Below, piece after piece: positions 1 through 64,000 of a stretch of DNA of 64,000 bases. Under the pieces are notes generated by a model. The model did no database searches. It saw nothing but the letters and a program-made list of their open reading frames with translations, and was not told the origin of the DNA. How positions within the stretch are numbered: position 1 is the stretch's first letter; the number at the start of each line of letters is the position of its first letter. A program made the translations under genes and the position numbers. This DNA is from Minisyncoccota bacterium (lineage in GTDB: Bacteria > Patescibacteriota > Minisyncoccia > Phycocordibacterales > XYD1-FULL-46-19): the NCBI GenBank assembly GCA_041663165.1, contig JBAZRF010000003.1, forward strand, positions 11,364-75,363. The letters run 5' to 3'.

Positions 1-660
1 GATCAAGTTGTTACAATATCGCAAACGGCCTACAATACCTATGGTAATACTGGTCATTTGCGTGTTGGTGAAAAGCTTAGTGTCAAAAACCTATTTTACC
101 CACTTCTTTTATCTTCAAGCAATGATGCGGCGGAAGCTCTCGCCGAGGCGGCTGGTCGAGAGAAGTTTATTGCTGAGATGAATCGCCGTGCCAGACAAAT
201 TGGTTTAACGGACACTTTTTTTGATGATGCCAGCGGATTGTCGCCAATTAACATCTCAACCGCGGCCGATCTCGCAAAATTAGCCGGTTATCTTTATCAC
301 TCTCGGCCAGAAATCCTCGCCTTAACTAGAGAGAAAGAGCATCGTTTAGGCAAACATGTATGGGTCAACGTCAATAACATCTCCTTAATGCCTAATTATA
401 TTGGTGGCAAAAATGGTTATACTGAGGAAGCCAACCGCACCCTAGTTTCTATTTTTCAAGTTCCGATTGAGAATTCTTCGGCGGTCAGTACAACTTTGTC
501 CGAAAAAAAGAGCCGATTATTGGCCCTGGTTTTGCTCCAAAGCAACGATCGTAAAAAAGACACAAGCGGTCTCTTAAATTATCTGATGCGCTACACCTCT
601 TACTTAGGTGGTAAAAACGGTTTCGTGCCGATGGCTCCAAACCCGGTGCTTTTGAACTAA
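1..660 (+). CDS. D-alanyl-D-alanine carboxypeptidase (peptidase S11/PBP5-like), C-terminal part; 5-prime end lies outside the window
   Basis: Frame 1 is open from nt 1. Carries the SxN motif (SSSND) and a KTG-like motif (GGKNGYT). Paralogous to the C-terminal half of the next ORF. Confidence 0.7.
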   Translation, partial: DQVVTISQTAYNTYGNTGHLRVGEKLSVKNLFYPLLLSSSNDAAEALAEAAGREKFIAEMNRRARQIGLTDTFFDDASGLSPINISTAADLAKLAGYLYHSRPEILALTREKEHRLGKHVWVNVNNISLMPNYIGGKNGYTEEANRTLVSIFQVPIENSSAVSTTLSEKKSRLLALVLLQSNDRKKDTSGLLNYLMRYTSYLGGKNGFVPMAPNPVLLN

Positions 661-670
661 TAAAGACAAC

Positions 671-2086
671 ATGCTGAAAAATAGAGTGGGGAGAACGATT
701 TTGTTTTTGGTTCTGTCTCTTTTTTTATTCTTTTTGATTTTAAGTTATAGCTTTGCCGACTCTAATTTCTCTAAAGATTTTAACTTAGCCTGGGATCAGT
801 TTGGAACAATTGATTATCGTTCCTCTGACTACTTTAAAAAACAAGATTTAACTTATCGTGATCTGGCCGAAGTTGCCGGAACGGTTGATTTCATTGGCCA
901 GAATTTCATTGGCATCCCGATTAGGGGTAAAGCAGTTTTGGCTGATCTCCAAAAGATGTCCATTAGTCTCTATCAGGATGGACAAATAATAAAAATTTTT
1001 TCCATTGTTTCTATTGGCCAATCGGGATTGCCATGGGAAACGCCTCGTGGCCAGTTTAATATCTTAACAAAAGAAGAAAATCATCAGTCAACGGTTACTG
1101 ACGTGTGGATGCCATACAGTATGCAATTTTTAGGTAATTATTTTATTCATGGCTGGCCGTATTATGACGATCTAACTCCGGTTGGGTTAGGTTTTTCCGG
1201 TGGCTGTATCAGACTAAAGACGATTGATGCCGAAGAAGTTTTTGCTTTTGTCGATCGTGGTACGCCATTGATTGTTGCCGGCAATAACTTACCCGATGGC
1301 TCTCTTGGTCGCTATCTGGCCAAAGACAGAAACTTGTTGCCAACGGTTACTGCCGAAAGTTATCTGGTTGCTGATCTTGATAATGGCGCGGTTATCGTTA
1401 AAAAAAATAGCAAAAAACTTTATTCCATTGCTTCTTTAACAAAACTCATGACTGCCCTGGTCTTTCTTGATCAAGTCAATCCTATTAATCAAATTGTCAT
1501 CGGCGAAGATCATCAAATTATCCCTTATCGCGAGGTGGGTAAACTTGAGACGGGTGAGGTTTTTGTTGCTAAAGACCTGCTTTGGCCCCTGCTTTTGGAA
1601 TCAAGCAATAAGGCGGCTGAAGTCCTGGCCTCTCGCCTTGGCGAAAAAAGGTTTGTTACTGAAATGAATAACCGGGCAAAAACAATTGGTCTGATTAATT
1701 CGGTCTTTGCCGATCCAGCGGGAATTGATGCTCTTAATATTTCTTCGGCCGAAGATTTATTTCGCCTCGCCCGGCATATATTTTTTGAGAAAAATTACAT
1801 TTTTTCGGTCTCTCGTCAGAACAAAATTGCAGTTGCTAGTCATACCTGGCAAAGCTCGAATCCTTTTGTTTCTCGTCCAGATTTTCTTGGCGGGAAGAAT
1901 GGGCAAACCGAAGCGGCGAAGCAAACATCACTTAATTTGTTCGAGTTAAATTTTGGCAACGAAAAAAGGCGAATAGCGATAATTGTGTTAAAAAGCAACG
2001 ACCGCGATGGCGACACCCAAAGGCTACTGGACTATCTGACCAATAACATATACTTTGTTAAGGATGAAAAATTGCCAACCGACTAA
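671..2086 (+). CDS. Fusion protein: N-terminal L,D-transpeptidase (YkuD) domain plus C-terminal D-Ala-D-Ala carboxypeptidase domain
   Basis: N-terminal TM/signal segment. YkuD catalytic region is HGWPYYDD...GFSGGCIRL. Second half has the S11 motifs SIASLTKLM (SxxK), SSNKAAE (SxN) and GGKNGQT. Confidence 0.75.
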   Translation: MLKNRVGRTILFLVLSLFLFFLILSYSFADSNFSKDFNLAWDQFGTIDYRSSDYFKKQDLTYRDLAEVAGTVDFIGQNFIGIPIRGKAVLADLQKMSISLYQDGQIIKIFSIVSIGQSGLPWETPRGQFNILTKEENHQSTVTDVWMPYSMQFLGNYFIHGWPYYDDLTPVGLGFSGGCIRLKTIDAEEVFAFVDRGTPLIVAGNNLPDGSLGRYLAKDRNLLPTVTAESYLVADLDNGAVIVKKNSKKLYSIASLTKLMTALVFLDQVNPINQIVIGEDHQIIPYREVGKLETGEVFVAKDLLWPLLLESSNKAAEVLASRLGEKRFVTEMNNRAKTIGLINSVFADPAGIDALNISSAEDLFRLARHIFFEKNYIFSVSRQNKIAVASHTWQSSNPFVSRPDFLGGKNGQTEAAKQTSLNLFELNFGNEKRRIAIIVLKSNDRDGDTQRLLDYLTNNIYFVKDEKLPTD

Positions 2087-3119
2087 AAATTTTTGGCTAG
2101 ACCTGACCAAGCCCTTTTTTGCTTTGGCGCCGATGTATGACGTGACCGACGCGGCGTTTCGAGCGATGTTTGTAAGACACAGTAAAAGCCGTGCGAAGTC
2201 GGATCTGGCTACGCGAGATACGACTTCGCACGACCTCGTCTTGTTTACTGAATTTGTGTCCGCTGACGGTTTGGCGAGCGAAGCGGGGCGACTGAAGCTC
2301 CGCCGCGAACTTTATTACACGGAGGCCGAACGGCCGATTGTGGCCCAGATTTTTGGCTCTAAACTGGAGAGTATTGAACAGGCCATTAAATTGGTTAAAG
2401 AGCTGGGTTTTGACGGCGTGGACATCAATATGGGCTGTCCCGATCGAGCGGTGGAGAAACAGGGGGCGGGAGCTGCTTTGATTAAAAATCCCAAGTTAGC
2501 GCGAGAAATTATCGCGGCGGCGAAAAAGGCGGCTGGGAAGATGCCCGTCTCAGTGAAAACACGAATTGGTTACAATAAAATAGATTTCGATTGGATCCAG
2601 ACAATTTTAGACGCTAAACCCGATGCGGTTACTTTTCATTTACGTACTCGTAAAGAAATGTCAGACGTGCCAGCGCATTATGAAGTTGTCCCTGAAATTG
2701 TGAGAATTTTTAAAAGCAGTGGCATTCCCATCATAATCAATGGCGATGTGAAGAGTGTTGAGGAGGGTCAAGAATTGGTAAAAAAATACAGTATTGATGG
2801 AGTGATGATTGGCCGAGGGGCGTTTGGGAAGCCCTGGGTGTTCGCTAAAGACGCAGTGCGAAGTCGCATTTCAGGCTCACTTGAAAAACGACTTCGCATG
2901 GCCGTTGAACATTCTAAACTTTTTTGGGATTTATACGGAGATACTCAAACTAACCAAAAACTTTTCAACGGCCACACCAAAAACTTTGCCGTTATGCGCA
3001 AGCATTTCAAAGCCTACGCCTCTGGCTTCAAAGGGGCAACGGCTCTTCGGGCCAAATTAATGCAAGCAAATAATCCCGATGAAGTTGAAAAGATAATAGA
3101 CGAATTCTTGCTGGATTGA
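2064..3119 (+). CDS. dus: tRNA-dihydrouridine synthase
   Basis: FALAPMYDVTDAAFR and INMGCP motifs with TIM-barrel Dus layout. The ORF track starts at TTG 2055; ATG 2064 is the more likely start. Contains two in-frame palindromic inserts. Confidence 0.8.
   Translation: MKNCQPTKNFWLDLTKPFFALAPMYDVTDAAFRAMFVRHSKSRAKSDLATRDTTSHDLVLFTEFVSADGLASEAGRLKLRRELYYTEAERPIVAQIFGSKLESIEQAIKLVKELGFDGVDINMGCPDRAVEKQGAGAALIKNPKLAREIIAAAKKAAGKMPVSVKTRIGYNKIDFDWIQTILDAKPDAVTFHLRTRKEMSDVPAHYEVVPEIVRIFKSSGIPIIINGDVKSVEEGQELVKKYSIDGVMIGRGAFGKPWVFAKDAVRSRISGSLEKRLRMAVEHSKLFWDLYGDTQTNQKLFNGHTKNFAVMRKHFKAYASGFKGATALRAKLMQANNPDEVEKIIDEFLLD
2191..2231. repeat. Palindromic element, family A (GTGCGAAGTCG-GATCTGGCTACGCGAGATA-CGACTTCGCAC), in-frame within dus
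   Basis: Perfect 11-bp terminal inverted repeat. The core recurs at 31558, 33219 and 41833. Confidence 0.8.
2856..2899. repeat. Palindromic element, family B (GTGCGAAGTCGCATTT...AAAAACGACTTCGCA), in-frame within dus
   Basis: Inverted termini GTGCGAAGTCG/CGACTTCGCA. A near copy lies in prmC at 12986-13026. Confidence 0.7.
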
Positions 3120-3189
3120 TTAATCATCATTTTGTGTTATAAATAAAGACGGAAGAAACTGGTTCCGTTCTACAAGGGAGGGTTGGGTC

Positions 3190-3480
3190 ATGTTTTTAGG
3201 ACTTCGCAGTTGGGTTTGGTGCGTTCTAACGTTCTTGGCTAGGATGGCTTTGGACTGGGACAACGCTGAGCTGGTCAGTTTGTCCGAAATAATCGAAAGA
3301 CTTCACTCTGGCCAGGAGGGCGTGAATCTCGAGTTAGAAGATCGGGAATCTCTCGCCTGTCGACTCGAGGAGCAAGAAGCAGAGTTGCGTGCCAAGGTGT
3401 CTTTGCTTGAGAGGAGGTTGTCTTGGTGGAGGAAGGTTCTCTATCTTCCGAGTCTTTCCGTGACAGGTGGCGGGGTATGA
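3190..3480 (+). CDS. Hypothetical small protein (96 aa, hydrophobic N-terminus plus coiled-coil) in a GC-rich island
   Basis: SD-like GGGAGGG lies 8 nt upstream of ATG. The region is GC-rich, with several overlapping short ORFs on both strands, so coding status is uncertain. Confidence 0.25.
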   Translation: MFLGLRSWVWCVLTFLARMALDWDNAELVSLSEIIERLHSGQEGVNLELEDRESLACRLEEQEAELRAKVSLLERRLSWWRKVLYLPSLSVTGGGV

Positions 3481-3683
3481 GGGATTCTTTTTCTCGGCTC
3501 CTATCCCTATGTCTCGGTGGGGACTCGCGTTGCCCCTCCAAAGCTGAGGCTGAAACTCACAAGGGGCCCAAGATAGACCCTCTCGGTTCGCCGTCCGAGC
3601 CGCAGAGGATTCGCTCCGGCGGCGGGGGAGTTCCTGCCGCCAAGATTGTCGCCTGTTACCGGGCGACTGACCCCGTTTGCGAT

Positions 3684-3720
3684 GCCGTCACTCGTCCCGA
3701 GTGACGGCATTTCGTGATTT
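3684..3720 (+). terminator. Rho-independent terminator-like hairpin (GCCGTCACTC-GTCCC-GAGTGACGGC followed by ATTTCGTGATTT) ending the GC-rich segment upstream of dnaX
   Basis: 10-bp perfect stem followed by a T-rich tract. Confidence 0.4.
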
Positions 3721-3767
3721 ACTATCTACTACTTTTACTCCTTACTACTTGCTGTTATAATCCCCGT

Positions 3768-4805
3768 ATGTCCGAACTAGCCCTTTATCGCAAATATCGT
3801 CCCTCAAAATTTAGCGAGGTCATCGGCCAAGAGCAGGTAACCGGTGTTTTGGAATCAGCCATTAAGCAAGGCAACCTTGTCCACGCCTATCTCTTTGTCG
3901 GTTCGCGGGGCACGGGCAAAACGAGCGTAGCCCGGATTTTCGCTAAAACGATTGGCACTAGCGACAATGACCTGATTGAGATCGATGGCGCCTCCAACCG
4001 CGGTATCGATGAAATTAGAGCCTTACGCTAGGCCGTGCGCACCCTGCCGTTCGAATCCAAGTATAAGGTTTATATTATTGACGAGGTGCACATGCTCACT
4101 AAAGACGCCTTCAATGCCCTGCTCAAAACTCTTGAAGAGCCTCCGGCCCATGTCATCTTTATTTTAGCCACAACCGAACAACATAAAGTTATAGACACGA
4201 TCGTCTCACGTTGCCAAACCTTCATTTTTAAAAAACCAACCAACGAGATTCTTAAAAAAGTTGCCAAAGATATTGCTAAGAAAGAGGGCTTCACTATCGC
4301 CGATGATGTCGCCGATTTGCTCGCTTTTATGGGTGATGGCTCCTTTCGTGACACCATCGGTATTTTGCAAAAAATAATTGGTTCGTCGGCTGACAAAAAG
4401 ATCGCGCTTGAAGAGGTACAAAATATCACTGGCGCGCCACCGCTTAAGTTAGTTTATGATTTAGTCGAAGCGATTGCTGATAATAATTTAGATGGTGCAC
4501 TCACGGTCATTGACCAAACGGCTGAGGCGGGGACAGATTTTAAAATTTTCCTAAAACTCGTAATGCGCGAGATTCGCTTGGCCCTGCTCACCACCATGTC
4601 GCCCACTTTAAAAACTAAAATTTTGGCCGAAGCGGGGGATAAAGAAAAAGAATTTTTCACCACCCTCTCTACCAAACCCGGCTCGAAAAATCTTGCCACT
4701 GCCTTGCGCGAATTTCTCGATACTTATAACCTTCTCGGTGGCAGTTTCTCCCCCCAGATTCCATTAGAGCTAGCGGTGGTGAAAATTTTGGAACCAAAAG
4801 CTTAA
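3768..4805 (+). CDS. dnaX: DNA polymerase III subunit gamma/tau, interrupted by an in-frame TAG at 4029-4031
   Basis: Walker A GSRGTGKTS, then YKVYIIDEVHM and SRC motifs. Both ORF pieces (3714-4031 and 4035-4805) are in the same frame and are separated only by TAG. Confidence 0.8.
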
Positions 4806-4812
4806 GGTCCTT

Positions 4813-5208
4813 ATGAAAACATACGCTTTTAGATTACATCCCGGGCAAGATTTGCGAGAAGAGATTGATAGGTTTGTTACCGAAAAAAATATTAAGGCCG
4901 GAGCTATTTTGACTTGTGTTGGTAATCTTTCAAAGGCGATTATCAGGATGGCCGATGCTAATCTTACTAAAATTTGGGAAGGAACTTTTGAAATAGTCTC
5001 ACTGGTTGGGACAACAGAAGATGGCAATAGTCATCTGCATCTGTCAATTTCAGATAAAGATGGGAATGTTTTTGGCGGTCATCTTAAAAAAGGGTCTATT
5101 GTCGGTATCACGGCCGAGATAGTTATCGGGGAATTAGAGGGTCTAAAATTCAAAAGAGAATTCGATGAAAAAACCGGTTACGAAGAATTAGTGGTTGAAG
5201 AGAAATAA
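4813..5208 (+). CDS. PPC/DUF296 domain protein
   Basis: Shows the RLHPGQDL...FEIVSLVGT...HLHLSISD pattern typical of PPC/DUF296. Confidence 0.6.
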   Translation: MKTYAFRLHPGQDLREEIDRFVTEKNIKAGAILTCVGNLSKAIIRMADANLTKIWEGTFEIVSLVGTTEDGNSHLHLSISDKDGNVFGGHLKKGSIVGITAEIVIGELEGLKFKREFDEKTGYEELVVEEK

Positions 5209-5209
5209 A

Positions 5210-5785
5210 ATGATTGAACCGGCAACATCTTCACAAGTTTTAGAAGCAACCCCCGATGACATCAGGGGAATTTTAGATGTCCAAAATAGTGTACTGCACA
5301 CCAATAACAAGGAATTAGATCGAGGTTTCCTCTGGTATCCACTCGACACTGAGGAATTGGAGGAGATTATTGCTCATCCAGAAAGCCACGCTTTAATGGT
5401 GGCCAAGGAGGGCAAAAACGTCATCGGCTATTTTCTTGGCTATGATTTAGACGAATGGCAAAAACATAAACCCGATTGGTTTGAAGCGCTTGATGTCCCA
5501 GCTGATCTAAAAGAAAAAATCAAAAGCCAAAAAGTTTTTTATTGTCGTCATATTGCTACTGCTAACCAGCGCTCTGGCATCGGTTCTGTTTTAAGCCAAT
5601 CGTTGCAGAAAGTCGCGAAAGATCGGGGTTATAATATGGTATTGGCCGAGGTTATGAGAAAACCAATTGAGAATGTTGCCTCAATTGTCCACCATTTAAA
5701 ACAGGGTTGCCGCGAAGTTGGCTCAATTTCTTACTCCGATGGCACCGAGTGGGGAGTTTTTATACATGATTTAAAGAGCGAGTAA
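5210..5785 (+). CDS. GNAT-family N-acetyltransferase (putative)
   Basis: Q-R-S-G-I-G acetyl-CoA-binding-like motif. The ORF track starts at 5195; ATG 5210 is the more likely start. Confidence 0.5.
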   Translation: MIEPATSSQVLEATPDDIRGILDVQNSVLHTNNKELDRGFLWYPLDTEELEEIIAHPESHALMVAKEGKNVIGYFLGYDLDEWQKHKPDWFEALDVPADLKEKIKSQKVFYCRHIATANQRSGIGSVLSQSLQKVAKDRGYNMVLAEVMRKPIENVASIVHHLKQGCREVGSISYSDGTEWGVFIHDLKSE

Positions 5786-6190
5786 GATCGCTCCGAGCGA
5801 AACTAAGAGCGCACCAAGGCCGGTTTTCCAAGTGAGGGCTTCGCCGAGAAAGAGAACGGCGAGGACGAGAACAAAAACGACACTTAAGCGATCAAGAGCG
5901 GCCACGGCGGTGGCCGGGCCGTTTTTGAGCGCGCCGAAATAGAAGAACCAAGATAATGCGCCGGCGAGACCCGACAGGGCAATGAAGATCAGAGCTTTGT
6001 TATCAATTTTGCTTAAATCAAATTTACCAAGCGATAGGGCAGCTAACACCAAGGCGACAGCCATAATCACCGAGCGAATAGCAGTGGCGAGCGTAGTGTC
6101 GACATGGCTAATGCCGATTTTGCCAAAGATGGCGACTAGCGCCGCGCAAACGGCCGAAAGGATGGCATAAATAATCCACGAACTAATCAT
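5771..6190 (-). CDS. EamA-like small membrane transporter (DMT superfamily, 4 TM)
   Basis: 139 aa with four hydrophobic helices and an EamA-like pattern. Confidence 0.55.
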   Translation of the reverse strand: MISSWIIYAILSAVCAALVAIFGKIGISHVDTTLATAIRSVIMAVALVLAALSLGKFDLSKIDNKALIFIALSGLAGALSWFFYFGALKNGPATAVAALDRLSVVFVLVLAVLFLGEALTWKTGLGALLVSLGAILLAL

Positions 6191-6320
6191 GGCCCTTATT
6201 ATAACATGGGTTTCATCAAAAATTTAGAACTTAAACGGTATCATGTAGCGTAATTAAAAATATAAAGGTCGGGCAGCTTTAAATTCTTATTTATATTATC
6301 AACTTAAGACAAAAAACATT

Positions 6321-6518
6321 ATGAAAAGAATCGCTTGTAAAGATATTAATCCCGGCACCGATTGTGCTTTTGAGGTCGACGGTAAAACGGTCAAGGAGGT
6401 GGCTGACAAAATGATGGAGCATATCAAAATGGAACATCAGGATGACCTGGCCAAGATGAAGATGGATATGTCCGAAAAGGAGATTCTGAAGATGGTGGAG
6501 AATAAGGTGCACTTCTAA
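6321..6518 (+). CDS. DUF1059-like small protein
   Basis: 65 aa with CKDINPGTDCAF...H..MEH pattern. Confidence 0.4.
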   Translation: MKRIACKDINPGTDCAFEVDGKTVKEVADKMMEHIKMEHQDDLAKMKMDMSEKEILKMVENKVHF

Positions 6519-8320
6519 CTCCTTGTTAATCTTTCTAGCTCAATGATATCTCGCTCAATACCCTTTAGGCCGGCTTCGAAAAAGGCCGGCTTACTGGTGT
6601 CGATACCGATGGATTTAAAGATATCTTCCGGACTCATTGATCGGCCGGCCGAAAGAAATTGTTTTATTTTTTTCGCATAGCTTGGATCCGCTTGCCATTT
6701 TTCATAAAGCGCTCGGCTAATTAGCTGTCCATAAGCATAGGTGTAAACATAAAAGAAATTACGAATATGCGGCCAATAAACAAAGAAATAACCATCGTCA
6801 GGTGTCACCTCAACCGCTTCGCCCAGGTAAGATTTTAGATGTTTCGACATCAGGTTGGCCATTTCTTCTTTCGAAATTTGACCAGCGGCACGGATTTTTT
6901 GGTGGAGTTCTAACTCAAAATTAAAGCAGGCAATTTGGCGAAAGATGGTAGATATATCACCCATAATTTTGTTATGAAGTAAAAATACTTTTTCTTTCGG
7001 CGAAAGATGTTTTTCAACCTCGGCCGAGATAATTTGTTCAAAAAAAGTACTAGCCACCTCGGCTGTCGCGATCGAGTGCCCTTGATAAGCTGGCGGTTGG
7101 GATTTGCTTAATTCGGTATGGATAGCATGGCCCATCTCGTGGGCCAAAGTCTCAAGCGACCTTAGGTCATCAGTGTGGTTAAGGAGTAAGAAGGTCGGGA
7201 GTCGGCCACTGCCCCAGCAATAGGCTCCGCCTTTTTTACCCTTTTTCGGATAAACATCGATTTGACCATTGGTTAAAAAGTTTTCAAACAAAGTGGCATA
7301 TTCCGGATCAATTTTATTAAGCGTTGATTGAAGAATGGAGACTGAAGCGGGGAAATCGAATTTGGTTTTTATCTCGCCAATTTGGGCGCTACGGTCAGCG
7401 AGGGTAATCTTTTTTTCACCCAAAAGTTTGGTGTGCAATTTGTAAAAGCGGTGAGCAATCTTAAAGTTCTTCGAGATTAGCGTGACAAAGTTCTCAATTG
7501 CATGCTCGTCATTTTCATAACCGAGGATGGTGGAGCTATAAGGTTTCTCATAACCCCGTCGTTTATCCATCACCTTTTTGTAACTATAGACGGCATTAAT
7601 CTCGCCCTCGGCAACGTGGCTGATGGACTTTAGAACGGCATTAACTTTATTGTGGATTTCCCGGCGATCTCTTTTGGACGAGTCTGATATCTTAGCGATG
7701 GCTTCGGCAATGGGTAAATCTTTATCGTGGTGTTTAATAGTTTGTTGACTAAGCAATTTTCCTTGAACATCTATCCACATCGAATAACTTGTCTGCTTTA
7801 GTAAACTCTTTAATTGCTCTTCACCCTCTGGCAAATTAAATTTGGCCTGCTTAAAAATGCGGGTTAGGGCGTAGACATGGGGTTTTAATGGAGTATAGGC
7901 CAGAAAAGCCCTTTGTCTTTTAGGGTCAATCTTGGCAATCTCCAAACCGAAAAATTTAATCCGATTAAAAGCCTCAGTCATTCTTTGGCCATATTTGGTC
8001 GCTAGGGCGCGAGACTGGCTATCGGCCGAATCGAGGTCGGTCTTGAGAGCAAAATACCAAGCTGGTTCAAGTTGGCTGAGTCGGGTGTCTAGCTTCTCGA
8101 TGTCGTCGTAGGCGGTAGCGAGTTTTTTGGGCGAGGCCATAGAATTCTTCCCGCGATACTTTTTCTCAAAAGTTTCGCAGCGCTGCTCGATTTCTCGCAG
8201 ATCCTTCTCAATTTGCGGATCATCACCACTTTTATAAAGCAACTTTAAGTTCCAAGCAGTTTTGATTTTCATTGTCTCAGAATACCAAAAAATTAGCTTG
8301 ATGACCAATTGTTTCGCCAT
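6515..8320 (-). CDS. pepF: Oligoendopeptidase F (M3B zinc metallopeptidase)
   Basis: HEMGHAIH (HExxH) motif and M3B length. Confidence 0.85.
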   Translation of the reverse strand: MAKQLVIKLIFWYSETMKIKTAWNLKLLYKSGDDPQIEKDLREIEQRCETFEKKYRGKNSMASPKKLATAYDDIEKLDTRLSQLEPAWYFALKTDLDSADSQSRALATKYGQRMTEAFNRIKFFGLEIAKIDPKRQRAFLAYTPLKPHVYALTRIFKQAKFNLPEGEEQLKSLLKQTSYSMWIDVQGKLLSQQTIKHHDKDLPIAEAIAKISDSSKRDRREIHNKVNAVLKSISHVAEGEINAVYSYKKVMDKRRGYEKPYSSTILGYENDEHAIENFVTLISKNFKIAHRFYKLHTKLLGEKKITLADRSAQIGEIKTKFDFPASVSILQSTLNKIDPEYATLFENFLTNGQIDVYPKKGKKGGAYCWGSGRLPTFLLLNHTDDLRSLETLAHEMGHAIHTELSKSQPPAYQGHSIATAEVASTFFEQIISAEVEKHLSPKEKVFLLHNKIMGDISTIFRQIACFNFELELHQKIRAAGQISKEEMANLMSKHLKSYLGEAVEVTPDDGYFFVYWPHIRNFFYVYTYAYGQLISRALYEKWQADPSYAKKIKQFLSAGRSMSPEDIFKSIGIDTSKPAFFEAGLKGIERDIIELERLTRS

Positions 8321-8369
8321 TTGCTAAATAACGAAAAATCGTGTTAACATATAGTTGTTTTTAAACAAT

Positions 8370-8440
8370 TGCGGGATCGTCTAAAGGTAGGACATGAGCC
8401 TTTGAAGCTCAGTATCTTGGTTCGATTCCAAGTCCCGCAG
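8370..8440 (+). tRNA. tRNA-Gln (anticodon TTG)
   Basis: Cloverleaf drawn by hand. Anticodon loop CTTTGAA, T-loop TTCGATT, U1:A72 pair as in bacterial tRNA-Gln. CCA is not encoded. Confidence 0.8.
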
Positions 8441-8463
8441 CAGCGTGATAAAATAAGAGAGTT

Positions 8464-8697
8464 ATGGAACAATTAGATTTTTTTGACCAAGGATCTGAAC
8501 CAGAGACAGGGCCAGAGACGCCCGAAATTCAGGAAGATGTGTCAGTTGAATCTCTTGGGGCCGTGAGTCGATCGCCCGAAATAGTTTTTGGTCCACCGGT
8601 TAATCCAGATGATGATTGCCCTCACAATGACACCTATCGCAATTGTCCCTTTTGTCGATTTAGATTTCCATTCAAAAAGCCAAGAAAAGCCGCTTAA
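8464..8697 (+). CDS. Hypothetical acidic small protein with C-terminal Cys cluster (CPHNDTYRNCPFC)
   Basis: ORF with a zinc-ribbon-like CxnCxxC motif. Confidence 0.3.
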   Translation: MEQLDFFDQGSEPETGPETPEIQEDVSVESLGAVSRSPEIVFGPPVNPDDDCPHNDTYRNCPFCRFRFPFKKPRKAA

Positions 8698-8774
8698 AAA
8701 ACAAAAACCTTTATCCCGAGCCTGTCGAAGGGCCAAAGAAAAAGGTTTTTGTTTGGTGTAATCAAATTAACAAA

Positions 8775-8936
8775 CTAAGCAGCGAGATCCATTTCGTCGG
8801 CGGTCGGCTCATCGGACTCTGGGTCGGCCTCAGTATCGGCGGCGCTCACTTTCTCGCAGCAACCACAATTCACATCGTTGCACTTACAAGTGCAATCCTC
8901 AGTACATTTGCAGTCGCTCTTTTTATCGTCGTCCAT
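8775..8936 (-). CDS. Cys-rich small protein, metallothionein-like (53 aa: MDDDKKSDCKCTEDCTCKCNDVNCGCCEKVSAADTEADPESDEPTADEMDLAA)
   Basis: Translated by hand; it is below the ORF-track length cutoff. 10 Cys in 21 residues, arranged as CxC/CC pairs. Confidence 0.45.
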   Translation of the reverse strand: MDDDKKSDCKCTEDCTCKCNDVNCGCCEKVSAADTEADPESDEPTADEMDLAA

Positions 8937-9014
8937 ATTTAATTATTAAAAACTGATAATCCGTCAATTATAGGGTAATTGTATAATTAAAGCAATTGCG
9001 TTATACTCGGAGGA

Positions 9015-9039
9015 GTTCTCCACGGGGAGAATTTTTTTA
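9015..9039 (+). promoter_or_regulatory. Terminator-like hairpin plus U-tract in the typA 5-prime leader (possible attenuator)
   Basis: GGAGTTCTCC-ACGG-GGAGAA followed by TTTTTTT. The alternative pairing GGAG-TT-CTCC is also possible. Confidence 0.3.
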
Positions 9040-9068
9040 CCTCGAAATTAAGTGGGGTTAATCTACAT

Positions 9069-10898
9069 ATGGAAATTCGTAATATTGCCATCATCGCCCA
9101 CGTTGACCACGGTAAAACCAAATTGACCGACGCTCTTTTGCGCCAGACGGGTATGGTAGCCGAGGGCTTTAGTATGGACACTAACGCTCTTGAACAAGAG
9201 CGGGGTATTACGATTTACTCTAAAAATGCCTCGCTGTTCTATCCTTCGACGAGCTCAGGACGTCCCGTAACTAAAATCAATATCGTTGATACTCCGGGCC
9301 ACGCCGACTTTGGTTCAGAGGTTGAACGGGTTTTGCGCTCAATTGATGACGTTGTCTTGGTCGTTGATGCACAGGAAGGGCCAATGCCGCAAACTCGTTT
9401 TGTCTTAAAGAAATCACTTGAGCTTGGTTTGAAACCGATTGTGGTCCTTAATAAAATTGATAAACCGGCCGCTGATCCTAAACGGGCCGAGGAGGAGGTG
9501 CTCGAACTTTTTATGGATCTCGGCGCTCATGATGACCAGCTTAATTTCTCGGTGGTCTACGCGGTTGGTCGAGATGGTATTGCCAAATTGGACCTTGAGG
9601 ATGAGAGCACTGATATTACACCCCTACTCGACACGATTTTGGCCAAAATTCCACCCGCCAAGACCGATACGACCTTGCCATTTCGCGCTCAGCCCTTTAA
9701 TTTGGCCTACGACAACTATTTAGGTCGTTTGGCTATTTGTCGGGTTTATGAGGGAAAAATCAAATCTGGCGATACTGTTATTATTAAAAAATTAGGCAGC
9801 GCCGATTACACCGGTAAAATTACCAAGATTTTTACCTTCCGTGGTTTAGCGCGAGAAGAGGTAAGCGAAGCGACAGCTGGCGATATTGTCATGATTGCTG
9901 GTATCCCGCAAATTTATATCGGCGAGACAATTTGTGTCGAAGCCGATAGCGAATTACTTCCCGCCATTTTGGTTGATGAGCCAACCATTGCTCTTAATTT
10001 TATGGTTAATGACTCGCCGTTTGGCGGTCGGGAAGGCAAATATGTGACTAGCCGGCAGATTCGTGAACGGCTCGAACGAGAACTCGAAGTCAATGTTGGT
10101 CTTAGGGTTGATTTTTCGGGTGGCGATAAATATCAGGTTTTTGGTCGTGGCGAGCTCCATATTTCCATCTTGCTCGAGAATATGCGTCGCGAAGGCTACG
10201 AACTTTGCGTTTCTCAACCCCAAGTAATTATTAAAGAGGTTGACGGAGTAAAAATGGAACCATTTGAAGAGGTAACCATTGATACGCCAACAGAGTTTCA
10301 GGGTGCGATTATCGATCGGCTCGGTCAGCGTGGGGCAGTGATGGCGAGTCTCAAGCCAACTCACCATGGTTCGACGACGGTCCGTTTAACTTTTGAGGGA
10401 CCAACTCGTGGCCTCTTGGGTTACCGCAATCAATTTATTATTGATACTCGTGGCGAAGGGATTATGTCATTTCGCGTTCTCGGTTTCAGGCCTTACGCTG
10501 GCGAAATCCGCAAAACCAGTGTTGGCTCAATGATCTCAATGATCACTGGCAAGGTATTGGCCTATGCTTTAGACAATTTGCAAACTCGCGGCACGCTTTA
10601 TGTCGCGCCTGGTGATGAGGTCTATGAGGGTCAGGTGATCGGCAATACTTCCAAGGGTGAAGAGATGCCTGTTAATCCAATTAAAGGTAAACAGCTCACT
10701 AACATGCGGGCGGCTGGGACCGACGACAAGGTCATGCTTGCCCCACCATTTATTTTAAGTATTGAGCGGGGACTTGAGGTGATGACTGATGACGAGTATC
10801 TTGAAGTCACGCCGAAATCAGTTCGCTTACGCAAAGCGCTTTTAACCGAGACTGAACGCTCACGCTCTAAGCGTACCACCTTCAAGCCCGGAGTTTAA
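9069..10898 (+). CDS. typA: Translational GTPase TypA/BipA
   Basis: AHVDHGKT and DTPGHADF G-motifs, with EF-G-like domain order. Confidence 0.9.
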   Translation: MEIRNIAIIAHVDHGKTKLTDALLRQTGMVAEGFSMDTNALEQERGITIYSKNASLFYPSTSSGRPVTKINIVDTPGHADFGSEVERVLRSIDDVVLVVDAQEGPMPQTRFVLKKSLELGLKPIVVLNKIDKPAADPKRAEEEVLELFMDLGAHDDQLNFSVVYAVGRDGIAKLDLEDESTDITPLLDTILAKIPPAKTDTTLPFRAQPFNLAYDNYLGRLAICRVYEGKIKSGDTVIIKKLGSADYTGKITKIFTFRGLAREEVSEATAGDIVMIAGIPQIYIGETICVEADSELLPAILVDEPTIALNFMVNDSPFGGREGKYVTSRQIRERLERELEVNVGLRVDFSGGDKYQVFGRGELHISILLENMRREGYELCVSQPQVIIKEVDGVKMEPFEEVTIDTPTEFQGAIIDRLGQRGAVMASLKPTHHGSTTVRLTFEGPTRGLLGYRNQFIIDTRGEGIMSFRVLGFRPYAGEIRKTSVGSMISMITGKVLAYALDNLQTRGTLYVAPGDEVYEGQVIGNTSKGEEMPVNPIKGKQLTNMRAAGTDDKVMLAPPFILSIERGLEVMTDDEYLEVTPKSVRLRKALLTETERSRSKRTTFKPGV

Positions 10899-11003
10899 TT
10901 AGAATAAAAAAAGTTGCCGTGCGTGCTTTTTAAAAATGTCTGGCCGAAATCGTAGATTGAGGAGATCCGAGGACTTTTTAAAAAGCAGGCACAAAGCTTT
11001 TTG

Positions 11004-11711
11004 TTACCTTCCCAAATAATGTTTTAGCGTGTACAGCCAATCCTCATCTTGTTCGCCGTCTTCAAGTTTTTGTTTATAAAGCCATTCAAGATAACCGCGG
11101 TCGGTTTTGGCAATTTCTTCAAGTGTTTTATCCTTGTGCTTGCCAAACGGCATTTTTTTATAGATGGTCGGTTGGCTCGAAATTCTGATCATTTCGGCAA
11201 TGGCCGCTTCTTCATCCAAGCCTTGATCCAAGAATTTTTGCAATTGGCGGTTAAAAATCGCTTCAGTTACCAATACGTCACTAAGGGCGTCGTGGGCCGT
11301 GCCCTCGACCTCGAGATCAAGATAATAGCGTAAGAATTGCAGATTATATTCGGGGATAACTCCGTTTTCGTCTAGGTATCGGGCGATGCGCAAAGTGCAA
11401 ATAAACTTCGGCACTTTCAACCCCTCGGCCTCGAGCATGGCGATATCAAATTTGGCATTATGGGCAACCAACGCGTGATTTTCGAGCAAGTCTCTAAGAT
11501 TTCTTTGCATCTCACTGCCCTCAAATGGCGCTTTGTTCTCCACCATTTTGTTGGTGATATGAGTGATGCTCGAGGACTTTATCGAGATGGGTAGCGGGGG
11601 CTTAAAATATTCAGTGTGCGTTTTGGTCGTTGTCTTATAACAGACCTGACAGAGGCGATCTTTGGCCACATCGTTACCAGTGGTTTCGGTATCTAAGAAG
11701 AGGAGTTTCAT
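11004..11711 (-). CDS. DEDD-family 3-prime to 5-prime exonuclease (DnaQ/epsilon-like)
   Basis: LFLDTETTG Exo I motif and HNAKFD Exo II-like motif. Confidence 0.7.
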   Translation of the reverse strand: MKLLFLDTETTGNDVAKDRLCQVCYKTTTKTHTEYFKPPLPISIKSSSITHITNKMVENKAPFEGSEMQRNLRDLLENHALVAHNAKFDIAMLEAEGLKVPKFICTLRIARYLDENGVIPEYNLQFLRYYLDLEVEGTAHDALSDVLVTEAIFNRQLQKFLDQGLDEEAAIAEMIRISSQPTIYKKMPFGKHKDKTLEEIAKTDRGYLEWLYKQKLEDGEQDEDWLYTLKHYLGR

Positions 11712-12427
11712 TACTCGCTGATCGTTACGTTTTTGATAAGCACTTGGTCGATTGGGTGATCATTGGCATCAGTTTTAACATTGCCAATTTTGTTAACAAT
11801 CTCTTGTCCTTTGGTGACCTTGCCAAAAATCGTGTAATTATTTGGCAGCGGATTATCGGCTAACATAATAAAGAATTGCGAGCCGTTAGTATTGGGACCA
11901 GAGTTGGCCATCGCTACCACACCGGTTTTATAGCCAGCTTGATAAGAGGGGGTCGCCGGATTTAACTCATCAGCAAATTGATAACCGGGACCGCCCGTAC
12001 CGCAAGGGCCCTTAGAGCGTTCGGGGGTGCAATTGGGATCGCCGCCTTGAATCATGAAGCCCTTAATAATCCGGTGAAAGGAGAGACCATTATAAAAGCC
12101 TTGGCCGGCTAACTTCACAAAATTAGCCACAGTGTTTGGCGCATCTTGGTTATAAGTGGTGAACTGAATTTGACCGAGCGAAGTTTCTAAAGTAATAAGT
12201 TGCATTTTTTTGTTTTGATTAACTTGTGGTGAGCTTGTCGAACCATTATTCGAACCTGCTTGAGGAACGCTTGAGGTCGCGACATTGATCAAGACGTCTG
12301 GCGAAGTGCTGGCGACTAAAGTATCAAGGGTTGAATTGCCATTTGAGCGGGTGGCGCCCCAGCCGACAATAATTAAGCCGATAACGATTACGATCAAGAT
12401 GATACTGATTAGGGTTTTGTTCTGCAT
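11711..12427 (-). CDS. Peptidyl-prolyl cis-trans isomerase, cyclophilin type, with N-terminal membrane anchor
   Basis: FHRIIKGFMIQGGDP cyclophilin signature plus an N-terminal TM helix. Confidence 0.85.
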   Translation of the reverse strand: MQNKTLISIILIVIVIGLIIVGWGATRSNGNSTLDTLVASTSPDVLINVATSSVPQAGSNNGSTSSPQVNQNKKMQLITLETSLGQIQFTTYNQDAPNTVANFVKLAGQGFYNGLSFHRIIKGFMIQGGDPNCTPERSKGPCGTGGPGYQFADELNPATPSYQAGYKTGVVAMANSGPNTNGSQFFIMLADNPLPNNYTIFGKVTKGQEIVNKIGNVKTDANDHPIDQVLIKNVTISE

Positions 12428-12551
12428 TTATCTAAAAATATTTAGTGATAATGATAAGATTATAACTAAAGTCAGGAAATTTTTATAGTTGACGGTTATT
12501 GTTTTTTTGCGTATAAATAGACCAGGGTTCAGCAACTAAGGAGAGGTTGAT

Positions 12552-12698
12552 ATGCACACGCTGATCTTTTTAGGTGGCGCCGCAGTTGGGCTTGTCGTCG
12601 GGATAGTCGTCGGCGTCCTCTTGGCCTGTATTGTTATGGCCAAGCACGAGGAAAATGAACGTCTGCTGCGGGATCGGGTAGACAGTGATGGGGGCTAA
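12552..12698 (+). CDS. Hypothetical 48-aa membrane peptide
   Basis: SD AAGGAGAGG lies 6 nt upstream of ATG. Single TM helix. Preferred over the antisense ORF 12570-12791. Confidence 0.3.
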   Translation: MHTLIFLGGAAVGLVVGIVVGVLLACIVMAKHEENERLLRDRVDSDGG

Positions 12699-12722
12699 CC
12701 ACCCCCTTAATTTTTTAAAAAA

Positions 12723-13637
12723 ATGAAGAAAAATAATTTCGATAAAGAAATAACTTGGCTTAAACGTGATCGGCCTGATTATTATGCCCAAGGGATAAAA
12801 AGGCTAAAGACTGGCGAGCCTGTCGACTATGTCATCGGCTGGCGAGAATTTTTGGGCTGTAAAATCGATTTGTCGGCAAAGCCCTTGATTCCGCGCGAAG
12901 AGACTGAATTTTGGGTGGGCGAGGTTTTGAGAAGTTGGACTTCGATGAGCCCGAAGTCCAACTTCGCGAAACCGAACAAAGCGGCGTGCGAAGTCGCATT
13001 TAGTTCCACAAAAAACGACTTCTCACAACCGCTTAGAGTCCTCGATTTGTTTGCTGGTTCCGGCTGCATCGGCCTGGCCATTCTTAAACATATTCCTAAC
13101 GCCCATGTTACTTTTGCCGAGAAAGATCCGAAACTTTGCGAGCAAATTAAAAAAAATCTCTCTCTCTTTCCCCCGACAACCCGTAAGGGTGCCCAAGGGT
13201 TGTCGGGTCGAGCGCGGGTCATTCAATCAGACATTTTTCAAGCTTATCGAAGTCGAACTTCGATAAGCCCTAAAAAGTTGGGGATAAAGTATACAAAAAA
13301 CCCTTATTTATTGAAGTTGGACTTCGTGCAAGAGAAATTCGACGTTATCTTCGCTAATCCACCCTATGCCGCCACTAGCAAAATGAAATTAATTAGCCCA
13401 TCGGTGCTCCAGTGGGAACCGAAAAAGGCGGTGCTTGGTGGCGTTGACGGCTTAACTTTTATCAAAAAATTTCTCAAACAAGCCAAAGATCATTTAAATA
13501 CTAATGGGCGAATTTATCTCGAATTTGGTCAGGGGCAAAAAACGAAAATTGAGAAGTTGATTAAACAGTTCGACTACGCTCACTGCCGATTTCATCGGGA
13601 TCAATTCGGCAAATGGCGCTTCGTGGTGATAGAATAA
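12723..13637 (+). CDS. prmC: Release-factor glutamine N5-methyltransferase PrmC/HemK
   Basis: NPPY motif (FANPPY) and SAM-binding DLFAGSGCIG. About 25-30 aa longer than typical because of in-frame repeat inserts. Confidence 0.8.
   Translation: MKKNNFDKEITWLKRDRPDYYAQGIKRLKTGEPVDYVIGWREFLGCKIDLSAKPLIPREETEFWVGEVLRSWTSMSPKSNFAKPNKAACEVAFSSTKNDFSQPLRVLDLFAGSGCIGLAILKHIPNAHVTFAEKDPKLCEQIKKNLSLFPPTTRKGAQGLSGRARVIQSDIFQAYRSRTSISPKKLGIKYTKNPYLLKLDFVQEKFDVIFANPPYAATSKMKLISPSVLQWEPKKAVLGGVDGLTFIKKFLKQAKDHLNTNGRIYLEFGQGQKTKIEKLIKQFDYAHCRFHRDQFGKWRFVVIE
12931..13026. repeat. Composite palindromic element cluster in prmC (GAAGTTGGACTTCG, CGAAGTCCAACTTCG and a family-B unit)
   Basis: Nested inverted repeats. 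Encodes an extra about 30 aa (WTSMSPKSNFAKPNKAACEVAFSSTKNDFS). Confidence 0.7.
13245..13327. repeat. Palindromic elements in prmC (perfect palindrome TTATCGAAGTCGAACTTCGATAA, then AAAAACCCTTATTTATTGAAGTTGGACTTCG)
   Basis: The second unit is the reverse-orientation copy of the uvrC unit at 41078-41110. Confidence 0.65.
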
Positions 13638-13641
13638 AGTC

Positions 13642-13878
13642 ATGGGCGAACATAAGGTAATCGTTTATTCAACTCGGTCTTGCCCTTATTGTATTATCGC
13701 CAAAGAATATTTGGAGAGAGTTGGTGTTCCTTTTGAAAACAAAGATGTTGGCAAAGATCCGATTGCCAGCCAAGAAATGGTCGCCAAGAGCGGGCAAATG
13801 GGCGTACCGGTAATTGAAATTGACGGAGAAATTATTGTCGGTTTTGATTTTGAAACTATTGAAAAATTATTAAGCTAA
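13642..13878 (+). CDS. Glutaredoxin-like protein (NrdH/Grx family)
   Basis: CPYC active site in a 78-aa thioredoxin fold. Confidence 0.75.
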   Translation: MGEHKVIVYSTRSCPYCIIAKEYLERVGVPFENKDVGKDPIASQEMVAKSGQMGVPVIEIDGEIIVGFDFETIEKLLS

Positions 13879-13886
13879 TAAAAATT

Positions 13887-14273
13887 GTGGATAACACAGA
13901 TAACACAAAAGAGACGGGGCCGTCTAGCCAATTTGAGAAATTTCTTGGCCAGACGGTTAAGGTAAAAATTGATCGAGCTTTGGGGTCAAAGCATCCCAAA
14001 CATGATTTTGTTTACGATGCCAATTATGGTTTTGTTCCCGGTGTCATGGCGCCAGACGGCGAAGAATTAGATGCCTATGTTTTAGGTATCTCCGAGCCCG
14101 TTCAGGAATTTGAAGGTAAATGTGTGGCAATTATCCACCGCTTAAACGACGATGACGATAAATTGGTAATCGTCCCGCCCGAAGGCGAAAATATTACCGA
14201 CGAGGAAATTCGCCAAGCCACTAATTTTCAAGAGCAATTTTTTGAGTCGGTTATTATAAGGAAATATAACTAG
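13887..14273 (+). CDS. Inorganic pyrophosphatase-like protein (short form)
   Basis: DGEELDAYVLG resembles the family-I PPase DGDPLDVLV core, but at 128 aa it is shorter than canonical. Confidence 0.45.
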   Translation: MDNTDNTKETGPSSQFEKFLGQTVKVKIDRALGSKHPKHDFVYDANYGFVPGVMAPDGEELDAYVLGISEPVQEFEGKCVAIIHRLNDDDDKLVIVPPEGENITDEEIRQATNFQEQFFESVIIRKYN

Positions 14274-14309
14274 ACAAGTTTTTTAAAAGTAATAGAGTTA
14301 CAAGTGAAT

Positions 14310-14327
14310 GGTTCTTGTTGTTTCAGG
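14310..14327. repeat. Direct repeat GGTTCTTGTTGTTTCAGG; left boundary of the Cys-rich-ORF cassette
   Basis: Matches 14614-14632 (GGGTTCTGTTGTTTATGG). An ACTTCAGGA motif sits next to both copies. Confidence 0.5.
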
Positions 14328-14354
14328 TGCTTAACTTCAGGAAGGAGGCCGCTT

Positions 14355-14573
14355 ATGGCCACAGTCGAGGGTCACGTTCACGTGACCAAAGAGGAAATGG
14401 ACGCTCTTTGCCAGTGTTCATTCCAAGGTACACCGGATGAGAAGAACGCGCAGGGGACAGCCATTCTTGTTCGGATAAGAGACGAGGGCTGCGCTTCTTG
14501 CCGAACGGCCTGGCAGCGGTACATGGCCTCGCACAAGTGCTCACCCTGCCCGGCGGAGGCATCCAACGTGTGA
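14355..14573 (+). CDS. Cys-rich small protein (72 aa) in a GC-rich cassette
   Basis: Consensus SD GGAAGGAGG lies 6 nt upstream. 8 Cys (CQC...CASC...CSPC). GC-rich compared with flanks. Confidence 0.4.
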   Translation: MATVEGHVHVTKEEMDALCQCSFQGTPDEKNAQGTAILVRIRDEGCASCRTAWQRYMASHKCSPCPAEASNV

Positions 14574-14613
14574 ACCCGTTCTGCGCTCGTCCTACTTCAG
14601 GACCTGCGTGGGC

Positions 14614-14632
14614 GGGTTCTGTTGTTTATGGT
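14614..14632. repeat. Direct repeat; right boundary of the Cys-rich-ORF cassette
   Basis: See 14310-14327. Confidence 0.5.
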
Positions 14633-14644
14633 AGGATTATTAAA

Positions 14645-15901
14645 ATGAAAAAAGACGAAAACTATGAGGTAATAGTTATCGGTGGCGGGCCGTCGGGGAT
14701 GATGGCAGCGGGGATTGCCGGTGAGAAAGGCAAACGGGTCTTGTTGTTAGAGAAAAATGAAAGATTGGGCGATAAACTCAAGGCGACTGGCGGCGGGCGG
14801 TGCAATATCACTAATGCCGAGGAGGACAAGGAGGCCTTGCTTCGTCATTATGGCGAGGCTAAAGATTTTCTCCAATCGCCCTTTGCGCAATTTGGCGTGG
14901 CCGATACTTTTAAATTTTTCGAATCGCACGGCTTACCCCTCGTGGTTGAGGCACGCAAACGAGCCTTCCCGGCGACCCAAAAAGCTGAAGATGTTTTTCG
15001 CGTGCTGGAGAAATTCATGCGGGCCGGTAAAGTTACCGTTAAAACCGGCGCTAAGGTAGTGAAATTGATTAAAGATAATGATCAAAAAGTCACGGGAGTG
15101 ATACTTTCAAATCACGACAAGCACTTTGCCTCAAATTTCATTTTCGCCACTGGCGGTCTCTCGCACCCCGAACTGGGCGCCACAGGCGATGGCTTTGCTT
15201 GGCTTCGCTCGCTTGGTCATAAGGTTAAAGAATCTTCGCCCGATATTGTACCGCTCGCGGTTAAAGAGAAGTGGGCTAAGGATCTCTCTGGTGTGTCGCT
15301 CTCGTTTATGAAGATTACTTTTTTCTTAGATGGAGTTAAAAGGTTTTCAAAAAAAGGCAAAATTCTTTTTACTCATTTTGGTTTGTCGAGTCCCCTAATC
15401 CTAAATAGCGCGCGCGAGGTTAAACCGTTAATTCAAACTGGTGGTATCGTTACGGCCACCATCGACACTTGCCCCGATACCGATATCGGTTCGCTTGAAA
15501 AGCAGGTGATCAAAATTTTAGATCAAAATAAAAATAAGGTTTTAAAAAACACCTTACCGGCGCTCGCCCCTGACGGGCTCGCGCCAGCGTTAGCCCTCTT
15601 GCTTGCCAAAAAGCTCAACCTCGATAAAAAAGTCCACAGTATTACCAAAGATGAGCGTCGTGTTATTGTCGATTTGCTCAAAGCTTTGCCTCTCACCATT
15701 ACCGGCCTCATGGGCTTCGATCGTGCCGTGGTCTCCGATGGGGGAGTTGAACTGGCCGAAATTGATCTCCGCACCATGCGCTCGCGTCTCCACCCCAACA
15801 TCTACGTTACTGGCGATCTCCTCAATATCTCCCGCCCCTCCGGCGGCTTCTCTCTCCAACTCTGCTGGACCACAGGGTATGTAGCCGGGAGGAGTGTGTA
15901 A
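14645..15901 (+). CDS. FAD-dependent oxidoreductase, HI0933/BaiN-like flavoprotein family
   Basis: N-terminal Rossmann VIVIGGGPSGMMAAG with HI0933-like layout. The ORF-track start at 14498 is an upstream over-extension into the cassette. Confidence 0.8.
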   Translation: MKKDENYEVIVIGGGPSGMMAAGIAGEKGKRVLLLEKNERLGDKLKATGGGRCNITNAEEDKEALLRHYGEAKDFLQSPFAQFGVADTFKFFESHGLPLVVEARKRAFPATQKAEDVFRVLEKFMRAGKVTVKTGAKVVKLIKDNDQKVTGVILSNHDKHFASNFIFATGGLSHPELGATGDGFAWLRSLGHKVKESSPDIVPLAVKEKWAKDLSGVSLSFMKITFFLDGVKRFSKKGKILFTHFGLSSPLILNSAREVKPLIQTGGIVTATIDTCPDTDIGSLEKQVIKILDQNKNKVLKNTLPALAPDGLAPALALLLAKKLNLDKKVHSITKDERRVIVDLLKALPLTITGLMGFDRAVVSDGGVELAEIDLRTMRSRLHPNIYVTGDLLNISRPSGGFSLQLCWTTGYVAGRSV

Positions 15902-15902
15902 G
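15854..15902 (+). repeat. Repeat copy A: the 3-prime end of the flavoprotein gene (CTCCAACTCTGCTGGACCACAGGGTATGTAGCCGGGAGGAGTGTGTAAG)
   Basis: Repeated at 16682-16762, with a 31-nt internal insertion, and partly at 18393-18425. Confidence 0.85.
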
Positions 15903-15904
15903 TA

Positions 15905-15933
15905 TTGACATAATACGATACAGGCCTTATAAT
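15905..15933 (+). promoter_or_regulatory. Consensus sigma70-type promoter (TTGACA-17nt-TATAAT) driving the cassette membrane-protein gene
   Basis: Exact TTGACA at 15905-15910, a 17-nt spacer, and exact TATAAT at 15928-15933. Confidence 0.5.
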
Positions 15934-16013
15934 AATAAATAGATGTTTGCCGTAAGCCGAAGAATGTTTTCTTCGGGGCGGATTGTTTTTAGACAGGAAG
16001 GAGGACGGACTGG

Positions 16014-16610
16014 ATGTTGATTGGAAAAATGCTAGGTCTGGTGGCGGCGCTGTTGCAGACCGTCGCCTATCTTGATTACAACCAGAAGGTGCTTCGAGGG
16101 GAAACAAAGCCGAATGGTGCAACCTGGCTCATCTGGGCCTCGCTTGCGGGGCTAAACGCTTCGAGCTACCTGGTCATGACCAGCAGGGAACTTGCAACGG
16201 CTCTCTTGCCGCTTATCAACACTCTTCTTTGTATCGGGACATTTTTTCTTGCTCTCCGATTGAGAAAGTTTGATTGGCCGGATCTCTGGGATTGGCTGGC
16301 TCTGGCGACGGGACTAATTTCTGCCGTGACTTGGTGGCAGTACCAGTCAGCAGTGTCGGCCAACATGATCTTGCAGTTCGCGATATTTTTGGGTTTTATC
16401 CCAACTTATCGTCTGGTCTGGCGAGATCCTCAAGCAGAACGCCCGCGCCCTTGGTGGATTTGGGTGGGAGCCTATTGCGTCCTGACCATAACCGTAATCG
16501 TGTGCTGGAAAAACCAATGGCAAGACCTCGGCTATCCGGTAAACTGCTTGGTGCTCCACAGCCTAGTGCCCGGTATCGCGTTCGCGAGCTTCAAGCTAAG
16601 GGTTAAGTAA
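16014..16610 (+). CDS. Hypothetical polytopic membrane protein (198 aa) in a GC-rich cassette
   Basis: GGAAGGAGG SD lies 9 nt upstream. About 5 TM helices. GC-rich. Confidence 0.5.
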   Translation: MLIGKMLGLVAALLQTVAYLDYNQKVLRGETKPNGATWLIWASLAGLNASSYLVMTSRELATALLPLINTLLCIGTFFLALRLRKFDWPDLWDWLALATGLISAVTWWQYQSAVSANMILQFAIFLGFIPTYRLVWRDPQAERPRPWWIWVGAYCVLTITVIVCWKNQWQDLGYPVNCLVLHSLVPGIAFASFKLRVK

Positions 16611-16630
16611 TTGAATCATCGCCCACAACG

Positions 16631-16656
16631 AAAACCGTTGGAGGGCGGTTTTCTAT
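16631..16656 (+). terminator. Rho-independent terminator-like hairpin (AAAACCG-TTGGAGGG-CGGTTTT)
   Basis: Stem plus T-tract directly after the 16014-16610 gene. Confidence 0.4.
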
Positions 16657-16681
16657 TGTTTCAAATACGTTCGAATCTTTC

Positions 16682-16762
16682 CTCCAACTCTGCTGGACCA
16701 CGGGGTATGTGCCTTGCCGGCCGTAATCTCGATGAAGGCTGAGCCGGGAGGAGTGTGTAAGG
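16682..16762 (+). repeat. Repeat copy B: a degenerate duplicate of the flavoprotein 3-prime end
   Basis: CTCCAACTCTGCTGGACCACGGGGTATGT, a 31-nt insertion, then GCCGGGAGGAGTGTGTAAGG. Confidence 0.85.
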
Positions 16763-16805
16763 TCCAATCTTCTGTTTTGGCGCATTTGTGGTATAATGCA
16801 ATGGT

Positions 16806-18425
16806 ATGCCAGATCGCAGTTTAGACGAAACAACCCTGCCAAGTTCCTATGATTTAAGCCGGATTGATATGACCGGCACGGAGTATGAGGAATTCGAAGG
16901 TCATCAGCTTGGAGAAGTGGTCAATTATAACAATTTAAGAAAGGAGGTTATTGCCCAGTTCGATTTCAAAGAATTTCTCAACTCATACAATAAATCGATT
17001 GAATTTTTTACTGAGAAAGATTTTAAAAATTGCGAATCTGTCGCCGAGAAAATCTTAAGAATAATTACCTCGCCTAAATATCGAAATGGATCTCTGGACA
17101 CCATCAATTTAGAAAAGTTTAAAACTTTCTTTTTAGAAAAAATAAATTTCTGGGTAGAGAAGAATGAACAGATACAGTTTATGTTGCCCGCCTTCCCTTT
17201 TAAGGTTGCCAACCCGCTAAAATCTTCACGTCGAGACGCGGATCTTGCCGAAGTGGGAGCTTTTTGTAAATTTAACGAAATCAACCTACAAATAAAAGAG
17301 ATTTACTCTCCGGGAATACGTTTTATTATTTTTCATGACGGCCATTTATATTATCGGCACTTTCTCCATACCAAAGAAGATGCCGATCGCTACTTCTCTT
17401 CGTTAAATAAATTTGTTGACGCCCTTGGCCTAAAAGAGGTGGTTGAATTGCGAGACGCTTACAAAGAGTTGGAACAAATGGATAATTTTGAAGAAATCTC
17501 TCAAACCGCGAGGCAAGAAATAACTAAGCTTTGGGAGAACTCAGCTTCAAACGAAAAAATATCGCAAATCTTAGAGTCAGCTAAGCAAAATATAAATTTG
17601 TCAGATGTGCCCCTTAATCTATTACGCAAGATCGCTGAGTTTGAAGAATGGGACCTTTCCAACACCGAGAAGGAAATAAAACGAAAAATACAAGAAAAGG
17701 CCAAAAACTGTGCTTTTGAATACATGGTTGTTCAACATGCATTAGAGAAGGCCAACTTTTTTGATTCCCGTGTTCCCAATGGGATTAGGCTCACGGTCCA
17801 TCCAAAAGAGGGGCAAATAGGTATCTACCTAGTTCGGAAAAAAACCTATCTGTTGCCTTGGATGGGGGTGGGGGTTTTGAAAAACAATGGTGAAGTCTCT
17901 GTTCATTATGAAAGTGATTTGATCATGAGTGGTAAGTATCATCCCGTTTTTATTGAAGGGGAGCAATATCCTTTTTATTATAAAGAGGCCGAGATAATTT
18001 ATGAGGGGCTTGAGCAATTTAAGGGGCTGTTTGATTCTGTTGTTCGCGATCTTAAAAAAGATGATTATTATCGAGTTTTTGCTTTTGGCCCCGAATATCA
18101 CAATGTCGAGGTTAGAGAGATACTGTCCAATGTTCATAAGGCGCTAGAAGATCGCCAGATTAGTGACCAGGCTATTTGCAAAAAAGAAAATCTGGATTCA
18201 TTGTTAGAAACGTATAAAGATAATTCAAATATTGAAATAAGGCCAACCGAAGATGAAGTCCCGGTCGGAGTAATTATTTTAAGAGATCGGGTAATTAATC
18301 TTTTATGGGGTACCGAACCGGCCGCCTTTGAAATTACCGATCCTGAAATCGTGGCGAGATATAACGATTATTTTAAAGAGGTTTGGGATAAGACCACGAG
18401 GTATGCCGCCGGGAGGAGTGTGTGA
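16806..18425 (+). CDS. Hypothetical 539-aa protein; N-terminal half possibly Dit1/PvcA-like (isonitrile-synthase family)
   Basis: Segment LPAFPFKVANPLKS...DADLAE...IYSPGIRFIIFHDGH recalls the Dit1/PvcA pattern from memory. The C-terminus ends in the shared repeat (AAGRSV). Confidence 0.45.
   Translation: MPDRSLDETTLPSSYDLSRIDMTGTEYEEFEGHQLGEVVNYNNLRKEVIAQFDFKEFLNSYNKSIEFFTEKDFKNCESVAEKILRIITSPKYRNGSLDTINLEKFKTFFLEKINFWVEKNEQIQFMLPAFPFKVANPLKSSRRDADLAEVGAFCKFNEINLQIKEIYSPGIRFIIFHDGHLYYRHFLHTKEDADRYFSSLNKFVDALGLKEVVELRDAYKELEQMDNFEEISQTARQEITKLWENSASNEKISQILESAKQNINLSDVPLNLLRKIAEFEEWDLSNTEKEIKRKIQEKAKNCAFEYMVVQHALEKANFFDSRVPNGIRLTVHPKEGQIGIYLVRKKTYLLPWMGVGVLKNNGEVSVHYESDLIMSGKYHPVFIEGEQYPFYYKEAEIIYEGLEQFKGLFDSVVRDLKKDDYYRVFAFGPEYHNVEVREILSNVHKALEDRQISDQAICKKENLDSLLETYKDNSNIEIRPTEDEVPVGVIILRDRVINLLWGTEPAAFEITDPEIVARYNDYFKEVWDKTTRYAAGRSV
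18393..18425 (+). repeat. Repeat copy C (ACCACGAGGTATGCCGCCGGGAGGAGTGTGTGA) forming the 3-prime end of the 539-aa ORF
   Basis: 16/16-nt identity with copies A and B over GCCGGGAGGAGTGTGT. Confidence 0.8.
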
Positions 18426-18477
18426 TATAGGAGAAGTTATTTAAATATGCTGTGTAAAGTGCTACCATATTGGCAAT

Positions 18478-18978
18478 ATGTTTGAAAGCATATTTTGGAC
18501 CATAATCAGTGGGGTAGCTGTTTTCGTTGTCAGCCAGCTTGTTTTGGAACTCTGCATAAAACCATATAGAGAGTATCGGGATATAAAATATCGTATATCA
18601 AACAAACTAAAGTATTACTCGAACCTAATTACGAATCCTCTCAATTTGCTGGAACCCGTCGAGAATTTATTTACTACTGTTACAAAAACTCGTCAAGATG
18701 ATTTACAAGAGATAAATCGCAAAGAAGTTTTAGATTATTACTTAAAAACTTCTAGTGAAATGCGAAAACTTTCTTGCGACCTGGAAACTGGCTATTTTAA
18801 TAATTTAGATTTAATCAGGAAAATTTTTATAAAAGAGGATCTCCAGGATATAGATAAAGCCTCATCTCTCTTAATCAGAATATCAAACTGTCTTTTTGAG
18901 CCACGGATGGCTTTACAAAACGGCAAAGACATTGACGAAATCAAAAAACATCTTAATTTAAAATCAATTAATAATTAA
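18478..18978 (+). CDS. Hypothetical protein with N-terminal TM helix (166 aa)
   Basis: ORF with a hydrophobic N-terminus. Confidence 0.4.
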   Translation: MFESIFWTIISGVAVFVVSQLVLELCIKPYREYRDIKYRISNKLKYYSNLITNPLNLLEPVENLFTTVTKTRQDDLQEINRKEVLDYYLKTSSEMRKLSCDLETGYFNNLDLIRKIFIKEDLQDIDKASSLLIRISNCLFEPRMALQNGKDIDEIKKHLNLKSINN

Positions 18979-18987
18979 TAAAAAACC

Positions 18988-19311
18988 ATGGATCATAACA
19001 ACACCACTACGGCGTTTGAGTTGCCGGGGAAGAAGATTGTAAAAAATTTAGGGGTCGTGAAGGGGATCATTGTTCGCTCGCGCTCAATTGTGGGCACGAT
19101 TGGCGGGTCGCTCCAAACCATTTTGGGCGGGAATATCTCGCTCTTTACCGAACTCTGCGAAAAAACGCGCGAGGAGGCCTACGAGCTAATGATTAAACAT
19201 GCCGAAGAGAAGGGGGCCAACGCCATCATCGGCGTGCGTTACGACACCACCGAGCTGATGCAAAGCGTGACCGAAGTGCTTTGCTACGGTACGGCCGTTG
19301 TCGTCGAATAG
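18988..19311 (+). CDS. YbjQ/UPF0145 family protein
   Basis: 107 aa; [11 protein letters not shown] motif typical of UPF0145. Confidence 0.7.
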
Positions 19312-19323
19312 CCTTTCACCATA

Positions 19324-19360
19324 AAAATAACATCCTTACAAACTTGAGAATGTAAGGATG
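19324..19360. repeat. Hairpin repeat copy 1 (AAAATAA-CATCCTTACA-AACTTGAGAA-TGTAAGGATG)
   Basis: 37/37 identical to 23040-23076. Contains a 10-bp perfect palindrome. Confidence 0.85.
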
Positions 19361-19385
19361 AGAATTGATCCGAATAAACCCGCTT

Positions 19386-19751
19386 TTATTTAGTAAGTCT
19401 TTTCCGCCAATTGATGAGAAACAAAATGCCGATCAGAAAGGCTGGGCCGGCGATTATTACCGACCACGAGATCATGTACCATTCAAATCTGGGCTTCATG
19501 GCTAAGAGGAGAATATAAAGCAAGCCAGCGAGAATAAAAGCGATTCCGCCCACGATCTCATAGCGCCAAGAAATCCATAGGATGATCGCCAAAACAAAGA
19601 CCGGAATATTGTGCATGAATAGTCCAACGACGGTTCCCCAAAAACCGTAATTGCCATCAAAGATATCTAAAGAAAACATTGCTAGAAAAATAATAAAGAC
19701 AACTGAAGCAATTCTTGGCATCCAATAGATAAATTTGTTGATTTTGGTCAT
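19386..19751 (-). CDS. Hypothetical small membrane protein (121 aa, 3-4 TM)
   Basis: Hydrophobic ORF co-directional with the 942-aa gene. Confidence 0.45.
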   Translation of the reverse strand: MTKINKFIYWMPRIASVVFIIFLAMFSLDIFDGNYGFWGTVVGLFMHNIPVFVLAIILWISWRYEIVGGIAFILAGLLYILLLAMKPRFEWYMISWSVIIAGPAFLIGILFLINWRKRLTK

Positions 19752-19756
19752 CGTTT

Positions 19757-20116
19757 TTATCCCCTAACTTTTTTGTAAATGATTATTCCCAAACTGACGA
19801 AGAGAAAGATGGCACTTAAAAACCAGGTTAGAATATATTTATTTATACAAATCTCAAAAAAACCGTGGCAGTAATCGGGAGTGAAAACCTCGGCCAGAAC
19901 TGATAAGGGGATAAAGATGATGGCAAATTTACTCCATGTTTTGAATATTTGGTTAGAAAAAAACAAAAGGATGACTAGAGTTAAAATTATTATTGGTGTT
20001 GCTATAGCTAAGGGTAAACCAAGAGAAAAAGCACTAGATTTTAACCAAAAATCCGCCCAAACGTAAAGAGCTAGACAAATAGCGATAAACACCCAAATAG
20101 TTTTTTTGTGAGACAT
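19757..20116 (-). CDS. Hypothetical small membrane protein (119 aa)
   Basis: Hydrophobic ORF. Confidence 0.45.
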   Translation of the reverse strand: MSHKKTIWVFIAICLALYVWADFWLKSSAFSLGLPLAIATPIIILTLVILLFFSNQIFKTWSKFAIIFIPLSVLAEVFTPDYCHGFFEICINKYILTWFLSAIFLFVSLGIIIYKKVRG

Positions 20117-20117
20117 T

Positions 20118-22946
20118 TTATTTCAAATTATCTAATAATTGATTAAGCATTTTAACAAGAATATCTTTGTCTGATTGGGGAATTATTTGCCGGTTGCGCC
20201 AGTGCGGACGATCGGCCAGCCAAACGGTCAATTTTATTCTGCGTTCAACGTTCTTTATTTTTCCTCGCTCGATTAATTTTATCATATTATCGATCCTCGC
20301 TTCTAATAACTTTTCCACTAAAGGCTTAAGGTCAAAACTGGCGACAACCTTTTTCATCATTTGTAAGTAAAGAATTAGATCAAAACCGGTATTTGGTTTA
20401 ACGGCAAAATCATTTTTGCCATCACCATCGGCGTCGATTAATAGAGTTGTCGAAGTTCCAGCCGAGACGTTTAAACTGGCTATCGTCATTGGCGTAACGG
20501 GGATATCGGTAAATGATACAGTTGTAGTACTAACACCATCGGTTGTTTCTTCTTGCTCGTAACTAAAAATACCAAAGCTTAACCCCGCTAATTTTATCGC
20601 ATAATTAGCTGGGGCGAGCCCGTTTCCGAAGGGTAAAACAATGTATTTACCCTCGCCAAAATCAAGATATTTGCTATTAGGGATATCCTCTTCGATCAAT
20701 TGCAAATCTGAATTCGGGTTCGGATTAGGAATAAGCCCAGTGTGATTGCCTAAATTATCATAAGCATTAAGCGAGACGGGCGAATGGACGCTAATGAGTA
20801 AGTTTTTTTGCCCTGCCGTTGGAGTCGGTTTGGCTAGAGAAAAATAATTTGGTAAATCAATAGTGTTTTTGATGAGATTTGTGATTTCTTGTTGCACAGA
20901 GCTCATTTCGAAAATATCTTTATGCACCCAACTTTTATTATTAACCTCATTGTATTTCTGTATATCAAGGTAAAAATCTCTATGACTCCCCACTGCTCCG
21001 GTGGCGCTTGGCGAAACCACCGTCCCGTCGCCGTCGGTGGTGAGGAGGGGGTGGATGTCGAGCTTGTTGTCTTTAGCTAAATACTCGGTGGTTTTGAGGG
21101 TGGGGATGCCCCAACCGGCGATTTGAATTACCTCGGTCGTTGTCGGGAATTGCCAATTGTCGAGGTTATCATGAGTAATCTGACTTTTGGTGAACATTTG
21201 GGAATTTAAAATATTGGGGGTCGCCAGGTTGGTTACCGCCGGTTTGGCTCGGCCGTCAAGTTGACCAAGCGCAAATTGCTGGAGTTTGTCGGCCGATGAA
21301 ATTTCGGTGCCGTAGCTAGCCAAACCGGGCATAATTTTTACCGCTGACTGGTCGAATTTAATTACTGGTTCTTGCACGGTGGCAAAATATTTGGTTGAAG
21401 GGAGGAGATTGTAAGCTGACGGCATATTCTCAACCGCTTGGCGCGCGACCGATTGATTAAGGAGAAAGCCGTAACCTAAGGCTTGATCAGCGCCATGGAG
21501 CATGGTGGGGATAGCTTCAGGCGTGCCGAGTTGTGGTACCGCTACCAAAATTACTTTATCAATTTTGTCGACTAAATCGCTTTGGTTAGAGGTTTTCATT
21601 TCTTGTAATTTTTGCATTAAAGCCTTTGCCACCAAACCCCCGTTTGAGTGGGCAACAATTGTCACCTTGCCATTTTTGGAGCGGTTGGCTAATTTTTGAA
21701 TCTCGGCGATCATGTAGGGAAGTTGTCCGGCCGACAAGTCGGAAGTATAAGAAATACCCTTTGTTGTCGTTGCCCCGCGCGCAACCACTTTATCTAAATC
21801 AAAACGCCAATCATAAGGCAGGGGTTCAAAATCGGCAATATCGCCAGCGGCCACCATTTTATTCATTGATTTGATGAAACCATCATAAATCGGCATGAAG
21901 CCGAGAAAAGCGTTATCAATTACTTCGCGGGTGTAGATTGAAGGATCAACACTCTCGCCAGCGGTCGTCATAAATAATTTACGGGCATCATCGTTGCGGT
22001 TAGGCACCCACAATTCGTTCTCACAATTAAACAACGTGCAACCCGGTTCTTGGCGATACAAGAAGCTGGCTTCGACACCGGGGATAAAAACAACACTTGA
22101 GAAACCGAACGGCGAGGTGGTAAAAGAATTCTCATCACTTACGGTTGGCGGGATAACTGCTGGCGTTTGGCCAATCCAGGGGTCAAAAAGGACATTAGCG
22201 CCAACGATCTTATCACCTAAACCGTTTGGGTTAAGATCGACATGGTAGGGTCCGCTATTATCGCCCCACCAATTATGGCGCGCGTCCATTGCTCGACCAT
22301 AATAGTCTCGCAGGCCAGCCTCGGTATTATGATGAATTTGACTTTGCGTGATATTGGCCGTGCCGTCTATGAAACCAAAACCAACATTATTATTGGTCAA
22401 AATACTGGCGCTGATGGTGGTGGAGCCACTTTCTTGATAAATACCTAGCGGATTGTTGGTTAACTGCGAATCGGTGATCAGTGATTCGCCGCCAGCGGCG
22501 TGGATAGCCGCGCCACCAGAATAAAAACCAGCATAACGAGCGATCACGTGAGCGAAATTAAGATGACCGGTGGCGAGGACATATAATTGATCCCAATCGC
22601 GCATCGCCGGTATGGTGGTGGTGCCATCGCCGTTTGAGTCGCCACTAATCGAATCATCTTTGTAAGAAGTAAAATAAATTTCGTCACCGGTGTTGCCTTG
22701 GGCGCTAAGCTCCCCGTTGATGTAAAAAGCGGATTTATTTTTGAATTTGACAATAGTACCCGGTTCGAGGGCGAGGGTTACGCCGTTATTAATATAAACG
22801 TCATCGGTTATGATGTAGGGGCTAGCAGCTTTGGTCCAAGTGGTATTAGTGCTTAGGCTGGCACCCGAAATTATCGTCTCAGCGAAAAGTGACAGAGGCG
22901 AGCTTAATAAAAGTAACGTTATCAAAAAAATAAATCTTTGAAACAT
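20118..22946 (-). CDS. Secreted 942-aa protein: N-terminal parallel beta-helix repeats, then an alpha/beta-hydrolase (lipase/esterase-like) domain
   Basis: Signal peptide; NxxGxxF beta-helix-like repeats; nucleophile-elbow-like VAHSNGG; long C-terminal region of unknown function. Confidence 0.55.
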   Translation of the reverse strand: MFQRFIFLITLLLLSSPLSLFAETIISGASLSTNTTWTKAASPYIITDDVYINNGVTLALEPGTIVKFKNKSAFYINGELSAQGNTGDEIYFTSYKDDSISGDSNGDGTTTIPAMRDWDQLYVLATGHLNFAHVIARYAGFYSGGAAIHAAGGESLITDSQLTNNPLGIYQESGSTTISASILTNNNVGFGFIDGTANITQSQIHHNTEAGLRDYYGRAMDARHNWWGDNSGPYHVDLNPNGLGDKIVGANVLFDPWIGQTPAVIPPTVSDENSFTTSPFGFSSVVFIPGVEASFLYRQEPGCTLFNCENELWVPNRNDDARKLFMTTAGESVDPSIYTREVIDNAFLGFMPIYDGFIKSMNKMVAAGDIADFEPLPYDWRFDLDKVVARGATTTKGISYTSDLSAGQLPYMIAEIQKLANRSKNGKVTIVAHSNGGLVAKALMQKLQEMKTSNQSDLVDKIDKVILVAVPQLGTPEAIPTMLHGADQALGYGFLLNQSVARQAVENMPSAYNLLPSTKYFATVQEPVIKFDQSAVKIMPGLASYGTEISSADKLQQFALGQLDGRAKPAVTNLATPNILNSQMFTKSQITHDNLDNWQFPTTTEVIQIAGWGIPTLKTTEYLAKDNKLDIHPLLTTDGDGTVVSPSATGAVGSHRDFYLDIQKYNEVNNKSWVHKDIFEMSSVQQEITNLIKNTIDLPNYFSLAKPTPTAGQKNLLISVHSPVSLNAYDNLGNHTGLIPNPNPNSDLQLIEEDIPNSKYLDFGEGKYIVLPFGNGLAPANYAIKLAGLSFGIFSYEQEETTDGVSTTTVSFTDIPVTPMTIASLNVSAGTSTTLLIDADGDGKNDFAVKPNTGFDLILYLQMMKKVVASFDLKPLVEKLLEARIDNMIKLIERGKIKNVERRIKLTVWLADRPHWRNRQIIPQSDKDILVKMLNQLLDNLK

Positions 22947-23039
22947 TTTTTACTTTTTTATTTTACACCCAACTTGATTTTTATTAAAACTTTTGCGGAC
23001 AACCTAAGTGCCTTGCAGCAATCACGGGGGTGTCTTGCC

Positions 23040-23081
23040 AAAATAACATCCTTACAAACTTGAGAATGTAAGGATGTTATT
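23040..23081. repeat. Hairpin repeat copy 2 (15-bp stem), lying in the divergent promoter region
   Basis: AATAACATCCTTACA-AACTTGAGAA-TGTAAGGATGTTATT. Confidence 0.85.
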
Positions 23082-23094
23082 GTAAAATATAGAA

Positions 23095-23382
23095 GTGGCA
23101 GGCAAATTAAAAACAACCAAACAAATGGAGCGCCATCTCAAAGGGATGGCCAATCATTATCGAATTGGGATTTTGTTGCTGGTAGCTGAACAGCCCAAAA
23201 TCACGCTTGAGGAAATTGCCGACACACTAAAGGGAAATCCTAAAACAATTGGCGAACATACTCGGCGGCTTAATACCGCCGGCTTGATTAACAAAAAATA
23301 TCACGGAAAGTTCGTGGAACACGAGTTGTCGGCCTACGGCAAAATCTTCGTCAAATTCTTGCAATCTTTCCAACGGCTATGA
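23095..23382 (+). CDS. ArsR/SmtB-like winged-HTH transcriptional regulator
   Basis: 95 aa with an HTH core (ITLEEIADTL...HTRRLNTAGLI). Confidence 0.5.
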   Translation: MAGKLKTTKQMERHLKGMANHYRIGILLLVAEQPKITLEEIADTLKGNPKTIGEHTRRLNTAGLINKKYHGKFVEHELSAYGKIFVKFLQSFQRL

Positions 23383-23387
23383 TTGTC

Positions 23388-23425
23388 CATAATATCATTC
23401 TTACAAACTGGAGTTTGTTGGGATG
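23388..23425. repeat. Hairpin repeat copy 3 (degenerate)
   Basis: CATCATTCTTACAAAC-TGGA-GTTTGTTGGGATG. Confidence 0.6.
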
Positions 23426-23449
23426 AAACAGGTTTGATATTATAAAAAC

Positions 23450-23977
23450 ATGATTGAGATTTCTCAAGCTAAACCAGAAGATGCGGCTGGAGCCCAACAG
23501 GTTTTTTATAAAACCTGGTTGGATACTTACCCTAACGAAGAATGTGGTATTACCGCTGCTGATATCGAAGATCGATTTAAAGATCGGATAACTGATGAGG
23601 GTATTGCTAAGATGGCTGACAAAATTGCTAATCCTGAGCCTAACTCCCTATTTTTATTGGCCAAAGATGGAAACAAAATTGTCGGGGTTTGCCGGGCTCT
23701 GAAAAATGAAGAGAAAAATCAATTAACCGCTATCTACGTTTTGCCCGAATACCAGGGCAGGGGTGTTGGACAAATGTTTTGGCAAAAGGTTAAAAAGTTT
23801 TTTGATCCTAATAAAAAGATAACCGTTGAGGTGGCAACCTACAATCAAAAAGGGATAAGTTTTTATCAACAACTTGGTTTTGTTGATACTGGCCGACGTT
23901 TTTCTCCTGAAAATACTCGGATGAAAAGCGGTTCGCTTATCCCCGAAATGGAAATGGTGACGGAGAATAATTGTTGA
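23450..23977 (+). CDS. GNAT-family N-acetyltransferase
   Basis: QGRGVGQ motif and GNAT length. Confidence 0.7.
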   Translation: MIEISQAKPEDAAGAQQVFYKTWLDTYPNEECGITAADIEDRFKDRITDEGIAKMADKIANPEPNSLFLLAKDGNKIVGVCRALKNEEKNQLTAIYVLPEYQGRGVGQMFWQKVKKFFDPNKKITVEVATYNQKGISFYQQLGFVDTGRRFSPENTRMKSGSLIPEMEMVTENNC

Positions 23978-24240
23978 TGAAGACCTTTACGGAAAAAGTT
24001 TTGGCGGTGGTGGGGAGGATCCCGAAAGGGAAGGTTTTAACATATGGGGAGGTGGCGAAAAAGGCGGGCAATGCCAAGGCGAGCCGAGCTGTCGGGAATA
24101 TTTTGAATAAAAATCACGACCCAGCTATTCCCTGTCATCGAGTCATTAGATCAGACGGTAAATTGGGCGGTTATAACCGCGGCGCCAAAGCCAAAGCTGA
24201 TTTGCTCAAAAAAGAAGGGTTCAGAAAGATGGGGGGCTAA
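23971..24240 (+). CDS. Methylated-DNA-protein-cysteine methyltransferase catalytic domain only (Ogt/MGMT C-terminal domain)
   Basis: PCHRVI active-site motif in an 89-aa protein. Confidence 0.7.
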   Translation: MLMKTFTEKVLAVVGRIPKGKVLTYGEVAKKAGNAKASRAVGNILNKNHDPAIPCHRVIRSDGKLGGYNRGAKAKADLLKKEGFRKMGG

Positions 24241-24264
24241 GTGTGCTATACTTAGTAAAATAAC

Positions 24265-25173
24265 ATGTTTTTATATCGCAAAAATAGCAAATGGGAGGAT
24301 AATACCGGTCCGGCGGTTAAGGCGCTTAGGTTAGTCTTGCTGGTCTTGATTGTTGTTGGTTTAGTTCTGATCTTCACGAAAAATCTTTGGGTGCCCAAAT
24401 TGGTTGATTATATTTTGCAAACCAAGGGCCAGCCGGAGGGGGTGATCAATGCCGTAACATTCAATTGTCAGGATGAAAAAGCGATCGACGCCATCTTTTT
24501 TAAAGATCGAGCTGAGCTGACTTTAAATGATGGACGTCACCTGCTTTTGAATCAGGCTGTCTCGGCCTCGGGCGCGCGTTATGCTAACCGCGATGAGAGT
24601 TTTGTATTCTGGAATAAGGGCGATACTGCTTTTATAACTGAAAAGGATCCTTTGGCTTCGCTCGGGACAAGCAAAACGACTTTTGCTAATTGTGTGCTTG
24701 CCGAGAATAATCAAACAGGTACGGTCGAACAATATTTTAGTCAAAATCTTAAAACGTTTGTCGACGATGAAACCGGTATTACCTTTCAATATCCTGATAA
24801 AATTTTAACCAAATATATCGAAACCGTTGACTGGCCACCTAAGGTCCAAGAATTGCGGGAACCTTTTTCTTGTGTCGAAACTGGAGCTGAAACTGGCCGG
24901 GCCGGTAAAACGGCGAGGCAAATAATTAATGGGCAAGACTATTGTGTCACCAAGGAAAGCGAGGGCGCGGCTGGCAGTATTTATACCAATTATGTCTACG
25001 CTTTTCCTTACAATAATACAACGATCATTTTTACTTTTAGCCTCCGGTTCGTGCAGTGCGACAATTATGATGATCCGCAAAAAAGCGCCTGCAAACAAGA
25101 GCGATCATTGTTTAGCCCCGATAATGCCACTGATCAAATGGCGGAGAGCTTGAGTTTTCAGATCCAACAATAA
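24265..25173 (+). CDS. Membrane-anchored MliC-like (C-type lysozyme inhibitor) domain protein
   Basis: N-terminal TM helix; FNCQDE...SASGARYAN...FWNKGDTAF matches the MliC pattern. Confidence 0.5.
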   Translation: MFLYRKNSKWEDNTGPAVKALRLVLLVLIVVGLVLIFTKNLWVPKLVDYILQTKGQPEGVINAVTFNCQDEKAIDAIFFKDRAELTLNDGRHLLLNQAVSASGARYANRDESFVFWNKGDTAFITEKDPLASLGTSKTTFANCVLAENNQTGTVEQYFSQNLKTFVDDETGITFQYPDKILTKYIETVDWPPKVQELREPFSCVETGAETGRAGKTARQIINGQDYCVTKESEGAAGSIYTNYVYAFPYNNTTIIFTFSLRFVQCDNYDDPQKSACKQERSLFSPDNATDQMAESLSFQIQQ

Positions 25174-25181
25174 GTTTACCC

Positions 25182-26126
25182 ATGAAAATCTTTCGGCTTA
25201 GATTTTTTGTTGACTTGCTCATCATTTTAGCGCTGTTAGGCGCGGGCTATTATTACCGCGCTGATCTTGGCCGGATTGGGCGAGAACTGGTGAATCGAAC
25301 TGTACCTTGTTCGCAATCCATTACTTATTCTCTTGGCAACATTGACCCGCGTTTTGGTTTAACCAAGGCCGAAGTTTTGGCTGATATTAAACAAGCCGAG
25401 AAAATTTGGGAAGCGCCAGTTGATAAACAGCTCTTCGAATCCTCGCCCACCGGGGCCTTAAAAATAAATTTTATTTATGACGATCGGCAAAAAGCGACTA
25501 ATGCTTTGAAAAAAATGGGCCTAACAATCGACAATGACCGGGCGACCTACGATGCCCTCAAGGTCAAATATGACTCGCTGGTTACTTTGTATAACCAAGA
25601 TAAAGCGCAAATCGAAGCCTTGGTGGCGAATTATCAGGCCGATCAAAATGCCTATAATCAAGAGGTAAGTTCTTGGAATAGCCGCGGTGGTGCGCCAAAA
25701 GCCGAATTTAATGCCTTGGAACAAAAAAGACTAGAGTTAAATAATCAAATCGCGGTAATTAATCAGGACCAAAAAAACTTCAATAGCTTGGTCGATAGTA
25801 TTAATTCAACCGAGCTGGTACTTAACAAATTGGTTAGCATTCTTAATCTCCATGTCAGCGCCTATAATACGACCGGGTCATCAGTGGGTGAGCAGTTTAA
25901 TGAGGGAGAATATAAGAGCGACGTGAGCGGAATAGCCATCGACATTTATCAATTTAACGATAATAATCAGCTAACCAGAGTGTTGGCTCACGAACTCGGG
26001 CACGCTTTAGGACTGGACCATATCAATAATCCAAAGGCCATCATGTATTATCTTAACGAAGGTTTGAATATAAAATTAACTGCCGACGACCTTGCTGCCC
26101 TGAAAAAAGAGTGTGGAATCAAGTAA
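25182..26126 (+). CDS. Membrane-anchored zinc metalloprotease, metzincin/matrixin-like
   Basis: HELGHALGLDH (HExxHxxGxxH) plus a downstream Met-turn (IMYY). N-terminal TM helix and a coiled-coil middle. Confidence 0.65.
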   Translation: MKIFRLRFFVDLLIILALLGAGYYYRADLGRIGRELVNRTVPCSQSITYSLGNIDPRFGLTKAEVLADIKQAEKIWEAPVDKQLFESSPTGALKINFIYDDRQKATNALKKMGLTIDNDRATYDALKVKYDSLVTLYNQDKAQIEALVANYQADQNAYNQEVSSWNSRGGAPKAEFNALEQKRLELNNQIAVINQDQKNFNSLVDSINSTELVLNKLVSILNLHVSAYNTTGSSVGEQFNEGEYKSDVSGIAIDIYQFNDNNQLTRVLAHELGHALGLDHINNPKAIMYYLNEGLNIKLTADDLAALKKECGIK

Positions 26127-26175
26127 ATTTAGCGAGCTTGTATATTGGGGTAATTGCTTATAAGATAGGTATATT

Positions 26176-26460
26176 ATGGTAGACCCAAAACAAGTAGATT
26201 TTAATCAATTACCTAAGAAGTTTTGCGACGGGGCAATTGGCGCTTATGGCAAAGAACTTTTCTCGTTTGCCTTAACTTCGGGCAATAGCTTGGATTCTTT
26301 TATTACTACCCCGCAAATTATGAAGAGTATTGCCATTTGGCTAGACGGTCAGGTGCAAAATTACGAAAAGCAATTTGGCGAGATTGATATGACTCCGCCC
26401 AAAATCGAGAGTCCAATCCAGCGCGCTGATTTAGAAAAACCAAGCGACGATAGTAAATGA
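26176..26460 (+). CDS. Hypothetical protein (94 aa)
   Basis: ORF only. Could be the N-terminal part of the next gene. Confidence 0.3.
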   Translation: MVDPKQVDFNQLPKKFCDGAIGAYGKELFSFALTSGNSLDSFITTPQIMKSIAIWLDGQVQNYEKQFGEIDMTPPKIESPIQRADLEKPSDDSK

Positions 26461-26464
26461 AATC

Positions 26465-26845
26465 TTGAGGAGATTTTTTATCAAGCGATCGATTTTGCGT
26501 GGTTTTAGCCGACGCAATTATTTAAAGCATAAAGAGCTGGCAAGGGCTTTGGTTTTGGCGCGAGTTGAATATTTTAATCAAATTTATAAATTGCCCGTTG
26601 GTCGGATCAGTATTCGTAACCAACGGTCGCGCTGGGGGAGTTGCTCTAAAAAGGGGAATTTGAATTTTAATTATAAAGTCGCCCTTATCCCAGCTCATCT
26701 CGCTGATTACATTATCGTTCATGAGTTGTGCCACTTAAAAGAGTTCAATCACTCCAAAAGGTTTTGGGCGCTGGTTGGACAAAGCACCCCTAATTATTTG
26801 GAACTTAGGCGAGAATTGCGTGGCTTTACAATCCCAATCCGCTAA
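26465..26845 (+). CDS. YgjP/DUF45 (SprT-like) predicted zinc metallohydrolase
   Basis: WGSCS...IVHELCHL motifs. Confidence 0.6.
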   Translation: MRRFFIKRSILRGFSRRNYLKHKELARALVLARVEYFNQIYKLPVGRISIRNQRSRWGSCSKKGNLNFNYKVALIPAHLADYIIVHELCHLKEFNHSKRFWALVGQSTPNYLELRRELRGFTIPIR

Positions 26846-27089
26846 GTTGGGAGACATAATCGTTCATAAACATCGGGAGAACAAACATTAGCCCGATCAC
26901 CGGGATGACCAACACGACAACGGTAATAATCAGCGTCCAGAGAAAGTATTTTCGCGTTTTTTCGACCGAAAGGTAAATGTTATCAATTTTTTCTTCGAGC
27001 TTGATTAAGCGTTGTTCAAAATTTGGTTCCATAACCATAATTATAGCAAGGACGGAAAATCTTGTAAAAGGAAAAGATTTGTGGTACAA
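26826..27089 (-). CDS. Hypothetical small membrane protein
   Basis: ORF with one TM helix. Confidence 0.3.
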   Translation of the reverse strand: MYHKSFPFTRFSVLAIIMVMEPNFEQRLIKLEEKIDNIYLSVEKTRKYFLWTLIITVVVLVIPVIGLMFVLPMFMNDYVSQLSGLGL

Positions 27090-27141
27090 TTGTGGAGTGA
27101 AAGCTGACTATAAAAAGGAACAAGAGATTAACTTTGCCGAC

Positions 27142-27330
27142 ATGACGCTTGAAGGCTTCGCCAATTACTATAATAAAAATATCCCAGCCTCCTTTCCTCG
27201 GGCAACCAAAGAGGCCCTAGAAGAATTTAAGACTACCCACGCGACCCTTTTTGACACTAGCGGTCGATGGACTATCGACAAACATCGCCGCCGCCTAATG
27301 GATTGGCTACCCTCATATCGCACCAATTAA
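27142..27330 (+). CDS. Hypothetical 62-aa protein
   Basis: Internal ATG of ORF 26977-27330, chosen to avoid overlap with the minus-strand gene. A terminator hairpin follows at about 27331-27366. Confidence 0.3.
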   Translation: MTLEGFANYYNKNIPASFPRATKEALEEFKTTHATLFDTSGRWTIDKHRRRLMDWLPSYRTN

Positions 27331-27572
27331 GAAAAGAGCTCAAAAATGAGTCCTTTTCTTTTTATGGACTGGTGATAAAATGTATAGGTATGAAAAACAC
27401 TGGAAAGGTTGGTAATAAAAAGGGGCAGCCGAAGTTTCGGACGCCTTCAACCTTTATTGCCAATCAAAGTTTAAAAAATAATTTTAGGAAGGCCAACAAT
27501 TTCAAAAATCGGCCGACTAAAGTTTTTAATCGCGGTAAATAATCTCTCGACCTTGCTCGAGACAAAAAAATT

Positions 27573-28298
27573 ATGAACAAAGATTCCATTGTTTTTGCCG
27601 GCCTATTGCTCGGGCTCTGCATCATTATTTCTACGGCGGTGGGCGGCTATTCTTTTTATAACGTGCGCTCGCTCGACAATTCACTCACGGTGACTGGTTC
27701 GGCCAAAATGTCGGTAAAATCTGACACGGTTAAGTGGACTACTTTTTTTGTGCGAGCGGTTGATGTCAGTACGCTTAAAGATGGCTACGCCAAAATGGCG
27801 AGCGACTTGATTGCTGTCAAAAAGTTTTATGCCGATAATGGTTACGCTGATAAAGATCTGATTATCTCTCCGGTTTTTATGGAGGAAATTTATAATCCAA
27901 ATGGCAACGCGCAAAACAAACAATATCAATTACGCCAAACGATCGAATTAAACTCCATTACCGATTTGGAAAAAGTTACTGGCTTGTCTAAAAATACCCA
28001 AAGCCTAATTGATTCGGGTGTCGTCTTCTCAACCCAATCGCTCGAATACTATTATTCTAAATTGCCCGATCTGCGCGTTAAACTCCTTGCCGCCGCCCTG
28101 GCCGATGCCAAAGCGCGTGCTGTCGAAATTGCCAAGGCTGGTGGCCGCTCGGTTGGAGCGCTAAAGTCCGCCTCCTCGGGAGTGGTTCAAGTTTTGCCTC
28201 CCAACTCCGTAGACGTGAGCGATTATGGCAATTATGACACTTCAAGTGTCAATAAGGAGGTAATGGTTACTGCCAAGGCCTCGTTTGTGATCAAATAG
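27573..28298 (+). CDS. SIMPL/DUF541 (BP26-like) periplasmic protein
   Basis: N-terminal TM helix; LLAAALADAKARA motif of SIMPL. Confidence 0.7.
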   Translation: MNKDSIVFAGLLLGLCIIISTAVGGYSFYNVRSLDNSLTVTGSAKMSVKSDTVKWTTFFVRAVDVSTLKDGYAKMASDLIAVKKFYADNGYADKDLIISPVFMEEIYNPNGNAQNKQYQLRQTIELNSITDLEKVTGLSKNTQSLIDSGVVFSTQSLEYYYSKLPDLRVKLLAAALADAKARAVEIAKAGGRSVGALKSASSGVVQVLPPNSVDVSDYGNYDTSSVNKEVMVTAKASFVIK

Positions 28299-28347
28299 CC
28301 CCATATTTTTTGTCTATTTTTATTTGCTCCTGTATAATATGGGGCAT

Positions 28348-30810
28348 ATGGAAAAATCTAAAGCTTTCGTTATTTGGTTCAAAGATCTGGGTATCAGTGA
28401 CGTCCCGCTAGTTGGCGGTAAAAACGCCGCTCTCGGTGAAATGTGTAATAATCTAACGCAATTGGGCGTAAATGTGCCCGATGGCTTTGCCATTACCGCT
28501 TATGCCTACAGCTATTTTATTGAAAAAACCGGCCTGAAGAATCGAATCAAAGATTGCTTGGAGGGTTTAAATACCCACAACATTAATGATCTGCAAAAAC
28601 GTGGCAAACAAGTTCGCGACATGATCATTAAAGAGCAATTACCCGACGAATTAACAGTTGAGATCACTAATGCTTATCGAGAACTCTCCGCTAACTACCA
28701 TAAGCCAACTATTGATGTGGCCGTGCGTTCATCGGCGACGGCTGAAGATTTGCCTGGCGCCTCGTTTGCCGGCCAGCAAGAGACTTATCTTAACGTGGTC
28801 GGCGAAGCGATGCTTTTAGAATCGGTGAGGAAGTGTATTGCCTCGCTCTTTACCAATCGCGCCATTTCTTATCGCGTCGATAAGGGCTTTTCAATGTTCG
28901 ATATTGCGCTCTCGGTGGGCGTACAAAAAATGGTTAGGAGCGACGTGGGCGCTTCGGGCGTGATGTTTTCAATTGATACCGAAACTGGTTTTGACAAGGT
29001 AGTGGTAATTGACGGTGCTTACGGTTTGGGCGAGATGGTGGTGCAAGGTCAAGTAATCCCTGATGAATTTGTGATTTTCAAACCATCGCTCGAACGGGGT
29101 TTCTACCCGATTTTATCGAAGACACTGGGCCAAAAGGATGTCAAATTAATTTATGGTAAAAAGGGAACAGTCCGAGTCAAAGTTGCGCCTAAAGAACAAA
29201 CCAAGTTCTGCCTAACCGATGATGAAGCGACCAAAATGGCTACTTGGGCGGTCACGATTGAAAAATATTTTTCGAATCGCCGCGGTAAATACCAGCCAAT
29301 GGATATGGAATGGGCTAAGGACGGCGTAACTGGTGAGCTCTTTATTGTTCAGGCCCGACCCGAGACTATTCATGCCGAGGCTGACAAGAGTGTTTACAAA
29401 GAATGGGTACTCAAAAAATCCGCCTCCGCCAAAGGCTCCGGCGAGACAAGGGAACTAATTAAGGGAATTGCCATTGGTTCAAAGATCGCGACTGGTCCGG
29501 TGCGGATCATTCGCGACGCTAAACAAATGAACACCTTTAAGAAGGGCGAAATCTTGGTAACCGAAATTACCGATCCTGATTGGGAGCCGATTATGAAGAT
29601 TGCTTCAGCGATTATTACGGAGAAGGGTGGACGCACCAGCCACGCCGCCATCGTTTCGCGCGAGCTCGGCGTACCGTGCATTGTTGGCACCGGCACCGCC
29701 ACGAAAAAATTAAAAAATGGCCAAGTAGTTACTGTTGACTGCTCATCAGGCAAAGACGGAATTGCCTATGCTGGTAAAATTGATTTCGAAATTGTTGAGC
29801 ACCACTTAGATCGCTTGCCGAAAACGCGCACCAAGGTGATGGTGAACATCGGTTCGCCTGAAGACGCAATGCGTAATTATTATTTACCGGTCGCCGGTGT
29901 TGGCTTGGGACGCGTTGAATTTATCATCAGCTCCTATATCAAAGTTCACCCAAATGCGCTAATTGATTATGATAAGTTAAAAAAGGCTAAAGATGCTAAA
30001 ACGAAAAAGTTAATTAAGCAAATTGATGAGCTAACAACCGAATATCAAGGCCAAAAGAAGACCAATTATTATGTCAACGAATTGGCCGAGGGCGTGGCCC
30101 TGATCGGCGCCGCTTTTTGGCCCAATGAAGTAATTATTCGTTTCTCCGATTTTAAAACCAACGAATATAGCACCTTAATTGGCGGGGATTTATATGAGCC
30201 GAGGGAGGAAAATCCGATGATCGGCTGGCGGGGCGCCTCTCGCTACTATGATCCTAAATTTAAAGCCGCTTTTGCTCTCGAGTGCCGGGCGCTCGCCAAG
30301 GTGCGCAAAGAAATGGGGCTCACTAACATCGTCACGATGGTACCATTCTGTCGCACTGTTGAGGAGGGCAAAGCTGTACTTGAATTGATGGAAGATAATG
30401 GCTTGGCTCGCATGGAGGATCCGAGCTTGAAAATTTATGTGATGTGCGAAATTCCGTCGAACGTGACCGAAGCCGATGAATTCTTGGAAATTTTTGATGG
30501 GATGTCGATTGGCTCAAACGATCTAACGCAATTAACGCTCGGTCTTGATCGTGATTCAGGGATTGTCAGTCATATTGCCAACGAAAATCACCCGTCAGTT
30601 AAAAAATTAATCGAAGTGGCCATTAGTGCTTGCCGACGTCATAATAAATACGTTGGCATTTGCGGGCAGGCCCCGTCTGATTACCCCGAATATGCCGAGT
30701 TCTTAATTAAGAATGGTATTGAGAGCATTTCGCTCAATCCCGACACCGTTATTAAAACCTTGCCGATCATCGAAGCGGCGGAGAAAAAGTATCCAACGCC
30801 GAATGCGTAG
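28348..30810 (+). CDS. ppsA: Phosphoenolpyruvate synthase (pyruvate, water dikinase)
   Basis: GGRTSHAAIVSRELGVPCIVG phosphohistidine motif, PEP-utilizing C-terminal domain, and a TATAAT just upstream. The ORF track starts at 28324. Confidence 0.9.
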   Translation: MEKSKAFVIWFKDLGISDVPLVGGKNAALGEMCNNLTQLGVNVPDGFAITAYAYSYFIEKTGLKNRIKDCLEGLNTHNINDLQKRGKQVRDMIIKEQLPDELTVEITNAYRELSANYHKPTIDVAVRSSATAEDLPGASFAGQQETYLNVVGEAMLLESVRKCIASLFTNRAISYRVDKGFSMFDIALSVGVQKMVRSDVGASGVMFSIDTETGFDKVVVIDGAYGLGEMVVQGQVIPDEFVIFKPSLERGFYPILSKTLGQKDVKLIYGKKGTVRVKVAPKEQTKFCLTDDEATKMATWAVTIEKYFSNRRGKYQPMDMEWAKDGVTGELFIVQARPETIHAEADKSVYKEWVLKKSASAKGSGETRELIKGIAIGSKIATGPVRIIRDAKQMNTFKKGEILVTEITDPDWEPIMKIASAIITEKGGRTSHAAIVSRELGVPCIVGTGTATKKLKNGQVVTVDCSSGKDGIAYAGKIDFEIVEHHLDRLPKTRTKVMVNIGSPEDAMRNYYLPVAGVGLGRVEFIISSYIKVHPNALIDYDKLKKAKDAKTKKLIKQIDELTTEYQGQKKTNYYVNELAEGVALIGAAFWPNEVIIRFSDFKTNEYSTLIGGDLYEPREENPMIGWRGASRYYDPKFKAAFALECRALAKVRKEMGLTNIVTMVPFCRTVEEGKAVLELMEDNGLARMEDPSLKIYVMCEIPSNVTEADEFLEIFDGMSIGSNDLTQLTLGLDRDSGIVSHIANENHPSVKKLIEVAISACRRHNKYVGICGQAPSDYPEYAEFLIKNGIESISLNPDTVIKTLPIIEAAEKKYPTPNA

Positions 30811-30818
30811 TTAATTTA

Positions 30819-30855
30819 GAAGTCGTACTTCAAGTGAGCCCGAAGTCCGACTTCG
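30819..30855. repeat. Intergenic palindromic elements (GAAGTCGTACTTC then CCCGAAGTCCGACTTCG)
   Basis: Same GAAGTC...GACTTC motif family as the intragenic copies. Confidence 0.6.
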
Positions 30856-30945
30856 AAATTATTTAAACCTAGAAAAAAGAAAACCCGCCACACGCCAACG
30901 GTGGGTTCTCCCAGTGCGTTGATGCGGGGCGGGGACAGGCAGGGG

Positions 30946-31395
30946 CTATTTCAGGAGTTCGAAATCCAGCGATCCGTCAGGACCCATGCTCGGAGCACAC
31001 ACTTCAAGCTTTTTGAAACCGTTTGTGCTCCACGGGATGCGAATTTCGATTCGCTCGACACCTTCCACCTTCATCGCTTGCCTGATTGCGATGAGGAAAT
31101 GTCGTTGTGTCGGAGTTGGCATACCGGCATAGCGGAGGAATAGCTCCTGATTGTCGAAGAAGATATCCACGCCATTGTCGGCGGCCGGGATTCGGAAGCG
31201 TGGTTTCGATTTAGACTCGCCCCTTAGTTCTTTTTCAACACCGGGCAAATCTTCTCCTATTCCCACCTGCTGTCCGGCCCACCATCTCTTATAGAATTCG
31301 TCGAAAAGACACTCCAACACCTTACGAGTAGTAACTTGCATGACAAACTCCTTTCTTTGGCTCGAATCACTGCGCAGGATGCGTTTTGCGCTCAT
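30946..31395 (-). CDS. Hypothetical protein (149 aa), GC-richer than its surroundings
   Basis: ORF with a TTGACA-containing promoter-like sequence upstream on the minus strand. Confidence 0.4.
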   Translation of the reverse strand: MSAKRILRSDSSQRKEFVMQVTTRKVLECLFDEFYKRWWAGQQVGIGEDLPGVEKELRGESKSKPRFRIPAADNGVDIFFDNQELFLRYAGMPTPTQRHFLIAIRQAMKVEGVERIEIRIPWSTNGFKKLEVCAPSMGPDGSLDFELLK

Positions 31396-31486
31396 TCGGC
31401 CAGTTGTGCATCCGATATAATAAAACCAGTTTTAATAAAAGATGTCAAGTATTTTAAAATAAGCCGAAGTTGTATAATTAACAAAT

Positions 31487-32548
31487 ATGAAAACAATATT
31501 TTTTGAATTAGAAAATTGGGAAAAAGAGTATATCGAAGCGAGTTCGGGGTCGGATTCGCAAAGTTCGAAATCGGATCTGGCTACGCGAGATACGATTTCG
31601 AACTTTGTTTTTGTCGATGGGATTTTGGATGAGGAGACGGTTGGTAAATTAACAGACGAGCAAAAGGGCACAGATATTATTTCGATTTTTGTTGACTCGG
31701 TAATCAATGCAAAAATTTTGGCGAGTTTTCCCAATCTCAAATTAATTTGCACTCGTTCGACCGGCTATGATCACATTGATATCGAAGCGTGTAAGGCCAA
31801 GGGCGTAGCGGTGGCGACTGTGCCCAGTTATGGCGAAGAGACGGTGGCGGAATACGCTTTTGCTTTAATGCTCACGCTCTCACGCAAAATTTTTGAAAGT
31901 TACGACCGCATTAAAAAGACGGGGAGCTTTGACCTTACCGGCATGCGCGGTTTTGATTTAAATGGTAAAACTCTAGGAGTAATTGGCACGGGCAAGATCG
32001 GCAAAAATGTGATTGAGATTGCCAAAGGCTTTAATATGAAAGTGATTGCTTATGATAAATTCCCCGACGAGGCTTATAAACAAAAAATGGGTTATGACTA
32101 CTTAATGATGGACGAAGTGCTGGCTCAAGCTGATATTTTGACCTTGCATGTGCCCTACCTGCCCGAAAACCACCATTTAATCAATGCCGAAATAATTGCC
32201 AAAATGAAAAAGGGTGTTTACTTAATCAACACCGCTCGCGGAGCGTTGGTTGAGACGGAAGCTTTGCTCAAGGGTCTTAAAGGTGGAGTGATTGCCGGCG
32301 CCGGTTTAGATGTGCTTGAAGAAGAGGGGATAATTAAAGATGAGCTAAACTTCTTGACGGGTGCTCACCCGGGCGAGCACGATTTGCGGGTGGTGCTCGA
32401 AAATCACGTTCTTGTCGATATGCCAAATGTTGTCGTCACGCCCCACAACGCCTTCAACACTTGGGAGGCTCTGCAACGCATCCTCAATACGACGCTTGAA
32501 AATATAAAATCTTTCTCTTCCGGAATGCCGCAAAACGTGGTAAAGTAG
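31487..32548 (+). CDS. D-isomer-specific 2-hydroxyacid dehydrogenase (D-lactate/phosphoglycerate dehydrogenase family)
   Basis: NAD-binding GVIGTGKIG with catalytic R/E/H layout. Carries a family-A palindromic insert near the N-terminus. Confidence 0.8.
   Translation: MKTIFFELENWEKEYIEASSGSDSQSSKSDLATRDTISNFVFVDGILDEETVGKLTDEQKGTDIISIFVDSVINAKILASFPNLKLICTRSTGYDHIDIEACKAKGVAVATVPSYGEETVAEYAFALMLTLSRKIFESYDRIKKTGSFDLTGMRGFDLNGKTLGVIGTGKIGKNVIEIAKGFNMKVIAYDKFPDEAYKQKMGYDYLMMDEVLAQADILTLHVPYLPENHHLINAEIIAKMKKGVYLINTARGALVETEALLKGLKGGVIAGAGLDVLEEEGIIKDELNFLTGAHPGEHDLRVVLENHVLVDMPNVVVTPHNAFNTWEALQRILNTTLENIKSFSSGMPQNVVK
31558..31606. repeat. Palindromic element, family A variant (CAAAGTTCGAAATCG-GATCTGGCTACGCGAGATA-CGATTTCGAACTTTG)
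   Basis: Perfect 15-bp terminal inverted repeats. The core loop is identical to 2191-2231. Confidence 0.8.
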
Positions 32549-32552
32549 CGGA

Positions 32553-33848
32553 GTGAAATTCGAAATACAGAAGAAAATGCAGGCTGGTCTAGGCCGGGCC
32601 GGAGTAATTCATACAGCGCATGGCGATATTGAGACGCCGGCGTTTGTAACGGTGGGGACTAAGGCGACGGTTAAGGCGCTCACGCCCGAGATGGTTAATT
32701 CGCTCGGTGCGCAGGTGGTGCTCGCCAACACTTACCATTTATATCTTCAGCCGGGAGATGAACTGATAAAAAAAGCCGGCGGTCTCCATAAGTTTATGAA
32801 CTACAACGGCCCAGTGATGACCGACTCGGGCGGTTTTCAGGTCTTCTCTCTTGGCGCGGCGTTCGGCGAAGGGGGTATTTCGAAATTTGTTAAAAACTCT
32901 GATAATCTGTGTACAAAATCGTCAAATAAGTCTTATTTTTCGAAATCCAACTTCGAACACGAGGAGGCCATCGTCAAGTTGGCCAAAATTGACGAAGACG
33001 GTGTAACTTTTAAATCAATTATTGACGGTTCGGAGCATCGCTTTACACCGGAGCGGTCGATGCAAATTCAGCATAATCTTGGTGCAGATATTATTTTTGC
33101 TTTTGATGAATGTACTTCACCTCTTGCCGATTATGAATATCAAAAGCAAGCGATGGAGCGAACCCATCGCTGGGCGGAACGGTCTTTGGCTGAACATCAG
33201 AGATTAAACGCCGAAGCTGGTTCGAAGTCGGATCTGGCCCCCACTTCGCCAAGGCTCCGAGGGGTAAATACGCGAGATACGACTTCTAACCCAGCCCTGT
33301 TTGGTATTGTGCAGGGTGGTCGACATCAAGATTTGAGAGAAGAAAGCGCGCGATTTTTGGCCGGATTATGTCCGCCTACTGGCGGATTTGACGGCTTTGG
33401 CATTGGTGGATCATTTAATAAAGAAGACATGGGCACGGCTGTTGGTTGGGTGAGCCAGATTTTGCCCGAAGATAAACCGCGACACTTGCTGGGCATTGGT
33501 GAACCAGCCGATATTATTGAGGGTATTAAAAATGGCGCCGATACTTTTGATTGTGTCACGCCTACCCGGATGGCCCGCAACGGGACGCTAATGGTTAAGG
33601 GTGGAAGACTTAATATCTTTAACGCTCAATATCGCGAAGATTTTGGCCCGATCGAAGAGGGTTGTGGTTGTTACACTTGCCAGCTCAACTCTGATGGCAC
33701 GGCCAAATATTCTCGCGCTTACTTGGCCCATCTCTTTCGCGCGAAAGAAATTCTCGCTTCAACTCTCGCTTCGATTCATAACCTTTATTTTTTGGTAAAC
33801 TTTACAAAACAAATTCGGAGTGATATTTTAGAAAACAGACTTGGCTAA
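32553..33848 (+). CDS. tgt: Queuine tRNA-ribosyltransferase (tRNA-guanine transglycosylase)
   Basis: VMTDSGGFQVFSL, zinc site CGCYTC, ending HNLYF. About 55 aa longer than typical because of two in-frame inserts. Confidence 0.85.
   Translation: MKFEIQKKMQAGLGRAGVIHTAHGDIETPAFVTVGTKATVKALTPEMVNSLGAQVVLANTYHLYLQPGDELIKKAGGLHKFMNYNGPVMTDSGGFQVFSLGAAFGEGGISKFVKNSDNLCTKSSNKSYFSKSNFEHEEAIVKLAKIDEDGVTFKSIIDGSEHRFTPERSMQIQHNLGADIIFAFDECTSPLADYEYQKQAMERTHRWAERSLAEHQRLNAEAGSKSDLAPTSPRLRGVNTRDTTSNPALFGIVQGGRHQDLREESARFLAGLCPPTGGFDGFGIGGSFNKEDMGTAVGWVSQILPEDKPRHLLGIGEPADIIEGIKNGADTFDCVTPTRMARNGTLMVKGGRLNIFNAQYREDFGPIEEGCGCYTCQLNSDGTAKYSRAYLAHLFRAKEILASTLASIHNLYFLVNFTKQIRSDILENRLG
32876..32960. repeat. 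AT-rich palindromic insert in tgt (AAATTTCGAAATTT ... TTTTTCGAAATCCAACTTCGAA)
   Basis: A perfect 14-bp palindrome plus a CGAAATCCAACTTCG unit. Encodes an extra about 30 aa after the FSLG motif. Confidence 0.6.
33219..33291. repeat. Family-A palindromic element with an internal 32-nt insertion, in-frame in tgt
   Basis: TTCGAAGTCGGATCTGGC, then an insert, then CGCGAGATACGACTTCTAA. Confidence 0.75.
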
Positions 33849-33888
33849 AACTCAGAAAGGGGGCTAAGCCCTGAGAACGTTTATTGGA

Positions 33889-34104
33889 ATGTTTCGCTCC
33901 CTGTTGAACGGGATTGTCTTAAGTGGACGGATCACTAAGACTCAAAAGGAAGCGATTATCTGTCTCGTCTACCTTACCTCTCCTCTGGAGGTTGGTCGTC
34001 TGGGCACATACCTAGAAGATCTTCGGATATTTGATCGCCTGACAGAAGGAGAGGAGAGAGATCTCCTGGGTTTTGCCGCAGAAATGCGGAAGAGAATGAA
34101 GTAA
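33889..34104 (+). CDS. Hypothetical 71-aa protein in a GC-rich patch
   Basis: AAAGGGGG SD-like sequence upstream. A terminator hairpin (GCCAGGGCTGTCTCTGGC plus T-tract) follows at about 34127-34160. Confidence 0.3.
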   Translation: MFRSLLNGIVLSGRITKTQKEAIICLVYLTSPLEVGRLGTYLEDLRIFDRLTEGEERDLLGFAAEMRKRMK

Positions 34105-34192
34105 TCCCACGGACTTAACTCGTTTAGCAACTGCCAGGGCTGTCTCTGGCGGTTTTTGTTTTGGTAAAATTTGTGATAACATAATCCTGCTT

Positions 34193-36202
34193 ATGTCAAA
34201 TAAGATATTCAATTTAAAATCAAAATTTGCTCCGGCGGGCGATCAACCTAGAGCGATTAAAGAACTGGTGGTGGGGTTGAAAAAGGGTAAAAGGCACCAG
34301 ACGCTTTTAGGCGTGACGGGGTCGGGTAAGACTTTTACGATGGCTAATGTGATTGAGGCCTATAATAAGCCGACCCTGGTGATTGCTCACAATAAAACAT
34401 TGGCCGCGCAATTGGCGCAAGAATATCGCGACTTTTTCCCTGATCACGCCGTTCATTATTTTGTGTCTTATTACGATTATTATCAGCCCGAGGCCTATAT
34501 TGCGCACTCGGATACTTATATCGAGAAGGACGCGAGTATTAACGAAGAAATTGAACGTTTGCGCCACGCTTCAACTCAAGCTCTCTTAACTCGTCGGGAT
34601 GTGATTATTGTCGCTTCGGTCTCGTGTATTTATGGCTTGGGCAGTCCGGAGGAATATGCTAAGAGTTTTGTGCGTCTGCTCGTGGGCGATAAATATACTC
34701 GTCAGGAAATCATTGAGAAATTGATCAGTGTTTATTATGAACGAACCAACGCTGACCTCACGCCGGGTACTTTTAGGGCGATTGGTAACTCAATTGAGAT
34801 TATGCCACCGGGCGAACGCGAAATTGTAAATCTTAAAATGATCGACGACCGGATTGACCAAATTTTAATTATTGACGCGATTTCGCGCAAAATCATTAAT
34901 GAGCCAAACGAAACTTATCTTTATCCGGCTAAGCATTTTATTACGACCGACGATGAGCGTGATCGAGCAATTTCTTCGATTAAGCTTGAGCTTGAAGAGC
35001 GACTAAAAGAGTTAAATAAAAATAGTAAATTATTGGAGGCCGAAAGATTGAAGCGGCGAACCAATTATGACCTGGCAATGATTAAAGAGATTGGTTATTG
35101 CAACGGTATTGAAAATTATTCGCGTCACTTGTCGGGACGAAAGAAAGGGGAGGCGCCGGCTACTCTCTTAGATTATTTTCCCAAAACGGCTGATGGAAAG
35201 GCTGATTTTCTGACAATTATTGATGAGTCGCACGTGGCTGTACCACAAATTCGCGGGATGTTTGCCGGTGATGAGAGTCGAAAGAAAAATTTGGTGGAAT
35301 ACGGTTTTCGTCTGCCCAGCGCACTTGATAATCGACCGCTCCGCTTTCCTGAATTTGAGGAGCGAGTAAACCAGGTGATTTACACTAGCGCGACGCCGGG
35401 TGAATATGAATTTGGGCAGTCTGGAGCCGACGGTGTAATCGAACAAATAATCAGACCGACCGGTTTAATTGATCCAGAAATTGAGGTTCGTCCCATCCTA
35501 AACAATCAAATTAAAGACTTTATTAAAGAGGCGCAAAAAGAAATTAAAAATGGCCATCGCGTGATTGCGACGACCCTAACCAAAAAAATGGCCGAGGATT
35601 TGGCCGAATATTTAAAAAATGAAGGCGTTAAGGCTGAATATCTGCATAGTGAAGTAAAAACAATGGAGCGCATCAAAATCCTGACAGATTTTCGTCGTGG
35701 GGTTTTCGATTGTCTCGTCGGCGTCAACTTATTGCGCGAGGGCTTAGATTTGCCCGAAGTTTCGTTTATCGGGATTCTCGATGCTGACAAGGAGGGCTTT
35801 TTGCGCTCTGAAGTTTCGCTCATCCAAACTATTGGCCGGGCCGCGCGCAATTTGGCCGGGCGAGTAATTCTCTATGCCGATATGGTAACCGGCTCGATGA
35901 AAAAGGCGATCGATGAGACTAATCGTCGGCGCGCAATCCAGCTCAAATATAACAAAGATAACCACATTACGCCCGTTTCTATTACCAAAAAAATTCACGA
36001 TATCACTGACTCGCTCTCGACCGAACGTCATAAAGCGGTAGCTAATTTGCTGGCCATTGAAACACCCGGGCTCGATAAAAAAGGATATAAGAAATTAGTC
36101 AAAGATAAGACCAAACAAATGAATGAGGCGGTCAAAAATCTCGACTTCGAAACCGCCGCCATTTTGCGGGATGAGATCCGAGCGTTAGAAAATATAAAAT
36201 AA
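34193..36202 (+). CDS. uvrB: Excinuclease ABC subunit B
   Basis: GVTGSGKTFT Walker A, helicase motifs, C-terminal UVR domain. Confidence 0.9.
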   Translation: MSNKIFNLKSKFAPAGDQPRAIKELVVGLKKGKRHQTLLGVTGSGKTFTMANVIEAYNKPTLVIAHNKTLAAQLAQEYRDFFPDHAVHYFVSYYDYYQPEAYIAHSDTYIEKDASINEEIERLRHASTQALLTRRDVIIVASVSCIYGLGSPEEYAKSFVRLLVGDKYTRQEIIEKLISVYYERTNADLTPGTFRAIGNSIEIMPPGEREIVNLKMIDDRIDQILIIDAISRKIINEPNETYLYPAKHFITTDDERDRAISSIKLELEERLKELNKNSKLLEAERLKRRTNYDLAMIKEIGYCNGIENYSRHLSGRKKGEAPATLLDYFPKTADGKADFLTIIDESHVAVPQIRGMFAGDESRKKNLVEYGFRLPSALDNRPLRFPEFEERVNQVIYTSATPGEYEFGQSGADGVIEQIIRPTGLIDPEIEVRPILNNQIKDFIKEAQKEIKNGHRVIATTLTKKMAEDLAEYLKNEGVKAEYLHSEVKTMERIKILTDFRRGVFDCLVGVNLLREGLDLPEVSFIGILDADKEGFLRSEVSLIQTIGRAARNLAGRVILYADMVTGSMKKAIDETNRRRAIQLKYNKDNHITPVSITKKIHDITDSLSTERHKAVANLLAIETPGLDKKGYKKLVKDKTKQMNEAVKNLDFETAAILRDEIRALENIK

Positions 36203-36254
36203 TTGGCGGGAAAGAATTTGTATGGTATAATGAGAAAACCGCGAGGCGGTTTTT

Positions 36255-38021
36255 GTGTTTATGAAAGACAATACTAAAAAAACTCTAAAAATCTTTTGGC
36301 AACACGCCATCAAATATAAATGGTTGGGGTCTTTGCTAGTGGCTAGTACTGTTGCGGTTACTGTTTTTGAGATAATTGTTCCGCTCTTTTATCGGCGCCT
36401 TTTCAATTCGTTGGCCAGCGGTCAACCGGTTGATCAAATTGCTCGCGAATGTATTATCGTGTTGCTCTGGATTACCGCCCTCTACTTAATTCAGTGGGCA
36501 GTGCGTCGAGTCTCTAATTTTTCGGCTAATTATTTTGAGGCGCGCGTCATCTCCGACTTATCAAGTTATTGTTTTAATTATTTGCACCGGCACTCCTTCT
36601 CTTACTTTAACAATAATTTTGTCGGCTCGCTCGTCAAACGGGTCAAGTGGTTTACCGGCGCCTTTGAGACCGTGACCGATAAATTGCTCTGGGATATTGT
36701 CCCGCTCATCATAACCGCGATAGCAATCACGGTTATTCTTGGTTTGGCCAACATCTGGCTCGCGGTCGGCGTTATTGTTTGGATGATTATCTTTATCCTC
36801 ATCAACTTACTCTTAGCTCGCTATAAAATCCGCTATGACATTAAGCGCAATGAAGTTGAGTCGAGTAATACGGGCTTACTGGCCGACACGATTACCAATA
36901 ATGCCAACGTTAAATTATTTAATGGTTATCATCGCGAGGTAAACGCCTATGCCAAATCAAATGAAGAGGTACGTTATTGGCGGCTTTTTACTTGGAATTT
37001 GGGGAGCTTTTTTGACGCCGTTCAGGGCTTTTTGGCCGTGGTGCTGGAAGTCGGTGTCTTCTATTTTGCCATCCGCTTATGGCAACAAGGGGTGTTAACG
37101 ATTGGCGATTTTGCCATGATTCAGGCCTATCTCATCCGGATTTTTGAGCAAATTTGGAGCTTTGGTAATGTTATTCGCCGGCTTTACGAATCATTGTCGG
37201 ACGCTGAGGAGATGACCATTATTCTTGAATTGCCCCATGAAATAAAAGACACGCCCAATGCCAAAACGCTCAAAGTTAAAAAGGGAGAAATTGAATTTAA
37301 AAATGTTCTCTTTAAATATCACAAAAGTCGCAAGGTGCTTGATAATTTTAATCTTACCGTGGCCCCCGCCGAGTCGGTGGCCTTAATCGGCCCGTCGGGT
37401 GCCGGTAAAACAACCGTGGTCAAATTATTATTGCGCATGCACGATGTTACCAATGGCCAAATTTTGATTGACGGTCAAGACATTGCCAAAGTGACGCAAG
37501 AAAGTTTGTGGCAAAATGTCAGCCTCGTTCCGCAAGACCCGATCCTCTTTCATCGCACCCTGATGGAGAATATTCGCTATGGCCAGCCGAAGGCGACCGA
37601 TAAAGAAGTGATTGAGGCGGCCAAGAAGGCTCATTGTCACGAATTTATTTCGCACCTCGAGTTTGGCTACGAAACTTTTGTTGGTGAGCGGGGGATTAAA
37701 CTCTCGGGCGGGGAGCGCCAACGCGTGGCCATTGCTCGGGCGATTTTGCGCAATGCGCCAATCCTGGTCTTGGATGAGGCCACCTCGTCGCTCGATTCCG
37801 AATCCGAGCACCTAATTCAAGAAGCGCTTAACGAATTAATGAAAAACAAAACCGTGCTAGTGATTGCTCACCGGCTCTCCACAATTCGCCATGCCGACCG
37901 TATCTTGGTCATTGATAAGGGCCAGGTGGTTGAGGAGGGTTCGCACGACGATCTCACTAGTCAAACTGGTGGCATCTACGCCAAACTCTGGCAATTCCAA
38001 GCCGGCGGGTTTGTGAAATAG
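36255..38021 (+). CDS. ABC exporter, fused permease/ATPase (MsbA-like)
   Basis: 6-TM N-terminal domain; Walker A GPSGAGKTT; signature LSGGERQR; Walker B ILVLDEATS. Confidence 0.85.
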   Translation: MFMKDNTKKTLKIFWQHAIKYKWLGSLLVASTVAVTVFEIIVPLFYRRLFNSLASGQPVDQIARECIIVLLWITALYLIQWAVRRVSNFSANYFEARVISDLSSYCFNYLHRHSFSYFNNNFVGSLVKRVKWFTGAFETVTDKLLWDIVPLIITAIAITVILGLANIWLAVGVIVWMIIFILINLLLARYKIRYDIKRNEVESSNTGLLADTITNNANVKLFNGYHREVNAYAKSNEEVRYWRLFTWNLGSFFDAVQGFLAVVLEVGVFYFAIRLWQQGVLTIGDFAMIQAYLIRIFEQIWSFGNVIRRLYESLSDAEEMTIILELPHEIKDTPNAKTLKVKKGEIEFKNVLFKYHKSRKVLDNFNLTVAPAESVALIGPSGAGKTTVVKLLLRMHDVTNGQILIDGQDIAKVTQESLWQNVSLVPQDPILFHRTLMENIRYGQPKATDKEVIEAAKKAHCHEFISHLEFGYETFVGERGIKLSGGERQRVAIARAILRNAPILVLDEATSSLDSESEHLIQEALNELMKNKTVLVIAHRLSTIRHADRILVIDKGQVVEEGSHDDLTSQTGGIYAKLWQFQAGGFVK

Positions 38022-38093
38022 AATACGTGTGTTATGATCGCGCTATCACCCTATGGGCAAACCAGAGGGCCATTCATGGTGTGTATATAGAGT

Positions 38094-40697
38094 ATGGAAG
38101 AAAATAAGATTAAAATTAAGGGCGCACGAACGCATAACCTTAAGAATATTAGTTTAGAAATACCGCGGAACAAGCTGGTGGTTTTTACGGGTCTCTCAGG
38201 TTCGGGCAAATCAAGCCTCGCTTTTGATACAATTTTTGCCGAGGGACAAAGACGATATGTGGAATCGCTCTCGGCTTACGCCCGACAATTTTTAAAGCAA
38301 TTACCTAAGCCTGACGTAGACGAAATCAGCGGTCTCTCACCGGCGATTTCGATTGATCAAAAATCTCGTTCCCATAACCCAAGGTCAACAGTAGCCACAA
38401 TCACTGAAATCTACGATTATTTGCGTGTGCTTTACGCGCGGATTGGCCAGCCCCATTGTCCAATTTGCGGAGAACGGATTGAGAAATTATCGCATGAGGA
38501 GATTGTGAATTTTGTGAAAACCAAAATGGTGGAGGCTGAAACTTCCGGAGCCATCTCCCTTTTGGCGCCGATCGTACGAGGCAGAAAAGGCGAATACTAT
38601 CAGCTTCTCTACGACTTAATTGATAAGGGTTACTCCGAAGTTTTAATTGATGGTAAAAAATACAAATTGCGTGAGCGAATTATCCTGACCAAAACTAAGA
38701 AGCACGATATTGATGTTGTTATTGATGAGATTCCCTTAGCAGATTTCACTGGTCGAGGCTCAACCTCGACCGAAGTTAAACCCAAAAAACAAAAGGGGGA
38801 TTTGGGCTCTTTGGTTGCTTCCGCTAAGTCCGATTCGGCCAACGAACGCCTAACCGAAGGGGTTGAGCGGGCGCTTAAAGAATCTGACGGTTTGGTCAAA
38901 ATTGTTTTGGCGGGGGAGACTTCCCTTTTATCTTCAAAATTTGCCTGTCCAAACGACGGCTTCTCTTTTCCCGAGATTGAGCCACGTCTTTTCTCTTTTA
39001 ACTCACCTTATGGGGCATGTCCCGAGTGTCATGGTCTTGGTACTAAACACATGTGGGGTAACGAAGTCTGTGAGGTTTGCAATGGCGCACGCTTGCGACC
39101 AGAAGCTTTGCAAGTAAAGATTGCGGGCAAAAACATTGTCGAGACAGTTAATCTTTCAATCGGCGAGGCCAAGAAACTTTTTGATACTGTAAAATTAACG
39201 CCCAAAGAAAAAGCGATCTCCGAAGTTTTGTTTAAAGAGATTGGCGCTCGGCTTAAATTTTTAAACGATGTTGGATTAGATTATATCGAGTTAAGCCGGC
39301 GGGCTGATACTTTATCGGGGGGAGAAGCGCAACGTATTCGTTTGGCGTCACAACTTGGCTCGCGTTTGGTGGGTACACTTTATGTGCTTGATGAGCCAAC
39401 TATCGGTTTGCACGCGCGCGACAACGATAAGTTAATTAAGACCTTGCTTGAATTACGCGACTTGGGTAACTCGATTGTCGTGGTTGAGCATGACGAAGAC
39501 ACAATTTTCGCTTCTGATTATCTCGTTGATATTGGCCCGGGTGCTGGTGTGCATGGCGGTCATATTGTTGTGGCTGGCGAAACAGACAAGCTCTTAACTT
39601 CAAAAAAGAATGACTATAACTCGCTAACTGTTGATTATCTGCGTGGGGATATTGAGATTCCCGTGCCCGAAAAACGTCGGTCAAAAGATAAGGGGACGAT
39701 CAAAATCCGCGGGGGCAATATCTTTAATATCAAAAATCTTAATGTCGATATTCCCCTTGGCAAATTAGTGGCGATTACTGGCGTGTCAGGTTCAGGTAAA
39801 TCTTCGCTTGTTTACGAAATCTTGCATAAAAATTTGCAAGCTCGACTCGAACGACGTTATCGCACTAATGAATTGTTTAATTGCAAAGAGTTTTCGGGCA
39901 GTGAATATGTTAGTCGAGTGGTAATGATTGACCAATCGCCCATTGGTCGAACCCCGCGTTCGAATCCCGCCACTTATACTGGCGCCTTCACCTTTATTCG
40001 CGAATTACTAGCCGAAACCGCCTTGGCTCGGGCAAGAGGGTGGAAGGCATCACGTTTCTCCTTCAACGTGCAAGGTGGACGGTGCGAGGCTTGCCAAGGT
40101 AATGGCGAAGTGGCCGTTGAGATGCACTTTTTGCCGACTATTTATGTGCCGTGCGATGTGTGCCTGGGTACGCGTTACGAAAAGGATACGCTTGAGGTTC
40201 AATACAAAAAAAAGAATATCAGCCAGATTTTGCACATGACGGTGGAGGAGGCGCTTGAATTCTTTAATGATATCCCCGCCATTCATGATCGGCTTAAGAG
40301 CCTAAACGATGTTGGTTTGGGCTATCTCGAACTTGGCCAATCAGCGACCGACCTCTCGGGTGGCGAAGCGCAACGGGTGAAAATTTCGTCCGAACTTTAT
40401 CGGCCCTATACCGAACGTACCATTTATGTCTTAGATGAACCAACAATTGGTTTGCATTATGAAGACGTAAAAAAATTAAATGAGATTTTGCAAAAATTAG
40501 TCGAGAAGGGAAACACAGTGGTGGTGATTGAACATAATATGGAGGTAATCAAATGCGCCGATTACATTATTGATATGGGCCCTGAAGGTGGCTTGGGTGG
40601 TGGTAACTTGGTGGCCAAAGGCACACCTGAAGAAGTGGCTTACGCGCCGGGATCTTACACGGCAAAGTATTTGAAAAGGGCGTTAAGAAAAAAATAA
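38094..40697 (+). CDS. uvrA: Excinuclease ABC subunit A
   Basis: Two ABC ATPase modules (GLSGSGKSS and GVSGSGKSS), two LSGGE signatures, and zinc-finger Cys clusters. Confidence 0.9.
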
Positions 40698-40702
40698 CAA
40701 AT

Positions 40703-42109
40703 ATGGAGTCTCGCGACTTAAAAAAATATAGATTACCCGATAGGCCTGGGGTGTACTTTTTTAAACGTCAACGGAAAATTCTTTATATTGGCAAAGCAAC
40801 ATCACTTAAAGACCGAGTGAAGAGTTACTTTGCTGGTGATTTGGGCGAAACACGTGGGCCAAAGATTACCCAGATGCTGGCTTTGGCCAAAAAAATTGAT
40901 TGGCAAGAAACCGATTCGGTTTTAGAGGCCTTATTGTTGGAAACGGAATTAATTAAGAAGCATCAACCGCCTTACAATACCCGCGAGAAGGATGATAAGA
41001 GTTATTGGTATGTGATTATCACCGACGAAGACTTTCCGCGCATTTTGCCCATCCGTGGCCGGGAACTAGAAAACTCAAAAAACCCTTATTTTGCGAAATC
41101 CAACTTCGAATTTGGGCCGTTTCCGTATGGGGCCGAGATGAAAGAAGCGCTTAAAATAATTCGCAAGATTTTCCCGTATCGGGACAAATGTGAGCCTTGC
41201 AAACTACGCGAGGAACGACCTCGGGCGCACTTGAGGTCGCACCTCTCTCCGTTTTGCAAAGCTTGTTTTAATCGCCAGATTGGTTTATGCCCGGGTGTCT
41301 GCACTGGCGAAATTTCGAAAACTGATTATCAAAAAATCGTCAGAAACATCAAATTGTTTTTCGAAGGCAAGAAAAAAGAAGTACTTAAAAATCTTGAACG
41401 AGAAATGAAGATTCTGGCGAAAGAACAAGAATTTGAAAAAGCGAGTAAAACTAGAGATCAGATTTTTGCATTAAATCATATTAGGGATGTGTCATTGCTT
41501 AAGAAGAAAGGACGAGCGGAGAGAGGTGAATCCTCAAGTGAGCCCGAGGTCTCACCTCGCGGAGCTCGTTCTATTAGAATTGAAGCTTACGATATTGCTC
41601 ACCTATCCGGTAAAAATACCACTGGCGCAATGGTGGTGTGGCAAAATGGCGAAATGGATAAAAATGAGTATCGTAAGTTTAAGCTAAAGGGATCAAAAGC
41701 TAATCAACCTGATGACTCGGCCAATTTGCGCGAAATCCTAGAGCGACGTTTTAATCACCCGGAGTGGTCCTTACCAGATATTATTGTGGTGGATGGGAAT
41801 CAGGTGCAAAGGGATGTCGTTGAAGAGGTTTTGCGAAGTCGCATCTGGCTACGCGAGAAACGACTTCTCAAAACGGGCCCTGGCGATGTGAGAAATGCGA
41901 CTTCAAGTGCGCCCGAAGTCGTTTTTCGCACAGAGCCAGAACAAATTAAAGCCATTGCCGTGACCAAAGACGACAGGCATAAGGCTTCTAACCTCATCGG
42001 AGATTCGGCTATTATTCGGGATTACCACCGCCCAATAATTGAGGCCAATGCCGAAGCCCATCGTTTTGCACTGGCCTACCATAGAAAATTACGCCGGCGA
42101 TTGGTATAA
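40703..42109 (+). CDS. uvrC: Excinuclease ABC subunit C (short form, 468 aa, no recognisable C-terminal HhH region)
   Basis: GIY-YIG N-terminus (GVYFF...ILYIGKA), a Cys-rich region and a UvrB-interaction-like region. Carries at least five palindromic-element copies. Confidence 0.8.
   Translation: MESRDLKKYRLPDRPGVYFFKRQRKILYIGKATSLKDRVKSYFAGDLGETRGPKITQMLALAKKIDWQETDSVLEALLLETELIKKHQPPYNTREKDDKSYWYVIITDEDFPRILPIRGRELENSKNPYFAKSNFEFGPFPYGAEMKEALKIIRKIFPYRDKCEPCKLREERPRAHLRSHLSPFCKACFNRQIGLCPGVCTGEISKTDYQKIVRNIKLFFEGKKKEVLKNLEREMKILAKEQEFEKASKTRDQIFALNHIRDVSLLKKKGRAERGESSSEPEVSPRGARSIRIEAYDIAHLSGKNTTGAMVVWQNGEMDKNEYRKFKLKGSKANQPDDSANLREILERRFNHPEWSLPDIIVVDGNQVQRDVVEEVLRSRIWLREKRLLKTGPGDVRNATSSAPEVVFRTEPEQIKAIAVTKDDRHKASNLIGDSAIIRDYHRPIIEANAEAHRFALAYHRKLRRRLV
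41093..41110. repeat. Palindromic unit GCGAAATCCAACTTCGAA in uvrC
   Basis: With upstream AAAAACCCTTATTTT it mirrors the prmC unit at 13290-13327 in reverse orientation. Confidence 0.6.
41216..41250. repeat. Element copy (CGACCTCGGGCGCACTTGAGGTCGCACCTCTCTCC), inverted relative to 41518-41556
   Basis: 30/35 match to the reverse complement of 41518-41552. Also 23/25 to the reverse complement of 41897-41921. Confidence 0.7.
41518..41556. repeat. Element copy (GGAGAGAGGTGAATCCTCAAGTGAGCCCGAGGTCTCACC)
   Basis: Forms an inverted-repeat pair with 41216-41250, about 270 bp away, inside the uvrC coding sequence. Confidence 0.7.
41833..41869. repeat. Family-A palindromic element (GCGAAGTCGCATCTGGCTACGCGAGAAACGACTTCTC) in uvrC
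   Basis: Same core as 2191-2231. Confidence 0.8.
41897..41921. repeat. Element copy GCGACTTCAAGTGCGCCCGAAGTCG
   Basis: The CAAGTG(C/A)GCCCGA(A/G)GTC motif is also present at 30826-30855, 41231-41250 and 41535-41552. Confidence 0.7.
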
Positions 42110-43100
42110 TATGGGAGTGTTAGAGCCATTCGCTAATTTTTCTTTTGTTAATTACCCCAGCTTCTGGGCAATCTTGCTGATTTTCTTTGTGGCCGTTTTT
42201 TATCTCGGCCGATTTTGGCAAAGTCGCGAGAGTCATTTGCAAATTTTGATTAATGAGGCCAATCTCAAGACCCAACAAATTCAGGAGTTGGAAAAGGTGA
42301 ATCAAGAACTTGAGTCTAAAAATCGAGAGCTTTATTCTAAAGAACTCGGCCTGACTCTGGCTAATAAGAAACTCCAATCACTTGAAGAGGCCAAGTCAAA
42401 ATTTGTTTCAGTCACAACCCATCAACTAAGAACACCGCTGGCGGCGATTAAGTGGACGCTCGACATGGCGGCTAAGGGCCAGCTGGGAACAGTTACTGAT
42501 GAACAAAAAAAATATTTGTCGCAAGGACTAATAAGTACGGAGCGTGTAATCTCGATCGTAAATGATCTGCTCAAAATAGATGCCATTGACGCTGAGCGCG
42601 CTGATTACACTTTTCGTCCGACTGACTTGGTCAAATTAATTTCTAATATCATTTTCGAATTCACTAATCAAGCGGCGATTAAGAAAATAAATTTTCTCTT
42701 TCTTAAACCGCAAAACACCATTCCTTTAGTTGAGATGGACCCCGATAAGGTCCGGATGGTTTTAGAAAATCTAATTGATAATGCCATTAAATATACCTCA
42801 TCGGGCGGTAAGGTTACCATCAAGATATCTGACGAGCGAATAAATAGTGCCGAGGGGGCAATAGAAATCAAAATTATTGACTCTGGCATCGGTATTCCCT
42901 CAAGCGAGACGGACAAAATTTTCCAAAAATTCTTTCGAGCGTCTAATGCTATTAAGGCTGAGCCGGACGGTTCTGGTTTAGGGCTATTTATTGCTAGAGA
43001 TATTATTGAGAAGCATAACGGGGCCATTTGGTTTGAAAATGATCCCGGGGATGGGACCGTCTTTTCCTTCACTTTACCTTTGCACCAAAAGAAAGTATAA
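42039..43100 (+). CDS. Sensor histidine kinase (TM helix, coiled-coil, HisKA and HATPase_c domains)
   Basis: H-box TTHQLRTPLAAIKW; N/G-box DNAIKYT...GSGLGL. The start is uncertain; ATG 42108, just after a TATAAT, is an alternative. Confidence 0.75.
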   Translation: MRPMPKPIVLHWPTIENYAGDWYNMGVLEPFANFSFVNYPSFWAILLIFFVAVFYLGRFWQSRESHLQILINEANLKTQQIQELEKVNQELESKNRELYSKELGLTLANKKLQSLEEAKSKFVSVTTHQLRTPLAAIKWTLDMAAKGQLGTVTDEQKKYLSQGLISTERVISIVNDLLKIDAIDAERADYTFRPTDLVKLISNIIFEFTNQAAIKKINFLFLKPQNTIPLVEMDPDKVRMVLENLIDNAIKYTSSGGKVTIKISDERINSAEGAIEIKIIDSGIGIPSSETDKIFQKFFRASNAIKAEPDGSGLGLFIARDIIEKHNGAIWFENDPGDGTVFSFTLPLHQKKV

Positions 43101-43200
43101 TTTACCCTGTGGAGTAATGATGCTTGAGCATCATAAAATTATAAAATAATTTTTACTCAACAGGGTGAACCCTTAATTAATAACCTAACTTAAAAAGATT

Positions 43201-43581
43201 ATGGACAACGCTGAGGCTAAAAAAGTTTTAATTGTCGAGGATGATGAATTTTTACGGTCCCTAAACGCTAAACGTTTGGAGACGGAAGGTTTTAAAGTGG
43301 TGGTGGCTGTTGATGGCCAAAATGCTATTGATCTTATCCCTCAAGAAATGCCCAATTTGATTTTTTTGGACCTGCTCTTGCCGGGTATCGACGGTTTCGA
43401 GGTGTTGAAAAGAATTAAGGCGGATGAAAAAACCAAGGCCATTCCGGTTATTGTTTTCTCTAACCTCGGGCAAAAAGAGGATATTGAAAAAGCTCACAAT
43501 CTTGGGGCGGCCGACTTTTTAATCAAGGCCAATTTTACCCTTGATGATGTTGTCGTCAAAATTAAAGAAATTTTAAAATAA
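43201..43581 (+). CDS. Stand-alone response-regulator receiver domain (CheY-like)
   Basis: Acidic pocket VEDDE, phospho-acceptor D in IFLDLLLPG, and conserved K in FLIKA. Confidence 0.8.
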   Translation: MDNAEAKKVLIVEDDEFLRSLNAKRLETEGFKVVVAVDGQNAIDLIPQEMPNLIFLDLLLPGIDGFEVLKRIKADEKTKAIPVIVFSNLGQKEDIEKAHNLGAADFLIKANFTLDDVVVKIKEILK

Positions 43582-43585
43582 ACAA

Positions 43586-44563
43586 ATGGGAGCACCAATC
43601 AGGGTTGGTATTTTGCGTGGTGGCGCCGGGCACGAATATGACGTGTCGCTTAAGACTGGTGCTAGTATCCTAAAAAATCTGCCCAACGATAAGTACCAAC
43701 CAGTCGACATGCTTTTGTCGCGTGATGGCACCTGGCATGTTAATGGTTTGCCAGTACCACCAGAGCGGGCGGTGCGCAGTGTCGACGTTATTTTTAATGC
43801 CTTGCACGGTGAATTTGGCGAGGATGGCCAAGTTCAACAAATTCTTGATTATCTGGCCACCCCCTACACCGGCTCTGGCGCTGTTGCCTCGGCACTGGGT
43901 ATGGATAAACCACGGGCCAAAGAAATTTTTAAAAAAGCGGGGATTAAGGTGCCCAATGGTGTTGTAACAAAAAGAGATTATCAAACTGATGCCGAGGCTG
44001 TTGCTTACGACGTTTTTCAAAAAATTGCCCCGCCCTGGATCGTTAAGCCAGCCGGGAGCGGTTCATCGGTGGGTCTGTACTTAGCTCACTCTTACCCTGA
44101 ACTCGTTCGGGCGGTTGAAAGCTGTTTTGAGCTTAGCGACTCGATTTTAATTGAGGAATATATCAGGGGTAAGGAAGCGACTTGTGGTGTGGTGGATAAT
44201 TTGCGCGGACAAGATCATTACCCGCTTTTACCGATTGAAATTGTTACCCCTGCCAACAAATCGTTGTTTGACTACGAAGCAAAGTACACAGGTATCACCT
44301 CAGAAATTTGCCCGGGTCGTTTTACTAAAGAAGAAAAAGCCGCGCTCGAACGCTTGGCCGCCGAAATTCACAAAGTTCTCGGCCTACGCCATTATTCGCG
44401 ATCCGATTTTATTATCTCGCCACGTGGCATCTATACGCTTGAGGTTAATACTTTACCCGGCCTAACCGAAGAATCATTAATTCCTAAATCATTAAAGGCG
44501 GCGGGTATTCCCTACGACCAATTTCTTGATCATATTGTTACTTTGGCGCTAAACAGGCGTTAA
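43586..44563 (+). CDS. ddl: D-alanine--D-alanine ligase
   Basis: ATP-grasp fold; VKPAGSGSSVG; EVNTLPG near the C-terminus. Confidence 0.85.
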   Translation: MGAPIRVGILRGGAGHEYDVSLKTGASILKNLPNDKYQPVDMLLSRDGTWHVNGLPVPPERAVRSVDVIFNALHGEFGEDGQVQQILDYLATPYTGSGAVASALGMDKPRAKEIFKKAGIKVPNGVVTKRDYQTDAEAVAYDVFQKIAPPWIVKPAGSGSSVGLYLAHSYPELVRAVESCFELSDSILIEEYIRGKEATCGVVDNLRGQDHYPLLPIEIVTPANKSLFDYEAKYTGITSEICPGRFTKEEKAALERLAAEIHKVLGLRHYSRSDFIISPRGIYTLEVNTLPGLTEESLIPKSLKAAGIPYDQFLDHIVTLALNRR

Positions 44564-44623
44564 AAATTATTTAAATAAATGGTGAAGGGCCGGTAGCTGC
44601 AACACGCAGATACCGGCCCGAGC

Positions 44624-45136
44624 TTACTTTTTCTTTCGGCGGAACTTCTTTTTCTGGATCTCGGCCCAAGCCAAGATTCTGGGAGTTAGATCTGGCAAAC
44701 TCCGTTTGAAGACGTCAATGCAGTAACAGTTAGCTGCTCCTGTTACCACGAAGAGGCCGACGTTGATCCAAAACAATGTCCAGAAAGTGTGCCTGGACAC
44801 ATCCATCCACAACCATAAACTGATGGCGTAGGACAGGTCCTTGTACACCGAGATAGATATGGTGTCGAAGACCGTTTTGTGCCAGAAATTCTCCCTGTCG
44901 ACAAACTCAAGGTCGTACACTCCCTCGCGGATGAGACCGAAAGGGTATGCCAGAACAGAGTCCAGCACCCAACTGAAGAACCGAAAGCCGGCAATTCCTA
45001 GCGGGGGCAGCCCGATCAGCCATTCAATTGGAGAACCGATCGCTAATCGAAAGACACCTCCGGCATTAAGCCCCATCCAGTTGGCGAACCATGTCCAGAA
45101 GTCCTTTCGCCGCTTGGCACTTAGTCTGTATCTCAT
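44624..45136 (-). CDS. Hypothetical membrane protein (170 aa), GC-rich
   Basis: GGAAGGAGG SD lies 9 nt upstream of ATG on the minus strand. Several TM helices. A hairpin (GGGCCGGTA...TACCGGCCC) lies between this gene and the convergent ddl. Confidence 0.45.
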   Translation of the reverse strand: MRYRLSAKRRKDFWTWFANWMGLNAGGVFRLAIGSPIEWLIGLPPLGIAGFRFFSWVLDSVLAYPFGLIREGVYDLEFVDRENFWHKTVFDTISISVYKDLSYAISLWLWMDVSRHTFWTLFWINVGLFVVTGAANCYCIDVFKRSLPDLTPRILAWAEIQKKKFRRKKK

Positions 45137-45382
45137 TGACAGAAACCTCCTTCCATCAATATCCTAGCAAAGTTATCCACAGATTACCAGGCTCAAGTAA
45201 TTATTGGCTTTTAGCAAATTCCTTATTTTTCAACCCTTTCTATCGGACAAAAGTTAATTTGTCTTTTAGAACCCAAATGGCCCTATTTTGGGCTCAAAGT
45301 AAAGTCTTGACTTTGGCTTGGGGTACGCTATTTTGCCTGTAGTGAGTTTTAATTAAAAACATTATTAACCTTAATTTTATTT

Positions 45383-47137
45383 ATGAATAAGAAACTTTTA
45401 ACTAGTCTGCAATTAGGCCTAGTTTTGTTCGTTGTTTTGGCCATTTCCTCGTCGTTCTTAATTAGTAGCCCGATAAAAGCCTTAGCCGATGCCTCGACAA
45501 CCAAAATCGGCGATGGATCTGTTCCGGCTACTGAAACTGGTTACGGATCATCGTACTCAGGAGCGGGGATGATGTTAATGAGTCTGCCTTTAGTTTTGGC
45601 CCCCATACCGCCGGCCAATGCCGGTATCCTTACTTACTTAATTTCCGAACCAATTATTTCCCCGGACAATTCAACGAGTGTTGGAACCAAGGACAACACC
45701 TCAATTGATATTGCTTTCTCATCCCAGGTGGATACGGTTGATCTAGATATTGTCGACGGGTTAGATAATTTAATTAAACACCTCTACACTGGCAATAACG
45801 TCACCGATCCATTGCCTAAACCATGGGACGGAAAAGATGGATCTAGCAATTTTGTTTCTGATGGGACCTATACAATAAAGATAACTTATTCTGACGCCGG
45901 CGGAACAACGATTGATACCAGCCGTACGATTATTGTCGACAACACCTCACCCGTTGTTACTCAAGAAATTATTCCGTCAGCAGCAACGACGACCGGTTTG
46001 GTGATCGGTGGCAACTCGATTGCTCAAGCTGAAGTGGTTGAGACCGGTTCGGGCATTAGTGGCGGATGTTTCTTTACTTTTGATGGTGCTTCAACTTGGA
46101 ATTATGATCCGGCCGCCTTTGACTCAGTAACTAGCCGCTGTTCGATTGCCCATACAATAATCCCAGACGGCAGCAGTGTCGATATCAAGGTTTTTGATGT
46201 CGCCGGTAATCAGTCAACAGTCACTAATCCCTATATTAACGTCGTTTGGGATAAAGAAGCCCCGACTGTTGGCCCAATCAGTTTTAGCCCATCCGAGGTA
46301 ATTGGTTCTGATCTCTATCTTTCGCCACTAACAACAATTTCTGCAACAGCAACCGATATCGGCGGGATCGGAGTTAATCCTAACTCTTGTCGTTATTCGA
46401 TTGACGGCGGTTCTTCTTGGGTATTAGCGACGACGGCTTATAATTCGACGACTAATAGTTGCGTCATAAATAGTATTGATACTTCAATCGCTTCGGGTGT
46501 TACTGTGTCGATTGACGATTTGGCGGCCAATAGCTTTGATACCTCGAGTTCTTGGGTGCCGGTTAAAGTTGATACTGTCGTCCCAGTGATAACTTTACTA
46601 GGTGATGCCACGGTTAACCTTAAAGTCAGCGACACTTACGTTGAGGCTGGTGCCACAGCTCTCGATAGTCTCGATGGCGATATAACTTCTCGAATAGTTA
46701 CTACCGGTTTGGTTAATACTAGCGTTGTCGGTACCTATATTCTAACCTATAACGTTAGTGACGATCTGGGTAATGTTGCAACGGCAGTAACCAGGACGGT
46801 TAAAGTTGAACCGGCACCAGGCTCTTCTAGTCATACCGGCGACTATATTCCCGGTTGGGGACCGGGTCGCCAAATCAGGGGACAAGTTCTTGGAACTTCA
46901 ACTGCTAAAATTATTAGGGCATCAACAACCAATACGACCGAGTTGGCTAGGCAAAAAAAGATTCAGCAGCTGAAGAAAAAATTGAACGATCTAAAAGTTC
47001 AAAGATATAACCTTAAGCATTCTCAAGCGGCCCTAGCTGCTCAGGGGGGAGCGAATACTACAATAGATAATCCTAATCTCAAACCAACTTCGACCGCGTC
47101 AACCACCCCAGCTAAGCCCTTTTGGAAATTCTGGTAA
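45383..47137 (+). CDS. Secreted Thr/Ser-rich surface protein with Ig-like (DUF5011/HYR-like) domain(s)
   Basis: Signal peptide. Segment VITLLGDATVNLKVSDTYVEAGATALDSLDGDIT...TYILTYNVSDDLGN is typical of DUF5011 Ig-like domains. Confidence 0.5.
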   Translation: MNKKLLTSLQLGLVLFVVLAISSSFLISSPIKALADASTTKIGDGSVPATETGYGSSYSGAGMMLMSLPLVLAPIPPANAGILTYLISEPIISPDNSTSVGTKDNTSIDIAFSSQVDTVDLDIVDGLDNLIKHLYTGNNVTDPLPKPWDGKDGSSNFVSDGTYTIKITYSDAGGTTIDTSRTIIVDNTSPVVTQEIIPSAATTTGLVIGGNSIAQAEVVETGSGISGGCFFTFDGASTWNYDPAAFDSVTSRCSIAHTIIPDGSSVDIKVFDVAGNQSTVTNPYINVVWDKEAPTVGPISFSPSEVIGSDLYLSPLTTISATATDIGGIGVNPNSCRYSIDGGSSWVLATTAYNSTTNSCVINSIDTSIASGVTVSIDDLAANSFDTSSSWVPVKVDTVVPVITLLGDATVNLKVSDTYVEAGATALDSLDGDITSRIVTTGLVNTSVVGTYILTYNVSDDLGNVATAVTRTVKVEPAPGSSSHTGDYIPGWGPGRQIRGQVLGTSTAKIIRASTTNTTELARQKKIQQLKKKLNDLKVQRYNLKHSQAALAAQGGANTTIDNPNLKPTSTASTTPAKPFWKFW

Positions 47138-47153
47138 GATCCTGACTTAACGC

Positions 47154-47184
47154 AAAATCCCCCGAAAAGCTCGGGGGATTTTGC
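47154..47184 (+). terminator. Rho-independent terminator (AAAATCCCCCGAAAAGCTCGGGGGATTTT)
   Basis: 8-bp GC-rich stem followed by a T-run. Confidence 0.6.
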
Positions 47185-47398
47185 TATGATTTTTTTAGAA
47201 AAATTTCGGCAGGTGTGGGGTAGAGCACGCCCCACACCTGTGCCGGCTGGGAACCCCACACCTCGGAGATCCAGAACCAGACTAGCAAACTCGTTATTGT
47301 CCGTAAAGGGAGAATTAATTTTGTATAAAAATTTGCAAAGGGGTGGGGATTTTAGACTTCCCAAATATTGAGAAGTTTGTTATATTATCAAGCGTTAA

Positions 47399-47471
47399 GG
47401 GCCATTAGCTCACTTGGTAGAGCGCTTCCATGGCATGGAAGAGGTAAGCGGTTCGATCCCGCTATGGTCCA
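47399..47471 (+). tRNA. tRNA-Ala (anticodon GGC)
   Basis: Cloverleaf drawn by hand. G3:U70 identity pair, anticodon loop ATGGCAT, T-loop TTCGATC. No encoded CCA. Confidence 0.75.
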
Positions 47472-47539
47472 CTGCTCCGCTCCCGCTACGCAGTACACGC
47501 ACTTTCTAAATTTATCGACATAGTGCAAACACGACTACT

Positions 47540-47612
47540 GGGCCGTTAGCTCATCTGGTAGAGCGCCTGCTTTGCAAGCAGGAGGTAAGCGGTTCGAGTC
47601 CGCTACGGTCCA
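47540..47612 (+). tRNA. tRNA-Ala (anticodon TGC)
   Basis: G3:U70 pair, anticodon loop TTTGCAA, T-loop TTCGAGT. No encoded CCA. Confidence 0.8.
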
Positions 47613-47678
47613 CATAGGGCAAATTTCGAGTTTTGTGCTATAATATATTTAATTAATAATTAACCAACATTAATTTTT

Positions 47679-48713
47679 ATGGATGAAACTAATCTGGCGA
47701 CGAGAAGGGTTGTAAGAATTTCTCGCCGAAAATTGGTAGTTTTTGTTGTAATCATTTTAATTTTAATTGCTCTCGGATTTGTTGTGTTGTCGTCACTTTC
47801 CTCAGCCCGGATAAGGACGGCCAATTATGTCGGAATGTCAGCGCCAGAAATGGGCCTTGGCGATAGTTACACCGCTAAAACAATATCGCCATATTATGAC
47901 GGTGGCCAACAACCATCGATCGCTGATACCAGAGAATTTTTAAAAACCAGTTATTCCTCAACAATTAAAACCCGGGATGTCTCAGGCGTAATCAAAGATG
48001 TTAAAAGCGCGATTAAGGTGGCCGATGGCCGGATCGACAATTTGTATAGTTCCGAGAAAAGCGGTCGCATTAGTTTTGTCGTCGCCAAAAGTAAATTTGA
48101 AGATTTTAGATCTGAAATTGAAAGTTTAACCTATACCAAGTTATATACTGAGAGTATCTCGTCGCAAAATCTGCTTAGTCAAAAACAAGGAATCGAAAGC
48201 CAAACAATCAGTGTCTTAAATACGCTTGAGAGTTTAAAGAAACAAAAAGATGATCTGGGCCTTAAACATACTCAGACGATCAATTCTATTAGCAATGAAC
48301 TGGCTCGGATTCGTGCCGAGTTAGCCGATGTGAGAATAACGATTGCCGAAGAAACAGATTCCTCGACAATTACCCTTTTAAGGAATCAGGAAAATTCATT
48401 GGTTGAGCAAGAGGCTCTTCAAAGACAAAAATTGAGTGGCGAGAATAATAATTATTCAAGTCAAAATCAGAACCTCGATAGAATGATTAGTAATGCTAAT
48501 AATAACTTAACGAGTGTTAATGACCAAAGTAGCCAGTTCGCAAATAATATCGAAACAGTGAACGGAACAATTACAATCAGCTGGGTCAGCTGGTGGCAGA
48601 TAGCTAAGATCTATTCTCCAATCTCGCCAACGGTCATCGTAATTGCCATCATCATCATTCTTTGGATTTTGTTCAGGCGCAAGGGCTGGATTCCTAAAAT
48701 TATCTTTGACTAA
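47679..48713 (+). CDS. Hypothetical bitopic membrane protein with a long coiled-coil ectodomain (TM helices at both ends)
   Basis: N-terminal and C-terminal hydrophobic helices; Q/N/S-rich coiled-coil middle. Confidence 0.4.
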   Translation: MDETNLATRRVVRISRRKLVVFVVIILILIALGFVVLSSLSSARIRTANYVGMSAPEMGLGDSYTAKTISPYYDGGQQPSIADTREFLKTSYSSTIKTRDVSGVIKDVKSAIKVADGRIDNLYSSEKSGRISFVVAKSKFEDFRSEIESLTYTKLYTESISSQNLLSQKQGIESQTISVLNTLESLKKQKDDLGLKHTQTINSISNELARIRAELADVRITIAEETDSSTITLLRNQENSLVEQEALQRQKLSGENNNYSSQNQNLDRMISNANNNLTSVNDQSSQFANNIETVNGTITISWVSWWQIAKIYSPISPTVIVIAIIIILWILFRRKGWIPKIIFD

Positions 48714-48730
48714 AGCCAACTAAACTAAAA

Positions 48731-48961
48731 ATGTTTAAAGAATTCTTTGTTAAGCGTGAATTAAAGAAGATGGGCGTATCTGGTGAGCAATTAGATGCCA
48801 TGATGAAGGTGGTTAAGGGTAATCCCGGTCTCTTTCAAAAACTCGGAGCTGAAATTGAAGAAAAGGTAAGCAAAAATAAAATGGGTCATCAGGAAGCGGC
48901 TTTAGCGGTGACAACTAAATATCGAGCGGAGCTTGCTAAAATCTTTAGTCAAAAATCTTAA
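48731..48961 (+). CDS. Hypothetical 76-aa protein
   Basis: ORF only. Confidence 0.3.
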   Translation: MFKEFFVKRELKKMGVSGEQLDAMMKVVKGNPGLFQKLGAEIEEKVSKNKMGHQEAALAVTTKYRAELAKIFSQKS

Positions 48962-49380
48962 ATCGCTTGACGTGCTATCTTAGAGAAAATAAAGGTTCGA
49001 TAAATAAGATAATTGGCAATCGCCAAACCGGCGAGAATAATCACTTGATCTAGTAGATACCAAATATGCAACTGGTCGTTTAAGATGTACATGGCCAGGG
49101 CTGAGACAACGAGATTGAGGCTGGTGATAGAAAAATAAAAAAAAGCCTGTTTAAGCCAACGGGGGGACTGATCTTTAAAAGTCCAGATTTTATGAAGAGT
49201 AAAACCAATCGTGCCCGAAATTAAACTCGCACCAATCGTCCCCCAGACTGGCCAGAGGCCCAAACCGCTCACCAAAACAAAAATAGTCAGGAGCGAAGAA
49301 GCCGACGAGATACTTCCGGCGATTAAAAATTTAATGGGCTCAAAAATTGACCAATCTGGGTCATTTTTAAAATTAAACAT
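48958..49380 (-). CDS. GtrA-family small membrane protein (polyprenyl-phosphate-sugar translocation-associated)
   Basis: 4 TM helices and a KIWTF motif typical of GtrA-like proteins. Confidence 0.65.
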   Translation of the reverse strand: MFNFKNDPDWSIFEPIKFLIAGSISSASSLLTIFVLVSGLGLWPVWGTIGASLISGTIGFTLHKIWTFKDQSPRWLKQAFFYFSITSLNLVVSALAMYILNDQLHIWYLLDQVIILAGLAIANYLIYRTFIFSKIARQAI

Positions 49381-49494
49381 GAGTATTAATTGATTAACGG
49401 TCCCGCTATTATAACTCGTAATTTAGTTTGGCTCAAGTTTGGTGCAGGGGGGACTTTTGAACCAAAATGAATTATACTAGGCAATAATCTACCC

Positions 49495-50244
49495 ATGACC
49501 GAATCGTGGCAAAAAGTGTCTGGTCTAAGTTGGACGTTGGCCAAGGCCAATTTTAAATTGCGAACCGAGGGGAGCTACTTGGGTGTTTTGTGGTATTTGC
49601 TCGATCCAGTCTTGCTTTTTGCAATCTTGATCTATGTCTTTGGCTCAAATCTGGGAGCTTCTATTAAGTTTTACCCACTATACTTAATTTGGGGTCTGGT
49701 GATGTTTAATTTCTTTACGACGGTCACGAGTCAAGCAACTTCGGTTATTGTTAATAATGCCCTGTTCATTAAATCAATGAAAATTCGATCGGAGGTTCTT
49801 GTCGTCTCGATTCTACTCCAAACAATCTTTTCGCATCTTTTTGAAATCATCGTTTTGGTTGCTCTGACGGTCTATTTTGGCGCATCACTCTTAAGTTTAC
49901 TTATTTATTTGCCAATTTTTATTTTCTTTTGCGCTCTTACCTTGGGCATATCTTTTTTCTTAGCGGCTTTTGGTGTCTATGTTTCTGATCTAAACAACGT
50001 CTGGAAGTTTTTTACTCAGGCGCTCTTTTTTGCCACGCCAATTTTTTATGCCTCGGCAAAACCCTTGATCCTTTTGCTTAATCCGCTAGCTTCTTTTTTG
50101 GCGATTACTCGGGGTCTGATTATTTATCATGAGTGGCCGGGCCTAAAGATTATTTCTTTATCGGCGATAACCAGCGTCCTCGCCCTTTTTGTCGGCTGGT
50201 ATCTATTTAGTTTGGTTAAAAACAAATTTGCCGAAAATCTATGA
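49495..50244 (+). CDS. ABC-2 type polysaccharide/teichoic-acid exporter permease (Wzm/TagG-like)
   Basis: 6-TM ABC-2 layout. Translationally coupled to the following ATPase gene. Confidence 0.75.
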   Translation: MTESWQKVSGLSWTLAKANFKLRTEGSYLGVLWYLLDPVLLFAILIYVFGSNLGASIKFYPLYLIWGLVMFNFFTTVTSQATSVIVNNALFIKSMKIRSEVLVVSILLQTIFSHLFEIIVLVALTVYFGASLLSLLIYLPIFIFFCALTLGISFFLAAFGVYVSDLNNVWKFFTQALFFATPIFYASAKPLILLLNPLASFLAITRGLIIYHEWPGLKIISLSAITSVLALFVGWYLFSLVKNKFAENL

Positions 50245-50984
50245 GAATTAATTTACAGGGAGTTGGTAAAAAATTTAATCTAAATTTCAAAAAGAGGGAA
50301 GGTATCCTTGCCCGTCTGTTGTCGGTTTTTTCCTTGAGCAAAAACACTAACGATTTTTGGGTTTTTCGCGGAATTGATTTTACGCCCGCCGATGGCCAAA
50401 TTGTTGGCATCATTGGCCGAAATGGTTCAGGTAAATCAACTTTGCTTCGGGTACTGGCGGGAATTTATCAAGCTGATGAGGGAACAGTTAAGTTAAAAGG
50501 TCAGGTGGCATATTTAACCGGATTTGGCCAAGGCTTAATGCCCAAATTAACAATGCGCGAAAATATCTATCTGGTCGGTTCTTTGCTTGGCTTGGGTCAA
50601 AAAGAAATTAAACAGCGTTTTGCGGAGATCGTTGAATTTTCTGAACTGGGTGAATACATTGAAACGCCGGTCTACAAATTTTCCTCCGGCATGGTTTCGC
50701 GACTAAGTTTTTCAACCACGATTTTTTGCTTAAAACATCGCAATCCGGATATTTTGTTAATTGACGAGGCTCTCGAGGCCGGGACTGATTTAAACTTTAG
50801 GAATAAGGCTTTAAATAAGATGGAAGAAATTTTACTCACCGGTGCCAATGTCGTTTTAGTTAGCCATGATTTAGTCATGATTGAGAAGTATTGCCATGAT
50901 GTTATTTGGCTAGACAAGGGGAAAATTGTCAAACAGGGACCGGCTAGCGAAGTGGTCGAGGCTTATGTTAAGGTAAACGAGTGA
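50241..50984 (+). CDS. ABC transporter ATP-binding protein (Wzt/TagH-like)
   Basis: Walker A GRNGSGKST, a signature-like FSSGM, and Walker B LLIDEAL. Confidence 0.8.
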   Translation: MRINLQGVGKKFNLNFKKREGILARLLSVFSLSKNTNDFWVFRGIDFTPADGQIVGIIGRNGSGKSTLLRVLAGIYQADEGTVKLKGQVAYLTGFGQGLMPKLTMRENIYLVGSLLGLGQKEIKQRFAEIVEFSELGEYIETPVYKFSSGMVSRLSFSTTIFCLKHRNPDILLIDEALEAGTDLNFRNKALNKMEEILLTGANVVLVSHDLVMIEKYCHDVIWLDKGKIVKQGPASEVVEAYVKVNE

Positions 50985-53900
50985 ACGGAGAAAAAAGACA
51001 AAAAGTAATTTTGGTTCTTGGTATGCACCGAAGCGGTACCTCGGCCTTGGCCGGCATCCTACAGTTTTTGGGAGTGGACTTGGGTCCCAACCTGATGCCG
51101 GCAAGCGAATTTAATCCTCGCGGCTACTTTGAAGATCTTGATATTGTTGGGATAAACGATAAAATTCTGTCAGCTATTGGTTCTGGTTGGAATGATCTAA
51201 ACGAACTCCCTGATAACTGGCCAGTAAGGTTCCCGTCGGTATTGGCGCTTAAAGAAGATCTAAAGAAAATTATCAGTCGAGATTTTGGGTCTTCATCCAT
51301 TTTTGCCATAAAGGATCCTCGCCTTTGTTTATTGTTACCACTTTATTTTGAGATTTTTCAAGATTTAGCCATCGATTCAAGCTTGGTTCGTATCCAGAGA
51401 GCTCCGGCCGAAGTCGCTTTTTCCTTGGGGCGGTCAGAAAAATTGAATCTGGTTAAAGCGTTACAACTTTATCGTAAGTATCAAAAATATCTGGAAAAAT
51501 ACTTGGTCGGACGCCGAGTCGTTACGGTTGAATTTAACCAACTCTTGAACAATCCGGCCCAGGTAATCTCTTTGATTAAAAATCTAGTTCCCGAAATACC
51601 CTTTGATTATCAGGTACGCCAAAAGGAAATAGATGCCTTTTTAGATTATCAGTTAAAACATTTTGGCCAGCAAAGCCAAGATGATTGCCTGTTTTCGCTA
51701 TTGGATAATATTAATGAAAATGAACAGACCATCGTCTTGACCAATCAAACTATCGAACAAGATAAAAAAAGACTGAACGAGGTACTTAACCAAAGAGAGC
51801 GGTTGCAGCAAGAAAACATAAAAAAAGATGTTGAGATCGCCACCCGGCAAGAACAGCTGGAAGAATTAAAGCAACAAAATCTCGAGCGCGATATCTTTAT
51901 TGAATCTCAACATCAGGAACTAGCCACTATAAAAAGTAGCTTGACCTGGAGAATGCAAAAGGTTGTTGATCGATGGATAAGCCTTTTGCTTAGTCGAAAT
52001 GACGGCCAAAGGGGTCGTTCGCGGGAAGAAATTGCCCGCCAATATTTGATTGGTGAGGGAATTGAAATTGGCGCCCTGCATCAGCCGCTTAAATTGGACC
52101 AAAGTAGGGCCAGGGTTCATTATGTTGATTACCTCGACCAAGAGGGATTAAAAAAAGTTTATCCCGAGATAAACTCTGACAGTATCACCACCCCTGAGAT
52201 CATTGCCAAGGCCGAAGACTTGAGTCCGATTGCCGATAGTAGTCAGGATTTCGTCATTGCCAATCATTTACTTGAACATGTTTCTAATCCAGTCGAAGCG
52301 CTCTCGGAATTCTACCGAGTAACCAAAAAGGAGGGTGGAATCGTTTTTTTAACCCTGCCGAACAGTCGATCCTGTTTTGATTCAGCCAGAGAAATTACCA
52401 GATCCCAACACTTCAGAGACGATTTTGATCTTAATAACAGCGAACGAAAAGTTGTAGATCTTGGTCATTATTTAGACTGGGCAATCAACGTCTTAAAAAT
52501 TCAAAATATTGATGAGGCTAATAGAATTGCCCATGAACTAAGCGCTAAGGGGTATCCAATTCATTTCCATGTCTTTAGTTATCAATCGGCCATTGATTTT
52601 ATCAATAGTCTAGAAATTAATTATGGTTTTGGTTGGGAAATGATTTATTCGCAAGAAGACAAGGACGAATTCATATTTATTCTTCGTCCCAAAACAGAAA
52701 AGGTAGAAATAGGTTTAACTGAGAATTATCAACCTCTCGTTTTGCCAGCCTGTGTCGAACCGGAAGTTTCCATTATTATCCCCGTCTATAACAAGTTTAA
52801 ATATACCTACCGGTGTCTAAAGTCTCTCCTTGAGGCGGAACCAGGGTTAAAATATGAAGTCATTGTCGCCGACGATGGCTCGACTGATGAGACTCTAAGA
52901 ATAGGGGAATATTTTAGTCAGATCAGAGTAATCAGAAATGAAACAAATCTTAGATTTTTGAAAAATTGTAACAAAGCGGCCCTTGAAGCCAAAGGTAAAT
53001 ATTTACTGTTTCTAAATAATGACACCAAAATACTGCCTGGTGCGATCTCACACTTACTCGCCACGATCAAAAGTAATGAAACAATTGGGGTTGTCGGCGG
53101 TCGGCTAATTTTGCCTGACCAAACCTTACAGGAGGCTGGCGGTATTTTATGGAGCGATGGAACCTGTTTTGGTTATGGCCGTGGCGATGATCCTTTTAAG
53201 CCCGAGTATTCATATGTGAGAGAAATCGATTATTGTTCAGGCGCTCTTCTCTTGACACCAACTGAATTATTTTTAGGACTAGGCGAGTTTGATATCCGTT
53301 TTGCGCCCGCCTATTATGAAGATGCCGATTATTGTACCGCCGTCATTAATAAAGGGTACAAGGTAATTTATCAGCCGTTGGCCAGTGTGATTCATTATGA
53401 ATTTACCAGCCACGGCAAGAGCTCGGCCACTGAACTTCAAAAAAGAAATGGCCAACTCTTTAGAACTAAGTGGCAGGAATATTTGAATTTTAAATATCCG
53501 GCGGATTTAAAAAACACTTTATGGGCGCGAGACAATCAAAATTTTAAAAGTCGGGTCTTGATTATTGATGACCGATTGCCCAATGCTAAACTTGGCGCTG
53601 GCTACCCGAGGGCTAGGGCCATCCTAGATATTCTGCTAGAGCAAAAAAGGTTTGTTACCTTTTTGCCGACAGAAATTAACTACGAAGAGGATATTGATTG
53701 TCTCAGGGAGCTCCGACAATTAAGCGTCGAAATTCTTTGCCAGACCGAGAGAAATCCCTTCAACGCCGCTAATCTCGCAGATCTTTTGGCCAAACGGGAA
53801 GATTTTTACGATCAGATTGTGATTAGTCGACCCGCCAACATGGCCAGGCTGGGGGATCTTATTAGAGGCAAAATCAATAGGGCAAAGACTAAGATAATCT

Positions 53901-56617
53901 ATGATGCTGAAGCCATTTTTGCTCGGCGCGAGGTTTCTCGGCAGCATCTTTTGGGTGGCGGTTTATCAAAAAAGAAGGAAGAAGAAATAATCGAATCGGA
54001 GGTGGCGCTGGCTAAAGACTCAGATCGAATCATCGCTGTATCAGAGAGTGAGAAAGAAGTCTTCCAAGAATATGGCGTAAAAAACGTTTCGGTTCTTGGT
54101 CAAGCCACTGAAGTTAAACTCTCACCAAACCCCTTTGCGTCACGGAAAGATATTTTATTTGTTGGCAGTGTCCATACGGAGGGCGACGATAACCCCAACT
54201 TTGATTCACTGGTTTATTTTATTAAAGAGGTTTTCCCTTTGATCGCCTCACAACTTGACTGCAACTTGCATATTGTCGGTTTAAATAAATCTGAACAACT
54301 AAAGAAATTGCAGTCAGCGAGAATAAAAATTGTCGGTCAGGTTGATAATCTCAACGATTACTATAATAATTGTCGCGTTTTTGTTGCTCCAACCAGATTT
54401 GCTGCCGGGATTCCCTTAAAAGTGGTCAATGCCGCGGCGGCCGGTCTCCCGAGCGTGGTCACCCCCTTGTTGGGCGAGCAATTGGGCTGGGCAGATTCGA
54501 ACGAGTGTTTAATCGGAAGTTTGCCGACGGAATTTGCTGAGCGGGTGGTAACTTTATACCAAACCCCAAAATTGTGGGAAAAAATAAGAACGAACGCAAC
54601 TCTGGCCATAAGTCGGGAATATTCTCTAGAAATCGCTCGACGAAAAATTTCCGAGATTTTTGATTACAAAAGGGACCGAGACCAAACTAGGGCTAAAGAC
54701 TCCGCATTAGCTAAAAACGCCAAGGCCGAATCTTCCCATTGGGATAAAATCAAAAAAGCCATCCTTGTTGTCCGACACTATCCTTATTATGTTGTTAAAA
54801 ATCCTCTTCTGCTCCCGAGATTTTTTCGAATACTTTTTCGCCAAGGTTTGTACCAGGCCTGGCAAAATGCCTATGATTTTCTTCAACTTCAGGCTAGTAA
54901 TAATTTCTTGGCAACAGCAAGCGCTGGCCGGCCCTTCTTGCCTAGTTCTGACTATGATCAAACTGTCAAACTAAAAGAATCTGACCTCGACTTAAAAAAT
55001 CGAGCGTTCAAACAGATTAAGAACTTTTCGCATCTGCCAAAAATCAGTATCCTGATGCCCGTTTGGGACATCTCTCCCAAGCTATTATCGATTACCATCG
55101 AATCCGTTCTTCGCCAGCATTATCCTTTGTTTGAATTGTGTATCGGTAATGGCAGTCAAAATGCCAAAGTCGTCGAATGTCTTAACCGATATGCCCAAAA
55201 AGATAATCGTATCAAGGTTGTTCACCTCGAGAATAATAAAGGCATATCAGGAAACTCTAACGCCGCTTTGGCGCTCGCCACGGGAGAATTCGTTGCCCTT
55301 CTCGATTATGATGATGAATTAAGCCCAGACGCCCTGTTTGAAGTTGCTAAACTTGTCAATCGAAAACCATCGGCCGATTTGATCTATAGCGACGAAGACA
55401 AGATCAATCTTACTGGGCAGTATTGTTATCCATTTTTCAAGCCAGATTGGTCGCCAAGCCTCTTACTTTCAATGAACTATATTTGCCATCTAACGGTCTT
55501 AAGAAGATCTCTTATTAATAAACTTGGCGGGTTACGCGGGAAGTATGATGGAACTCAAGATTATGATTTAGTCCTTCGGGCGACCGAGCTAACAAACCAA
55601 ATTTTTCATATTCCTAAAGTGCTGTATCACTGGCGAATGACGCTAAACTCAACAGCCTATCGAATTGATGCTAAACCGCAGTGTTATATCTTGGCCCATC
55701 AGGCGATCGAAGAGGCTCTGGAGAGAAGAAAGCTTAGGGCCCGAGTGGCCAAAGAGTCCCTCTTCCCGTTTTTTGTCCGCTATGAAATTGCCGCTGAGCC
55801 ATTGGTTAGCATTATCATTCCCACTAGGGATAAAGCTGACTTGTTGGGCCGGTGCCTAACGAGTATTATCAGCAAAACAAGTTATAAAAATTATGAAATA
55901 ATAATTGCCGACAATGATTCGCGAGAGGAAGAAACAAAAAGGTATTTACGCTGGCTCAAAGATAACCATTCACAGGAAATAAAAGTTGTTGAGTACCATA
56001 AAAAATACAATTATTCAGGCATAAACAATTTTGCGGCCGGCTTTGCTCGCGGCGAGATCCTCTTGTTTTTAAATAATGATACCGAAGTGATTAATTCGGA
56101 TTGGCTTACGGCACTGGTCGAGCAGGCCGAATTGCCAGCGGTTGGTGCGGTTGGCGCTAAATTACTCTACGCTAATAATACGATTCAACATGCGGGAGTT
56201 ATTTTTGGTACGGATAACAACGTGACCCACGCCTTTCGTCAATTGCCGGACGGCCAGCAATCTTATTTTTATCAAGCTGAAGTTATTCGTAATTATGGGG
56301 CGGTCACGGCCGCCTGTCTGGCTATTCGCAAGAATGTTTTTGCTGAACTTGGCGGTTTTGACGAGAGTTATGAAGTGCCCTACAGTGATATTGAACTTTG
56401 TTTACAACTTAGAAAAAAAGGGTATCTGATTGTTTACACTCCGCTGGCCAGGCTTTATCATTTCGAGTCGGCAACGCGAGGACTTGAGCCTTGGTATGCT
56501 GATGCCGAGTTATTTTTTAAGCGTTGGGGAGAAATGATTACCACTAAGCCGGATCCATACTACAATCCTAATCTAAGTCTTAATCCGGAGGAGACTTTTA
56601 CTTGGCGGGGTTATTAG
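50981..56617 (+). CDS. Giant multidomain glycan-assembly enzyme (1878 aa): sulfotransferase, coiled-coil, class-I SAM methyltransferase, GT2, GT4, GT2, GT2
   Basis: Sulfotransferase-like GMHRSGTS at aa 14-21. Coiled-coil about aa 240-330. MTase about aa 340-540 (IEIGALHQP...FVIANHLLEH). GT2 VSIIIPVYNKF...ADDGSTDE. GT4 ILFVGSV...VFVAPTRFAAGIP. Third GT2 ISILMPVWD...DYDDEL. Fourth GT2 VSIIIPTRDK...ADNDS. GTG start overlaps the wzt stop (GTGA). Confidence 0.8.
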   Translation: MNGEKRQKVILVLGMHRSGTSALAGILQFLGVDLGPNLMPASEFNPRGYFEDLDIVGINDKILSAIGSGWNDLNELPDNWPVRFPSVLALKEDLKKIISRDFGSSSIFAIKDPRLCLLLPLYFEIFQDLAIDSSLVRIQRAPAEVAFSLGRSEKLNLVKALQLYRKYQKYLEKYLVGRRVVTVEFNQLLNNPAQVISLIKNLVPEIPFDYQVRQKEIDAFLDYQLKHFGQQSQDDCLFSLLDNINENEQTIVLTNQTIEQDKKRLNEVLNQRERLQQENIKKDVEIATRQEQLEELKQQNLERDIFIESQHQELATIKSSLTWRMQKVVDRWISLLLSRNDGQRGRSREEIARQYLIGEGIEIGALHQPLKLDQSRARVHYVDYLDQEGLKKVYPEINSDSITTPEIIAKAEDLSPIADSSQDFVIANHLLEHVSNPVEALSEFYRVTKKEGGIVFLTLPNSRSCFDSAREITRSQHFRDDFDLNNSERKVVDLGHYLDWAINVLKIQNIDEANRIAHELSAKGYPIHFHVFSYQSAIDFINSLEINYGFGWEMIYSQEDKDEFIFILRPKTEKVEIGLTENYQPLVLPACVEPEVSIIIPVYNKFKYTYRCLKSLLEAEPGLKYEVIVADDGSTDETLRIGEYFSQIRVIRNETNLRFLKNCNKAALEAKGKYLLFLNNDTKILPGAISHLLATIKSNETIGVVGGRLILPDQTLQEAGGILWSDGTCFGYGRGDDPFKPEYSYVREIDYCSGALLLTPTELFLGLGEFDIRFAPAYYEDADYCTAVINKGYKVIYQPLASVIHYEFTSHGKSSATELQKRNGQLFRTKWQEYLNFKYPADLKNTLWARDNQNFKSRVLIIDDRLPNAKLGAGYPRARAILDILLEQKRFVTFLPTEINYEEDIDCLRELRQLSVEILCQTERNPFNAANLADLLAKREDFYDQIVISRPANMARLGDLIRGKINRAKTKIIYDAEAIFARREVSRQHLLGGGLSKKKEEEIIESEVALAKDSDRIIAVSESEKEVFQEYGVKNVSVLGQATEVKLSPNPFASRKDILFVGSVHTEGDDNPNFDSLVYFIKEVFPLIASQLDCNLHIVGLNKSEQLKKLQSARIKIVGQVDNLNDYYNNCRVFVAPTRFAAGIPLKVVNAAAAGLPSVVTPLLGEQLGWADSNECLIGSLPTEFAERVVTLYQTPKLWEKIRTNATLAISREYSLEIARRKISEIFDYKRDRDQTRAKDSALAKNAKAESSHWDKIKKAILVVRHYPYYVVKNPLLLPRFFRILFRQGLYQAWQNAYDFLQLQASNNFLATASAGRPFLPSSDYDQTVKLKESDLDLKNRAFKQIKNFSHLPKISILMPVWDISPKLLSITIESVLRQHYPLFELCIGNGSQNAKVVECLNRYAQKDNRIKVVHLENNKGISGNSNAALALATGEFVALLDYDDELSPDALFEVAKLVNRKPSADLIYSDEDKINLTGQYCYPFFKPDWSPSLLLSMNYICHLTVLRRSLINKLGGLRGKYDGTQDYDLVLRATELTNQIFHIPKVLYHWRMTLNSTAYRIDAKPQCYILAHQAIEEALERRKLRARVAKESLFPFFVRYEIAAEPLVSIIIPTRDKADLLGRCLTSIISKTSYKNYEIIIADNDSREEETKRYLRWLKDNHSQEIKVVEYHKKYNYSGINNFAAGFARGEILLFLNNDTEVINSDWLTALVEQAELPAVGAVGAKLLYANNTIQHAGVIFGTDNNVTHAFRQLPDGQQSYFYQAEVIRNYGAVTAACLAIRKNVFAELGGFDESYEVPYSDIELCLQLRKKGYLIVYTPLARLYHFESATRGLEPWYADAELFFKRWGEMITTKPDPYYNPNLSLNPEETFTWRGY

Positions 56618-57704
56618 CCAGAGTGCCAATCAAGGCTTTGATTTTAGCGATAAAGACTTGGGTATCAAATTTTTGGGCTTGTTTTAGGCAGGCCGCTTGA
56701 TAATTTTCGGCTTGCGGGCCAATTTTTTTAATTGCTTCAATTAGCTTGTTACTGTCAATATTGTCGATTAATTTGCCAGTCTCGCCGTCAATCACGCTTT
56801 CTTTATAACCGCCTTCATTAGGGGCAATCACTGGTTTCCCAGCCGCCATCGCTTCGACGACGGTCATCCCAAAATCTTCATCTTGGGCCGTGGTAATGAA
56901 TCCGCGGCAATTGGCATATAAATCCAACAATTCCTGTCGGCTGACCCAGCTCTTGATCTCAACATTGGCCGGCTGAATCCTCTTAATATAATCGGCATAT
57001 TGCTGAAAATGCCGAGACTGTTCATAACTGCCCACTAAAATTAACTTTTCATTCGGCAAAGCGGAAAAAGCCTTCATTTGTAAATCTACTCGTTTGTGGC
57101 CAATCAATCGGTTAACGCTTAGCCAAAAATTACCATTTGGTTTGCCGTAATAGTCTTTGGTCTCAATCGGCGGATTGATAATGGTTGCCTCTCGGTTCAA
57201 GTATTTGGTCAAACGATTTTTGGTATTCTGCGAATTGCAGGCAATCAGGTCAACGCGCTTAATATACTTTCGATTGTAATAACGATTAAGTTTAACCCAA
57301 AGATCAAAGATTGGTCGCGCCCAGACCGGGACGGTGTTCTTGCGCGTATATTCATAAAGGTCCCAAATTTCACGGATCGGTGAGTGAACATACCACAAAT
57401 TGGGGTAATTATTAACTGCTCCCGCCATCGCCCAGTCGCCGCTGATAATGAAAAAATCGTATTGGTCGCGCAGGTTTAAATGGCGAAAACGCCAGAGCGA
57501 AAATTGTTGTTTAAATGGGGCGTTGACTGGTACGTGGCCAATCGACTTGACAGTTACATCGGCAAAGCCCATCTTGGCAATTTTCTCAATATCAACATTG
57601 GTTGAATAGATGTCCGCTTTAAGTTCGCGGGCCAAGGTCAGGCTCAAGATCTCGGCGCCGCCGATATTGTCCATGAAGTTATGAAAGATGGCGATTTTTT
57701 TCAT
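56598..57704 (-). CDS. Glycosyltransferase family 4 (GT-B, retaining)
   Basis: Glycos_transf_1-like C-terminal region (GFITTAQDEDFGMTVVEAMAAGKPVIA). Confidence 0.75.
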   Translation of the reverse strand: MKKIAIFHNFMDNIGGAEILSLTLARELKADIYSTNVDIEKIAKMGFADVTVKSIGHVPVNAPFKQQFSLWRFRHLNLRDQYDFFIISGDWAMAGAVNNYPNLWYVHSPIREIWDLYEYTRKNTVPVWARPIFDLWVKLNRYYNRKYIKRVDLIACNSQNTKNRLTKYLNREATIINPPIETKDYYGKPNGNFWLSVNRLIGHKRVDLQMKAFSALPNEKLILVGSYEQSRHFQQYADYIKRIQPANVEIKSWVSRQELLDLYANCRGFITTAQDEDFGMTVVEAMAAGKPVIAPNEGGYKESVIDGETGKLIDNIDSNKLIEAIKKIGPQAENYQAACLKQAQKFDTQVFIAKIKALIGTLANNPAK

Positions 57705-57706
57705 CG

Positions 57707-59050
57707 TTAAGAATTTTTAAACCCATTAATTTTTTTCCATCTCAAGACTTCTACGACCTTACTGTCCAGAAATTTTTCTTCGGGGAAGAGGGGGGCGATT
57801 TTGTAGCACTGCCCAACATCTTCCTGCTTAATGTTGGTGTAGCAACCAAGAGCTCTTTGCCCGTTTACTTTTTGATCGTTTGCCCATTTGATAGGCCAAA
57901 CGCTGAACATAAGAAAACTGCCGACCATAAAAGCGAATAAGACCATTTTAAACATCCACCCTTTTTTAAAATCGGCAAAAACAAAAAACAATCCCAAGGG
58001 GAGCAACATTGAAAAGGTTATGTAGCGATAACTTAAGCCCTGAGTAAGGCCAAAGGATGACCTGCCCAGTGCTAAGGTTAAGATAAAGAGTACCCCGAAA
58101 ATTATCAAAACTAAACCCACCAAGCAGTTCTTGTTTAGTCCGGGTTTGAATATTCGATAGATAGCCAGAACTAAAAATACCAATAAGACGAATAACAAAA
58201 TATAGTTAACAAAATCGTTTCTTAAATAAAAAAAGCCACCGCTTAGAGTGGTTGAAAAATATTTTAGAATTGGCAAAGCATCGGCGCTAAGCTTAGTCTG
58301 AAAATCCTGAACATAGCCGATAAAGTAAGAGACAATAATTAAGATATTCGCCAAACCGGCAAACATGATTACTCGCCGCTCCTTCTGATTTTTAAAATAA
58401 TCAAAGAGCGCTAGGCCGATGGTTATTAGGGGTAAGAATAAGCCATGGAAGCTAGAGTAACTGCTTAGAAAAGCGATAATTGTTAAAATTGAATATCGCC
58501 AATCGGTTGATTTTATTTTCAACATAGCGACGAGCCACAGACTGAGAAAGAAAAAGGGCAGGATGAACGAAATTTGAAAGCCCCAAATCAGATTTTCTAC
58601 CTGAAAGATGTTTAAAACGAGAAAGGGAATAAAAATATCGAGCCACTCTAATTTCTGGCTGGCTAGATATTTTGCGTAAGTAAGTAGCCCGGCCGAAGCA
58701 ATCAATAAGAAAGAGATAAATTTTATTTCAAGTAATTGGCTCCAGTTAGAAAAAGATGCCAAAAATTTAATAATGAGCAATCCCACTCCGATTCGGTGCT
58801 CATTATGCTGATAAAAAAACAATTGCCAAAAATTATAATGGGTTTTGTCAGTAATTATGTCGGCTAAACTCCACTGGTCCAAATAGGGGATATCCACGGC
58901 TCGGCTGGCGATAAAAAAGGCAAAGCTATAAACGATGGCGGTAAAACCGGCCAGCAAAAATACTTTTATAAATTTTTCTTCGCCAAACAATTCAATAAAT
59001 TGAAGGCTATATTTTTTTATTTTTTGTACCACAAGCAGCCCTGTTTTCAT
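57707..59050 (-). CDS. Polytopic membrane protein (447 aa), possible GT-C-type glycosyltransferase
   Basis: More than 10 TM helices. Sits among GT2 and GT-C genes. Confidence 0.4.
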   Translation of the reverse strand: MKTGLLVVQKIKKYSLQFIELFGEEKFIKVFLLAGFTAIVYSFAFFIASRAVDIPYLDQWSLADIITDKTHYNFWQLFFYQHNEHRIGVGLLIIKFLASFSNWSQLLEIKFISFLLIASAGLLTYAKYLASQKLEWLDIFIPFLVLNIFQVENLIWGFQISFILPFFFLSLWLVAMLKIKSTDWRYSILTIIAFLSSYSSFHGLFLPLITIGLALFDYFKNQKERRVIMFAGLANILIIVSYFIGYVQDFQTKLSADALPILKYFSTTLSGGFFYLRNDFVNYILLFVLLVFLVLAIYRIFKPGLNKNCLVGLVLIIFGVLFILTLALGRSSFGLTQGLSYRYITFSMLLPLGLFFVFADFKKGWMFKMVLFAFMVGSFLMFSVWPIKWANDQKVNGQRALGCYTNIKQEDVGQCYKIAPLFPEEKFLDSKVVEVLRWKKINGFKNS

Positions 59051-59793
59051 TGTTTTTTATAATCTCCCTGGGATAGCCATTTTTCTAATAGGCAATAAAG
59101 AATAATGAAAAAATAGCGACTGCCCATTTCCTTTATTCGCAATTTGCTCTGGCCGGCCTGGCGATTTGTCCAACAATTAGGCACTATGGCGTAAGTATAG
59201 CCACGAACAATGGCCTTAAGCGGCAGCTCAACCGTTAAGTTAAAATGGTTGCTGAGAAATGGTCTTAAACCTTCAATTACCTCTCGCCGGTAAAGTTTAA
59301 AAGCGTTGGTTGTATCGTTATACTTGATTCCAAACAAAAGTTTAATCAAGTTATTAGTCAACCGGTTCAGATAATATTTAAATTTGGGATAACCGATAAC
59401 CTGGCCGCCAGATATAAATCTTGAGCCAAAGACGCAATCGTAGCCCTCCTCAATTTTCTGATAATATTTTACCAAGTCCTCGGGTCGATCGGAAAGGTCA
59501 GCCATAACGATCGCTACGTAATTACCGGAAAAGTTATCCAAACCCTTTCTGACCGCTAAACCAAAGCCGTTAGGAAGGGGTTTATTAAAATACCTAAGCT
59601 CAATTATTTCTAGCGACAATTCCTCAAGAATTTTTTCTGTTTGATCAGTACTATTATCGTTGACGATGATAATTTCATGGTCAATAAGGGCTTTTTTTAA
59701 TTCGTCGTGAAAGGCGCGAATAGTTTTTGCAATACTGCCACTTTCGTTGTGGGCCGGGATGATGAGGGACAGTTTTTTTGTTGGGCTCGGCAT
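59047..59793 (-). CDS. Glycosyltransferase family 2 (polyprenyl-phosphate sugar synthase, DPM1-like, soluble)
   Basis: LSLIIPAHNE...IIVNDNSTD...DxD-like MADLSD. Confidence 0.75.
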   Translation of the reverse strand: MPSPTKKLSLIIPAHNESGSIAKTIRAFHDELKKALIDHEIIIVNDNSTDQTEKILEELSLEIIELRYFNKPLPNGFGLAVRKGLDNFSGNYVAIVMADLSDRPEDLVKYYQKIEEGYDCVFGSRFISGGQVIGYPKFKYYLNRLTNNLIKLLFGIKYNDTTNAFKLYRREVIEGLRPFLSNHFNLTVELPLKAIVRGYTYAIVPNCWTNRQAGQSKLRIKEMGSRYFFIILYCLLEKWLSQGDYKKQ

Positions 59794-59797
59794 AATT

Positions 59798-60943
59798 TTA
59801 ACGGTTTTTGATGCCCAGGATACTTAGCATAAAAGAGGAAAAGATAGTTTGTAAACCAAGAAAAACCAGGGTTTGCGCCACAATCAAGTTTTTGACTTCA
59901 TCGAGAGAGCTGAAGCTTGAATCATACCAGCGCCAAAAAACTAGACTCATAACAATTATTCCGACTAAGGCCAAACCGATGCCAACCAAGGAGGCCCGCT
60001 CGATACTTAGATGCTTGTAAATTTTCTCTAGCCACGGCGATGGCTCGCCTAAATGAACGTGGGCATAAGTTCGGGCAAAAACGGTGAAGATTATTAATTG
60101 ATAGCCGATGAGTAAAAGAAGTGAGGCGCCAAACATTGGGTGATAATAAAAACGTAAATTGTTCAAGCTGAGCTGGTCAAAATAGAGAAGAATTGTTGTC
60201 AGTAATCCGACCAGAGCCAAAACAATGCCCGGTAATAAGAACAAGAGGGTCGGGCTATAAAGCAAGAGAAATCTCAGGTGTCGCCAGCCGTCAGGAATGG
60301 TCCGCAGTTTGGATTCACCTTGTCGCCGGGCATAATTGATCGGCAACTCAACAATTTTCAAATTTTTCTTGCCGGCTTTAATCATCATCTCTGAGGCAAA
60401 CTCCATGCCAGTGGTTCTTAAATCTAACCGATTGAGCGCGGCGCGCGAAATAGCCCGTTCGCCCGAGTGGATGTCGTTAATCTTCAATCCAAAAAATATT
60501 TTGGTTAAGAAAGCAAAGATGATTCGGCTCAAATAACGATGAGAGGTGGGCATGGCGCCGGACTCGATTTGGCCGGCAAAACGATTGCCGATTACTAAAT
60601 CAGCGCCACTCTGCAATTCTCTTAAAAATTTTGGCAGCTCATCAAAATCATAAGTGCCATCAGCATCAGCCATAAAGATATATTGTCCGCGAGCGGCTTT
60701 AAATCCTTCAAGATAAGCATTGCCGTAACCGTCTTTGTCGTGTTTAACTAAAACCACTCCGGCCTCACGAGCAATTTGCGGTGAACGGTCGGTTGATGAA
60801 TCAGCCACAATAATCTCGGCTGATAAATTATTTTGGGCAATTACTCTCTTGGCTTTGGCAAGACAACTAGCCAATGACGTTTCTTCGTTGCGGCACGGCA
60901 AAACAATGCTAACAAGAACTTTTTCTTCAGAGAAAGTAGACAT
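59798..60943 (-). CDS. Glycosyltransferase family 2 with C-terminal TM helices (GtrB/ArnC-like polyprenyl-phosphate glycosyltransferase)
   Basis: VSIVLPCRNEE...VADSSTDRS...ADADG DxD motif, followed by 3-4 C-terminal TM helices. Confidence 0.75.
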   Translation of the reverse strand: MSTFSEEKVLVSIVLPCRNEETSLASCLAKAKRVIAQNNLSAEIIVADSSTDRSPQIAREAGVVLVKHDKDGYGNAYLEGFKAARGQYIFMADADGTYDFDELPKFLRELQSGADLVIGNRFAGQIESGAMPTSHRYLSRIIFAFLTKIFFGLKINDIHSGERAISRAALNRLDLRTTGMEFASEMMIKAGKKNLKIVELPINYARRQGESKLRTIPDGWRHLRFLLLYSPTLLFLLPGIVLALVGLLTTILLYFDQLSLNNLRFYYHPMFGASLLLLIGYQLIIFTVFARTYAHVHLGEPSPWLEKIYKHLSIERASLVGIGLALVGIIVMSLVFWRWYDSSFSSLDEVKNLIVAQTLVFLGLQTIFSSFMLSILGIKNR

Positions 60944-60945
60944 TT

Positions 60946-62433
60946 TTATTTTATTTTTACAACCGAAAAAAGACTGCTACTTTTTGACTGCCGGAGCACC
61001 TTAAGTCCCGGGCAGTCAAGGGTTTTCATTGTTCTTGGCCAATAAATGATTGTCGCCCCAGTTGATTCTATTATCTTTTGCTTCTGTTCGCAATTACTTG
61101 GCCGATAAAAATTTTCTACGGTTTTGCGGCTACCGTAAAAATTTATTGCTCCGACCGGTTCGTGGTCGGTTAGGGCAACTAGGGCTGTACCAAATGGCAG
61201 CGTCCCCATCACAATTGTTTTTGGTTTTTGAGCAAGAAATTGAATCGCTTCGTAATCATCGGAATTGATTACTTTATAGAGTCGACTTTCTCTTGGTAAA
61301 TTGAAGTAACCGGCGAAAATGGCTAGAAAACTTGTTACTATTAAAATCCCGCCGATTAATCGGGAGTACCGCTGTTTCTCTGGCCAATTAACTAACCAGC
61401 TCGGTAAAGTTTTTTGGGTGAAATAGTATAGACCATAGCCGCTAAAAAGCGGTATAACCAAGGTTAGGTAATAGAGGTTTCGTTGAAATGGGCTAAAAAA
61501 TGAAAAGCCAACAAAGCGATAGATAAGGGTTGAGAAGATAAGAACAATTGACCAAAGAAGATAAAAAGAATAGTGGCGTTGGTCTTGGTGCAAAAGATAG
61601 CTCATCCCAACTAAGGCCCAAAGCCAAGCCGGCCAGGGATAAAGCTCAAATAATGGATTATTTAGTTCAAGTACGCCCCAACCGCGAGAAAATTTTAATA
61701 GAGAAAAAATCTGCTCTAACGCGGCTATTAAACTTTTACCGAAGACCAAAGCAAAGAAACCGACACCAACAATAAAAATCAATAGAGAAAAAATCCATAA
61801 CCATTTTTCTTTTACCGCCTGACGATAATTAATTAAGTCAAAAATTGCGATGATCGGTAGGGAAAACAGAACTGATAGGGGATGGCAAAAAAGTAGTCCG
61901 AACATGATAAAAAAGCCATAAAATAGGTATCTTCTGTTTGCGGTGAGGATTCCTTCGCTTATAAAGTAGGCATAGAGAAAGATAAAAGGAAAAGAGAAGG
62001 ATAGAGGGGTAAAAAACCACAAACCTGTTAAATTAGCGTTGGTGCGAATAGCCATAAAGAAAAGTAGTGATAACCAGGCCAATAAAAAATTTTTGGAACC
62101 TTTTTGGTAGGCAACAAAAAACAGTGCTAGGCCCGAAAAAATTGCCCACAGGGCGGGGAGAAATTTGTAAATCAAAACGACATTAAAAACTTTTGACAGG
62201 AGAAGAATGATTAGTTGAAAACCGACTTCTAAACCGCTCATTGCTCGTCCCGGCTCGGCTCGCAACCAAGTAAAATAATCAGCGGGATTGGCCAAGCGTT
62301 TGGCTTCGGTCAGGTGATGCCACTCATCGACATGAAAAGGAAAAGGATATGAGAAATGGGGCCAAAAAACCAATAGCCCGAAGGATAGAAGGGTAATTGC
62401 GAGAATAGTCCATCGAAGATTGGTCATAAACAA
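60946..62433 (-). CDS. GT-C fold membrane glycosyltransferase (ArnT/PMT-like, 495 aa)
   Basis: About 12 TM helices with an HVDEW acidic motif in the first extracytoplasmic loop, as in GT39/GT83-type enzymes. Confidence 0.5.
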   Translation of the reverse strand: MFMTNLRWTILAITLLSFGLLVFWPHFSYPFPFHVDEWHHLTEAKRLANPADYFTWLRAEPGRAMSGLEVGFQLIILLLSKVFNVVLIYKFLPALWAIFSGLALFFVAYQKGSKNFLLAWLSLLFFMAIRTNANLTGLWFFTPLSFSFPFIFLYAYFISEGILTANRRYLFYGFFIMFGLLFCHPLSVLFSLPIIAIFDLINYRQAVKEKWLWIFSLLIFIVGVGFFALVFGKSLIAALEQIFSLLKFSRGWGVLELNNPLFELYPWPAWLWALVGMSYLLHQDQRHYSFYLLWSIVLIFSTLIYRFVGFSFFSPFQRNLYYLTLVIPLFSGYGLYYFTQKTLPSWLVNWPEKQRYSRLIGGILIVTSFLAIFAGYFNLPRESRLYKVINSDDYEAIQFLAQKPKTIVMGTLPFGTALVALTDHEPVGAINFYGSRKTVENFYRPSNCEQKQKIIESTGATIIYWPRTMKTLDCPGLKVLRQSKSSSLFSVVKIK

Positions 62434-62575
62434 TATTTTTCATGATAAGACGTTGTTGACAATTTGTCCATAAACTTTAAGGTTATCCACAGCTCGTTAC
62501 TAAAAAATAGTTTTTGCTTTGTTTTTTCTGATATAATGTTACCAGTCTTTATTTTTAGTCTAAATTATAATAAAA

Positions 62576-63931
62576 ATGACAAAGAAACGTTTGTTTGTTC
62601 TAGGGGCGCATGTAGTTTTAATAATGCTTTTGCTTGTTTCGGTTGCCTCGGCGCAATTTACAAGAATAGAGGGTGATCCAGACGGACTAGGCTATGGTTA
62701 TGGTTACGGATTCGGCGAAGGTTACGGCTGGGACGCCAGTCTTGATTATATGGCAGGAATCAGACTAACTTCTGAGTTGGCCAATGATGTTTATGGCTAT
62801 GGTTACGGTTATGGTTATTTGGATTCTTCGATTTATAATCCTTCTTCCGATATATTCGGTATTGATGGCGCAGACCCGTCAAGTTTCATGTTATTAATAA
62901 TCGGCGGTGTTGCAGGTGTCGATGGGCTTGAATTGTCGGTTGATCCCGAAGGGGCGCCTACTTTTACCGGGATAACCTTTTATGTTCCGGTGGAGTTCAC
63001 CATTGGCAGCGGTAGTACGGTTGAGGGGGGAGAAAACACCTGTTTCAGCTCGACTGTTCCTCTTGACCGTACTGATCCGAGCGCTAGTTTAATTGGCGTG
63101 GCCGGTATCCCGGTCGTTGATCCTCCTACTGGTTACTCAGCAATAAGCGGAAGTTCCTTGTTGTTTGGCTTACCGAGTTATGGCTTAACTGTTAGCCCGG
63201 CGATTACCATCAACATAAATGTTGGTTCCCGTTATAACGGCACGACTCTTAGTGTCCTGCATAAAGCGGTGGGTGGTCATTGGGTATTGTTAGCAACCTG
63301 TGCGGTTACGGCTAATGTTTGCTCCTTCCAGACAGCGCACTTATCATCATTTGCGGTTGCAACTTATACGGCGCCAGCAGCAGCCCGTCATCTTGGCGGT
63401 AGCGGTGGCAACAATTTGACTGTTCCCGGGGTAACCAGCTCGACAACCGCCGTTTCTATTCCCGTTATCACTAAGGTCTTAAGGTATAAAATGATAAGTA
63501 AGGAAGTTAATTTATTGCAACAACTACTAAAAGGTCTTGACTATTTGTCAATAAAAAACACCACTAATTATTTTGGAGTAACAACCCGAGATGCCCTTAA
63601 AAGGTATCAGAAAGATCGTCGTTTAAGAGCTTCTGGTATCACCGATGTTCCTACTCGAGCTTTCCTAAATCAAGATCTGGCGAATCCACTTCTAGCCAAG
63701 CACGCGGTCATTAATCAGCTCACCAAAAATCTTGCTTATAAATCTACCGGGTCAATGGTCAAGTCATTGCAGGAAAAACTGAAAAAACTTGGCTACTTTG
63801 CGGGAGAAACTACCAATTATTATGGTTTGGTTACTAAAAAAGCCGTGACCGATTTCCAAAAGAAGATGGGAATTAAACCAGCGAACGGACTTGTTGGTTC
63901 TACAACTCGAGCGACATTAAATAGCCTTTAA
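62576..63931 (+). CDS. Secreted GYG-repeat protein with two C-terminal peptidoglycan-binding (PG_binding_1-like) domains
   Basis: Signal peptide; GYGYGYGFGEGYGW and GYGYGYGY repeats; two repeats of the L..LK.LGY....T.YG..T..A...FQ...G pattern. Confidence 0.6.
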   Translation: MTKKRLFVLGAHVVLIMLLLVSVASAQFTRIEGDPDGLGYGYGYGFGEGYGWDASLDYMAGIRLTSELANDVYGYGYGYGYLDSSIYNPSSDIFGIDGADPSSFMLLIIGGVAGVDGLELSVDPEGAPTFTGITFYVPVEFTIGSGSTVEGGENTCFSSTVPLDRTDPSASLIGVAGIPVVDPPTGYSAISGSSLLFGLPSYGLTVSPAITININVGSRYNGTTLSVLHKAVGGHWVLLATCAVTANVCSFQTAHLSSFAVATYTAPAAARHLGGSGGNNLTVPGVTSSTTAVSIPVITKVLRYKMISKEVNLLQQLLKGLDYLSIKNTTNYFGVTTRDALKRYQKDRRLRASGITDVPTRAFLNQDLANPLLAKHAVINQLTKNLAYKSTGSMVKSLQEKLKKLGYFAGETTNYYGLVTKKAVTDFQKKMGIKPANGLVGSTTRATLNSL

Positions 63932-64000
63932 TTTCCCTTCTCTCTCTTTTTTCGCTAGAATCAACTGATGGGGTTATCTATCGGGATAGTTGGTCTACCA

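What the first reader, a model, noticed from the sequence alone, without database searches (positions are those of the whole stretch)
31558..33291. Three in-frame palindromic inserts in the adjacent dehydrogenase and tgt genes
A family-A unit with 15-bp perfect terminal inverted repeats sits near the N-terminus of the 2-hydroxyacid dehydrogenase, encoding SKSDLATRDTIS. tgt carries an AT-rich palindromic insert after the conserved FSLG motif and a family-A unit that is itself interrupted by a 32-nt insertion (AGSKSDLAPTSPRLRGVNTRDTTS). Tgt here is about 431 aa versus about 375 typical. Nested insertion indicates repeated activity of the element family.
Basis: seen in the sequence. Interest (0 to 1): 0.6.

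Follow-up and report, generated by a model that had tools for sequence, protein, structure and literature searches.

The report
Tiny hairpin repeats inserted inside genes
Two neighbouring housekeeping genes of an ultra-small (CPR/Paceibacteria) bacterium carry in-frame copies of a dispersed family of 33-50-nt hairpin-forming DNA repeats that are translated as extra surface loops, a Rickettsia-like "selfish DNA inside genes" phenomenon that I could not find described for this phylum and that shows some unusual twists.

Summary
The D-2-hydroxyacid dehydrogenase (31487-32548) and Tgt (32553-33848) each carry a copy of "family A". This is an invariant 33-nt imperfect hairpin, GAAGTCG[G/C]ATCTGGC-TAC-GCGAGA[T/A]ACGACTTC, with a copy-specific complementary outer stem.

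- **Nested insert:** the Tgt copy is split exactly at its apex by a 30-nt (not 32-nt) second repeat, "N".
- **Third insert:** the "AT-rich palindrome" is only partly right. It is not a significant palindrome, and its left "arm" is conserved Tgt codons. It does contain a 27-nt repeat shared with uvrC.
- **Insertions, not ancestral sequence:** close relatives (75-87% identical) have empty sites in Ldh, Tgt, Dus and UvrB.
- **Copy number and frame:** I found 45 non-redundant A copies in related Paceibacteria/Vogelbacteria MAGs. 35 lie inside genes, in both orientations and several frames, and all preserve the reading frame.
- **Structure:** outer stems covary. Cores stay identical at orthologous sites whose flanks are only 68-82% identical.
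- **Negatives:** no target duplication, no GTAG/CGTC tag, no transposase in the window, no Rfam hit.

Best reading: REP/RPE-like non-autonomous hairpin repeats tolerated in protein loops. This is a new variant of a known kind. The mobilisation mechanism is unresolved.

The parts
31487..32548 (+). Host gene 1: D-isomer-specific 2-hydroxyacid (D-lactate-type) dehydrogenase, 353 aa
   Evidence: ORF. Pfam 2-Hacid_dh_C 3.5e-56 and 2-Hacid_dh. Best PDB match is D-lactate dehydrogenase 3kb6, 1.8e-67.
31559..31607 (+). Family-A hairpin copy 'A2', core 31567-31599 (GAAATCG variant). In frame, encoding QSSKSDLATRDTISNF near the Ldh N-terminus.
   Evidence: DNA fold -20.5 kcal/mol, z -11.3. Absent from the closest homologues P0128 and P0131 and from L023 and L027. 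Present alone in P0121.
31538..31558 (+). 21-nt degenerate partial copy or duplicate of the left arm (GCGAGTTCGGGGTCGGATTCG, 'ASSGSDS'), directly upstream of A2
   Evidence: 13 of 21 identical to the left arm of A2 (my own count on the sequence). Absent in P0121, which has only the A unit. L022 has a full A' unit at this place.
32553..33848 (+). Host gene 2: tRNA-guanine(34) transglycosylase (Tgt), 431 aa. Catalytic and Zn residues are intact.
   Evidence: ORF. Identical to P0001. Pfam TGT 1.1e-132. AF2 model pLDDT 83.9, TM 0.90 to Z. mobilis TGT. DSGG, AFDEC, FDCV and CxCxxC...H are conserved.
32889..32966 (+). Tgt variable site 1 (aa 113-138, VKNSDNLCTKSSNKSYFSKSNFEHEE). A lineage-specific lengthening, AT-rich, not a significant palindrome.
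   Evidence: Alignments A1 and A4. About 40 residues extra relative to solved TGTs. Fold z -1.5. pLDDT below 50 at 116-139.
32931..32957 (+). 27-nt 'C-type' repeat unit inside site 1, containing a small hairpin TTCGAAAT-CCA-ACTTCGAA. Encodes SYFSKSNFE.
   Evidence: Shared with uvrC 41084-41110, L025 Tgt site 1 and L018.
33219..33291 (+). Family-A hairpin copy 'A3' in Tgt site 2, split at its apex by element N. Encodes GSKSDLA-PTSPRLRGVN-TRDTTSN.
   Evidence: Empty site in L025 and L027; an A' variant sits at the same position in L022. About 25 residues extra relative to solved TGTs. pLDDT below 50 at 236-241.
33239..33268 (+). Nested 30-nt repeat 'N' (CCCCACTTCGCCAAGGCTCCGAGGGGTAAA). Not itself a hairpin.
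   Evidence: Fold z +0.17. Copies also sit at the apex of B hairpins in L013 and L008 and of another hairpin in L004. 4 of 7 N-like copies are at hairpin apices.
33371..33386 (+). Mini-hairpin TCCGCC-TACT-GGCGGA inside a 15-nt insert (LCPPTGG)
   Evidence: Absent in L022, L023 and L025; present in L027. Baseline length in 95 of 119 homologues. Fold z -3.7.
2190..2232 (+). Family-A copy 'A1' in the tRNA-dihydrouridine synthase gene (RAKSDLATRDTTSHD)
   Evidence: L024 orthologue has a clean empty site, so this is a 42-nt insertion with no target duplication.
2857..2898 (+). B-type hairpin (loop AGGCTCACTT, the reverse complement of AAGTGAGCCT) in dus
   Evidence: L024 and L030 carry an inverted A copy at this same site.
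12923..13026 (+). Two adjacent hairpin units (B at 12923-12973; A2-type at 12985-13026) in the prmC/hemK-like methyltransferase
   Evidence: About 25 residues extra relative to T. maritima HemK.
30812..30861 (+). Intergenic B hairpin (loop AAGTGAGCCC) immediately after the ppsA stop codon, in a terminator-like position
   Evidence: Fold z -6.8. Weak terminator-like match.
41084..41931 (+). uvrC stretch that contains five separate repeat units: C-type 41084-41110; B (reverse) 41210-41245; B 41523-41558; A4 41828-41874 (read in another frame, LRSRIWLREKRLL); B 41885-41931. The sequence between these units is ordinary uvrC coding sequence.
   Evidence: The A4+B doublet recurs in the ComEC genes of four other genomes.

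Best explanation
The inserts are copies of a dispersed set of very small, hairpin-forming, non-autonomous DNA repeats. The host is a Paceibacteria ('Vogelbacteria'-like, Candidate Phyla Radiation) genome.

**Anatomy of family A.** It is a 33-nt imperfect hairpin whose sequence and mismatch positions are fixed. This core is flanked by 4-9 bp of copy-specific but mutually complementary outer stem.

**How it works.**
- Shown: copies are inserted DNA, because empty sites exist in relatives.
- Shown: they land in either orientation and in several frames, and 5 of the 6 frames have no stop codon.
- Inferred: they are read through by the ribosome, adding 14-25 hydrophilic residues. They survive only where the protein tolerates it, that is, in loops between conserved secondary-structure elements of Ldh, Tgt, Dus, PrmC, UvrB/C, PolA, ComEC and others.
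- Shown: tolerated loops are hit repeatedly, which gives clusters such as A followed by B. The apical loop of an existing hairpin is itself a preferred insertion point, which explains the nested 30-nt unit in Tgt.

**Inferred, not shown.**
- Spread depends on the single-stranded hairpin structure and on a trans-acting enzyme encoded elsewhere, REP/RAYT-like or something else.
- The invariant core is kept uniform among copies by copy-to-copy conversion or replacement.
- The outer stems drift with compensatory changes.
- Intergenic copies sit where terminators would.
For: **Insertion.**
- dus A1 is a clean 42-nt insertion relative to L024.
- The uvrB site is empty in the window and L022 but filled in L005, L023 and L036.
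- Tgt site 2 is empty in L025 and L027, and 68 of 119 homologues have the 8-10-residue baseline.
- The Ldh site is empty in P0128, P0131, L023 and L027.

**Dispersal.**
- There are 24 genomic and 29 metagenomic stretches with the exact 25-nt core, giving 45 non-redundant copies.
- Host genes are unrelated: PolA, DNA-alkylation repair, XerC/D-like recombinase, ComEC, RNase HII, enolase, Pol III delta', Fmt, a class-V aminotransferase and TsaD.

**Translation.**
- All 35 genic copies keep one frame open for at least 25 codons on both sides.
- 5 of 6 frames are stop-free.
- The single copy found in the closed frame carries TAG>CAG (L036).
- Tgt catalytic and Zn residues are intact.

**Location in loops.**
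- PDB alignments place the extra residues between conserved blocks.
- The AF2 model (pLDDT 83.9) has pLDDT below 50 only at 97-109, 116-139 and 236-241.
- TM to Z. mobilis TGT is 0.90.

**Structure dependence.**
- Fold z-scores run from -4.5 to -11.3.
- Outer-stem covariation is 0.26, against 0.087 in shuffles (0 of 500 reach it) and 0.05-0.09 in slid controls.
- Subfamily A' differs from A by three compensatory pair changes and keeps the same mismatch positions (my own reading of the sequences).
- The uvrB trio GCGGTT/AACCGC, GCAGTT/AACTGC and GTGGTT/AACCAC shows in-situ compensatory changes.

**Apex nesting.**
- N sits at the apex of A (window), of B (L013, L008) and of another hairpin (L004).
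- A different 33-nt insert sits at the A apex in L036.

**Precedent.** In-frame palindromic repeats are known in Rickettsia (RPEs) and as intragenic REPs in uvrA, uvrB and recB.
Against: - No mobilising enzyme was found. None of the 48 window ORFs has a transposase, integrase or Y1 domain. Whole genomes could not be searched.
- No target-site duplication appears at three filled/empty comparisons.
- No GTAG/CGTC end tag is present (for the criterion; sequences).
- Orientation shows no bias relative to local GC skew, 23:22. This gives no support for lagging-strand ssDNA transposition.
- Simple copy-and-decay does not explain the core conservation. The core is 33/33 identical, or differs only by a linked two-position haplotype switch, at orthologous sites whose flanks are 68-82% identical. 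The outer stems there can be completely different. That pattern needs in-situ constraint, gene conversion or recurrent replacement.
- Translation is inferred from frame preservation, not observed.
- No recent transposition event (identical copies with identical outer stems at new sites within one population) was demonstrated.
Confidence: 0.7

Rival explanations
1. The hairpins are host-functional DNA or RNA motifs kept by selection at each site, not selfish insertions. Possible roles are a binding or processing site for a protein, an mRNA stabiliser or terminator module, or a DNA-uptake or recombination signal spread by molecular drive.
For: - The 33-nt core is 33/33 identical at orthologous sites in up to four species while flanks are 68-82% identical. 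My estimate for a neutral 25-mer surviving is about 0.75^25, or 7e-4.
- Mismatch positions are conserved across subfamilies, and stems covary.
- Intergenic copies lie between convergent genes or after stop codons. GC-rich B hairpins are followed by T-runs.
Against: - Occupancy is patchy among close relatives at every site examined.
- Copies occur in both orientations relative to transcription, 24 sense and 11 antisense, and in several frames.
- Host genes are unrelated.
- Density is low, about 1 family-A copy per 16 kb in the window, so the element is unlike uptake sequences.
- No Rfam family matches.
- The linked two-position haplotype switches at orthologous sites point to conversion or replacement rather than site-wise purifying selection.
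Confidence: 0.17
2. The palindromes arose locally and independently in each gene, by replication template switching or slippage that creates inverted duplications. They did not arise by dispersal of an element.
For: - Some very small inserts are unique palindromes: TCCGCCTACTGGCGGA in the window Tgt, and the 18-nt perfect palindrome CCTGCCTGCGCAGGCAGG in L023 Tgt.
- Arms of orthologous copies co-vary in situ. Quasi-palindrome correction would produce that pattern.
Against: - The same 33-nt core, including its non-complementary positions, is found in more than 15 unrelated genes and 6 or more genomes.
- The inserted DNA, including the outer stems, has no counterpart in the flanks of empty sites.
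Confidence: 0.04
3. The inserts are intervening sequences that never reach the protein. They would be excised from the mRNA at the hairpin, or bypassed by the ribosome as with the mitochondrial 'byp' elements or T4 gene 60.
For: - The hairpins are strong, up to -20 kcal/mol.
- CPR bacteria are known for intervening sequences in rRNA genes (own knowledge).
Against: - All 35 genic copies preserve the frame and lack stops. Without a need for translation only about one third would.
- The copy in the one stop-containing frame has lost the stop.
- One hydrophilic frame (SKSDLATRDTTS) is strongly preferred, 15 of 24 sense copies.
Confidence: 0.03

Closest known systems
Rickettsia palindromic elements (RPEs; Ogata et al. 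2000, 2002, as summarised in PMC10969869)
   Same: Both are dispersed palindromic repeats inserted in frame into unrelated housekeeping genes of a reduced genome. Both are translated, sit at positions compatible with the protein fold, and lack an associated transposase.
   Different: - RPEs are described as about 150 bp. These elements are 33-50 nt.
- The phylum differs (CPR/Paceibacteria), and I see no indication of sequence relationship.
- About 78% of family-A copies are intragenic, against roughly half of RPEs.
- The core is invariant across species, with variable covarying outer stems.
- Insertions nest at the hairpin apex.
Intragenic REPs of the GTAG/CGTC super-families (Di Nocera et al. 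2013, PMC3733652), including R. conorii RPE-4 and RPE-6
   Same: - Both are 20-40-bp stem-loops, often in dimers or clusters.
- Some REPs lie inside ORFs, notably replication and repair genes (uvrA, uvrB, recB), and encode 20-30 residues.
- Many extragenic REPs lie downstream of genes.
- Here uvrB, uvrC, polA and holB-like genes are hit.
   Different: - There is no GTAG or CGTC tetranucleotide at either end.
- Stems are longer, about 20 bp including the outer stem, against 5-13 bp.
- Copies are mostly intragenic rather than mostly extragenic.
REPIN-RAYT systems (Bertels and Rainey; bioRxiv 10.1101/2021.07.10.451892)
   Same: Both are non-autonomous hairpin repeats that persist and stay close to a 'master sequence' over long periods of vertical inheritance. 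Doublet arrangements occur in both (A followed by B doublets).
   Different: - REPINs are about 100 bp, number hundreds per genome, and are 'almost exclusively extragenic'.
- No RAYT was found here: none in the window, and the rest of the genome could not be tested.
- Copy number is low, a few to tens per roughly 1-Mb genome.
Small dispersed repeats (SDRs) of Nostoc punctiforme (Elhai et al. 2008; own knowledge, paper not retrievable)
   Same: Both are very small (about 21-27 nt) mobile repeats found inside otherwise conserved sequences and nested in other repeats or hairpins. Neither has a known transposase.
   Different: SDRs are cyanobacterial and, as far as I recall, mostly non-coding. This comparison rests on memory and was not tested here.
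Coding palindromes in Nematomorpha mitochondrial genes (PMC6649704) and mitochondrial 'byp' bypass elements (own knowledge)
   Same: Both are inverted repeats or short inserts embedded in protein-coding genes.
   Different: - The Nematomorpha palindromes are long (up to 284 bp), gene-specific, perfect inverted repeats, not a dispersed family.
- byps are not translated. The elements here preserve the frame.

Membership tests
Rickettsia palindromic elements (RPE) | Dispersed palindromic repeat inserted in frame in protein-coding genes and read as part of the protein | tested here: met
   35 of 35 genic copies keep the frame. Empty sites exist in relatives.
Rickettsia palindromic elements (RPE) | Element size about 100-150 bp, belonging to the described RPE families | tested here: not met
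   Elements are 33-50 nt. RPEs are described as about 150 bp. No sequence comparison with RPE consensus sequences was run.
Rickettsia palindromic elements (RPE) | Insertions sit at positions compatible with the protein fold (surface loops) | tested here: met
   PDB alignments place the inserts between conserved blocks. In the AF2 model only the inserts have pLDDT below 50. TM to Z. mobilis TGT is 0.90. Surface exposure itself is inferred.
REP (GTAG/CGTC super-families) | Short (20-40 bp) stem-loop repeated many times in a genome | tested here: met
   33-nt core hairpin. 2-6 exact-core copies per MAG in the scan and 4 in the 64-kb window. Copy number is modest.
REP (GTAG/CGTC super-families) | GTAG or CGTC tetranucleotide at one end, not involved in pairing | tested here: not met
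   The consensus ends are GTGC...TCAC, with no such tag at either end of A or B.
REP (GTAG/CGTC super-families) | Predominantly extragenic, downstream of genes | tested here: not met
   24 sense plus 11 antisense copies are intragenic, against 10 intergenic or at gene edges.
REPIN-RAYT | Cognate single-copy RAYT (Y1/HUH transposase) in the genome, typically flanked by the repeats | not testable with these tools
   No Y1_Tnp or other transposase among the 48 window ORFs, and none obvious next to intergenic copies. Whole genomes could not be scanned.
REPIN-RAYT | Two REPs in inverted orientation forming a doublet of about 100 bp | tested here: inconclusive
   A followed by B doublets occur in the same orientation in 8 of 45 copies. 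An A' plus inverted A pair occurs in L022 Ldh. Most copies are single.
MITE | Terminal inverted repeats plus a target-site duplication, derived from a parent IS | tested here: not met
   No direct duplication at the dus, uvrB or tgt filled/empty junctions. The whole element is one hairpin, and no parent IS was seen.
IS200/IS605-type single-strand transposition | Orientation bias relative to the replication strand | tested here: not met
   Local GC skew is positive for 23 copies and negative for 22 when each locus is oriented on the element. This is a weak proxy.
Untranslated intervening or bypass elements | Inserts break the frame or carry stops and are removed or skipped | tested here: not met
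   Frame and openness are preserved in 35 of 35 genic copies. One copy has a rescued stop, TAG>CAG.
DNA uptake sequences (DUS/USS) | Short linear motif at about 1 per kb, arising by point mutation rather than insertion | tested here: not met
   About 1 family-A copy per 16 kb in the window. Copies are 42-nt insertions. Hairpin covariation is present.

The most novel reading that the evidence does not exclude
These may be a previously undescribed class of ultra-small (33-50 nt) hairpin replicators specific to Paceibacteria. Three properties would define the class:
- They live mainly inside protein-coding genes.
- They integrate preferentially at the apex of existing hairpins, so elements grow like Russian dolls and tolerated protein loops are hit repeatedly.
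- Their 33-nt core is held invariant across species by copy-to-copy conversion or by a dedicated, still unknown structure-specific enzyme, while the outer stems evolve by compensatory change.

If so, they would be a main driver of the large length variation seen in CPR housekeeping proteins, for example Tgt at 376-496 aa.
Probability: 0.35. Interest if true: 0.8.

Novelty: new variant of a known kind. Interest (0 to 1): 0.62.

Why it matters
- **Biology of streamlined genomes.** CPR/Patescibacteria genomes are among the smallest and most streamlined known. Yet a handful of genes in this 64-kb window (dus, prmC, ldh, tgt, uvrC) carry about 15 hairpin repeat units inside their coding sequence. 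This extends the 'selfish DNA inside genes' phenomenon, so far tied mainly to Rickettsia and a few REP-rich bacteria, to a very different lineage and to much smaller elements.
- **Practical consequences.** These inserts inflate and diversify protein lengths. They can confuse orthology, domain annotation and structure prediction. They also mark insertion-tolerant loops in enzymes such as Tgt, UvrB, PolA and ComEC.
- **Mechanism.** The element combines an invariant core, covarying outer stems, linked two-position haplotype switches at orthologous sites, and apex-targeted nesting. Current REP, MITE and RPE models do not account for that combination. It gives concrete, testable handles on how tiny hairpins spread and persist.

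Tried and rejected
- **Rfam.** The gathering-threshold scan of the whole window found only three tRNAs. E-value scans of 31400-33400 and 3100-3800 found nothing credible.
- **Transposase search.** Pfam on 48 window ORFs found no transposase, integrase or RAYT. ORFs beside intergenic copies showed nothing obvious.
- **Extending the contig.** The look-up of encoding contigs on the window-edge proteins returned no record.
- **Target-site duplication.** None was found at the dus, uvrB or tgt junctions.
- **'Outer stem copied from the host flank' model.** Rejected. The outer stems lie wholly within the inserted DNA at dus and uvrB.
- **Orientation relative to GC skew.** No bias.
- **Viral contigs.** No copy found.
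- **First AF2 model.** The 27-sequence alignment gave too low a confidence to use, pLDDT 60. I replaced it with a 119-sequence model.
- **Corrected error.** I first treated L001, L007 and L020 as uvrC orthologues of the window copy. That was wrong. They are PolA and ComEC genes that share only the A+B doublet. The orthology analysis was redone.
- **Literature.** I found nothing on palindromic or in-frame repeats in CPR, Patescibacteria or Parcubacteria in the held library. Elhai et al. 2008 could not be retrieved.
- **The AT-rich Tgt insert as a palindrome.** Rejected.


Full report
**What is in the sequence**

The interval covers two adjacent, co-oriented genes. The first is a D-isomer-specific 2-hydroxyacid dehydrogenase (31487-32548, 353 aa). 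The second is tRNA-guanine transglycosylase, Tgt (32553-33848, 431 aa).

At 31559-31607 there is a 49-nt hairpin whose outer 15 bp are perfectly complementary, with a TAC loop. As single-stranded DNA it folds at -20.5 kcal/mol, z = -11.3 against shuffles. In frame it encodes QSSKSDLATRDTISNF.

In tgt the same unit occurs at 33219-33291. It is split between GGC and TAC, at the hairpin apex, by 30 nt (33239-33268).

The third 'AT-rich palindromic' insert is only partly real.
- The region after FSLG is lengthened in this lineage.
- It does not fold better than shuffles (z = -1.5).
- Its supposed left arm, ATTTCGAAATTT, is the conserved G-I-S-K-F codons of Tgt.
- It does contain a 27-nt unit (32931-32957) shared with uvrC 41084-41110 and with the same Tgt site in another genome.

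**The organism and the family**

The Tgt protein is identical to a JGI metagenome protein. Its relatives are annotated Candidatus Vogelbacteria or Paceibacterota, which belong to the Candidate Phyla Radiation.

'Family A' has a 33-nt core, GAAGTCG[G/C]ATCTGGC-TAC-GCGAGA[T/A]ACGACTTC. The window holds four copies:
- dus, 2190-2232
- ldh
- tgt
- uvrC, 41828-41874, read in a different frame as LRSRIWLREKRLL

Related hairpin families are also present.
- **B** has the conserved loop AAGTG[A/C]GCC[C/T] on stems of quite different sequence.
- **A' and A2** differ from A by compensatory pair changes and keep the same mismatch positions.
- **C** is a short 27-nt unit.

Together they give about 15 units inside dus, prmC, ldh, tgt and uvrC, plus one just after the ppsA stop codon. 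Hairpins with stems of at least 12 bp number 52 in the window, against 14-29 in Markov simulations.

Exact-core scans gave these results:
- 24 stretches in six species-level MAGs
- 29 stretches in a few JGI metagenomes
- none in viral contigs

After removing duplicates there are 45 copies. Of these, 24 are sense to a long ORF, 11 are antisense, and 10 are intergenic or at gene edges.

**They are insertions**

Orthologous comparisons give clean empty sites.
- dus in L024 lacks exactly 42 nt.
- uvrB is empty in the window and L022 but filled in L005, L023 and L036.
- Tgt site 2 is empty in L025 and L027. It has the 8-10-residue baseline in 68 of 119 homologues, against 33 residues in the window.
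- The Ldh site is empty in the closest homologues P0128 and P0131 (82-84% identical) and in L023 and L027.

Solved TGTs have 2 residues where the window has about 42 (site 1), and 7 residues where it has about 32 (site 2).

Other genomes carry different units at the same two Tgt sites and at the Ldh site. These include A in the opposite orientation (EVVSRVARSDFE), A', B (EVGLQVSPKSDF) and nested forms.

No target-site duplication is visible at any junction. The outer stems belong to the inserted DNA.

**They are almost certainly translated and tolerated in loops**

- All 35 genic copies keep one frame open for at least 25 codons on both sides.
- The core has stops in only one of six frames.
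- The one copy found in that closed frame has TAG changed to CAG (L036).
- The hydrophilic frame SKSDLATRDTTS is used in 15 of 24 sense copies.
- Tgt keeps its catalytic Asp residues and its Zn ligands.
- An AlphaFold model built on 119 homologues has mean pLDDT 83.9. pLDDT falls below 50 only at 97-109, 116-139 and 236-241, which are the insert regions.
- The model superposes on Z. mobilis TGT with TM 0.90 normalised to the target.
- PrmC shows the same pattern relative to T. maritima HemK.

**Unusual features**

(i) *Outer stems covary.* In 29 aligned copies the core is invariant. The 8 bp outside it differ from copy to copy and remain complementary. The covariation score is 0.26, against 0.087 in shuffles (0 of 500 reach it) and 0.05-0.09 in slid controls. 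A C·T mismatch next to the core is conserved.

(ii) *The core is conserved in situ.* I compared orthologous sites in ComEC, the XerC/D-like recombinase, the alkylation-repair enzyme, UvrB, Fmt, RNase HII and Dus.
- The flanking gene DNA is 68-82% identical.
- The core is either 33/33 identical or differs only by a linked switch between two haplotypes, G8..T25 and C8..A25.
- There are 26 copies of the first haplotype and 19 of the second, and they are never mixed.
- The outer 12 nt range from identical to unrelated.
- The UvrB trio shows two clean compensatory double changes: GCGGTT/AACCGC, GCAGTT/AACTGC and GTGGTT/AACCAC.

Even allowing for ascertainment by exact match, neutral decay cannot give this pattern. 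My estimate is about 7e-4 per 25-mer pair. So the cores are either constrained in place, or repeatedly converted or replaced from other copies. The all-or-none haplotype switches favour conversion or replacement.

(iii) *Nesting at the apex.*
- The 30-nt unit N is not itself a hairpin (z = +0.17).
- It lies at the apex of an A hairpin (window), of B hairpins (L013, L008) and of an unrelated hairpin (L004).
- A different 33-nt insert sits at the A apex in the Tgt of L036.
- Protein alignments show further nested forms in P0002, P0004 and P0124.

(iv) *Ordered doublets.* When a B loop lies within 75 nt of A, it is downstream and in the same orientation in 8 of 9 cases.

**Mechanism**

*Shown:* insertion, dispersal, frame preservation, hairpin covariation, apex nesting, and patchy occupancy.

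*Inferred:* spread depends on the folded single strand and on a trans-acting factor. Selection then leaves only copies in tolerant loops and open frames. Hairpin apices are fragile or targeted sites. Cores are homogenised by conversion.

*Not supported:*
- classical MITE transposition, because there is no target-site duplication
- membership of the GTAG/CGTC REP super-families, because there is no end tag (for the criterion)
- a replication-strand bias

No transposase is encoded in the window. Whole genomes could not be scanned.

The main rival is a host-functional DNA or RNA motif. It is kept alive by the in-situ core conservation and by the terminator-like intergenic copies. It is weakened by patchy occupancy, both orientations, several frames and unrelated hosts.

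**Comparison with what is known**

- **RPEs.** In-frame palindromic repeats are the hallmark of Rickettsia RPEs. These are about 150 bp, fall into ten families, and have 44 copies in R. conorii, nearly half of them in ORFs.
- **Intragenic REPs.** Short intragenic REPs have been catalogued in several bacteria. They are notably found in uvrA, uvrB and recB, often as dimers encoding 20-30 residues.
- **REPINs.** These are about 100 bp, almost exclusively extragenic, and RAYT-dependent.

The present elements work like these but fail their defining membership tests on size, end tags and extragenic location. They also add features not described for them.

I found no report of such elements in CPR or Patescibacteria in the searchable library. 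This is not proof of absence.

**Verdict**

This is a real and well-supported phenomenon. I rate it a new variant of a known kind, of moderate to high interest, with an open mechanism.

Noticed in passing
window 3769-4805 (in-frame TAG at 4030-4032): The dnaX gene (Pol III gamma/tau) starts at ATG 3769 but is interrupted by a single in-frame TAG ('EIRALR*AVRTLPFES', where DnaX usually has Glu). The ORF list therefore shows only 4035-4805, and Pfam matches start at profile position 96. Possible causes are a sequencing or population variant, a pseudogene, or readthrough.
   Followed up: partly
window 3480-3760: A GC-rich, strongly structured non-coding stretch lies upstream of dnaX. It has hairpins at 3589-3624 and 3679-3713, the latter followed by a T-run. 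It has no ORF and no Rfam match. This is the position where SRP RNA often lies in bacteria (own knowledge).
   Followed up: partly
window 19324-23076: A 3.7-kb segment (19361-23039) carries a DUF7670 gene and a 942-aa LCAT-like alpha/beta-hydrolase gene. It is flanked by 37-nt direct repeats of a hairpin, AAAATAACATCCTTACAAACTTGAGAATGTAAGGATG. The related genome L012 has a single copy of the repeat and lacks the segment. This is an insertion or deletion mediated at a terminator-like hairpin.
   Followed up: partly
window 33684-33704: A 21-nt (7-aa, LNSDGTA) insert sits immediately after the third Zn-binding Cys of Tgt. It is shared with L022 and L025 and absent in L023 and L027. 99 of 119 homologues have the short form, and some carry other inserts here of up to 57 residues.
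   Followed up: partly
L023 Tgt 5' end; P0006 and P0034 in alignment A1: A separate class of very short GC-rich perfect palindromic inserts recurs at other Tgt and Ldh positions in relatives. One is the 18-nt CCTGCCTGCGCAGGCAGG, encoding PACAGR. Peptides include LPAGRQG, PFDSAQGR and LAPGKAG.
   Followed up: no
L001, L006, L020, L051 (intergenic): The B-family loop AAGTGAGCCC also tops GC-rich stems of unrelated sequence (CCCGCCAGACCTT...AAGGTCTGGCGGG). Two of the four examples (L020, L051) are followed by T-runs and look like intrinsic terminators. A conserved loop on interchangeable stems is unexplained.
   Followed up: partly
window 41828-41931; L007, L020, L028, L044: The A(C..A)+B doublet of the window's uvrC recurs as a unit in the ComEC competence-channel genes of four other genomes (LRSRIWLREKRLL...RNATS..EVVFRT). 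This first misled me into treating those loci as uvrC orthologues.
   Followed up: yes
window 30946-31395 (- strand): A 149-aa ORF with no Pfam match lies on the opposite strand between ppsA and ldh, in a GC-richer patch. Its function is unknown.
   Followed up: no

Follow-up and report, generated by a model that had tools for sequence, protein, structure and literature searches.

Modular hairpin DNA repeats, probably selfish, inserted in frame in uvrC and other genes of a narrow Paceibacterota lineage

Rickettsia palindromic elements (RPEs; Ogata et al. 2000 Science 290:347), as summarised in PMC10969869 and PMC6649704, are dispersed palindromes that lie in frame within housekeeping genes. 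REPs and BIMEs, which go together with RAYT (TnpA-REP) transposases, are palindromes tagged with GTAG or CGTC (PMC3733652, PMC3184786). Palindromes also occur in the coding sequences of nematomorph mitochondria, where the complementarity of the arms has been attributed to template switching or repeat conversion (PMC6649704). Finally, some MITEs form in-frame fusions with genes, such as ERIC, QMITE1 of Coxiella and the Anabaena MITEs (PMC10969869, PMC5896051). In a literature search that covered subscription journals thinly, we found no published description of palindromic, REP, MITE or RPE elements in CPR bacteria, Parcubacteria or Patescibacteria. Other hairpin elements of organelles include the fungal double-hairpin elements and GC clusters.

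Here, we analyse a 64-kb stretch of Paceibacterota DNA (the window), in which at least 16 repeat units are spread over five genes and one spacer. The uvrC gene (40703-42109, + strand) encodes 468 aa with a GIY-YIG domain, a UVR motif and a UvrC RNase H-like endonuclease domain, as read from the open reading frame and its translation. Pfam assigns PF01541, PF02151 and PF08459 to the product, which is 100% identical to a UvrB/UvrC motif-containing protein of Candidatus Paceibacterota. The gene harbours five units, at 41089-41110, 41201-41254, 41509-41572, 41828-41874 and 41880-41939. A preliminary description had called uvrC riddled with palindromic elements, which is a fair picture, given that five of the ∼16 units fall within 1.4 kb (Poisson P ∼3e-5). 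All copies that it listed are present, including an intergenic motif (18-mer match at 30830). It overlooked that the repeats extend across the genome and the clade rather than being a feature of uvrC. Its five segments are probably copies of clade-specific, modular, non-autonomous selfish hairpin DNA repeats, which are tolerated in loops and do nothing for UvrC.

The mini unit M (TTTTGCGAAATCCAACTTCGAA; 41089-41110, +) includes a single arm module, GAAATCCAACTTC, and its translation is YFAKSNFE (aa 129-136). Residues at aa 127-134 are present in just 12% of 118 orthologues, and longer variants occupy the site in relatives. The unit at 41201-41254 (−) is a B-type hairpin in inverted orientation, with its loop GGGCGCACTT at 41223-41232. 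It encodes KLREERPRAHLRSHLSPF (aa 167-184) and falls between the invariant Cys163 and Cys188 of the 4-Cys cluster. The B-type hairpin at 41509-41572 (+; loop AAGTGAGCCC at 41536-41545) encodes KGRAERGESSSEPEVSPRGARS (aa 269-290) and occupies the linker from the UVR motif to the endonuclease domain, a site that holds other subfamilies or a flipped loop in relatives. The family A hairpin GAAGTCGCATCTGGC-TAC-GCGAGAAACGACTTC (41828-41874, +; arms 41828-41849 and 41853-41874) has a site-specific outer stem, GTTTTG/CAAAAC, and encodes VLRSRIWLREKRLLKT (aa 376-391). It is found in the window alone among the aligned uvrC orthologues. The last unit, again of B type (41880-41939, +), has its loop AAGTGCGCCC at 41905-41914 and an outer stem CTGGC..GCCAG, and encodes PGDVRNATSSAPEVVFRTEPE (aa 393-413).

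Each of these copies forms a hairpin by itself. Among one another they are inverted repeats (arms 41204-41251 and 41517-41564, 48 nt, 83% complementary, 265 nt apart; arms 41208-41247 and 41890-41929, 40 nt, 85% complementary) as well as direct ones (41521-41551 and 41890-41920). The 30 of 35 matching nucleotides first noted for the inverted pair are a subset of the 48-nt arms. Between these arms lie the conserved CFNRQIGLCPGVC segment and the UVR motif, in keeping with the proposal of dispersed palindromic elements inserted around normal UvrC coding sequence.

The units are modular and 22-83 nt long. Their building blocks are the arm module GAAGT-NNN-ACTTC, a mini-palindrome in its own right, the 10-nt type B centre AAGTG(A/C)GCCC and the type A centre ATCTGGC-TAC-GCGAGA. 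The families around both centres, already recognised in the preliminary description, are real and recur elsewhere in the window. Allowing up to 3 mismatches, the 18-mer TCAAGTGCGCCCGAGGTC matches at 30830, 41217 (−), 41534 and 41903, four times against 0.02 expected, and the 22-mer of mini unit M matches twice against 0.00 expected. The similarity is thus above chance, and protein-level conservation is ruled out as its cause by the use of both orientations and different frames (RPRAHL, SSEPEV) and by the absence of the segments from most of the 118 orthologues.

The window has 24 hairpins of 11 or more pairs, versus 2-7 in shuffles. In an alignment of 64 copies and 25 pairs, 76.5% of the cells are paired (56.7% in shuffles), and the covariation score is 0.530, a value reached by none of 500 shuffles (0.193) and lying above the 0.12-0.21 of slid registers. 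Arm positions 19-21 are unconserved from copy to copy (pairwise identity 0.27-0.30), yet 61-71% of copies can pair there. Conservation is lowest in the outer arm (pairwise identity 0.24-0.30), where the outermost stem bases are unique to each site but complementary, and the stems contain conserved mismatches shared among copies. Across the window and its relatives (431 kb), we count 66 B-loop copies, of which 49 (74%) lie inside ORFs of 120 aa or more; 27 of these run in the direction of the gene and 22 against it. The B-loop is read in all four stop-free frames (SSEPEV, QVSPR, TSGSLE, RPRAHL), and family A in two (AKSDLATRDTTSH in three genes, LRSRIWLREKRLL in uvrC). The use of both orientations and all four stop-free frames identifies the repeat as one of DNA, not of peptide.

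Besides uvrC, the host genes in the window are those for Dus, a HemK-like methyltransferase, a 2-hydroxyacid dehydrogenase and TGT. In the Dus gene, a family A unit (2188-2234, +) encodes SRAKSDLATRDTTSHD; its site is empty in the related loci L026 and L050, and in L027 contains a different palindrome family. A B-type unit with the flipped loop GGCTCACTT (2857-2898, −) encodes VRSRISGSLEKRLRM, and in L026, L027 and L050 this site holds a unit whose loop points the other way. The HemK/PrmC-like methyltransferase gene carries two neighbouring B-like units (12923-13029, +). The first (12923-12973) has an orthologue in L054 with a different inner stem, which is self-complementary all the same; the second (12985-13029) has a loop that is decayed in the window and intact in L054. 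Further hairpins follow at 13172-13329 (+), namely a CCCGACAACCC hairpin (13172-13207), whose pairing has been preserved through one double change relative to L054, the perfect mini-palindrome GCTTATCGAAGT-CGA-ACTTCGATAAGC (13242-13268) and a composite ending in GAAGTTGGACTTC (13269-13329). L054, a relative of 77-85% identity, is without 13245-13329. With at least five units, the methyltransferase ORF (12723-13637) is as crowded as uvrC, and crowding is therefore not peculiar to the latter. The 2-hydroxyacid dehydrogenase gene has one family A unit (31559-31607, +), encoding QSSKSDLATRDTISNFV. In the TGT gene, mini unit M recurs (32936-32957, +; encoding YFSKSNFE), its 22-mer identical to uvrC 41089-41110, and a family A unit (33214-33296, +; encoding EAGSKSDLAPTSPRLRGVNTRDTTSNPA) has a second small element nested in its centre. 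The latter site is empty in L115, L116, L117 and many other orthologues. The spacer unit is of B type (30812-30861, +) and lies between a convergent gene for a PEP-utilising enzyme, ending at 30810, and an ORF at 30946-31395 (−).

All five uvrC units match segments that are absent from orthologues of ∼400 aa, the shortest of which (394-405 aa) are without any. In an alignment of 119 sequences, the parts of the window UvrC at which few sequences have residues are precisely aa 127-134, 175-181, 278-284 and 382-412, the last occupied in 4% of orthologues; these delimit the inserted residues, for which the preliminary description had proposed an alignment of this kind. The site of the unit at 41201-41254, to which aa 175-181 belong, is empty in L059, L060 and L063. 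An AlphaFold2 model of UvrC has a mean pLDDT of 85.6 and falls below 50 only at 177-181, 267-287 and 397-409, all of them encoded by elements (41201-41254, 41509-41572 and 41880-41939, respectively). The model thus suggests that three inserts sit outside the conserved fold, in loops or linkers.

Insertion in frame is likewise evident from empty orthologous sites in the alignments of UvrC, Dus, TGT and the methyltransferase, and both empty and filled alleles were found for the last three. At the empty and filled sites examined, whose alleles are 15-30% diverged, no direct target-site duplication is visible. In the cleanest pair (methyltransferase, window versus L054), the empty allele is without either arm of the outer stem. 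To judge from the intact reading frames, the inserts would be translated as extra peptide, which is probably disordered. Examples of the predicted junction peptides are ...GESSSEPEVSPR... and ...NATSSAPEVVFR....

The family is restricted to a narrow clade of Paceibacterota. Among 185,579 species genomes, it is multi-copy in ∼8 MAGs labelled Paceibacterota or Vogelbacteria. No copy occurs in 312 kb of more distant Paceibacterota of equal GC content, versus 11 + 11 in 80 kb of close relatives. A Pfam search of the ∼52 ORFs of the window (64 kb, one genome) returned no candidate transposase, HUH enzyme or nuclease, and Pfam gives no match either for a 104-aa ORF that lies between two GC-stem copies in L030. 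An all-against-all BLAST of 118 loci, in which relatives are either 100%-identical duplicates or at most 85% identical, revealed no polymorphic, that is recent, insertion; mobility is therefore deduced from the distribution. There is no sign of a phage origin in IMG/VR, where the loop motif had one match, which was without hairpin context and judged to be due to chance.

Among the described systems, the units are best likened to RPEs, as analogous and not homologous elements. Like these, they are dispersed palindromic repeats of a small, gene-dense genome, many of them in frame in unrelated housekeeping genes at surface positions compatible with the fold. Both comprise several coexisting families, have no known transposase and include copies that decay over time. 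In contrast to RPEs, which measure ∼100-150 nt (PMC10969869), the present units are 22-83 nt long and belong to another phylum, the Paceibacterota. They are also assembled from interchangeable modules (arm mini-palindromes and alternative centres), are often nested or adjacent, carry one loop on several covarying stems with site-specific outer stems, and pile up within single genes. We know of no description of site-specific outer stems for RPEs. The units are thus not RPEs proper (RPE-1 to RPE-10), from which they are set apart by description, namely by length and host; a sequence relationship is not to be expected.

The resemblance to REPs and BIMEs lies in imperfect palindromes of 20-40 nt with conserved mismatches, in several stem classes per genome, in clusters of adjacent units with alternating orientation and in a GC-rich, terminator-like intergenic subfamily. 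REPs, however, are extragenic by definition, whereas here most B-loop copies lie in ORFs. The GTAG/CGTC tag that marks REPs (PMC3733652) is absent from the consensus and the invariant columns of the 64-copy alignment, and no RAYT-like gene is found among the ∼52 window ORFs. With the nematomorph palindromes, the units share hairpins inside coding sequences, the translation of both arms (predicted for the present units), gains and losses between species and the upkeep of arm complementarity. Template switching or repeat conversion may be invoked here too, on account of the site-specific outer stems and the compensatory change at 13172-13207. The nematomorph palindromes, however, are long (up to 284 bp), perfect and mutually unrelated, whereas here dozens of copies have a core and mismatches in common, which points to a copied element and not only to local palindrome formation. 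MITEs are likewise short, non-autonomous and occasionally intragenic and translated, but they derive from insertion sequences and have conserved terminal inverted repeats and direct target-site duplications, whereas the termini of the present units are their least conserved parts.

We propose that the units spread and turn over at the DNA level within genomes that belong to a narrow lineage of Paceibacterota. A copy within a gene would persist only if the insertion is a multiple of three, is read in any of the four frames without a stop and falls in a tolerant surface loop or linker; in these gene-dense genomes it would then simply be translated. UvrC has several flexible linkers and would therefore be a repeated site of landing and retention across the clade. 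The absence of a host function is what we infer from this pattern. As to how the units spread, we tentatively favour copying through single-stranded hairpin intermediates, with template switching during replication or fold-back synthesis. This route, for which we would claim somewhat less than an even chance, would also account for outer stems that are complementary yet specific to their site, for the flipping of loops and for copies that are nested or adjacent. Its simplest version, an inverted copy of the target flank, fits poorly, because the cleanest empty allele is without either outer arm. Spread by a putative structure-specific enzyme that recognises the conserved loop is about as likely as this route. 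A model of nested insertions, with older elements as outer layers, was ruled out, since the outer arm positions are not conserved between copies. Beyond this, it is possible, if rather doubtful, that the repeats represent an undescribed kind in bacteria. They could be transposase-free hierarchical palindromes, with a core copied into new sites through single-stranded intermediates at replication forks, outward growth by fold-back and a site-unique outer stem, able to flip, nest and replace one another; or the 10-nt loop could be the handle of a new structure-specific (e.g. HUH-type) enzyme, in a first 'coding REP' system. On both views, selfish hairpins would be reshaping the loops of essential enzymes at scale in a CPR lineage.

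Could the loop TCAAGTGAGCCCGAGGTC instead be a recognition sequence of the host, such as a DNA-uptake signal, a terminator module or a binding site for a protein involved in partition, repair or the nucleoid, with hairpin and coding copies secondary? The loop is nearly invariant across at least four different stems. The intergenic unit at 30812-30861 has a nearly identical orthologue in L006 (7343-7402), where the flanking gene is just ∼70% identical, and a GC-stem subfamily (13 copies in relatives) is always intergenic and often followed by a T-run. Uptake sequences, too, occur in tolerant coding positions and in both orientations. However, uptake sequences reach roughly 1 per kb, well above the ∼0.8 copies per 10 kb seen here, the conserved stem mismatches are typical of copies of a master element, family A and the mini units behave identically without the loop, and the loop has decayed in some orthologous copies. 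This explanation is hence improbable for the family as a whole. Some copies may nonetheless have a function such as termination, because the unit at 30812-30861 is far better conserved than its flanks and the GC-stem copies precede T-runs. The latter fit the pattern of intrinsic terminators, which the uvrC units, lying inside an ORF in either orientation with AT-richer stems, do not.

Still less probable is that the hairpins are functional structures of the uvrC mRNA, in which pairing of the inverted copies or local stem-loops regulate translation, stability or processing. The long-range pairing proposed in the preliminary description is indeed recovered, as the minimum free energy fold of 41180-41600 joins copies 1 and 2 across the intervening 265 nt (−144.8 kcal/mol, z = −7.3). 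This, however, is a thermodynamic potential only, and every unit also folds alone into a stable hairpin. Since units occur in either orientation to transcription in unrelated genes and are missing from most UvrC orthologues, nothing points to an RNA function specific to uvrC. In line with this, relatives have other subfamilies or flipped loops at the same site, some copies have decayed, and a scan of the whole window against Rfam 15 brought only three tRNAs to gathering score, with no family overlapping any unit. The suggested hazard of deletions and inversions fares no better: no two uvrC copies share an exact match longer than 12-14 nt, which is below the minimum of roughly 25 nt for RecA-type homologous recombination, and no rearranged variant was seen, the sole extra contig (L112) being 100% collinear.

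There is only a slight chance that the units escape translation by excision from the transcript or by ribosome bypass, as happens in T4 gene 60 or with the byp elements of Magnusiomyces mitochondria. In favour, the units form compact, stable hairpins within ORFs, and CPR bacteria are known for unusual insertions in rRNA genes. Either process, however, would make in-frame, stop-free insertion needless, whereas the host frame is open in every genic copy examined and the two stop-containing frames were not seen there. Six examined B-loop copies with coding-type stems outside long ORFs lie between ORFs and not in split genes. Selection at the protein level for a recurrent peptide module or linker of several enzymes, to which the return of SSEPEVVFRT, AKSDLATRDTTSH and YF(A/S)KSNFE in several proteins might point, is hardly credible and effectively refuted, in that one DNA gives unrelated peptides in four frames and both orientations, the segments are predicted to be disordered, and an intergenic copy exists. 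An assembly or amplification artefact (palindromic chimeras) can be dismissed: assemblers do break at the hairpins, as in the 1404-nt JGI contig L112, which starts at 41908 inside the loop of 41880-41939, but the units are in frame, show ordinary sequence divergence and recur at orthologous sites in independent assemblies of different projects (NCBI MAGs, JGI, ENA, Logan).

Taken together, we favour selfish hairpin repeats as the explanation of the uvrC segments. In-frame palindromic selfish DNA has so far been treated as a peculiarity of Rickettsia. An independent and mechanistically distinct case in CPR bacteria would suggest that it is a general outcome in reduced genomes densely packed with genes, in which only coding loops offer free space. 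The 40-60-nt units with their conserved loop would offer a compact model for the spread of hairpin DNA without an obvious transposase, and could serve as fine-scale lineage markers. For practical work, annotators and structure predictors should expect and mask element peptides, and metagenome assemblies can break at the hairpins. For the biology of CPR bacteria, the repeats would account for part of the unexplained length variation and the 'novel insertions' of their proteins.

The uvrC gene (ORF 40703-42109, + strand), just downstream of uvrB (34193-36202) and uvrA (38094-40697), encodes a UvrC of 468 aa with a GIY-YIG domain, a UVR motif and a UvrC RNase H-like endonuclease domain. An identical protein in a public collection is assigned to a Candidatus Paceibacterota MAG (contig of 84.5 kb). 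A repeat search of 40600-42200 recovered all palindromic-element copies listed in uvrC by the preliminary description, which is thereby confirmed. Arms at 41204-41251 and 41517-41564 (48 nt, spacing 265 nt) are 83% complementary, those at 41208-41247 and 41890-41929 are 85% complementary over 40 nt, 41521-41551 has a direct copy at 41890-41920, and a family A hairpin pairs 41828-41849 with 41853-41874. Every unit found in this search is an inverted repeat around a centre of 10 nt, or of 3 nt in family A. With up to three mismatches, the 18-mer TCAAGTGCGCCCGAGGTC matches at 30830, 41217 (- strand), 41534 and 41903 (four matches, 0.02 expected). A fifth uvrC unit, the 22-mer at 41089-41110 with which the interval first described begins, occurs again at 32936-32957 in TGT (two, 0.00 expected). 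The repeat family is modular. Its arm module, the mini-palindrome GAAGT-NNN-ACTTC, is also found on its own; the centre that it joins varies, being AAGTG(A/C)GCCC in type B and ATCTGGC-TAC-GCGAGA in type A (family A).

UvrC orthologues from related CPR bacteria measure 394-496 aa (median 419). In an alignment of 119 sequences, the stretches of the window protein that are rare (aa 127-134, 175-181, 278-284 and 382-412) are the five units, the last spanning two neighbours, and orthologues of ~400 aa are gapped at every unit position. Close relatives (56-70% identity) have different inserts at the same hot spots, with SSEPEV, TSGSLE, RPRAHL and PAFAEGSGVAKR as recurring peptides. Relative to the orthologues, the uvrC units are insertions. 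An AlphaFold2 model built on the same alignment has a mean pLDDT of 85.6 and falls below 50 only at 177-181, 267-287 and 397-409, all element-encoded, while the family A unit is predicted as a helix extension with falling confidence. Within the four-cysteine motif, the insert of unit 41201-41254 lies between two invariant residues, Cys163 and Cys188; in UvrC, this motif binds an iron-sulfur cluster.

Motif and hairpin scans located at least 16 units in the window, and hairpins of at least 11 pairs number 24, against 2-7 in shuffles. Besides the five in uvrC, units lie in Dus (type A at 2188-2234; type B with flipped loop at 2857-2898), in a HemK/PrmC-like methyltransferase (12923-12973, 12985-13029, 13172-13207, 13242-13268 and 13269-13329), in the spacer after a PEP-utilising enzyme gene (30812-30861), in a 2-hydroxyacid dehydrogenase (31559-31607) and in TGT (32936-32957; type A at 33214-33296). 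The units cluster strongly in a few genes, with P(at least 5 in uvrC) ~3e-5 and ~4e-6 for the methyltransferase. uvrC is a hot spot, yet not the sole one, and the repeat family is genome-wide rather than a uvrC peculiarity. The methyltransferase ORF (12723-13637, NPPY motif) holds at least five of the hairpin units, a crowding equal to that of uvrC. Exactly at the centre of the type A unit in TGT sits an extra element of ~30 nt, CCCCACTTCGCCAAGGCTCCGAGGGGTAAA, which resembles the element encoding PAFAEGSGVAKR in UvrC of two related loci (L056, L064) and is direct evidence of nesting. TGT (32553-33848) has two more short lineage-specific inserts, LCPPTGG and LNSDGTAK, which are common to the window and a few relatives and not obviously palindromic.

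Covariation was scored on 64 B-type copies aligned on the loop, counting a 25-pair hairpin. Here, 76.5% of cells were paired, compared with 56.7% in shuffles, and the score was 0.530 versus 0.193, a value reached by 0 of 500 shuffles; slid registers gave 0.12-0.21. At least four different stems carry the same B loop: GAGAAATGCGACTTC / GAAGTCGTTTTTCGC, CGAGGTGAGTCCTC / GAGGTCTCTCCTCG, GAAGTCGTACTTC / GAAGTCCGACTTC and the GC-rich CCCGCCAGACCTC / GAGGTCTGGCGGG, which is always intergenic, often followed by a T-run and terminator-like in appearance. The GC-rich subfamily CCCGCCAGACCTC-AAGTGAGCCC-GAGGTCTGGCGGG is present in eight relatives (L008, L028, L030, L031, L034, L036, L046 and L051). In L030, a 509-aa ORF has one such copy directly behind its stop codon; another copy, in inverted orientation, lies 450 nt off, beyond a 104-aa ORF without Pfam match. 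Stem mismatches are conserved among copies (position 14 is paired in just 22%), which shows that the core was copied from master sequences. At positions 19-21 from the loop, the arms of 49 coding-type copies have a between-copy pairwise identity of 0.27-0.30, equal to background, and are complementary within the copy in 61-71%; this complementarity drops to background (0.16-0.29) past position 26. In the GC-stem class pairing ends directly after position 13. Site-specific outer stems also occur in family A copies, and the loop is sometimes flipped relative to the arms.

Orthologous sites in related loci were found empty as well as filled. At Dus site 1, L026 and L050 have no element (...AAA CCC CAT GTT...), the window has family A, and L027 has a perfect palindrome unrelated to it (TTTGGGAGCCGAACTCCCAA...). 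L115-L117, like many other orthologues, lack an element at the TGT site, which is variously filled elsewhere. Window positions 13245-13329 are a clean insertion relative to L054 (77-85% nucleotide identity); direct duplication is absent, and the empty allele contains neither of the outer arms. Hairpin 13172-13207 is common to the window and L054, its pairing kept via one double change (A-T to G-C). Relative to L054, unit 12923-12973 has the same outer flank and a different yet self-complementary inner stem, and unit 12985-13029 has a loop decayed in the window, with GGGCTCACTT retained in L054. The intergenic copy at 30812-30861 is near-identical in L006, whose neighbouring gene is only ~70% identical. 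Taken together, these comparisons show gain or loss, turnover and decay, as well as some process by which arm complementarity is maintained or created.

The family may spread by a copying route in which single-stranded hairpins serve as intermediates, with template switching during replication or with fold-back synthesis. We favour this route tentatively and with rather low confidence, on four grounds: outer stems that are complementary and specific to their site, loops that are flipped, units that are nested or adjacent, and the compensatory change. A process of this type has been proposed for the coding palindromes of nematomorph mitochondria (PMC6649704). The simplest version of the route favoured here, where the original flank serves as one arm, does not fit the empty allele in L054. 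As an equally plausible alternative, a putative structure-specific enzyme may use the near-invariant loop as its handle; no transposase or HUH domain was found among the ~52 ORFs of the window.

In a B-loop census over 431 kb of window and related loci, 66 copies were counted, of which 49 fall within ORFs that reach 120 aa or more (random baseline 87%); 27 of these have the orientation of the ORF and 22 the opposite one. Two of the six core frames hold a stop and the other four (SSEPEV, QVSPR, TSGSLE and RPRAHL) are all in use; family A encodes AKSDLATRDTTSH in Dus, dehydrogenase and TGT, but LRSRIWLREKRLL in uvrC. Six examined copies with coding-type stems outside long ORFs lie between ORFs, none within split genes. 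The repeats act at the DNA level, not the peptide level, and this pattern is expected for frame-blind insertion with selection against frame-breaking copies. RNA excision or ribosomal bypass of the units is argued against by the in-frame, stop-free constraint that the copies show, which either process would lift.

The inverted pair in uvrC (units 41201-41254 and 41509-41572) had been proposed to fold the mRNA and to endanger the gene through deletion or inversion. An RNA fold of 41180-41600 does pair the two copies across the 265-nt spacer. In view of a distribution that is independent of orientation, spans several genes and varies among orthologues, this pairing is a by-product and no sign of regulation. 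The rearrangement hazard finds no support: exact matches between copies in uvrC extend over 12-14 nt at most, which is too short for homologous recombination to be efficient, and no rearranged variant was seen. An additional JGI contig of 1404 nt (L112, window 41908-43311) is 100% identical and collinear, and starts inside the 10-nt loop of unit 41880-41939, reflecting either assembly breaks at hairpins or population heterogeneity at the loop.

Several other features of the window were recorded. A DNA polymerase III gamma/tau (dnaX-like) gene (3714-4805) is split by one in-frame TAG at 4029-4031 (RALR*AVRTLPF), where L026 (85% identical) encodes Glu (RALREAVRTLPF); possible explanations are a sequencing error, a strain-level nonsense mutation and, the gene being essential, read-through. 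Immediately upstream lies a 14/16-bp hairpin, GCGATGCCGTCACTCG-TCC-CGAGTGACGGCATTTC (3679-3713). Another hairpin, AACATCCTTACA-AACTTGAGAA-TGTAAGGATGTT, unrelated to the GAAGTCG families, has copies at 19328-19363 and 23040-23083, apparently in spacers, the first after ORF 18988-19311 and the second upstream of ORF 20118-22946 (- strand), and may represent terminators or another repeat family. A single ORF of 1878 aa (50981-56617) encodes a methyltransferase domain together with several glycosyltransferase domains (GT2 and GT1); after it, on the opposite strand, comes a glycosyltransferase gene run (56598-60943).

Across 185,579 species, one genome each, the loop motif is multi-copy in only ~8 MAGs, which bear the labels Paceibacterota, Vogelbacteria or Saccharibacteria; in high-GC genomes, all matches were single and without context. 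Two element-carrying MAGs titled 'Candidatus Saccharibacteria' (CAZXCI01, CAZRQY01) have UvrC and TGT that group with Paceibacterota relatives (P0010, P0137), and their label is probably a taxonomic misassignment. The family is clade-restricted. Among uvrC loci from metagenomes, 11 B-loops and 11 arm modules were counted in ten close relatives (UvrC at least 56% identical; 80 kb), as against none in 47 Paceibacterota loci that are more distant and have the same GC (0.44; 312 kb). No Rfam family overlaps any unit, and the sole IMG/VR match to the loop motif is without hairpin context.

Our conclusion is that the units in uvrC are copies belonging to a family of hairpin repeats that is selfish and non-autonomous, and that units in coding sequence are, judging from their reading frames, probably translated as extra peptide. 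They are tolerated there where in frame, stop-free and in flexible loops, the same logic as in Rickettsia palindromic elements (PMC10969869; PMC6649704 and its refs 5-7). Unlike REP, the units have neither the defining extragenic location nor the GTAG/CGTC tag, and unlike MITEs they have neither the defining conserved termini nor direct duplications. We found no link between CPR, Parcubacteria or Patescibacteria and RPE-, REP- or MITE-type coding palindromes in the literature, of which coverage was incomplete, so that this absence is not proof. The family shows RPE-like behaviour in an unrelated lineage, with units that are modular and much shorter and with outer stems specific to each site.

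Follow-up and report, generated by a model that had tools for sequence, protein, structure and literature searches.

A putative cell-surface glycan locus in Candidatus Paceibacterota with a conserved trio of uncharacterised, archaeal-looking glycosyltransferases

Judged from its sequence, a 15-kb block in the genome of an ultra-small bacterium (Candidatus Paceibacterota, CPR) does encode predicted machinery for building, exporting and decorating a cell-surface sugar polymer. Its overall design is already known in other bacteria, and the block is probably a genuine CPR cell-surface glycoconjugate locus built on that two-route design. Among the new points, the 495-aa GT-C, a DPMS/AglJ-like GT2 with a C-terminal TM domain (GT2-TM) and a GT4 appear as a conserved trio, and the remaining GT2/GT-C pair appears to be a local insertion.

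Results

In the window, that is, the whole stretch of 64,000 nucleotides analysed, all ten open reading frames listed in an earlier note were confirmed with their coordinates (Table 1), and the reduced genome assumed there agrees with the source, a Candidatus Paceibacterota MAG. Neighbouring genes overlap by 4 nt on both strands, which indicates two convergent (tail-to-tail) operons. The island had been thought to end at 63931, but the contig continues past the window end with further glycan genes: a sugar-nucleotide dehydrogenase, an SDR epimerase/dehydratase and a PgaC-like membrane GT2. Neither an initiating phosphoglycosyltransferase (WecA/WbaP type) nor an O-OTase was found in the window.

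Window proteins were annotated with Pfam and NCBIfam profile models. Among the domains expected beforehand, GT2, GT4, GtrA, ABC2_membrane and Methyltransf_11 were matched, but the sulfotransferase stayed below the Pfam threshold and neither GT-C of the window reached that of any Pfam GT-C family. The gene content fits the proposed combination of an ABC-transporter-dependent glycan route with GtrB/ArnC-type synthase/GT-C pairs and a GtrA-type flippase.

Table 1. Predicted features of the locus (positions in the window; domains of the 1878-aa protein by residue)
Feature	Position	Strand	Evidence
GtrA-family small membrane protein, putative polyprenyl-P-sugar flippase	48958..49380	-	Pfam PF04138 (GtrA_DPMS_TM) 5.5e-17
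Wzm-type ABC-2 permease	49495..50244	+	PF01061 (ABC2_membrane) 1.2e-8
Wzt/TagH-type ATPase, 247 aa	50241..50984	+	TagH 3.1e-51 and 1e-45, Wzt/RfbE 2e-45
Giant enzyme, 1878 aa	50981-56617	+	Methyltransf_11, three GT2 domains, one GT-B (Glyco_trans_1_4) domain
Sulfotransferase-like domain, putative chain-capping enzyme, 1-235	50981..51685	+	homologues
Coiled-coil-like spacer, ~236-341	51686..52003	+	composition, heptad register
SAM-dependent methyltransferase domain, ~342-580	52004..52720	+	Methyltransf_11 6.4e-10, residues 377-456
First GT2 (GT-A) domain, ~590-860	52748..53560	+	PF00535 best 597-713; EpsD-like 596-807
GT-B (GT4-like) domain, ~861-1240	53561..54700	+	Glyco_trans_1_4 2.3e-21, residues 1056-1194
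Second GT2 domain, ~1345-1590	55013..55750	+	NCBIfam GT2 models 1353-1553
Third GT2 domain, ~1600-1878	55778..56617	+	Glyco_tranf_2_3 2e-32, residues 1609-1830
GT4 glycosyltransferase, third trio member	56598..57704	-	PF00534 8.2e-27
447-aa membrane-only GT-C, uncharacterised family, partner of soluble GT2	57707..59050	-	GT-C fold
Soluble GT2, resembles polyprenyl-phosphate hexose synthases	59047..59793	-	PF00535 5.8e-26
GT2-TM, DPMS/AglJ/ArnC-type polyprenyl-P-sugar synthase	59798..60943	-	AglJ model 1.8e-43
495-aa GT-C, OST-like, AglB-type C-terminal domain, uncharacterised family	60946..62433	-	structure comparison
Secreted GYG-repeat protein, two C-terminal PG_binding_1 domains	62576..63931	+	PG_binding_1 2.3e-26, two stretches

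The permease and ATPase genes overlap by 4 nt. The permease also matches the galactan Wzm/RfbD model (2.3e-8), under the model cutoff, and the TagH and Wzt/RfbE scores of the ATPase are all under equivalog cutoffs. ABC_tran covers residues 43-178 of the ATPase, which by Pfam consists of the nucleotide-binding domain only and has no C-terminal carbohydrate-binding module (CBM).

Six catalytic domains are recognised in the giant enzyme, which had been described as having seven modules, but the seventh is a non-catalytic, coiled-coil-like segment of about 110 aa free of Pro and Gly. The uninterrupted run without these residues is 112 aa long (residues 230-341); in residues 255-335 E/K/R/D/Q make up 51%, and the hydrophobic residues lie mostly in two heptad registers. 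The GT-B domain has a TIGR03087 match across 1001-1227, and chondroitin synthase 2z86 aligns to residues 1410-1567 of the second GT2. The identity of the N-terminal domain as a sulfotransferase is supported through homologues only: many of its 2124 homologues have PF13469 or PF00685, the direct Pfam match is sub-threshold (E 0.009, 19 residues), and no sequence match to residues 1-235 was found in the PDB. No PAPS-synthesis gene is seen in the window, so the sulfotransferase activity stays putative. One homologue adjoins Wzt in the related locus L084. In L087, from an unrelated genome, another immediately follows Wzm, APS kinase and a Wzt_C-bearing Wzt, an arrangement that supports a capping role for the sulfotransferase in ABC-dependent pathways.

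Both polytopic proteins had been called GT-C-like, and GT-C folds with invariant acidic residues in the first loop were indeed found; the loop motif is D-E and the conserved residues are D36/E37 and D58. The best structural matches of the 495-aa GT-C (493 aa in the public gene call) are the oligosaccharyltransferases (OSTs) STT3/AglB/PglB, including the AglB C-terminal core domain. They rank above lipoglycan GT-Cs, with PimE and AftA/AftB also among the matches, and ArnT and PMT match more poorly than OSTs. The best family model of GT2-TM is AglJ, yet the score is under cutoff; its closest solved structure is P. furiosus DPMS (5mlz, 5e-18), followed by ArnC (1e-7), and PF26629 GT2_TM_C is recorded for an identical gene. 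GT4 is best matched in the PDB by 2f9f, 'first mannosyl transferase (wbaZ-1)' (6e-48).

Synteny was compared at 78 species-level related GT-C loci with flanks of up to ~9-10 kb. Trio loci come from CPR bacteria, Omnitrophota and DPANN archaea, the archaea contributing more than half. GT2-TM lies immediately downstream of the 495-aa-type GT-C in 29 of 66 testable loci; GT4 orthologues (up to ~625 bits) stand beside the GT-C in most loci extending far enough, and score at least 250 bits in 24 of 45. Wzm/Wzt and a sulfotransferase-coiled-coil gene are frequent neighbours of the trio. Of 24 loci with complete flanks, 11 contain Wzt, and these include bacterial as well as archaeal ones; roughly half of the trio loci with complete flanks have no Wzm/Wzt within ~9-10 kb, so the two routes may not always share one product. 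A minimal version has six genes (L084: GT-C, GT2-TM, GT4, sulfotransferase-coiled-coil, Wzt and Wzm), with GT2-TM and GT4 as the only Leloir GTs. Across the related loci, the conserved module contains no phosphoglycosyltransferase, other ligase or GtrA. A GtrA homologue is missing from all 78 loci even at E<=10, which leaves the conserved trio without a linked flippase; the predicted GtrA protein is present at this locus but outside the conserved module.

The soluble GT2 and 447-aa GT-C unit is likewise absent from all 78 related loci. The soluble GT2 is dolichyl-P-hexose/PgfS/AglJ-like, but its scores against Dol-P-hexose transferase (6e-18), PgfS (7e-18) and ArnC (3.7e-15) are all under cutoffs. 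In another CPR genome a Rosetta-stone fusion protein (P0130), encoded alone amid housekeeping genes, has an N-terminal half 49% identical to the soluble GT2 and another half 37% identical to the 447-aa GT-C. The unit would be an accessory decoration unit inserted locally, and the two GT2/GT-C pairs of the island appear to have different histories.

It is unlikely that the block is a mosaic in which an ABC-dependent polymer, two unrelated GT2/GT-C units and the downstream PgaC-like synthase have separate products. The inserted unit with its stand-alone fused counterpart, the many trios lacking Wzm/Wzt nearby, the third, synthase-type unit past the window end and the differing inserts held in the slot between GT2-TM and GT4 among related loci would agree with this. 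However, trio and Wzm/Wzt are repeatedly linked across the deeply diverged CPR, Omnitrophota and DPANN, and the genes overlap inside each of the two converging operons.

Discussion

Domain content and gene order suggest that in one route the 1878-aa enzyme and GT4 would build a lipid-linked glycan on the cytoplasmic face. The sulfotransferase-like domain may cap the chain with the coiled-coil-like spacer as length ruler, and the translationally coupled Wzm/Wzt ABC-2 transporter would export it. In the other route, the two DPMS/ArnC/AglJ-type GT2 enzymes would attach single sugars to polyprenyl phosphate, the GtrA protein may flip these, and the two GT-C enzymes, whose folds are found, would use them outside the membrane, with the soluble GT2 and 447-aa GT-C as the accessory pair. 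The logic of each route has published precedent (PMC9574508, PMC8035078, PMC11231755, PMC11127046).

Such a combination is plausible, and the pairing is already well described. Although the earlier note regarded it as undescribed, it corresponds exactly to the textbook account of rhamnose cell-wall polysaccharides and is also known for O-antigens (PMC9574508, PMC8035078, PMC11127046). Lactococci, streptococci and enterococci have rhamnose pathways (Rgp/Gac/Epa, Csd/CflA, Wps) in which a lipid carrier bears the growing backbone, a Wzm/Wzt-type transporter exports it, and side chains are attached outside by pairs of GT-A polyprenyl-P-sugar synthase and GT-C, several of which can be served by one GtrA-type flippase (PMC9574508, PMC8035078). 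The island shares the exporter type, the GT-A/GT-C pairs and a single GtrA-type protein. It differs in that the window has no rml genes, rhamnosyltransferase signatures, TagO or LCP ligase, in the fusion of polymerase and terminator in one protein, and in GT-C families that are unrelated in sequence, with a core trio common to archaea.

The multidomain terminator-coiled-coil-polymerase format is known in Klebsiella O7 and O12, and coiled-coil terminators comprise E. coli O9a WbdD, K. pneumoniae O12 WbbB and K. pneumoniae O7 ORF6 (PMC11231755). As in all three, the putative cap domain of the island protein is at the distal coiled-coil end and the gene adjoins wzm-wzt; as in WbbB and O7 ORF6, the GT modules are on the same polypeptide (PMC11231755). 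Unlike these O-antigen terminators, the island protein has a sulfotransferase-like cap in place of a kinase, methyltransferase or Kdo transferase, its methyltransferase is at the polymerase end of the coil, and there are four GT modules, not two. The Wzt also differs, since a CBM accompanies every characterised terminator-dependent system (PMC11231755). Post-export modification of an ABC-exported O-antigen by a GT-C with a polyprenyl-phosphate sugar donor is known from the three-component pentofuranose addition (GT136) of Citrobacter youngae (PMC11127046), a combination that the island resembles. That system uses a phosphoribosyltransferase-type synthase and a MATE-family flippase, whereas the island has GT2 synthases and GtrA as candidate flippase.

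GtrABC, ArnC/ArnT and CsbB/YfhO/GtcA likewise combine a GT-A synthase, a GtrA-family protein and a GT-C with D-E in the first loop, but the GT-Cs of the island are under Pfam thresholds and its GtrA is not conserved with the trio. Archaeal N-glycosylation is approached by the AglJ (Dol-P-hexose synthase) match of GT2-TM, by the AglB/STT3 folds and by the share of archaea, more than half, among the loci of the 495-aa GT-C family. The GT-C of the island is, however, linked to a Wzm/Wzt exporter, to our knowledge no described feature of Agl pathways. Unlike AglB, the 495-aa GT-C lacks the WWDYG motif as well as a clear DK/MI motif, N-x-N stands at the second DXD position, and it is shorter than the 591-593 aa of the shortest AglBs reported in 2013 (PMC3703281).

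For the donor of the 495-aa GT-C there is a slight preference for a single sugar; a pre-assembled chain is a more tentative option. The latter belongs to a possible single en-bloc pathway, in which the AglJ-like GT2-TM starts the glycan on polyprenyl monophosphate and both GT4 and the giant enzyme lengthen it. Capping by the sulfotransferase-coiled-coil would fix its length, and after export by Wzm/Wzt the OST-like GT-C would move the complete chain onto a lipid or a surface protein. Gtr-style decoration with single sugars would then be left to the soluble GT2, the 447-aa GT-C and GtrA. The conserved module without phosphoglycosyltransferase, other ligase or GtrA, and the two Leloir GTs of L084 with terminator and exporter, argue for this pathway. 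Such a donor has precedents. In haloarchaea, Dol-P-linked glycans are begun by AglJ. C55-P-oligosaccharides are donors for the GT-C enzymes WpsI and WpsJ (PMC9574508). The altered motifs of the 495-aa GT-C and the many trio loci without Wzm/Wzt nearby argue against en-bloc transfer, and an extra PMT_2-type GT-C beside GT2-TM in one related locus (L086) suggests a monosaccharide donor. Moreover, we know of no Wzm/Wzt that exports a polyprenyl-monophosphate glycan. Reviews count 3WAJ and 5OGL among the solved GT-C structures against which GT-Cs that decorate glycans are identified by structural homology (PMC8035078).

A lipoglycan route like that of mycobacterial PIM/LM/LAM is quite improbable. 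GT4s would make an inner glycolipid, the ABC transporter would move it out and the GT-Cs would extend it with GT2-made polyprenyl-P-hexose, giving a membrane-anchored product that is linked to neither wall nor protein. Four enzyme classes are held in common (GT4, DPMS-like GT2, GT-C and ABC exporter), the structural matches include PimE and AftA/AftB, and a lipid acceptor would fit bacteria and wall-less archaea alike. The weak similarity of GT4 to PimA and PimB is generic (E ~5e-5), however, and the 495-aa GT-C is closer in structure to OSTs. A coiled-coil capping enzyme typifies the Wzm/Wzt polymer pathways rather than LM/LAM (PMC11231755).

The earlier note had proposed S-layer-like or wall-protein glycosylation with the adjacent GYG-repeat protein as acceptor, which is very unlikely. 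This protein is secreted, has five GYG motifs (residues 39, 43, 49, 74 and 78), 18% Ser+Thr and three N-X-S/T sequons, and its gene is divergent from that of the 495-aa GT-C, 142 bp away; in fold, the GT-C comes closest to enzymes that modify proteins. However, no homologue occurs within 10 kb at any of the 78 related loci, including L006, which is 69% identical, neighbour clustering of these loci gave no conserved candidate acceptor, and peptidoglycan-binding proteins are unexpected in the archaea that make up most of them. Membership of the protein in the system is not supported by these comparisons, and it is probably a neighbour only.

Conclusions

Under the preferred two-route reading, a surface protein or the exported glycan is a likelier acceptor for the 495-aa GT-C than peptidoglycan is, because the trio occurs in archaea where no peptidoglycan is expected and the enzyme is structurally closest to OSTs. 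A protein acceptor in general is mildly favoured by the similarity to the OST fold. The core enzymes of this island belong to uncharacterised, archaeal-looking families that the ultra-small CPR host has in common with equally tiny DPANN archaea.

Organisation and limits of the locus

The source of the window is a metagenome-assembled genome of Candidatus Paceibacterota (Patescibacteria/CPR). Identical proteins are encoded there on an 84.5-kb contig, under the locus tags WC640_01575 and WC640_01590. All ten open reading frames of the glycan block lie where the earlier note had placed them. On the forward strand Wzm, Wzt and the gene for the giant 1878-aa protein are joined by 4-nt overlaps. On the reverse strand five genes (GT-C495, GT2-TM, the soluble GT2, GT-C447 and GT4) follow each other with overlaps or gaps of 1-4 nt, and this series and the giant gene face each other with their 3' ends. 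There are two divergent pairs, GtrA with Wzm and the GYG/PG-binding gene with GT-C495. The start of GT-C495 is a TTG in the mechanical ORF (495 aa), while the public call has 493 aa from an ATG two codons downstream.

The GC content of the block (0.385-0.435) is a little under that of most of the window, and falls from about 0.45 to about 0.39-0.43 across the upstream boundary (45383-48713). The downstream end had been set at the GYG-repeat protein, but the contig carries on 3' of it with four further genes (L003:1-4524, reverse orientation), which are a third glycan unit of the synthase type. The right-hand limit of the finding is a window artefact.

Features of the window and of the contig beyond it
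Feature	Position	Strand	Description
S11 fragment	58-660		Second S11 fragment, preceding the YkuD/S11 ORF
YkuD/S11 ORF	671-2086	+	Single ORF with YkuD L,D-transpeptidase and S11 D-Ala-D-Ala carboxypeptidase domains
DIT1_PvcA protein	16806-18425	+	539 aa; Pfam 'pyoverdine/dityrosine biosynthesis protein', 6.6e-32
MliC and M10 proteins	24265-26126	+	MliC lysozyme-inhibitor domain protein, then directly a matrixin-like (M10) metallopeptidase
Surface protein	within 45383-48713		584 aa; FlgD_ig and Bact_surface_Ig-like; just upstream of the island
DUF4349 protein	within 45383-48713		Upstream of the island
Two tRNA-Ala genes	47399-47613		GGC and TGC; upstream of the island
GtrA	48958-49380	-	GtrA protein
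Wzm	49495-50244	+	ABC exporter permease
Wzt	50241-50984	+	ABC exporter ATPase
Giant protein	50981-56617	+	1878 aa, multidomain
GT4	56598-57704	-	Glycosyltransferase
GT-C447	57707-59050	-	Polytopic membrane protein
Soluble GT2	59047-59793	-	Polyprenyl-phosphate-sugar synthase type
GT2-TM	59798-60943	-	Polyprenyl-phosphate-sugar synthase type
GT-C495	60946-62433	-	Polytopic membrane protein
GYG/PG-binding protein	62576-63931	+	GYG-repeat protein
Gene 1	beyond the window		76-aa ORF
Gene 2	beyond the window		Nucleotide-sugar dehydrogenase, closest to UDP-ManNAc/UDP-GlcNAc dehydrogenases
Gene 3	beyond the window		SDR epimerase/dehydratase
Gene 4	beyond the window		PgaC/IcaA-like membrane GT2 synthase

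Most of the domain calls made from the sequence were borne out by Pfam and NCBIfam models, including GtrA (PF04138, 5.5e-17, over the gathering score), ABC2_membrane, a TagH/Wzt-like ATPase, GT4 and two PG_binding_1 domains. The giant protein has a methyltransferase, three GT2 domains and one GT-B domain. Two GT2 (GT-A) enzymes of the block are of the polyprenyl-phosphate-sugar synthase type and resemble DPMS, AglJ and ArnC. GT2-TM matches AglJ (1.8e-43), DPMS 5mlz (5e-18) and ArnC (1e-7), and the soluble GT2 matches models for Dol-P-hexose transferase, PgfS and ArnC (6e-18 to 4e-15), in both cases under the equivalog cutoffs. A phosphoglycosyltransferase of the WecA/WbaP type, which would start a glycan on polyprenyl diphosphate, was absent from the Pfam-scanned window ORFs of at least 150 aa (all but four of these).

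The window also holds genes outside the block for a DIT1_PvcA protein, an MliC protein beside a metallopeptidase, and YkuD and S11 domains. PvcA is an isonitrile synthase, which would be unexpected in a reduced CPR genome.

Fold and family of the two membrane proteins

Both polytopic proteins are GT-Cs, as had been proposed. Alignments built on 109 and 47 homologues, and AlphaFold models with mean pLDDT of 94.9 and 94.7, give a GT-C fold in which the first outer loop has a conserved acidic residue. Together with the two GT2 synthases and the GtrA-family candidate flippase, the window has the three kinds of component that make up multi-component transmembrane glycosylation systems of the GtrABC, ArnCT or CsbB-YfhO type. 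GT-C495 combines the GT-C membrane domain with a C-terminal globular domain that has a common core unit, as in STT3, AglB and PglB. Invariant or near-invariant positions in its family are P32, H34, D36, E37, W38, H39, H40, N132, N134 and the C448/C474 pair. The first-loop motif is H-V-D-E-W-H-H with D36 and E37 invariant, and the D-E in it is like the 'DE' motif of PMT. At the second acidic-motif position, assigned by eye, the family has a nearly invariant but non-acidic N132-x-N134. WWDYG is absent in the family, where 'V-l-a-t-P-l-i-s-T-a' stands opposite AglB 'VLSWWDYGNW' and no W-W-D is conserved. At the DK/MI position a weak HMM alignment sets 'R-x-x-x-E-x-F-F' opposite AglB 'DDAAKFF', with neither D nor K conserved.

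GT-C495 had no match to PF13231 or PF02366 even at E<=10. Across its family PMT_2 was weakly matched by 8 of 61 members (best 2.7e-6) and STT3 by none of the 61. Since the fold is OST-like, WWDYG is absent and the PMT_2 score is too low, GT-C495 is an OST-like GT-C that falls outside the OSTs on WWDYG and outside PMT_2 on score. The ArnT/PMT-like label was rejected as the closest relationship of the 495-aa protein. An OST-like GT-C lacking WWDYG is an unusual variant, and a literature search for a GT-C or OST described in CPR/Patescibacteria found nothing relevant. The family is small and comprises 865 clusters at 50% identity (E<=1e-3) among 1.84 billion proteins. Some longer members (P0401, P0361, P0376, P0397, P0318 and P0319) have extra domains, namely a LamG/ConA-like lectin domain in four, TPR in one and a type I phosphodiesterase/sulfatase-like domain in one.

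It is quite possible that GT-C495 transfers a single sugar, to which the D-E motif of its loop and the slight affinity for PMT_2 point. That it transfers an exported polyprenyl-P-primed chain en bloc is somewhat less likely in our view; its OST-like fold with the C-terminal domain points in that direction.

Conservation of the trio

A genome scan for relatives of GT-C495 gave 78 species-level loci. Going by the labels of the records, DPANN archaea (Woese-, Pace- and Nanoarchaeota) account for 44 of them, Omnitrophota for five and CPR or unclassified bacteria for the remainder. Synteny was assessed by phmmer searches of the six-frame ORFs from these loci, with the window proteins as queries. 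In 29 of 66 testable loci the gene directly downstream of the GT-C was GT2-TM (scores up to about 490 bits), and an orthologous GT4 was found in 24 of 45 (up to about 625 bits). Wzt was present in 11 of the 24 loci flanked by about 9-10 kb on both sides, in bacteria as well as in archaea. GtrA, GT-C447 and the GYG/PG-binding protein were found by phmmer in none of the 78 loci, and a canonical WWDYG-bearing AglB was likewise absent from all of them. When all neighbouring ORFs were clustered, neither a phosphoglycosyltransferase nor a ligase nor a candidate acceptor proved to be conserved. Besides GT-C, GT2, GT4, Wzt and Wzm, the recurrent neighbours were housekeeping genes, a GNAT-like protein and, sporadically, additional membrane proteins resembling GT-Cs.

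The tight pairing of GT-C495 with a DPMS-like GT2 argues for transfer of a single sugar, as do trio loci that have no nearby exporter. The conserved module without phosphoglycosyltransferase, ligase or GtrA is more in line with en-bloc transfer, and so is the self-sufficiency of the minimal module, which has six genes in locus L084.

The distribution of the trio (GT-C495, GT2-TM and GT4) over CPR, Omnitrophota and DPANN is noteworthy. The best matches of the three core genes are all archaeal: AglJ and Pyrococcus DPMS, AglB, and 2f9f 'wbaZ-1', which we take to be an A. fulgidus protein whose gene presumably lies near AglB-S2 (AF_0040). In a midpoint-rooted NJ tree, which has no support values and is therefore suggestive only, the deepest branching is archaeal, with nested clades of CPR and Omnitrophota.

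The closest relatives (L006-L010) have the order GT-C, GT2-TM, GT4 without the soluble GT2 and GT-C447, so this pair is an insertion in the window. The two inserted genes are fused in P0130 and P0134, single proteins of 644-645 aa, and the fusion gene (L001:10001-11935) stands alone amid housekeeping genes of another CPR genome. In another locus (L086:10001-15269) a PMT/PMT_2-family GT-C lies between GT2-TM and GT4, in the slot that holds the soluble GT2 and GT-C447 in the window. Different GT-C inserts thus occupy one slot, which looks like a hot spot for additional GT-Cs. The additional PMT_2 GT-C in L086 also favours the single-sugar reading.

A putative sulfate cap and the ABC exporter

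The direct Pfam sulfotransferase match of the N-terminal domain of the giant protein is weak (E 0.009 over 19 residues), and a PDB sequence search with this domain gave no match. Residues 1-235 have 2124 homologues, typically of 330-370 aa, many with Sulfotransfer_3 or Sulfotransfer_1 and some named sulfotransferase. In L084, from a CPR genome, a homologue of 371 aa (P0158) adjoins Wzt, and on an unrelated 946-kb contig (L087:3330-7038) a homologue comes directly after Wzm, an APS kinase and a Wzt bearing the Wzt_C module. The sulfotransferase identity was accepted because of these homologues and their genomic context, which supports a putative chain-capping sulfotransferase in ABC-dependent pathways. 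The arrangement in L087 suggests that glycans with a sulfate cap and ABC export are a wider, apparently undescribed class.

The sulfotransferase-like domain is followed by a segment of 112 aa (residues 230-341) without Pro or Gly, in which residues 255-335 are 51% E/K/R/D/Q with hydrophobics in heptad-like spacing. Then come the methyltransferase and four GT domains. This order of putative cap, coil-like segment and GT modules resembles the format of WbbB and Klebsiella O7 ORF6 (PMC11231755). A difference is that the methyltransferase of the giant protein lies with the polymerase, across the coil-like segment from the putative cap. A literature search for a sulfotransferase-coiled-coil terminator found no relevant description.

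The adjacent genes for the Wzm permease and the Wzt ATPase are arranged as in loci of the WbdD, WbbB and Kp O7 ORF6 type. However, Wzt of the window (247 aa) is a nucleotide-binding domain only and lacks the cap-reading C-terminal CBM of all characterised terminated systems. The orthologue in L084 has 255 aa, in contrast to the Wzt with Wzt_C in L087. An ABC route without the CBM and with a putative sulfotransferase cap would be an unusual variant.

Acceptor and proposed pathway

The GYG/PG-binding neighbour, proposed in the earlier note as the acceptor, had no database match in an exact-sequence look-up and was rejected as a supported acceptor because of its absence from the 78 related loci. 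Peptidoglycan is unlikely as a universal acceptor because the trio is also found in archaea not expected to have it. A surface protein, the exported glycan and a lipid are candidates.

Domain identities, GT-C folds, conservation of catalytic-loop residues, gene coupling, the fusion and synteny are established here. As to mechanism, the giant enzyme and GT4 would make a lipid-linked glycan, to be capped and exported via Wzm/Wzt. The two GT2 enzymes would supply polyprenyl-P-sugars, which GtrA may flip and the GT-Cs would consume outside the membrane. Gram-positive rhamnose polysaccharides and O-antigens are established examples of this design (PMC9574508, PMC8035078, PMC11127046).

The observation in the earlier note was confirmed and its interpretation found partial support, but 'undescribed system' overstates the case, since architectures of this kind are already known. 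The families to which the core enzymes belong are nevertheless uncharacterised. We consider it unlikely, at the level of a speculation, that GT-C495, the AglJ-like GT2, GT4, the sulfotransferase-coiled-coil protein, Wzt and Wzm make up a self-contained undescribed glycosylation pathway. Such a pathway would consist of priming on polyprenyl monophosphate, polymerisation with a sulfate cap at a ruler-set length, CBM-less ABC-2 export and en-bloc transfer to surface proteins by a minimal AglB-like OST that has lost the N-X-S/T-reading WWDYG pocket. Its module would also have been passed between DPANN, CPR and Omnitrophota.

Significance

The tiny CPR bacteria and DPANN archaea mostly depend on hosts and attach through their surfaces, yet to our knowledge almost nothing is known of their surface glycans. 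Here a Paceibacterota genome spends more than 15 kb on envelope glycosylation, and the core enzymes of the locus belong to compact uncharacterised families common to bacteria and archaea. If GT-C495 takes part in ordinary decoration with side chains, this locus adds a further case of a well-known design. If this OST-like GT-C instead acts on proteins, the oligosaccharyltransferase superfamily would gain a new branch that follows a different acceptor rule, and the six-gene module of L084 would be tractable for heterologous reconstitution and glycoengineering. The self-contained pathway, if true, may add to the surface chemistry of ultra-small, mostly host-attached cells.
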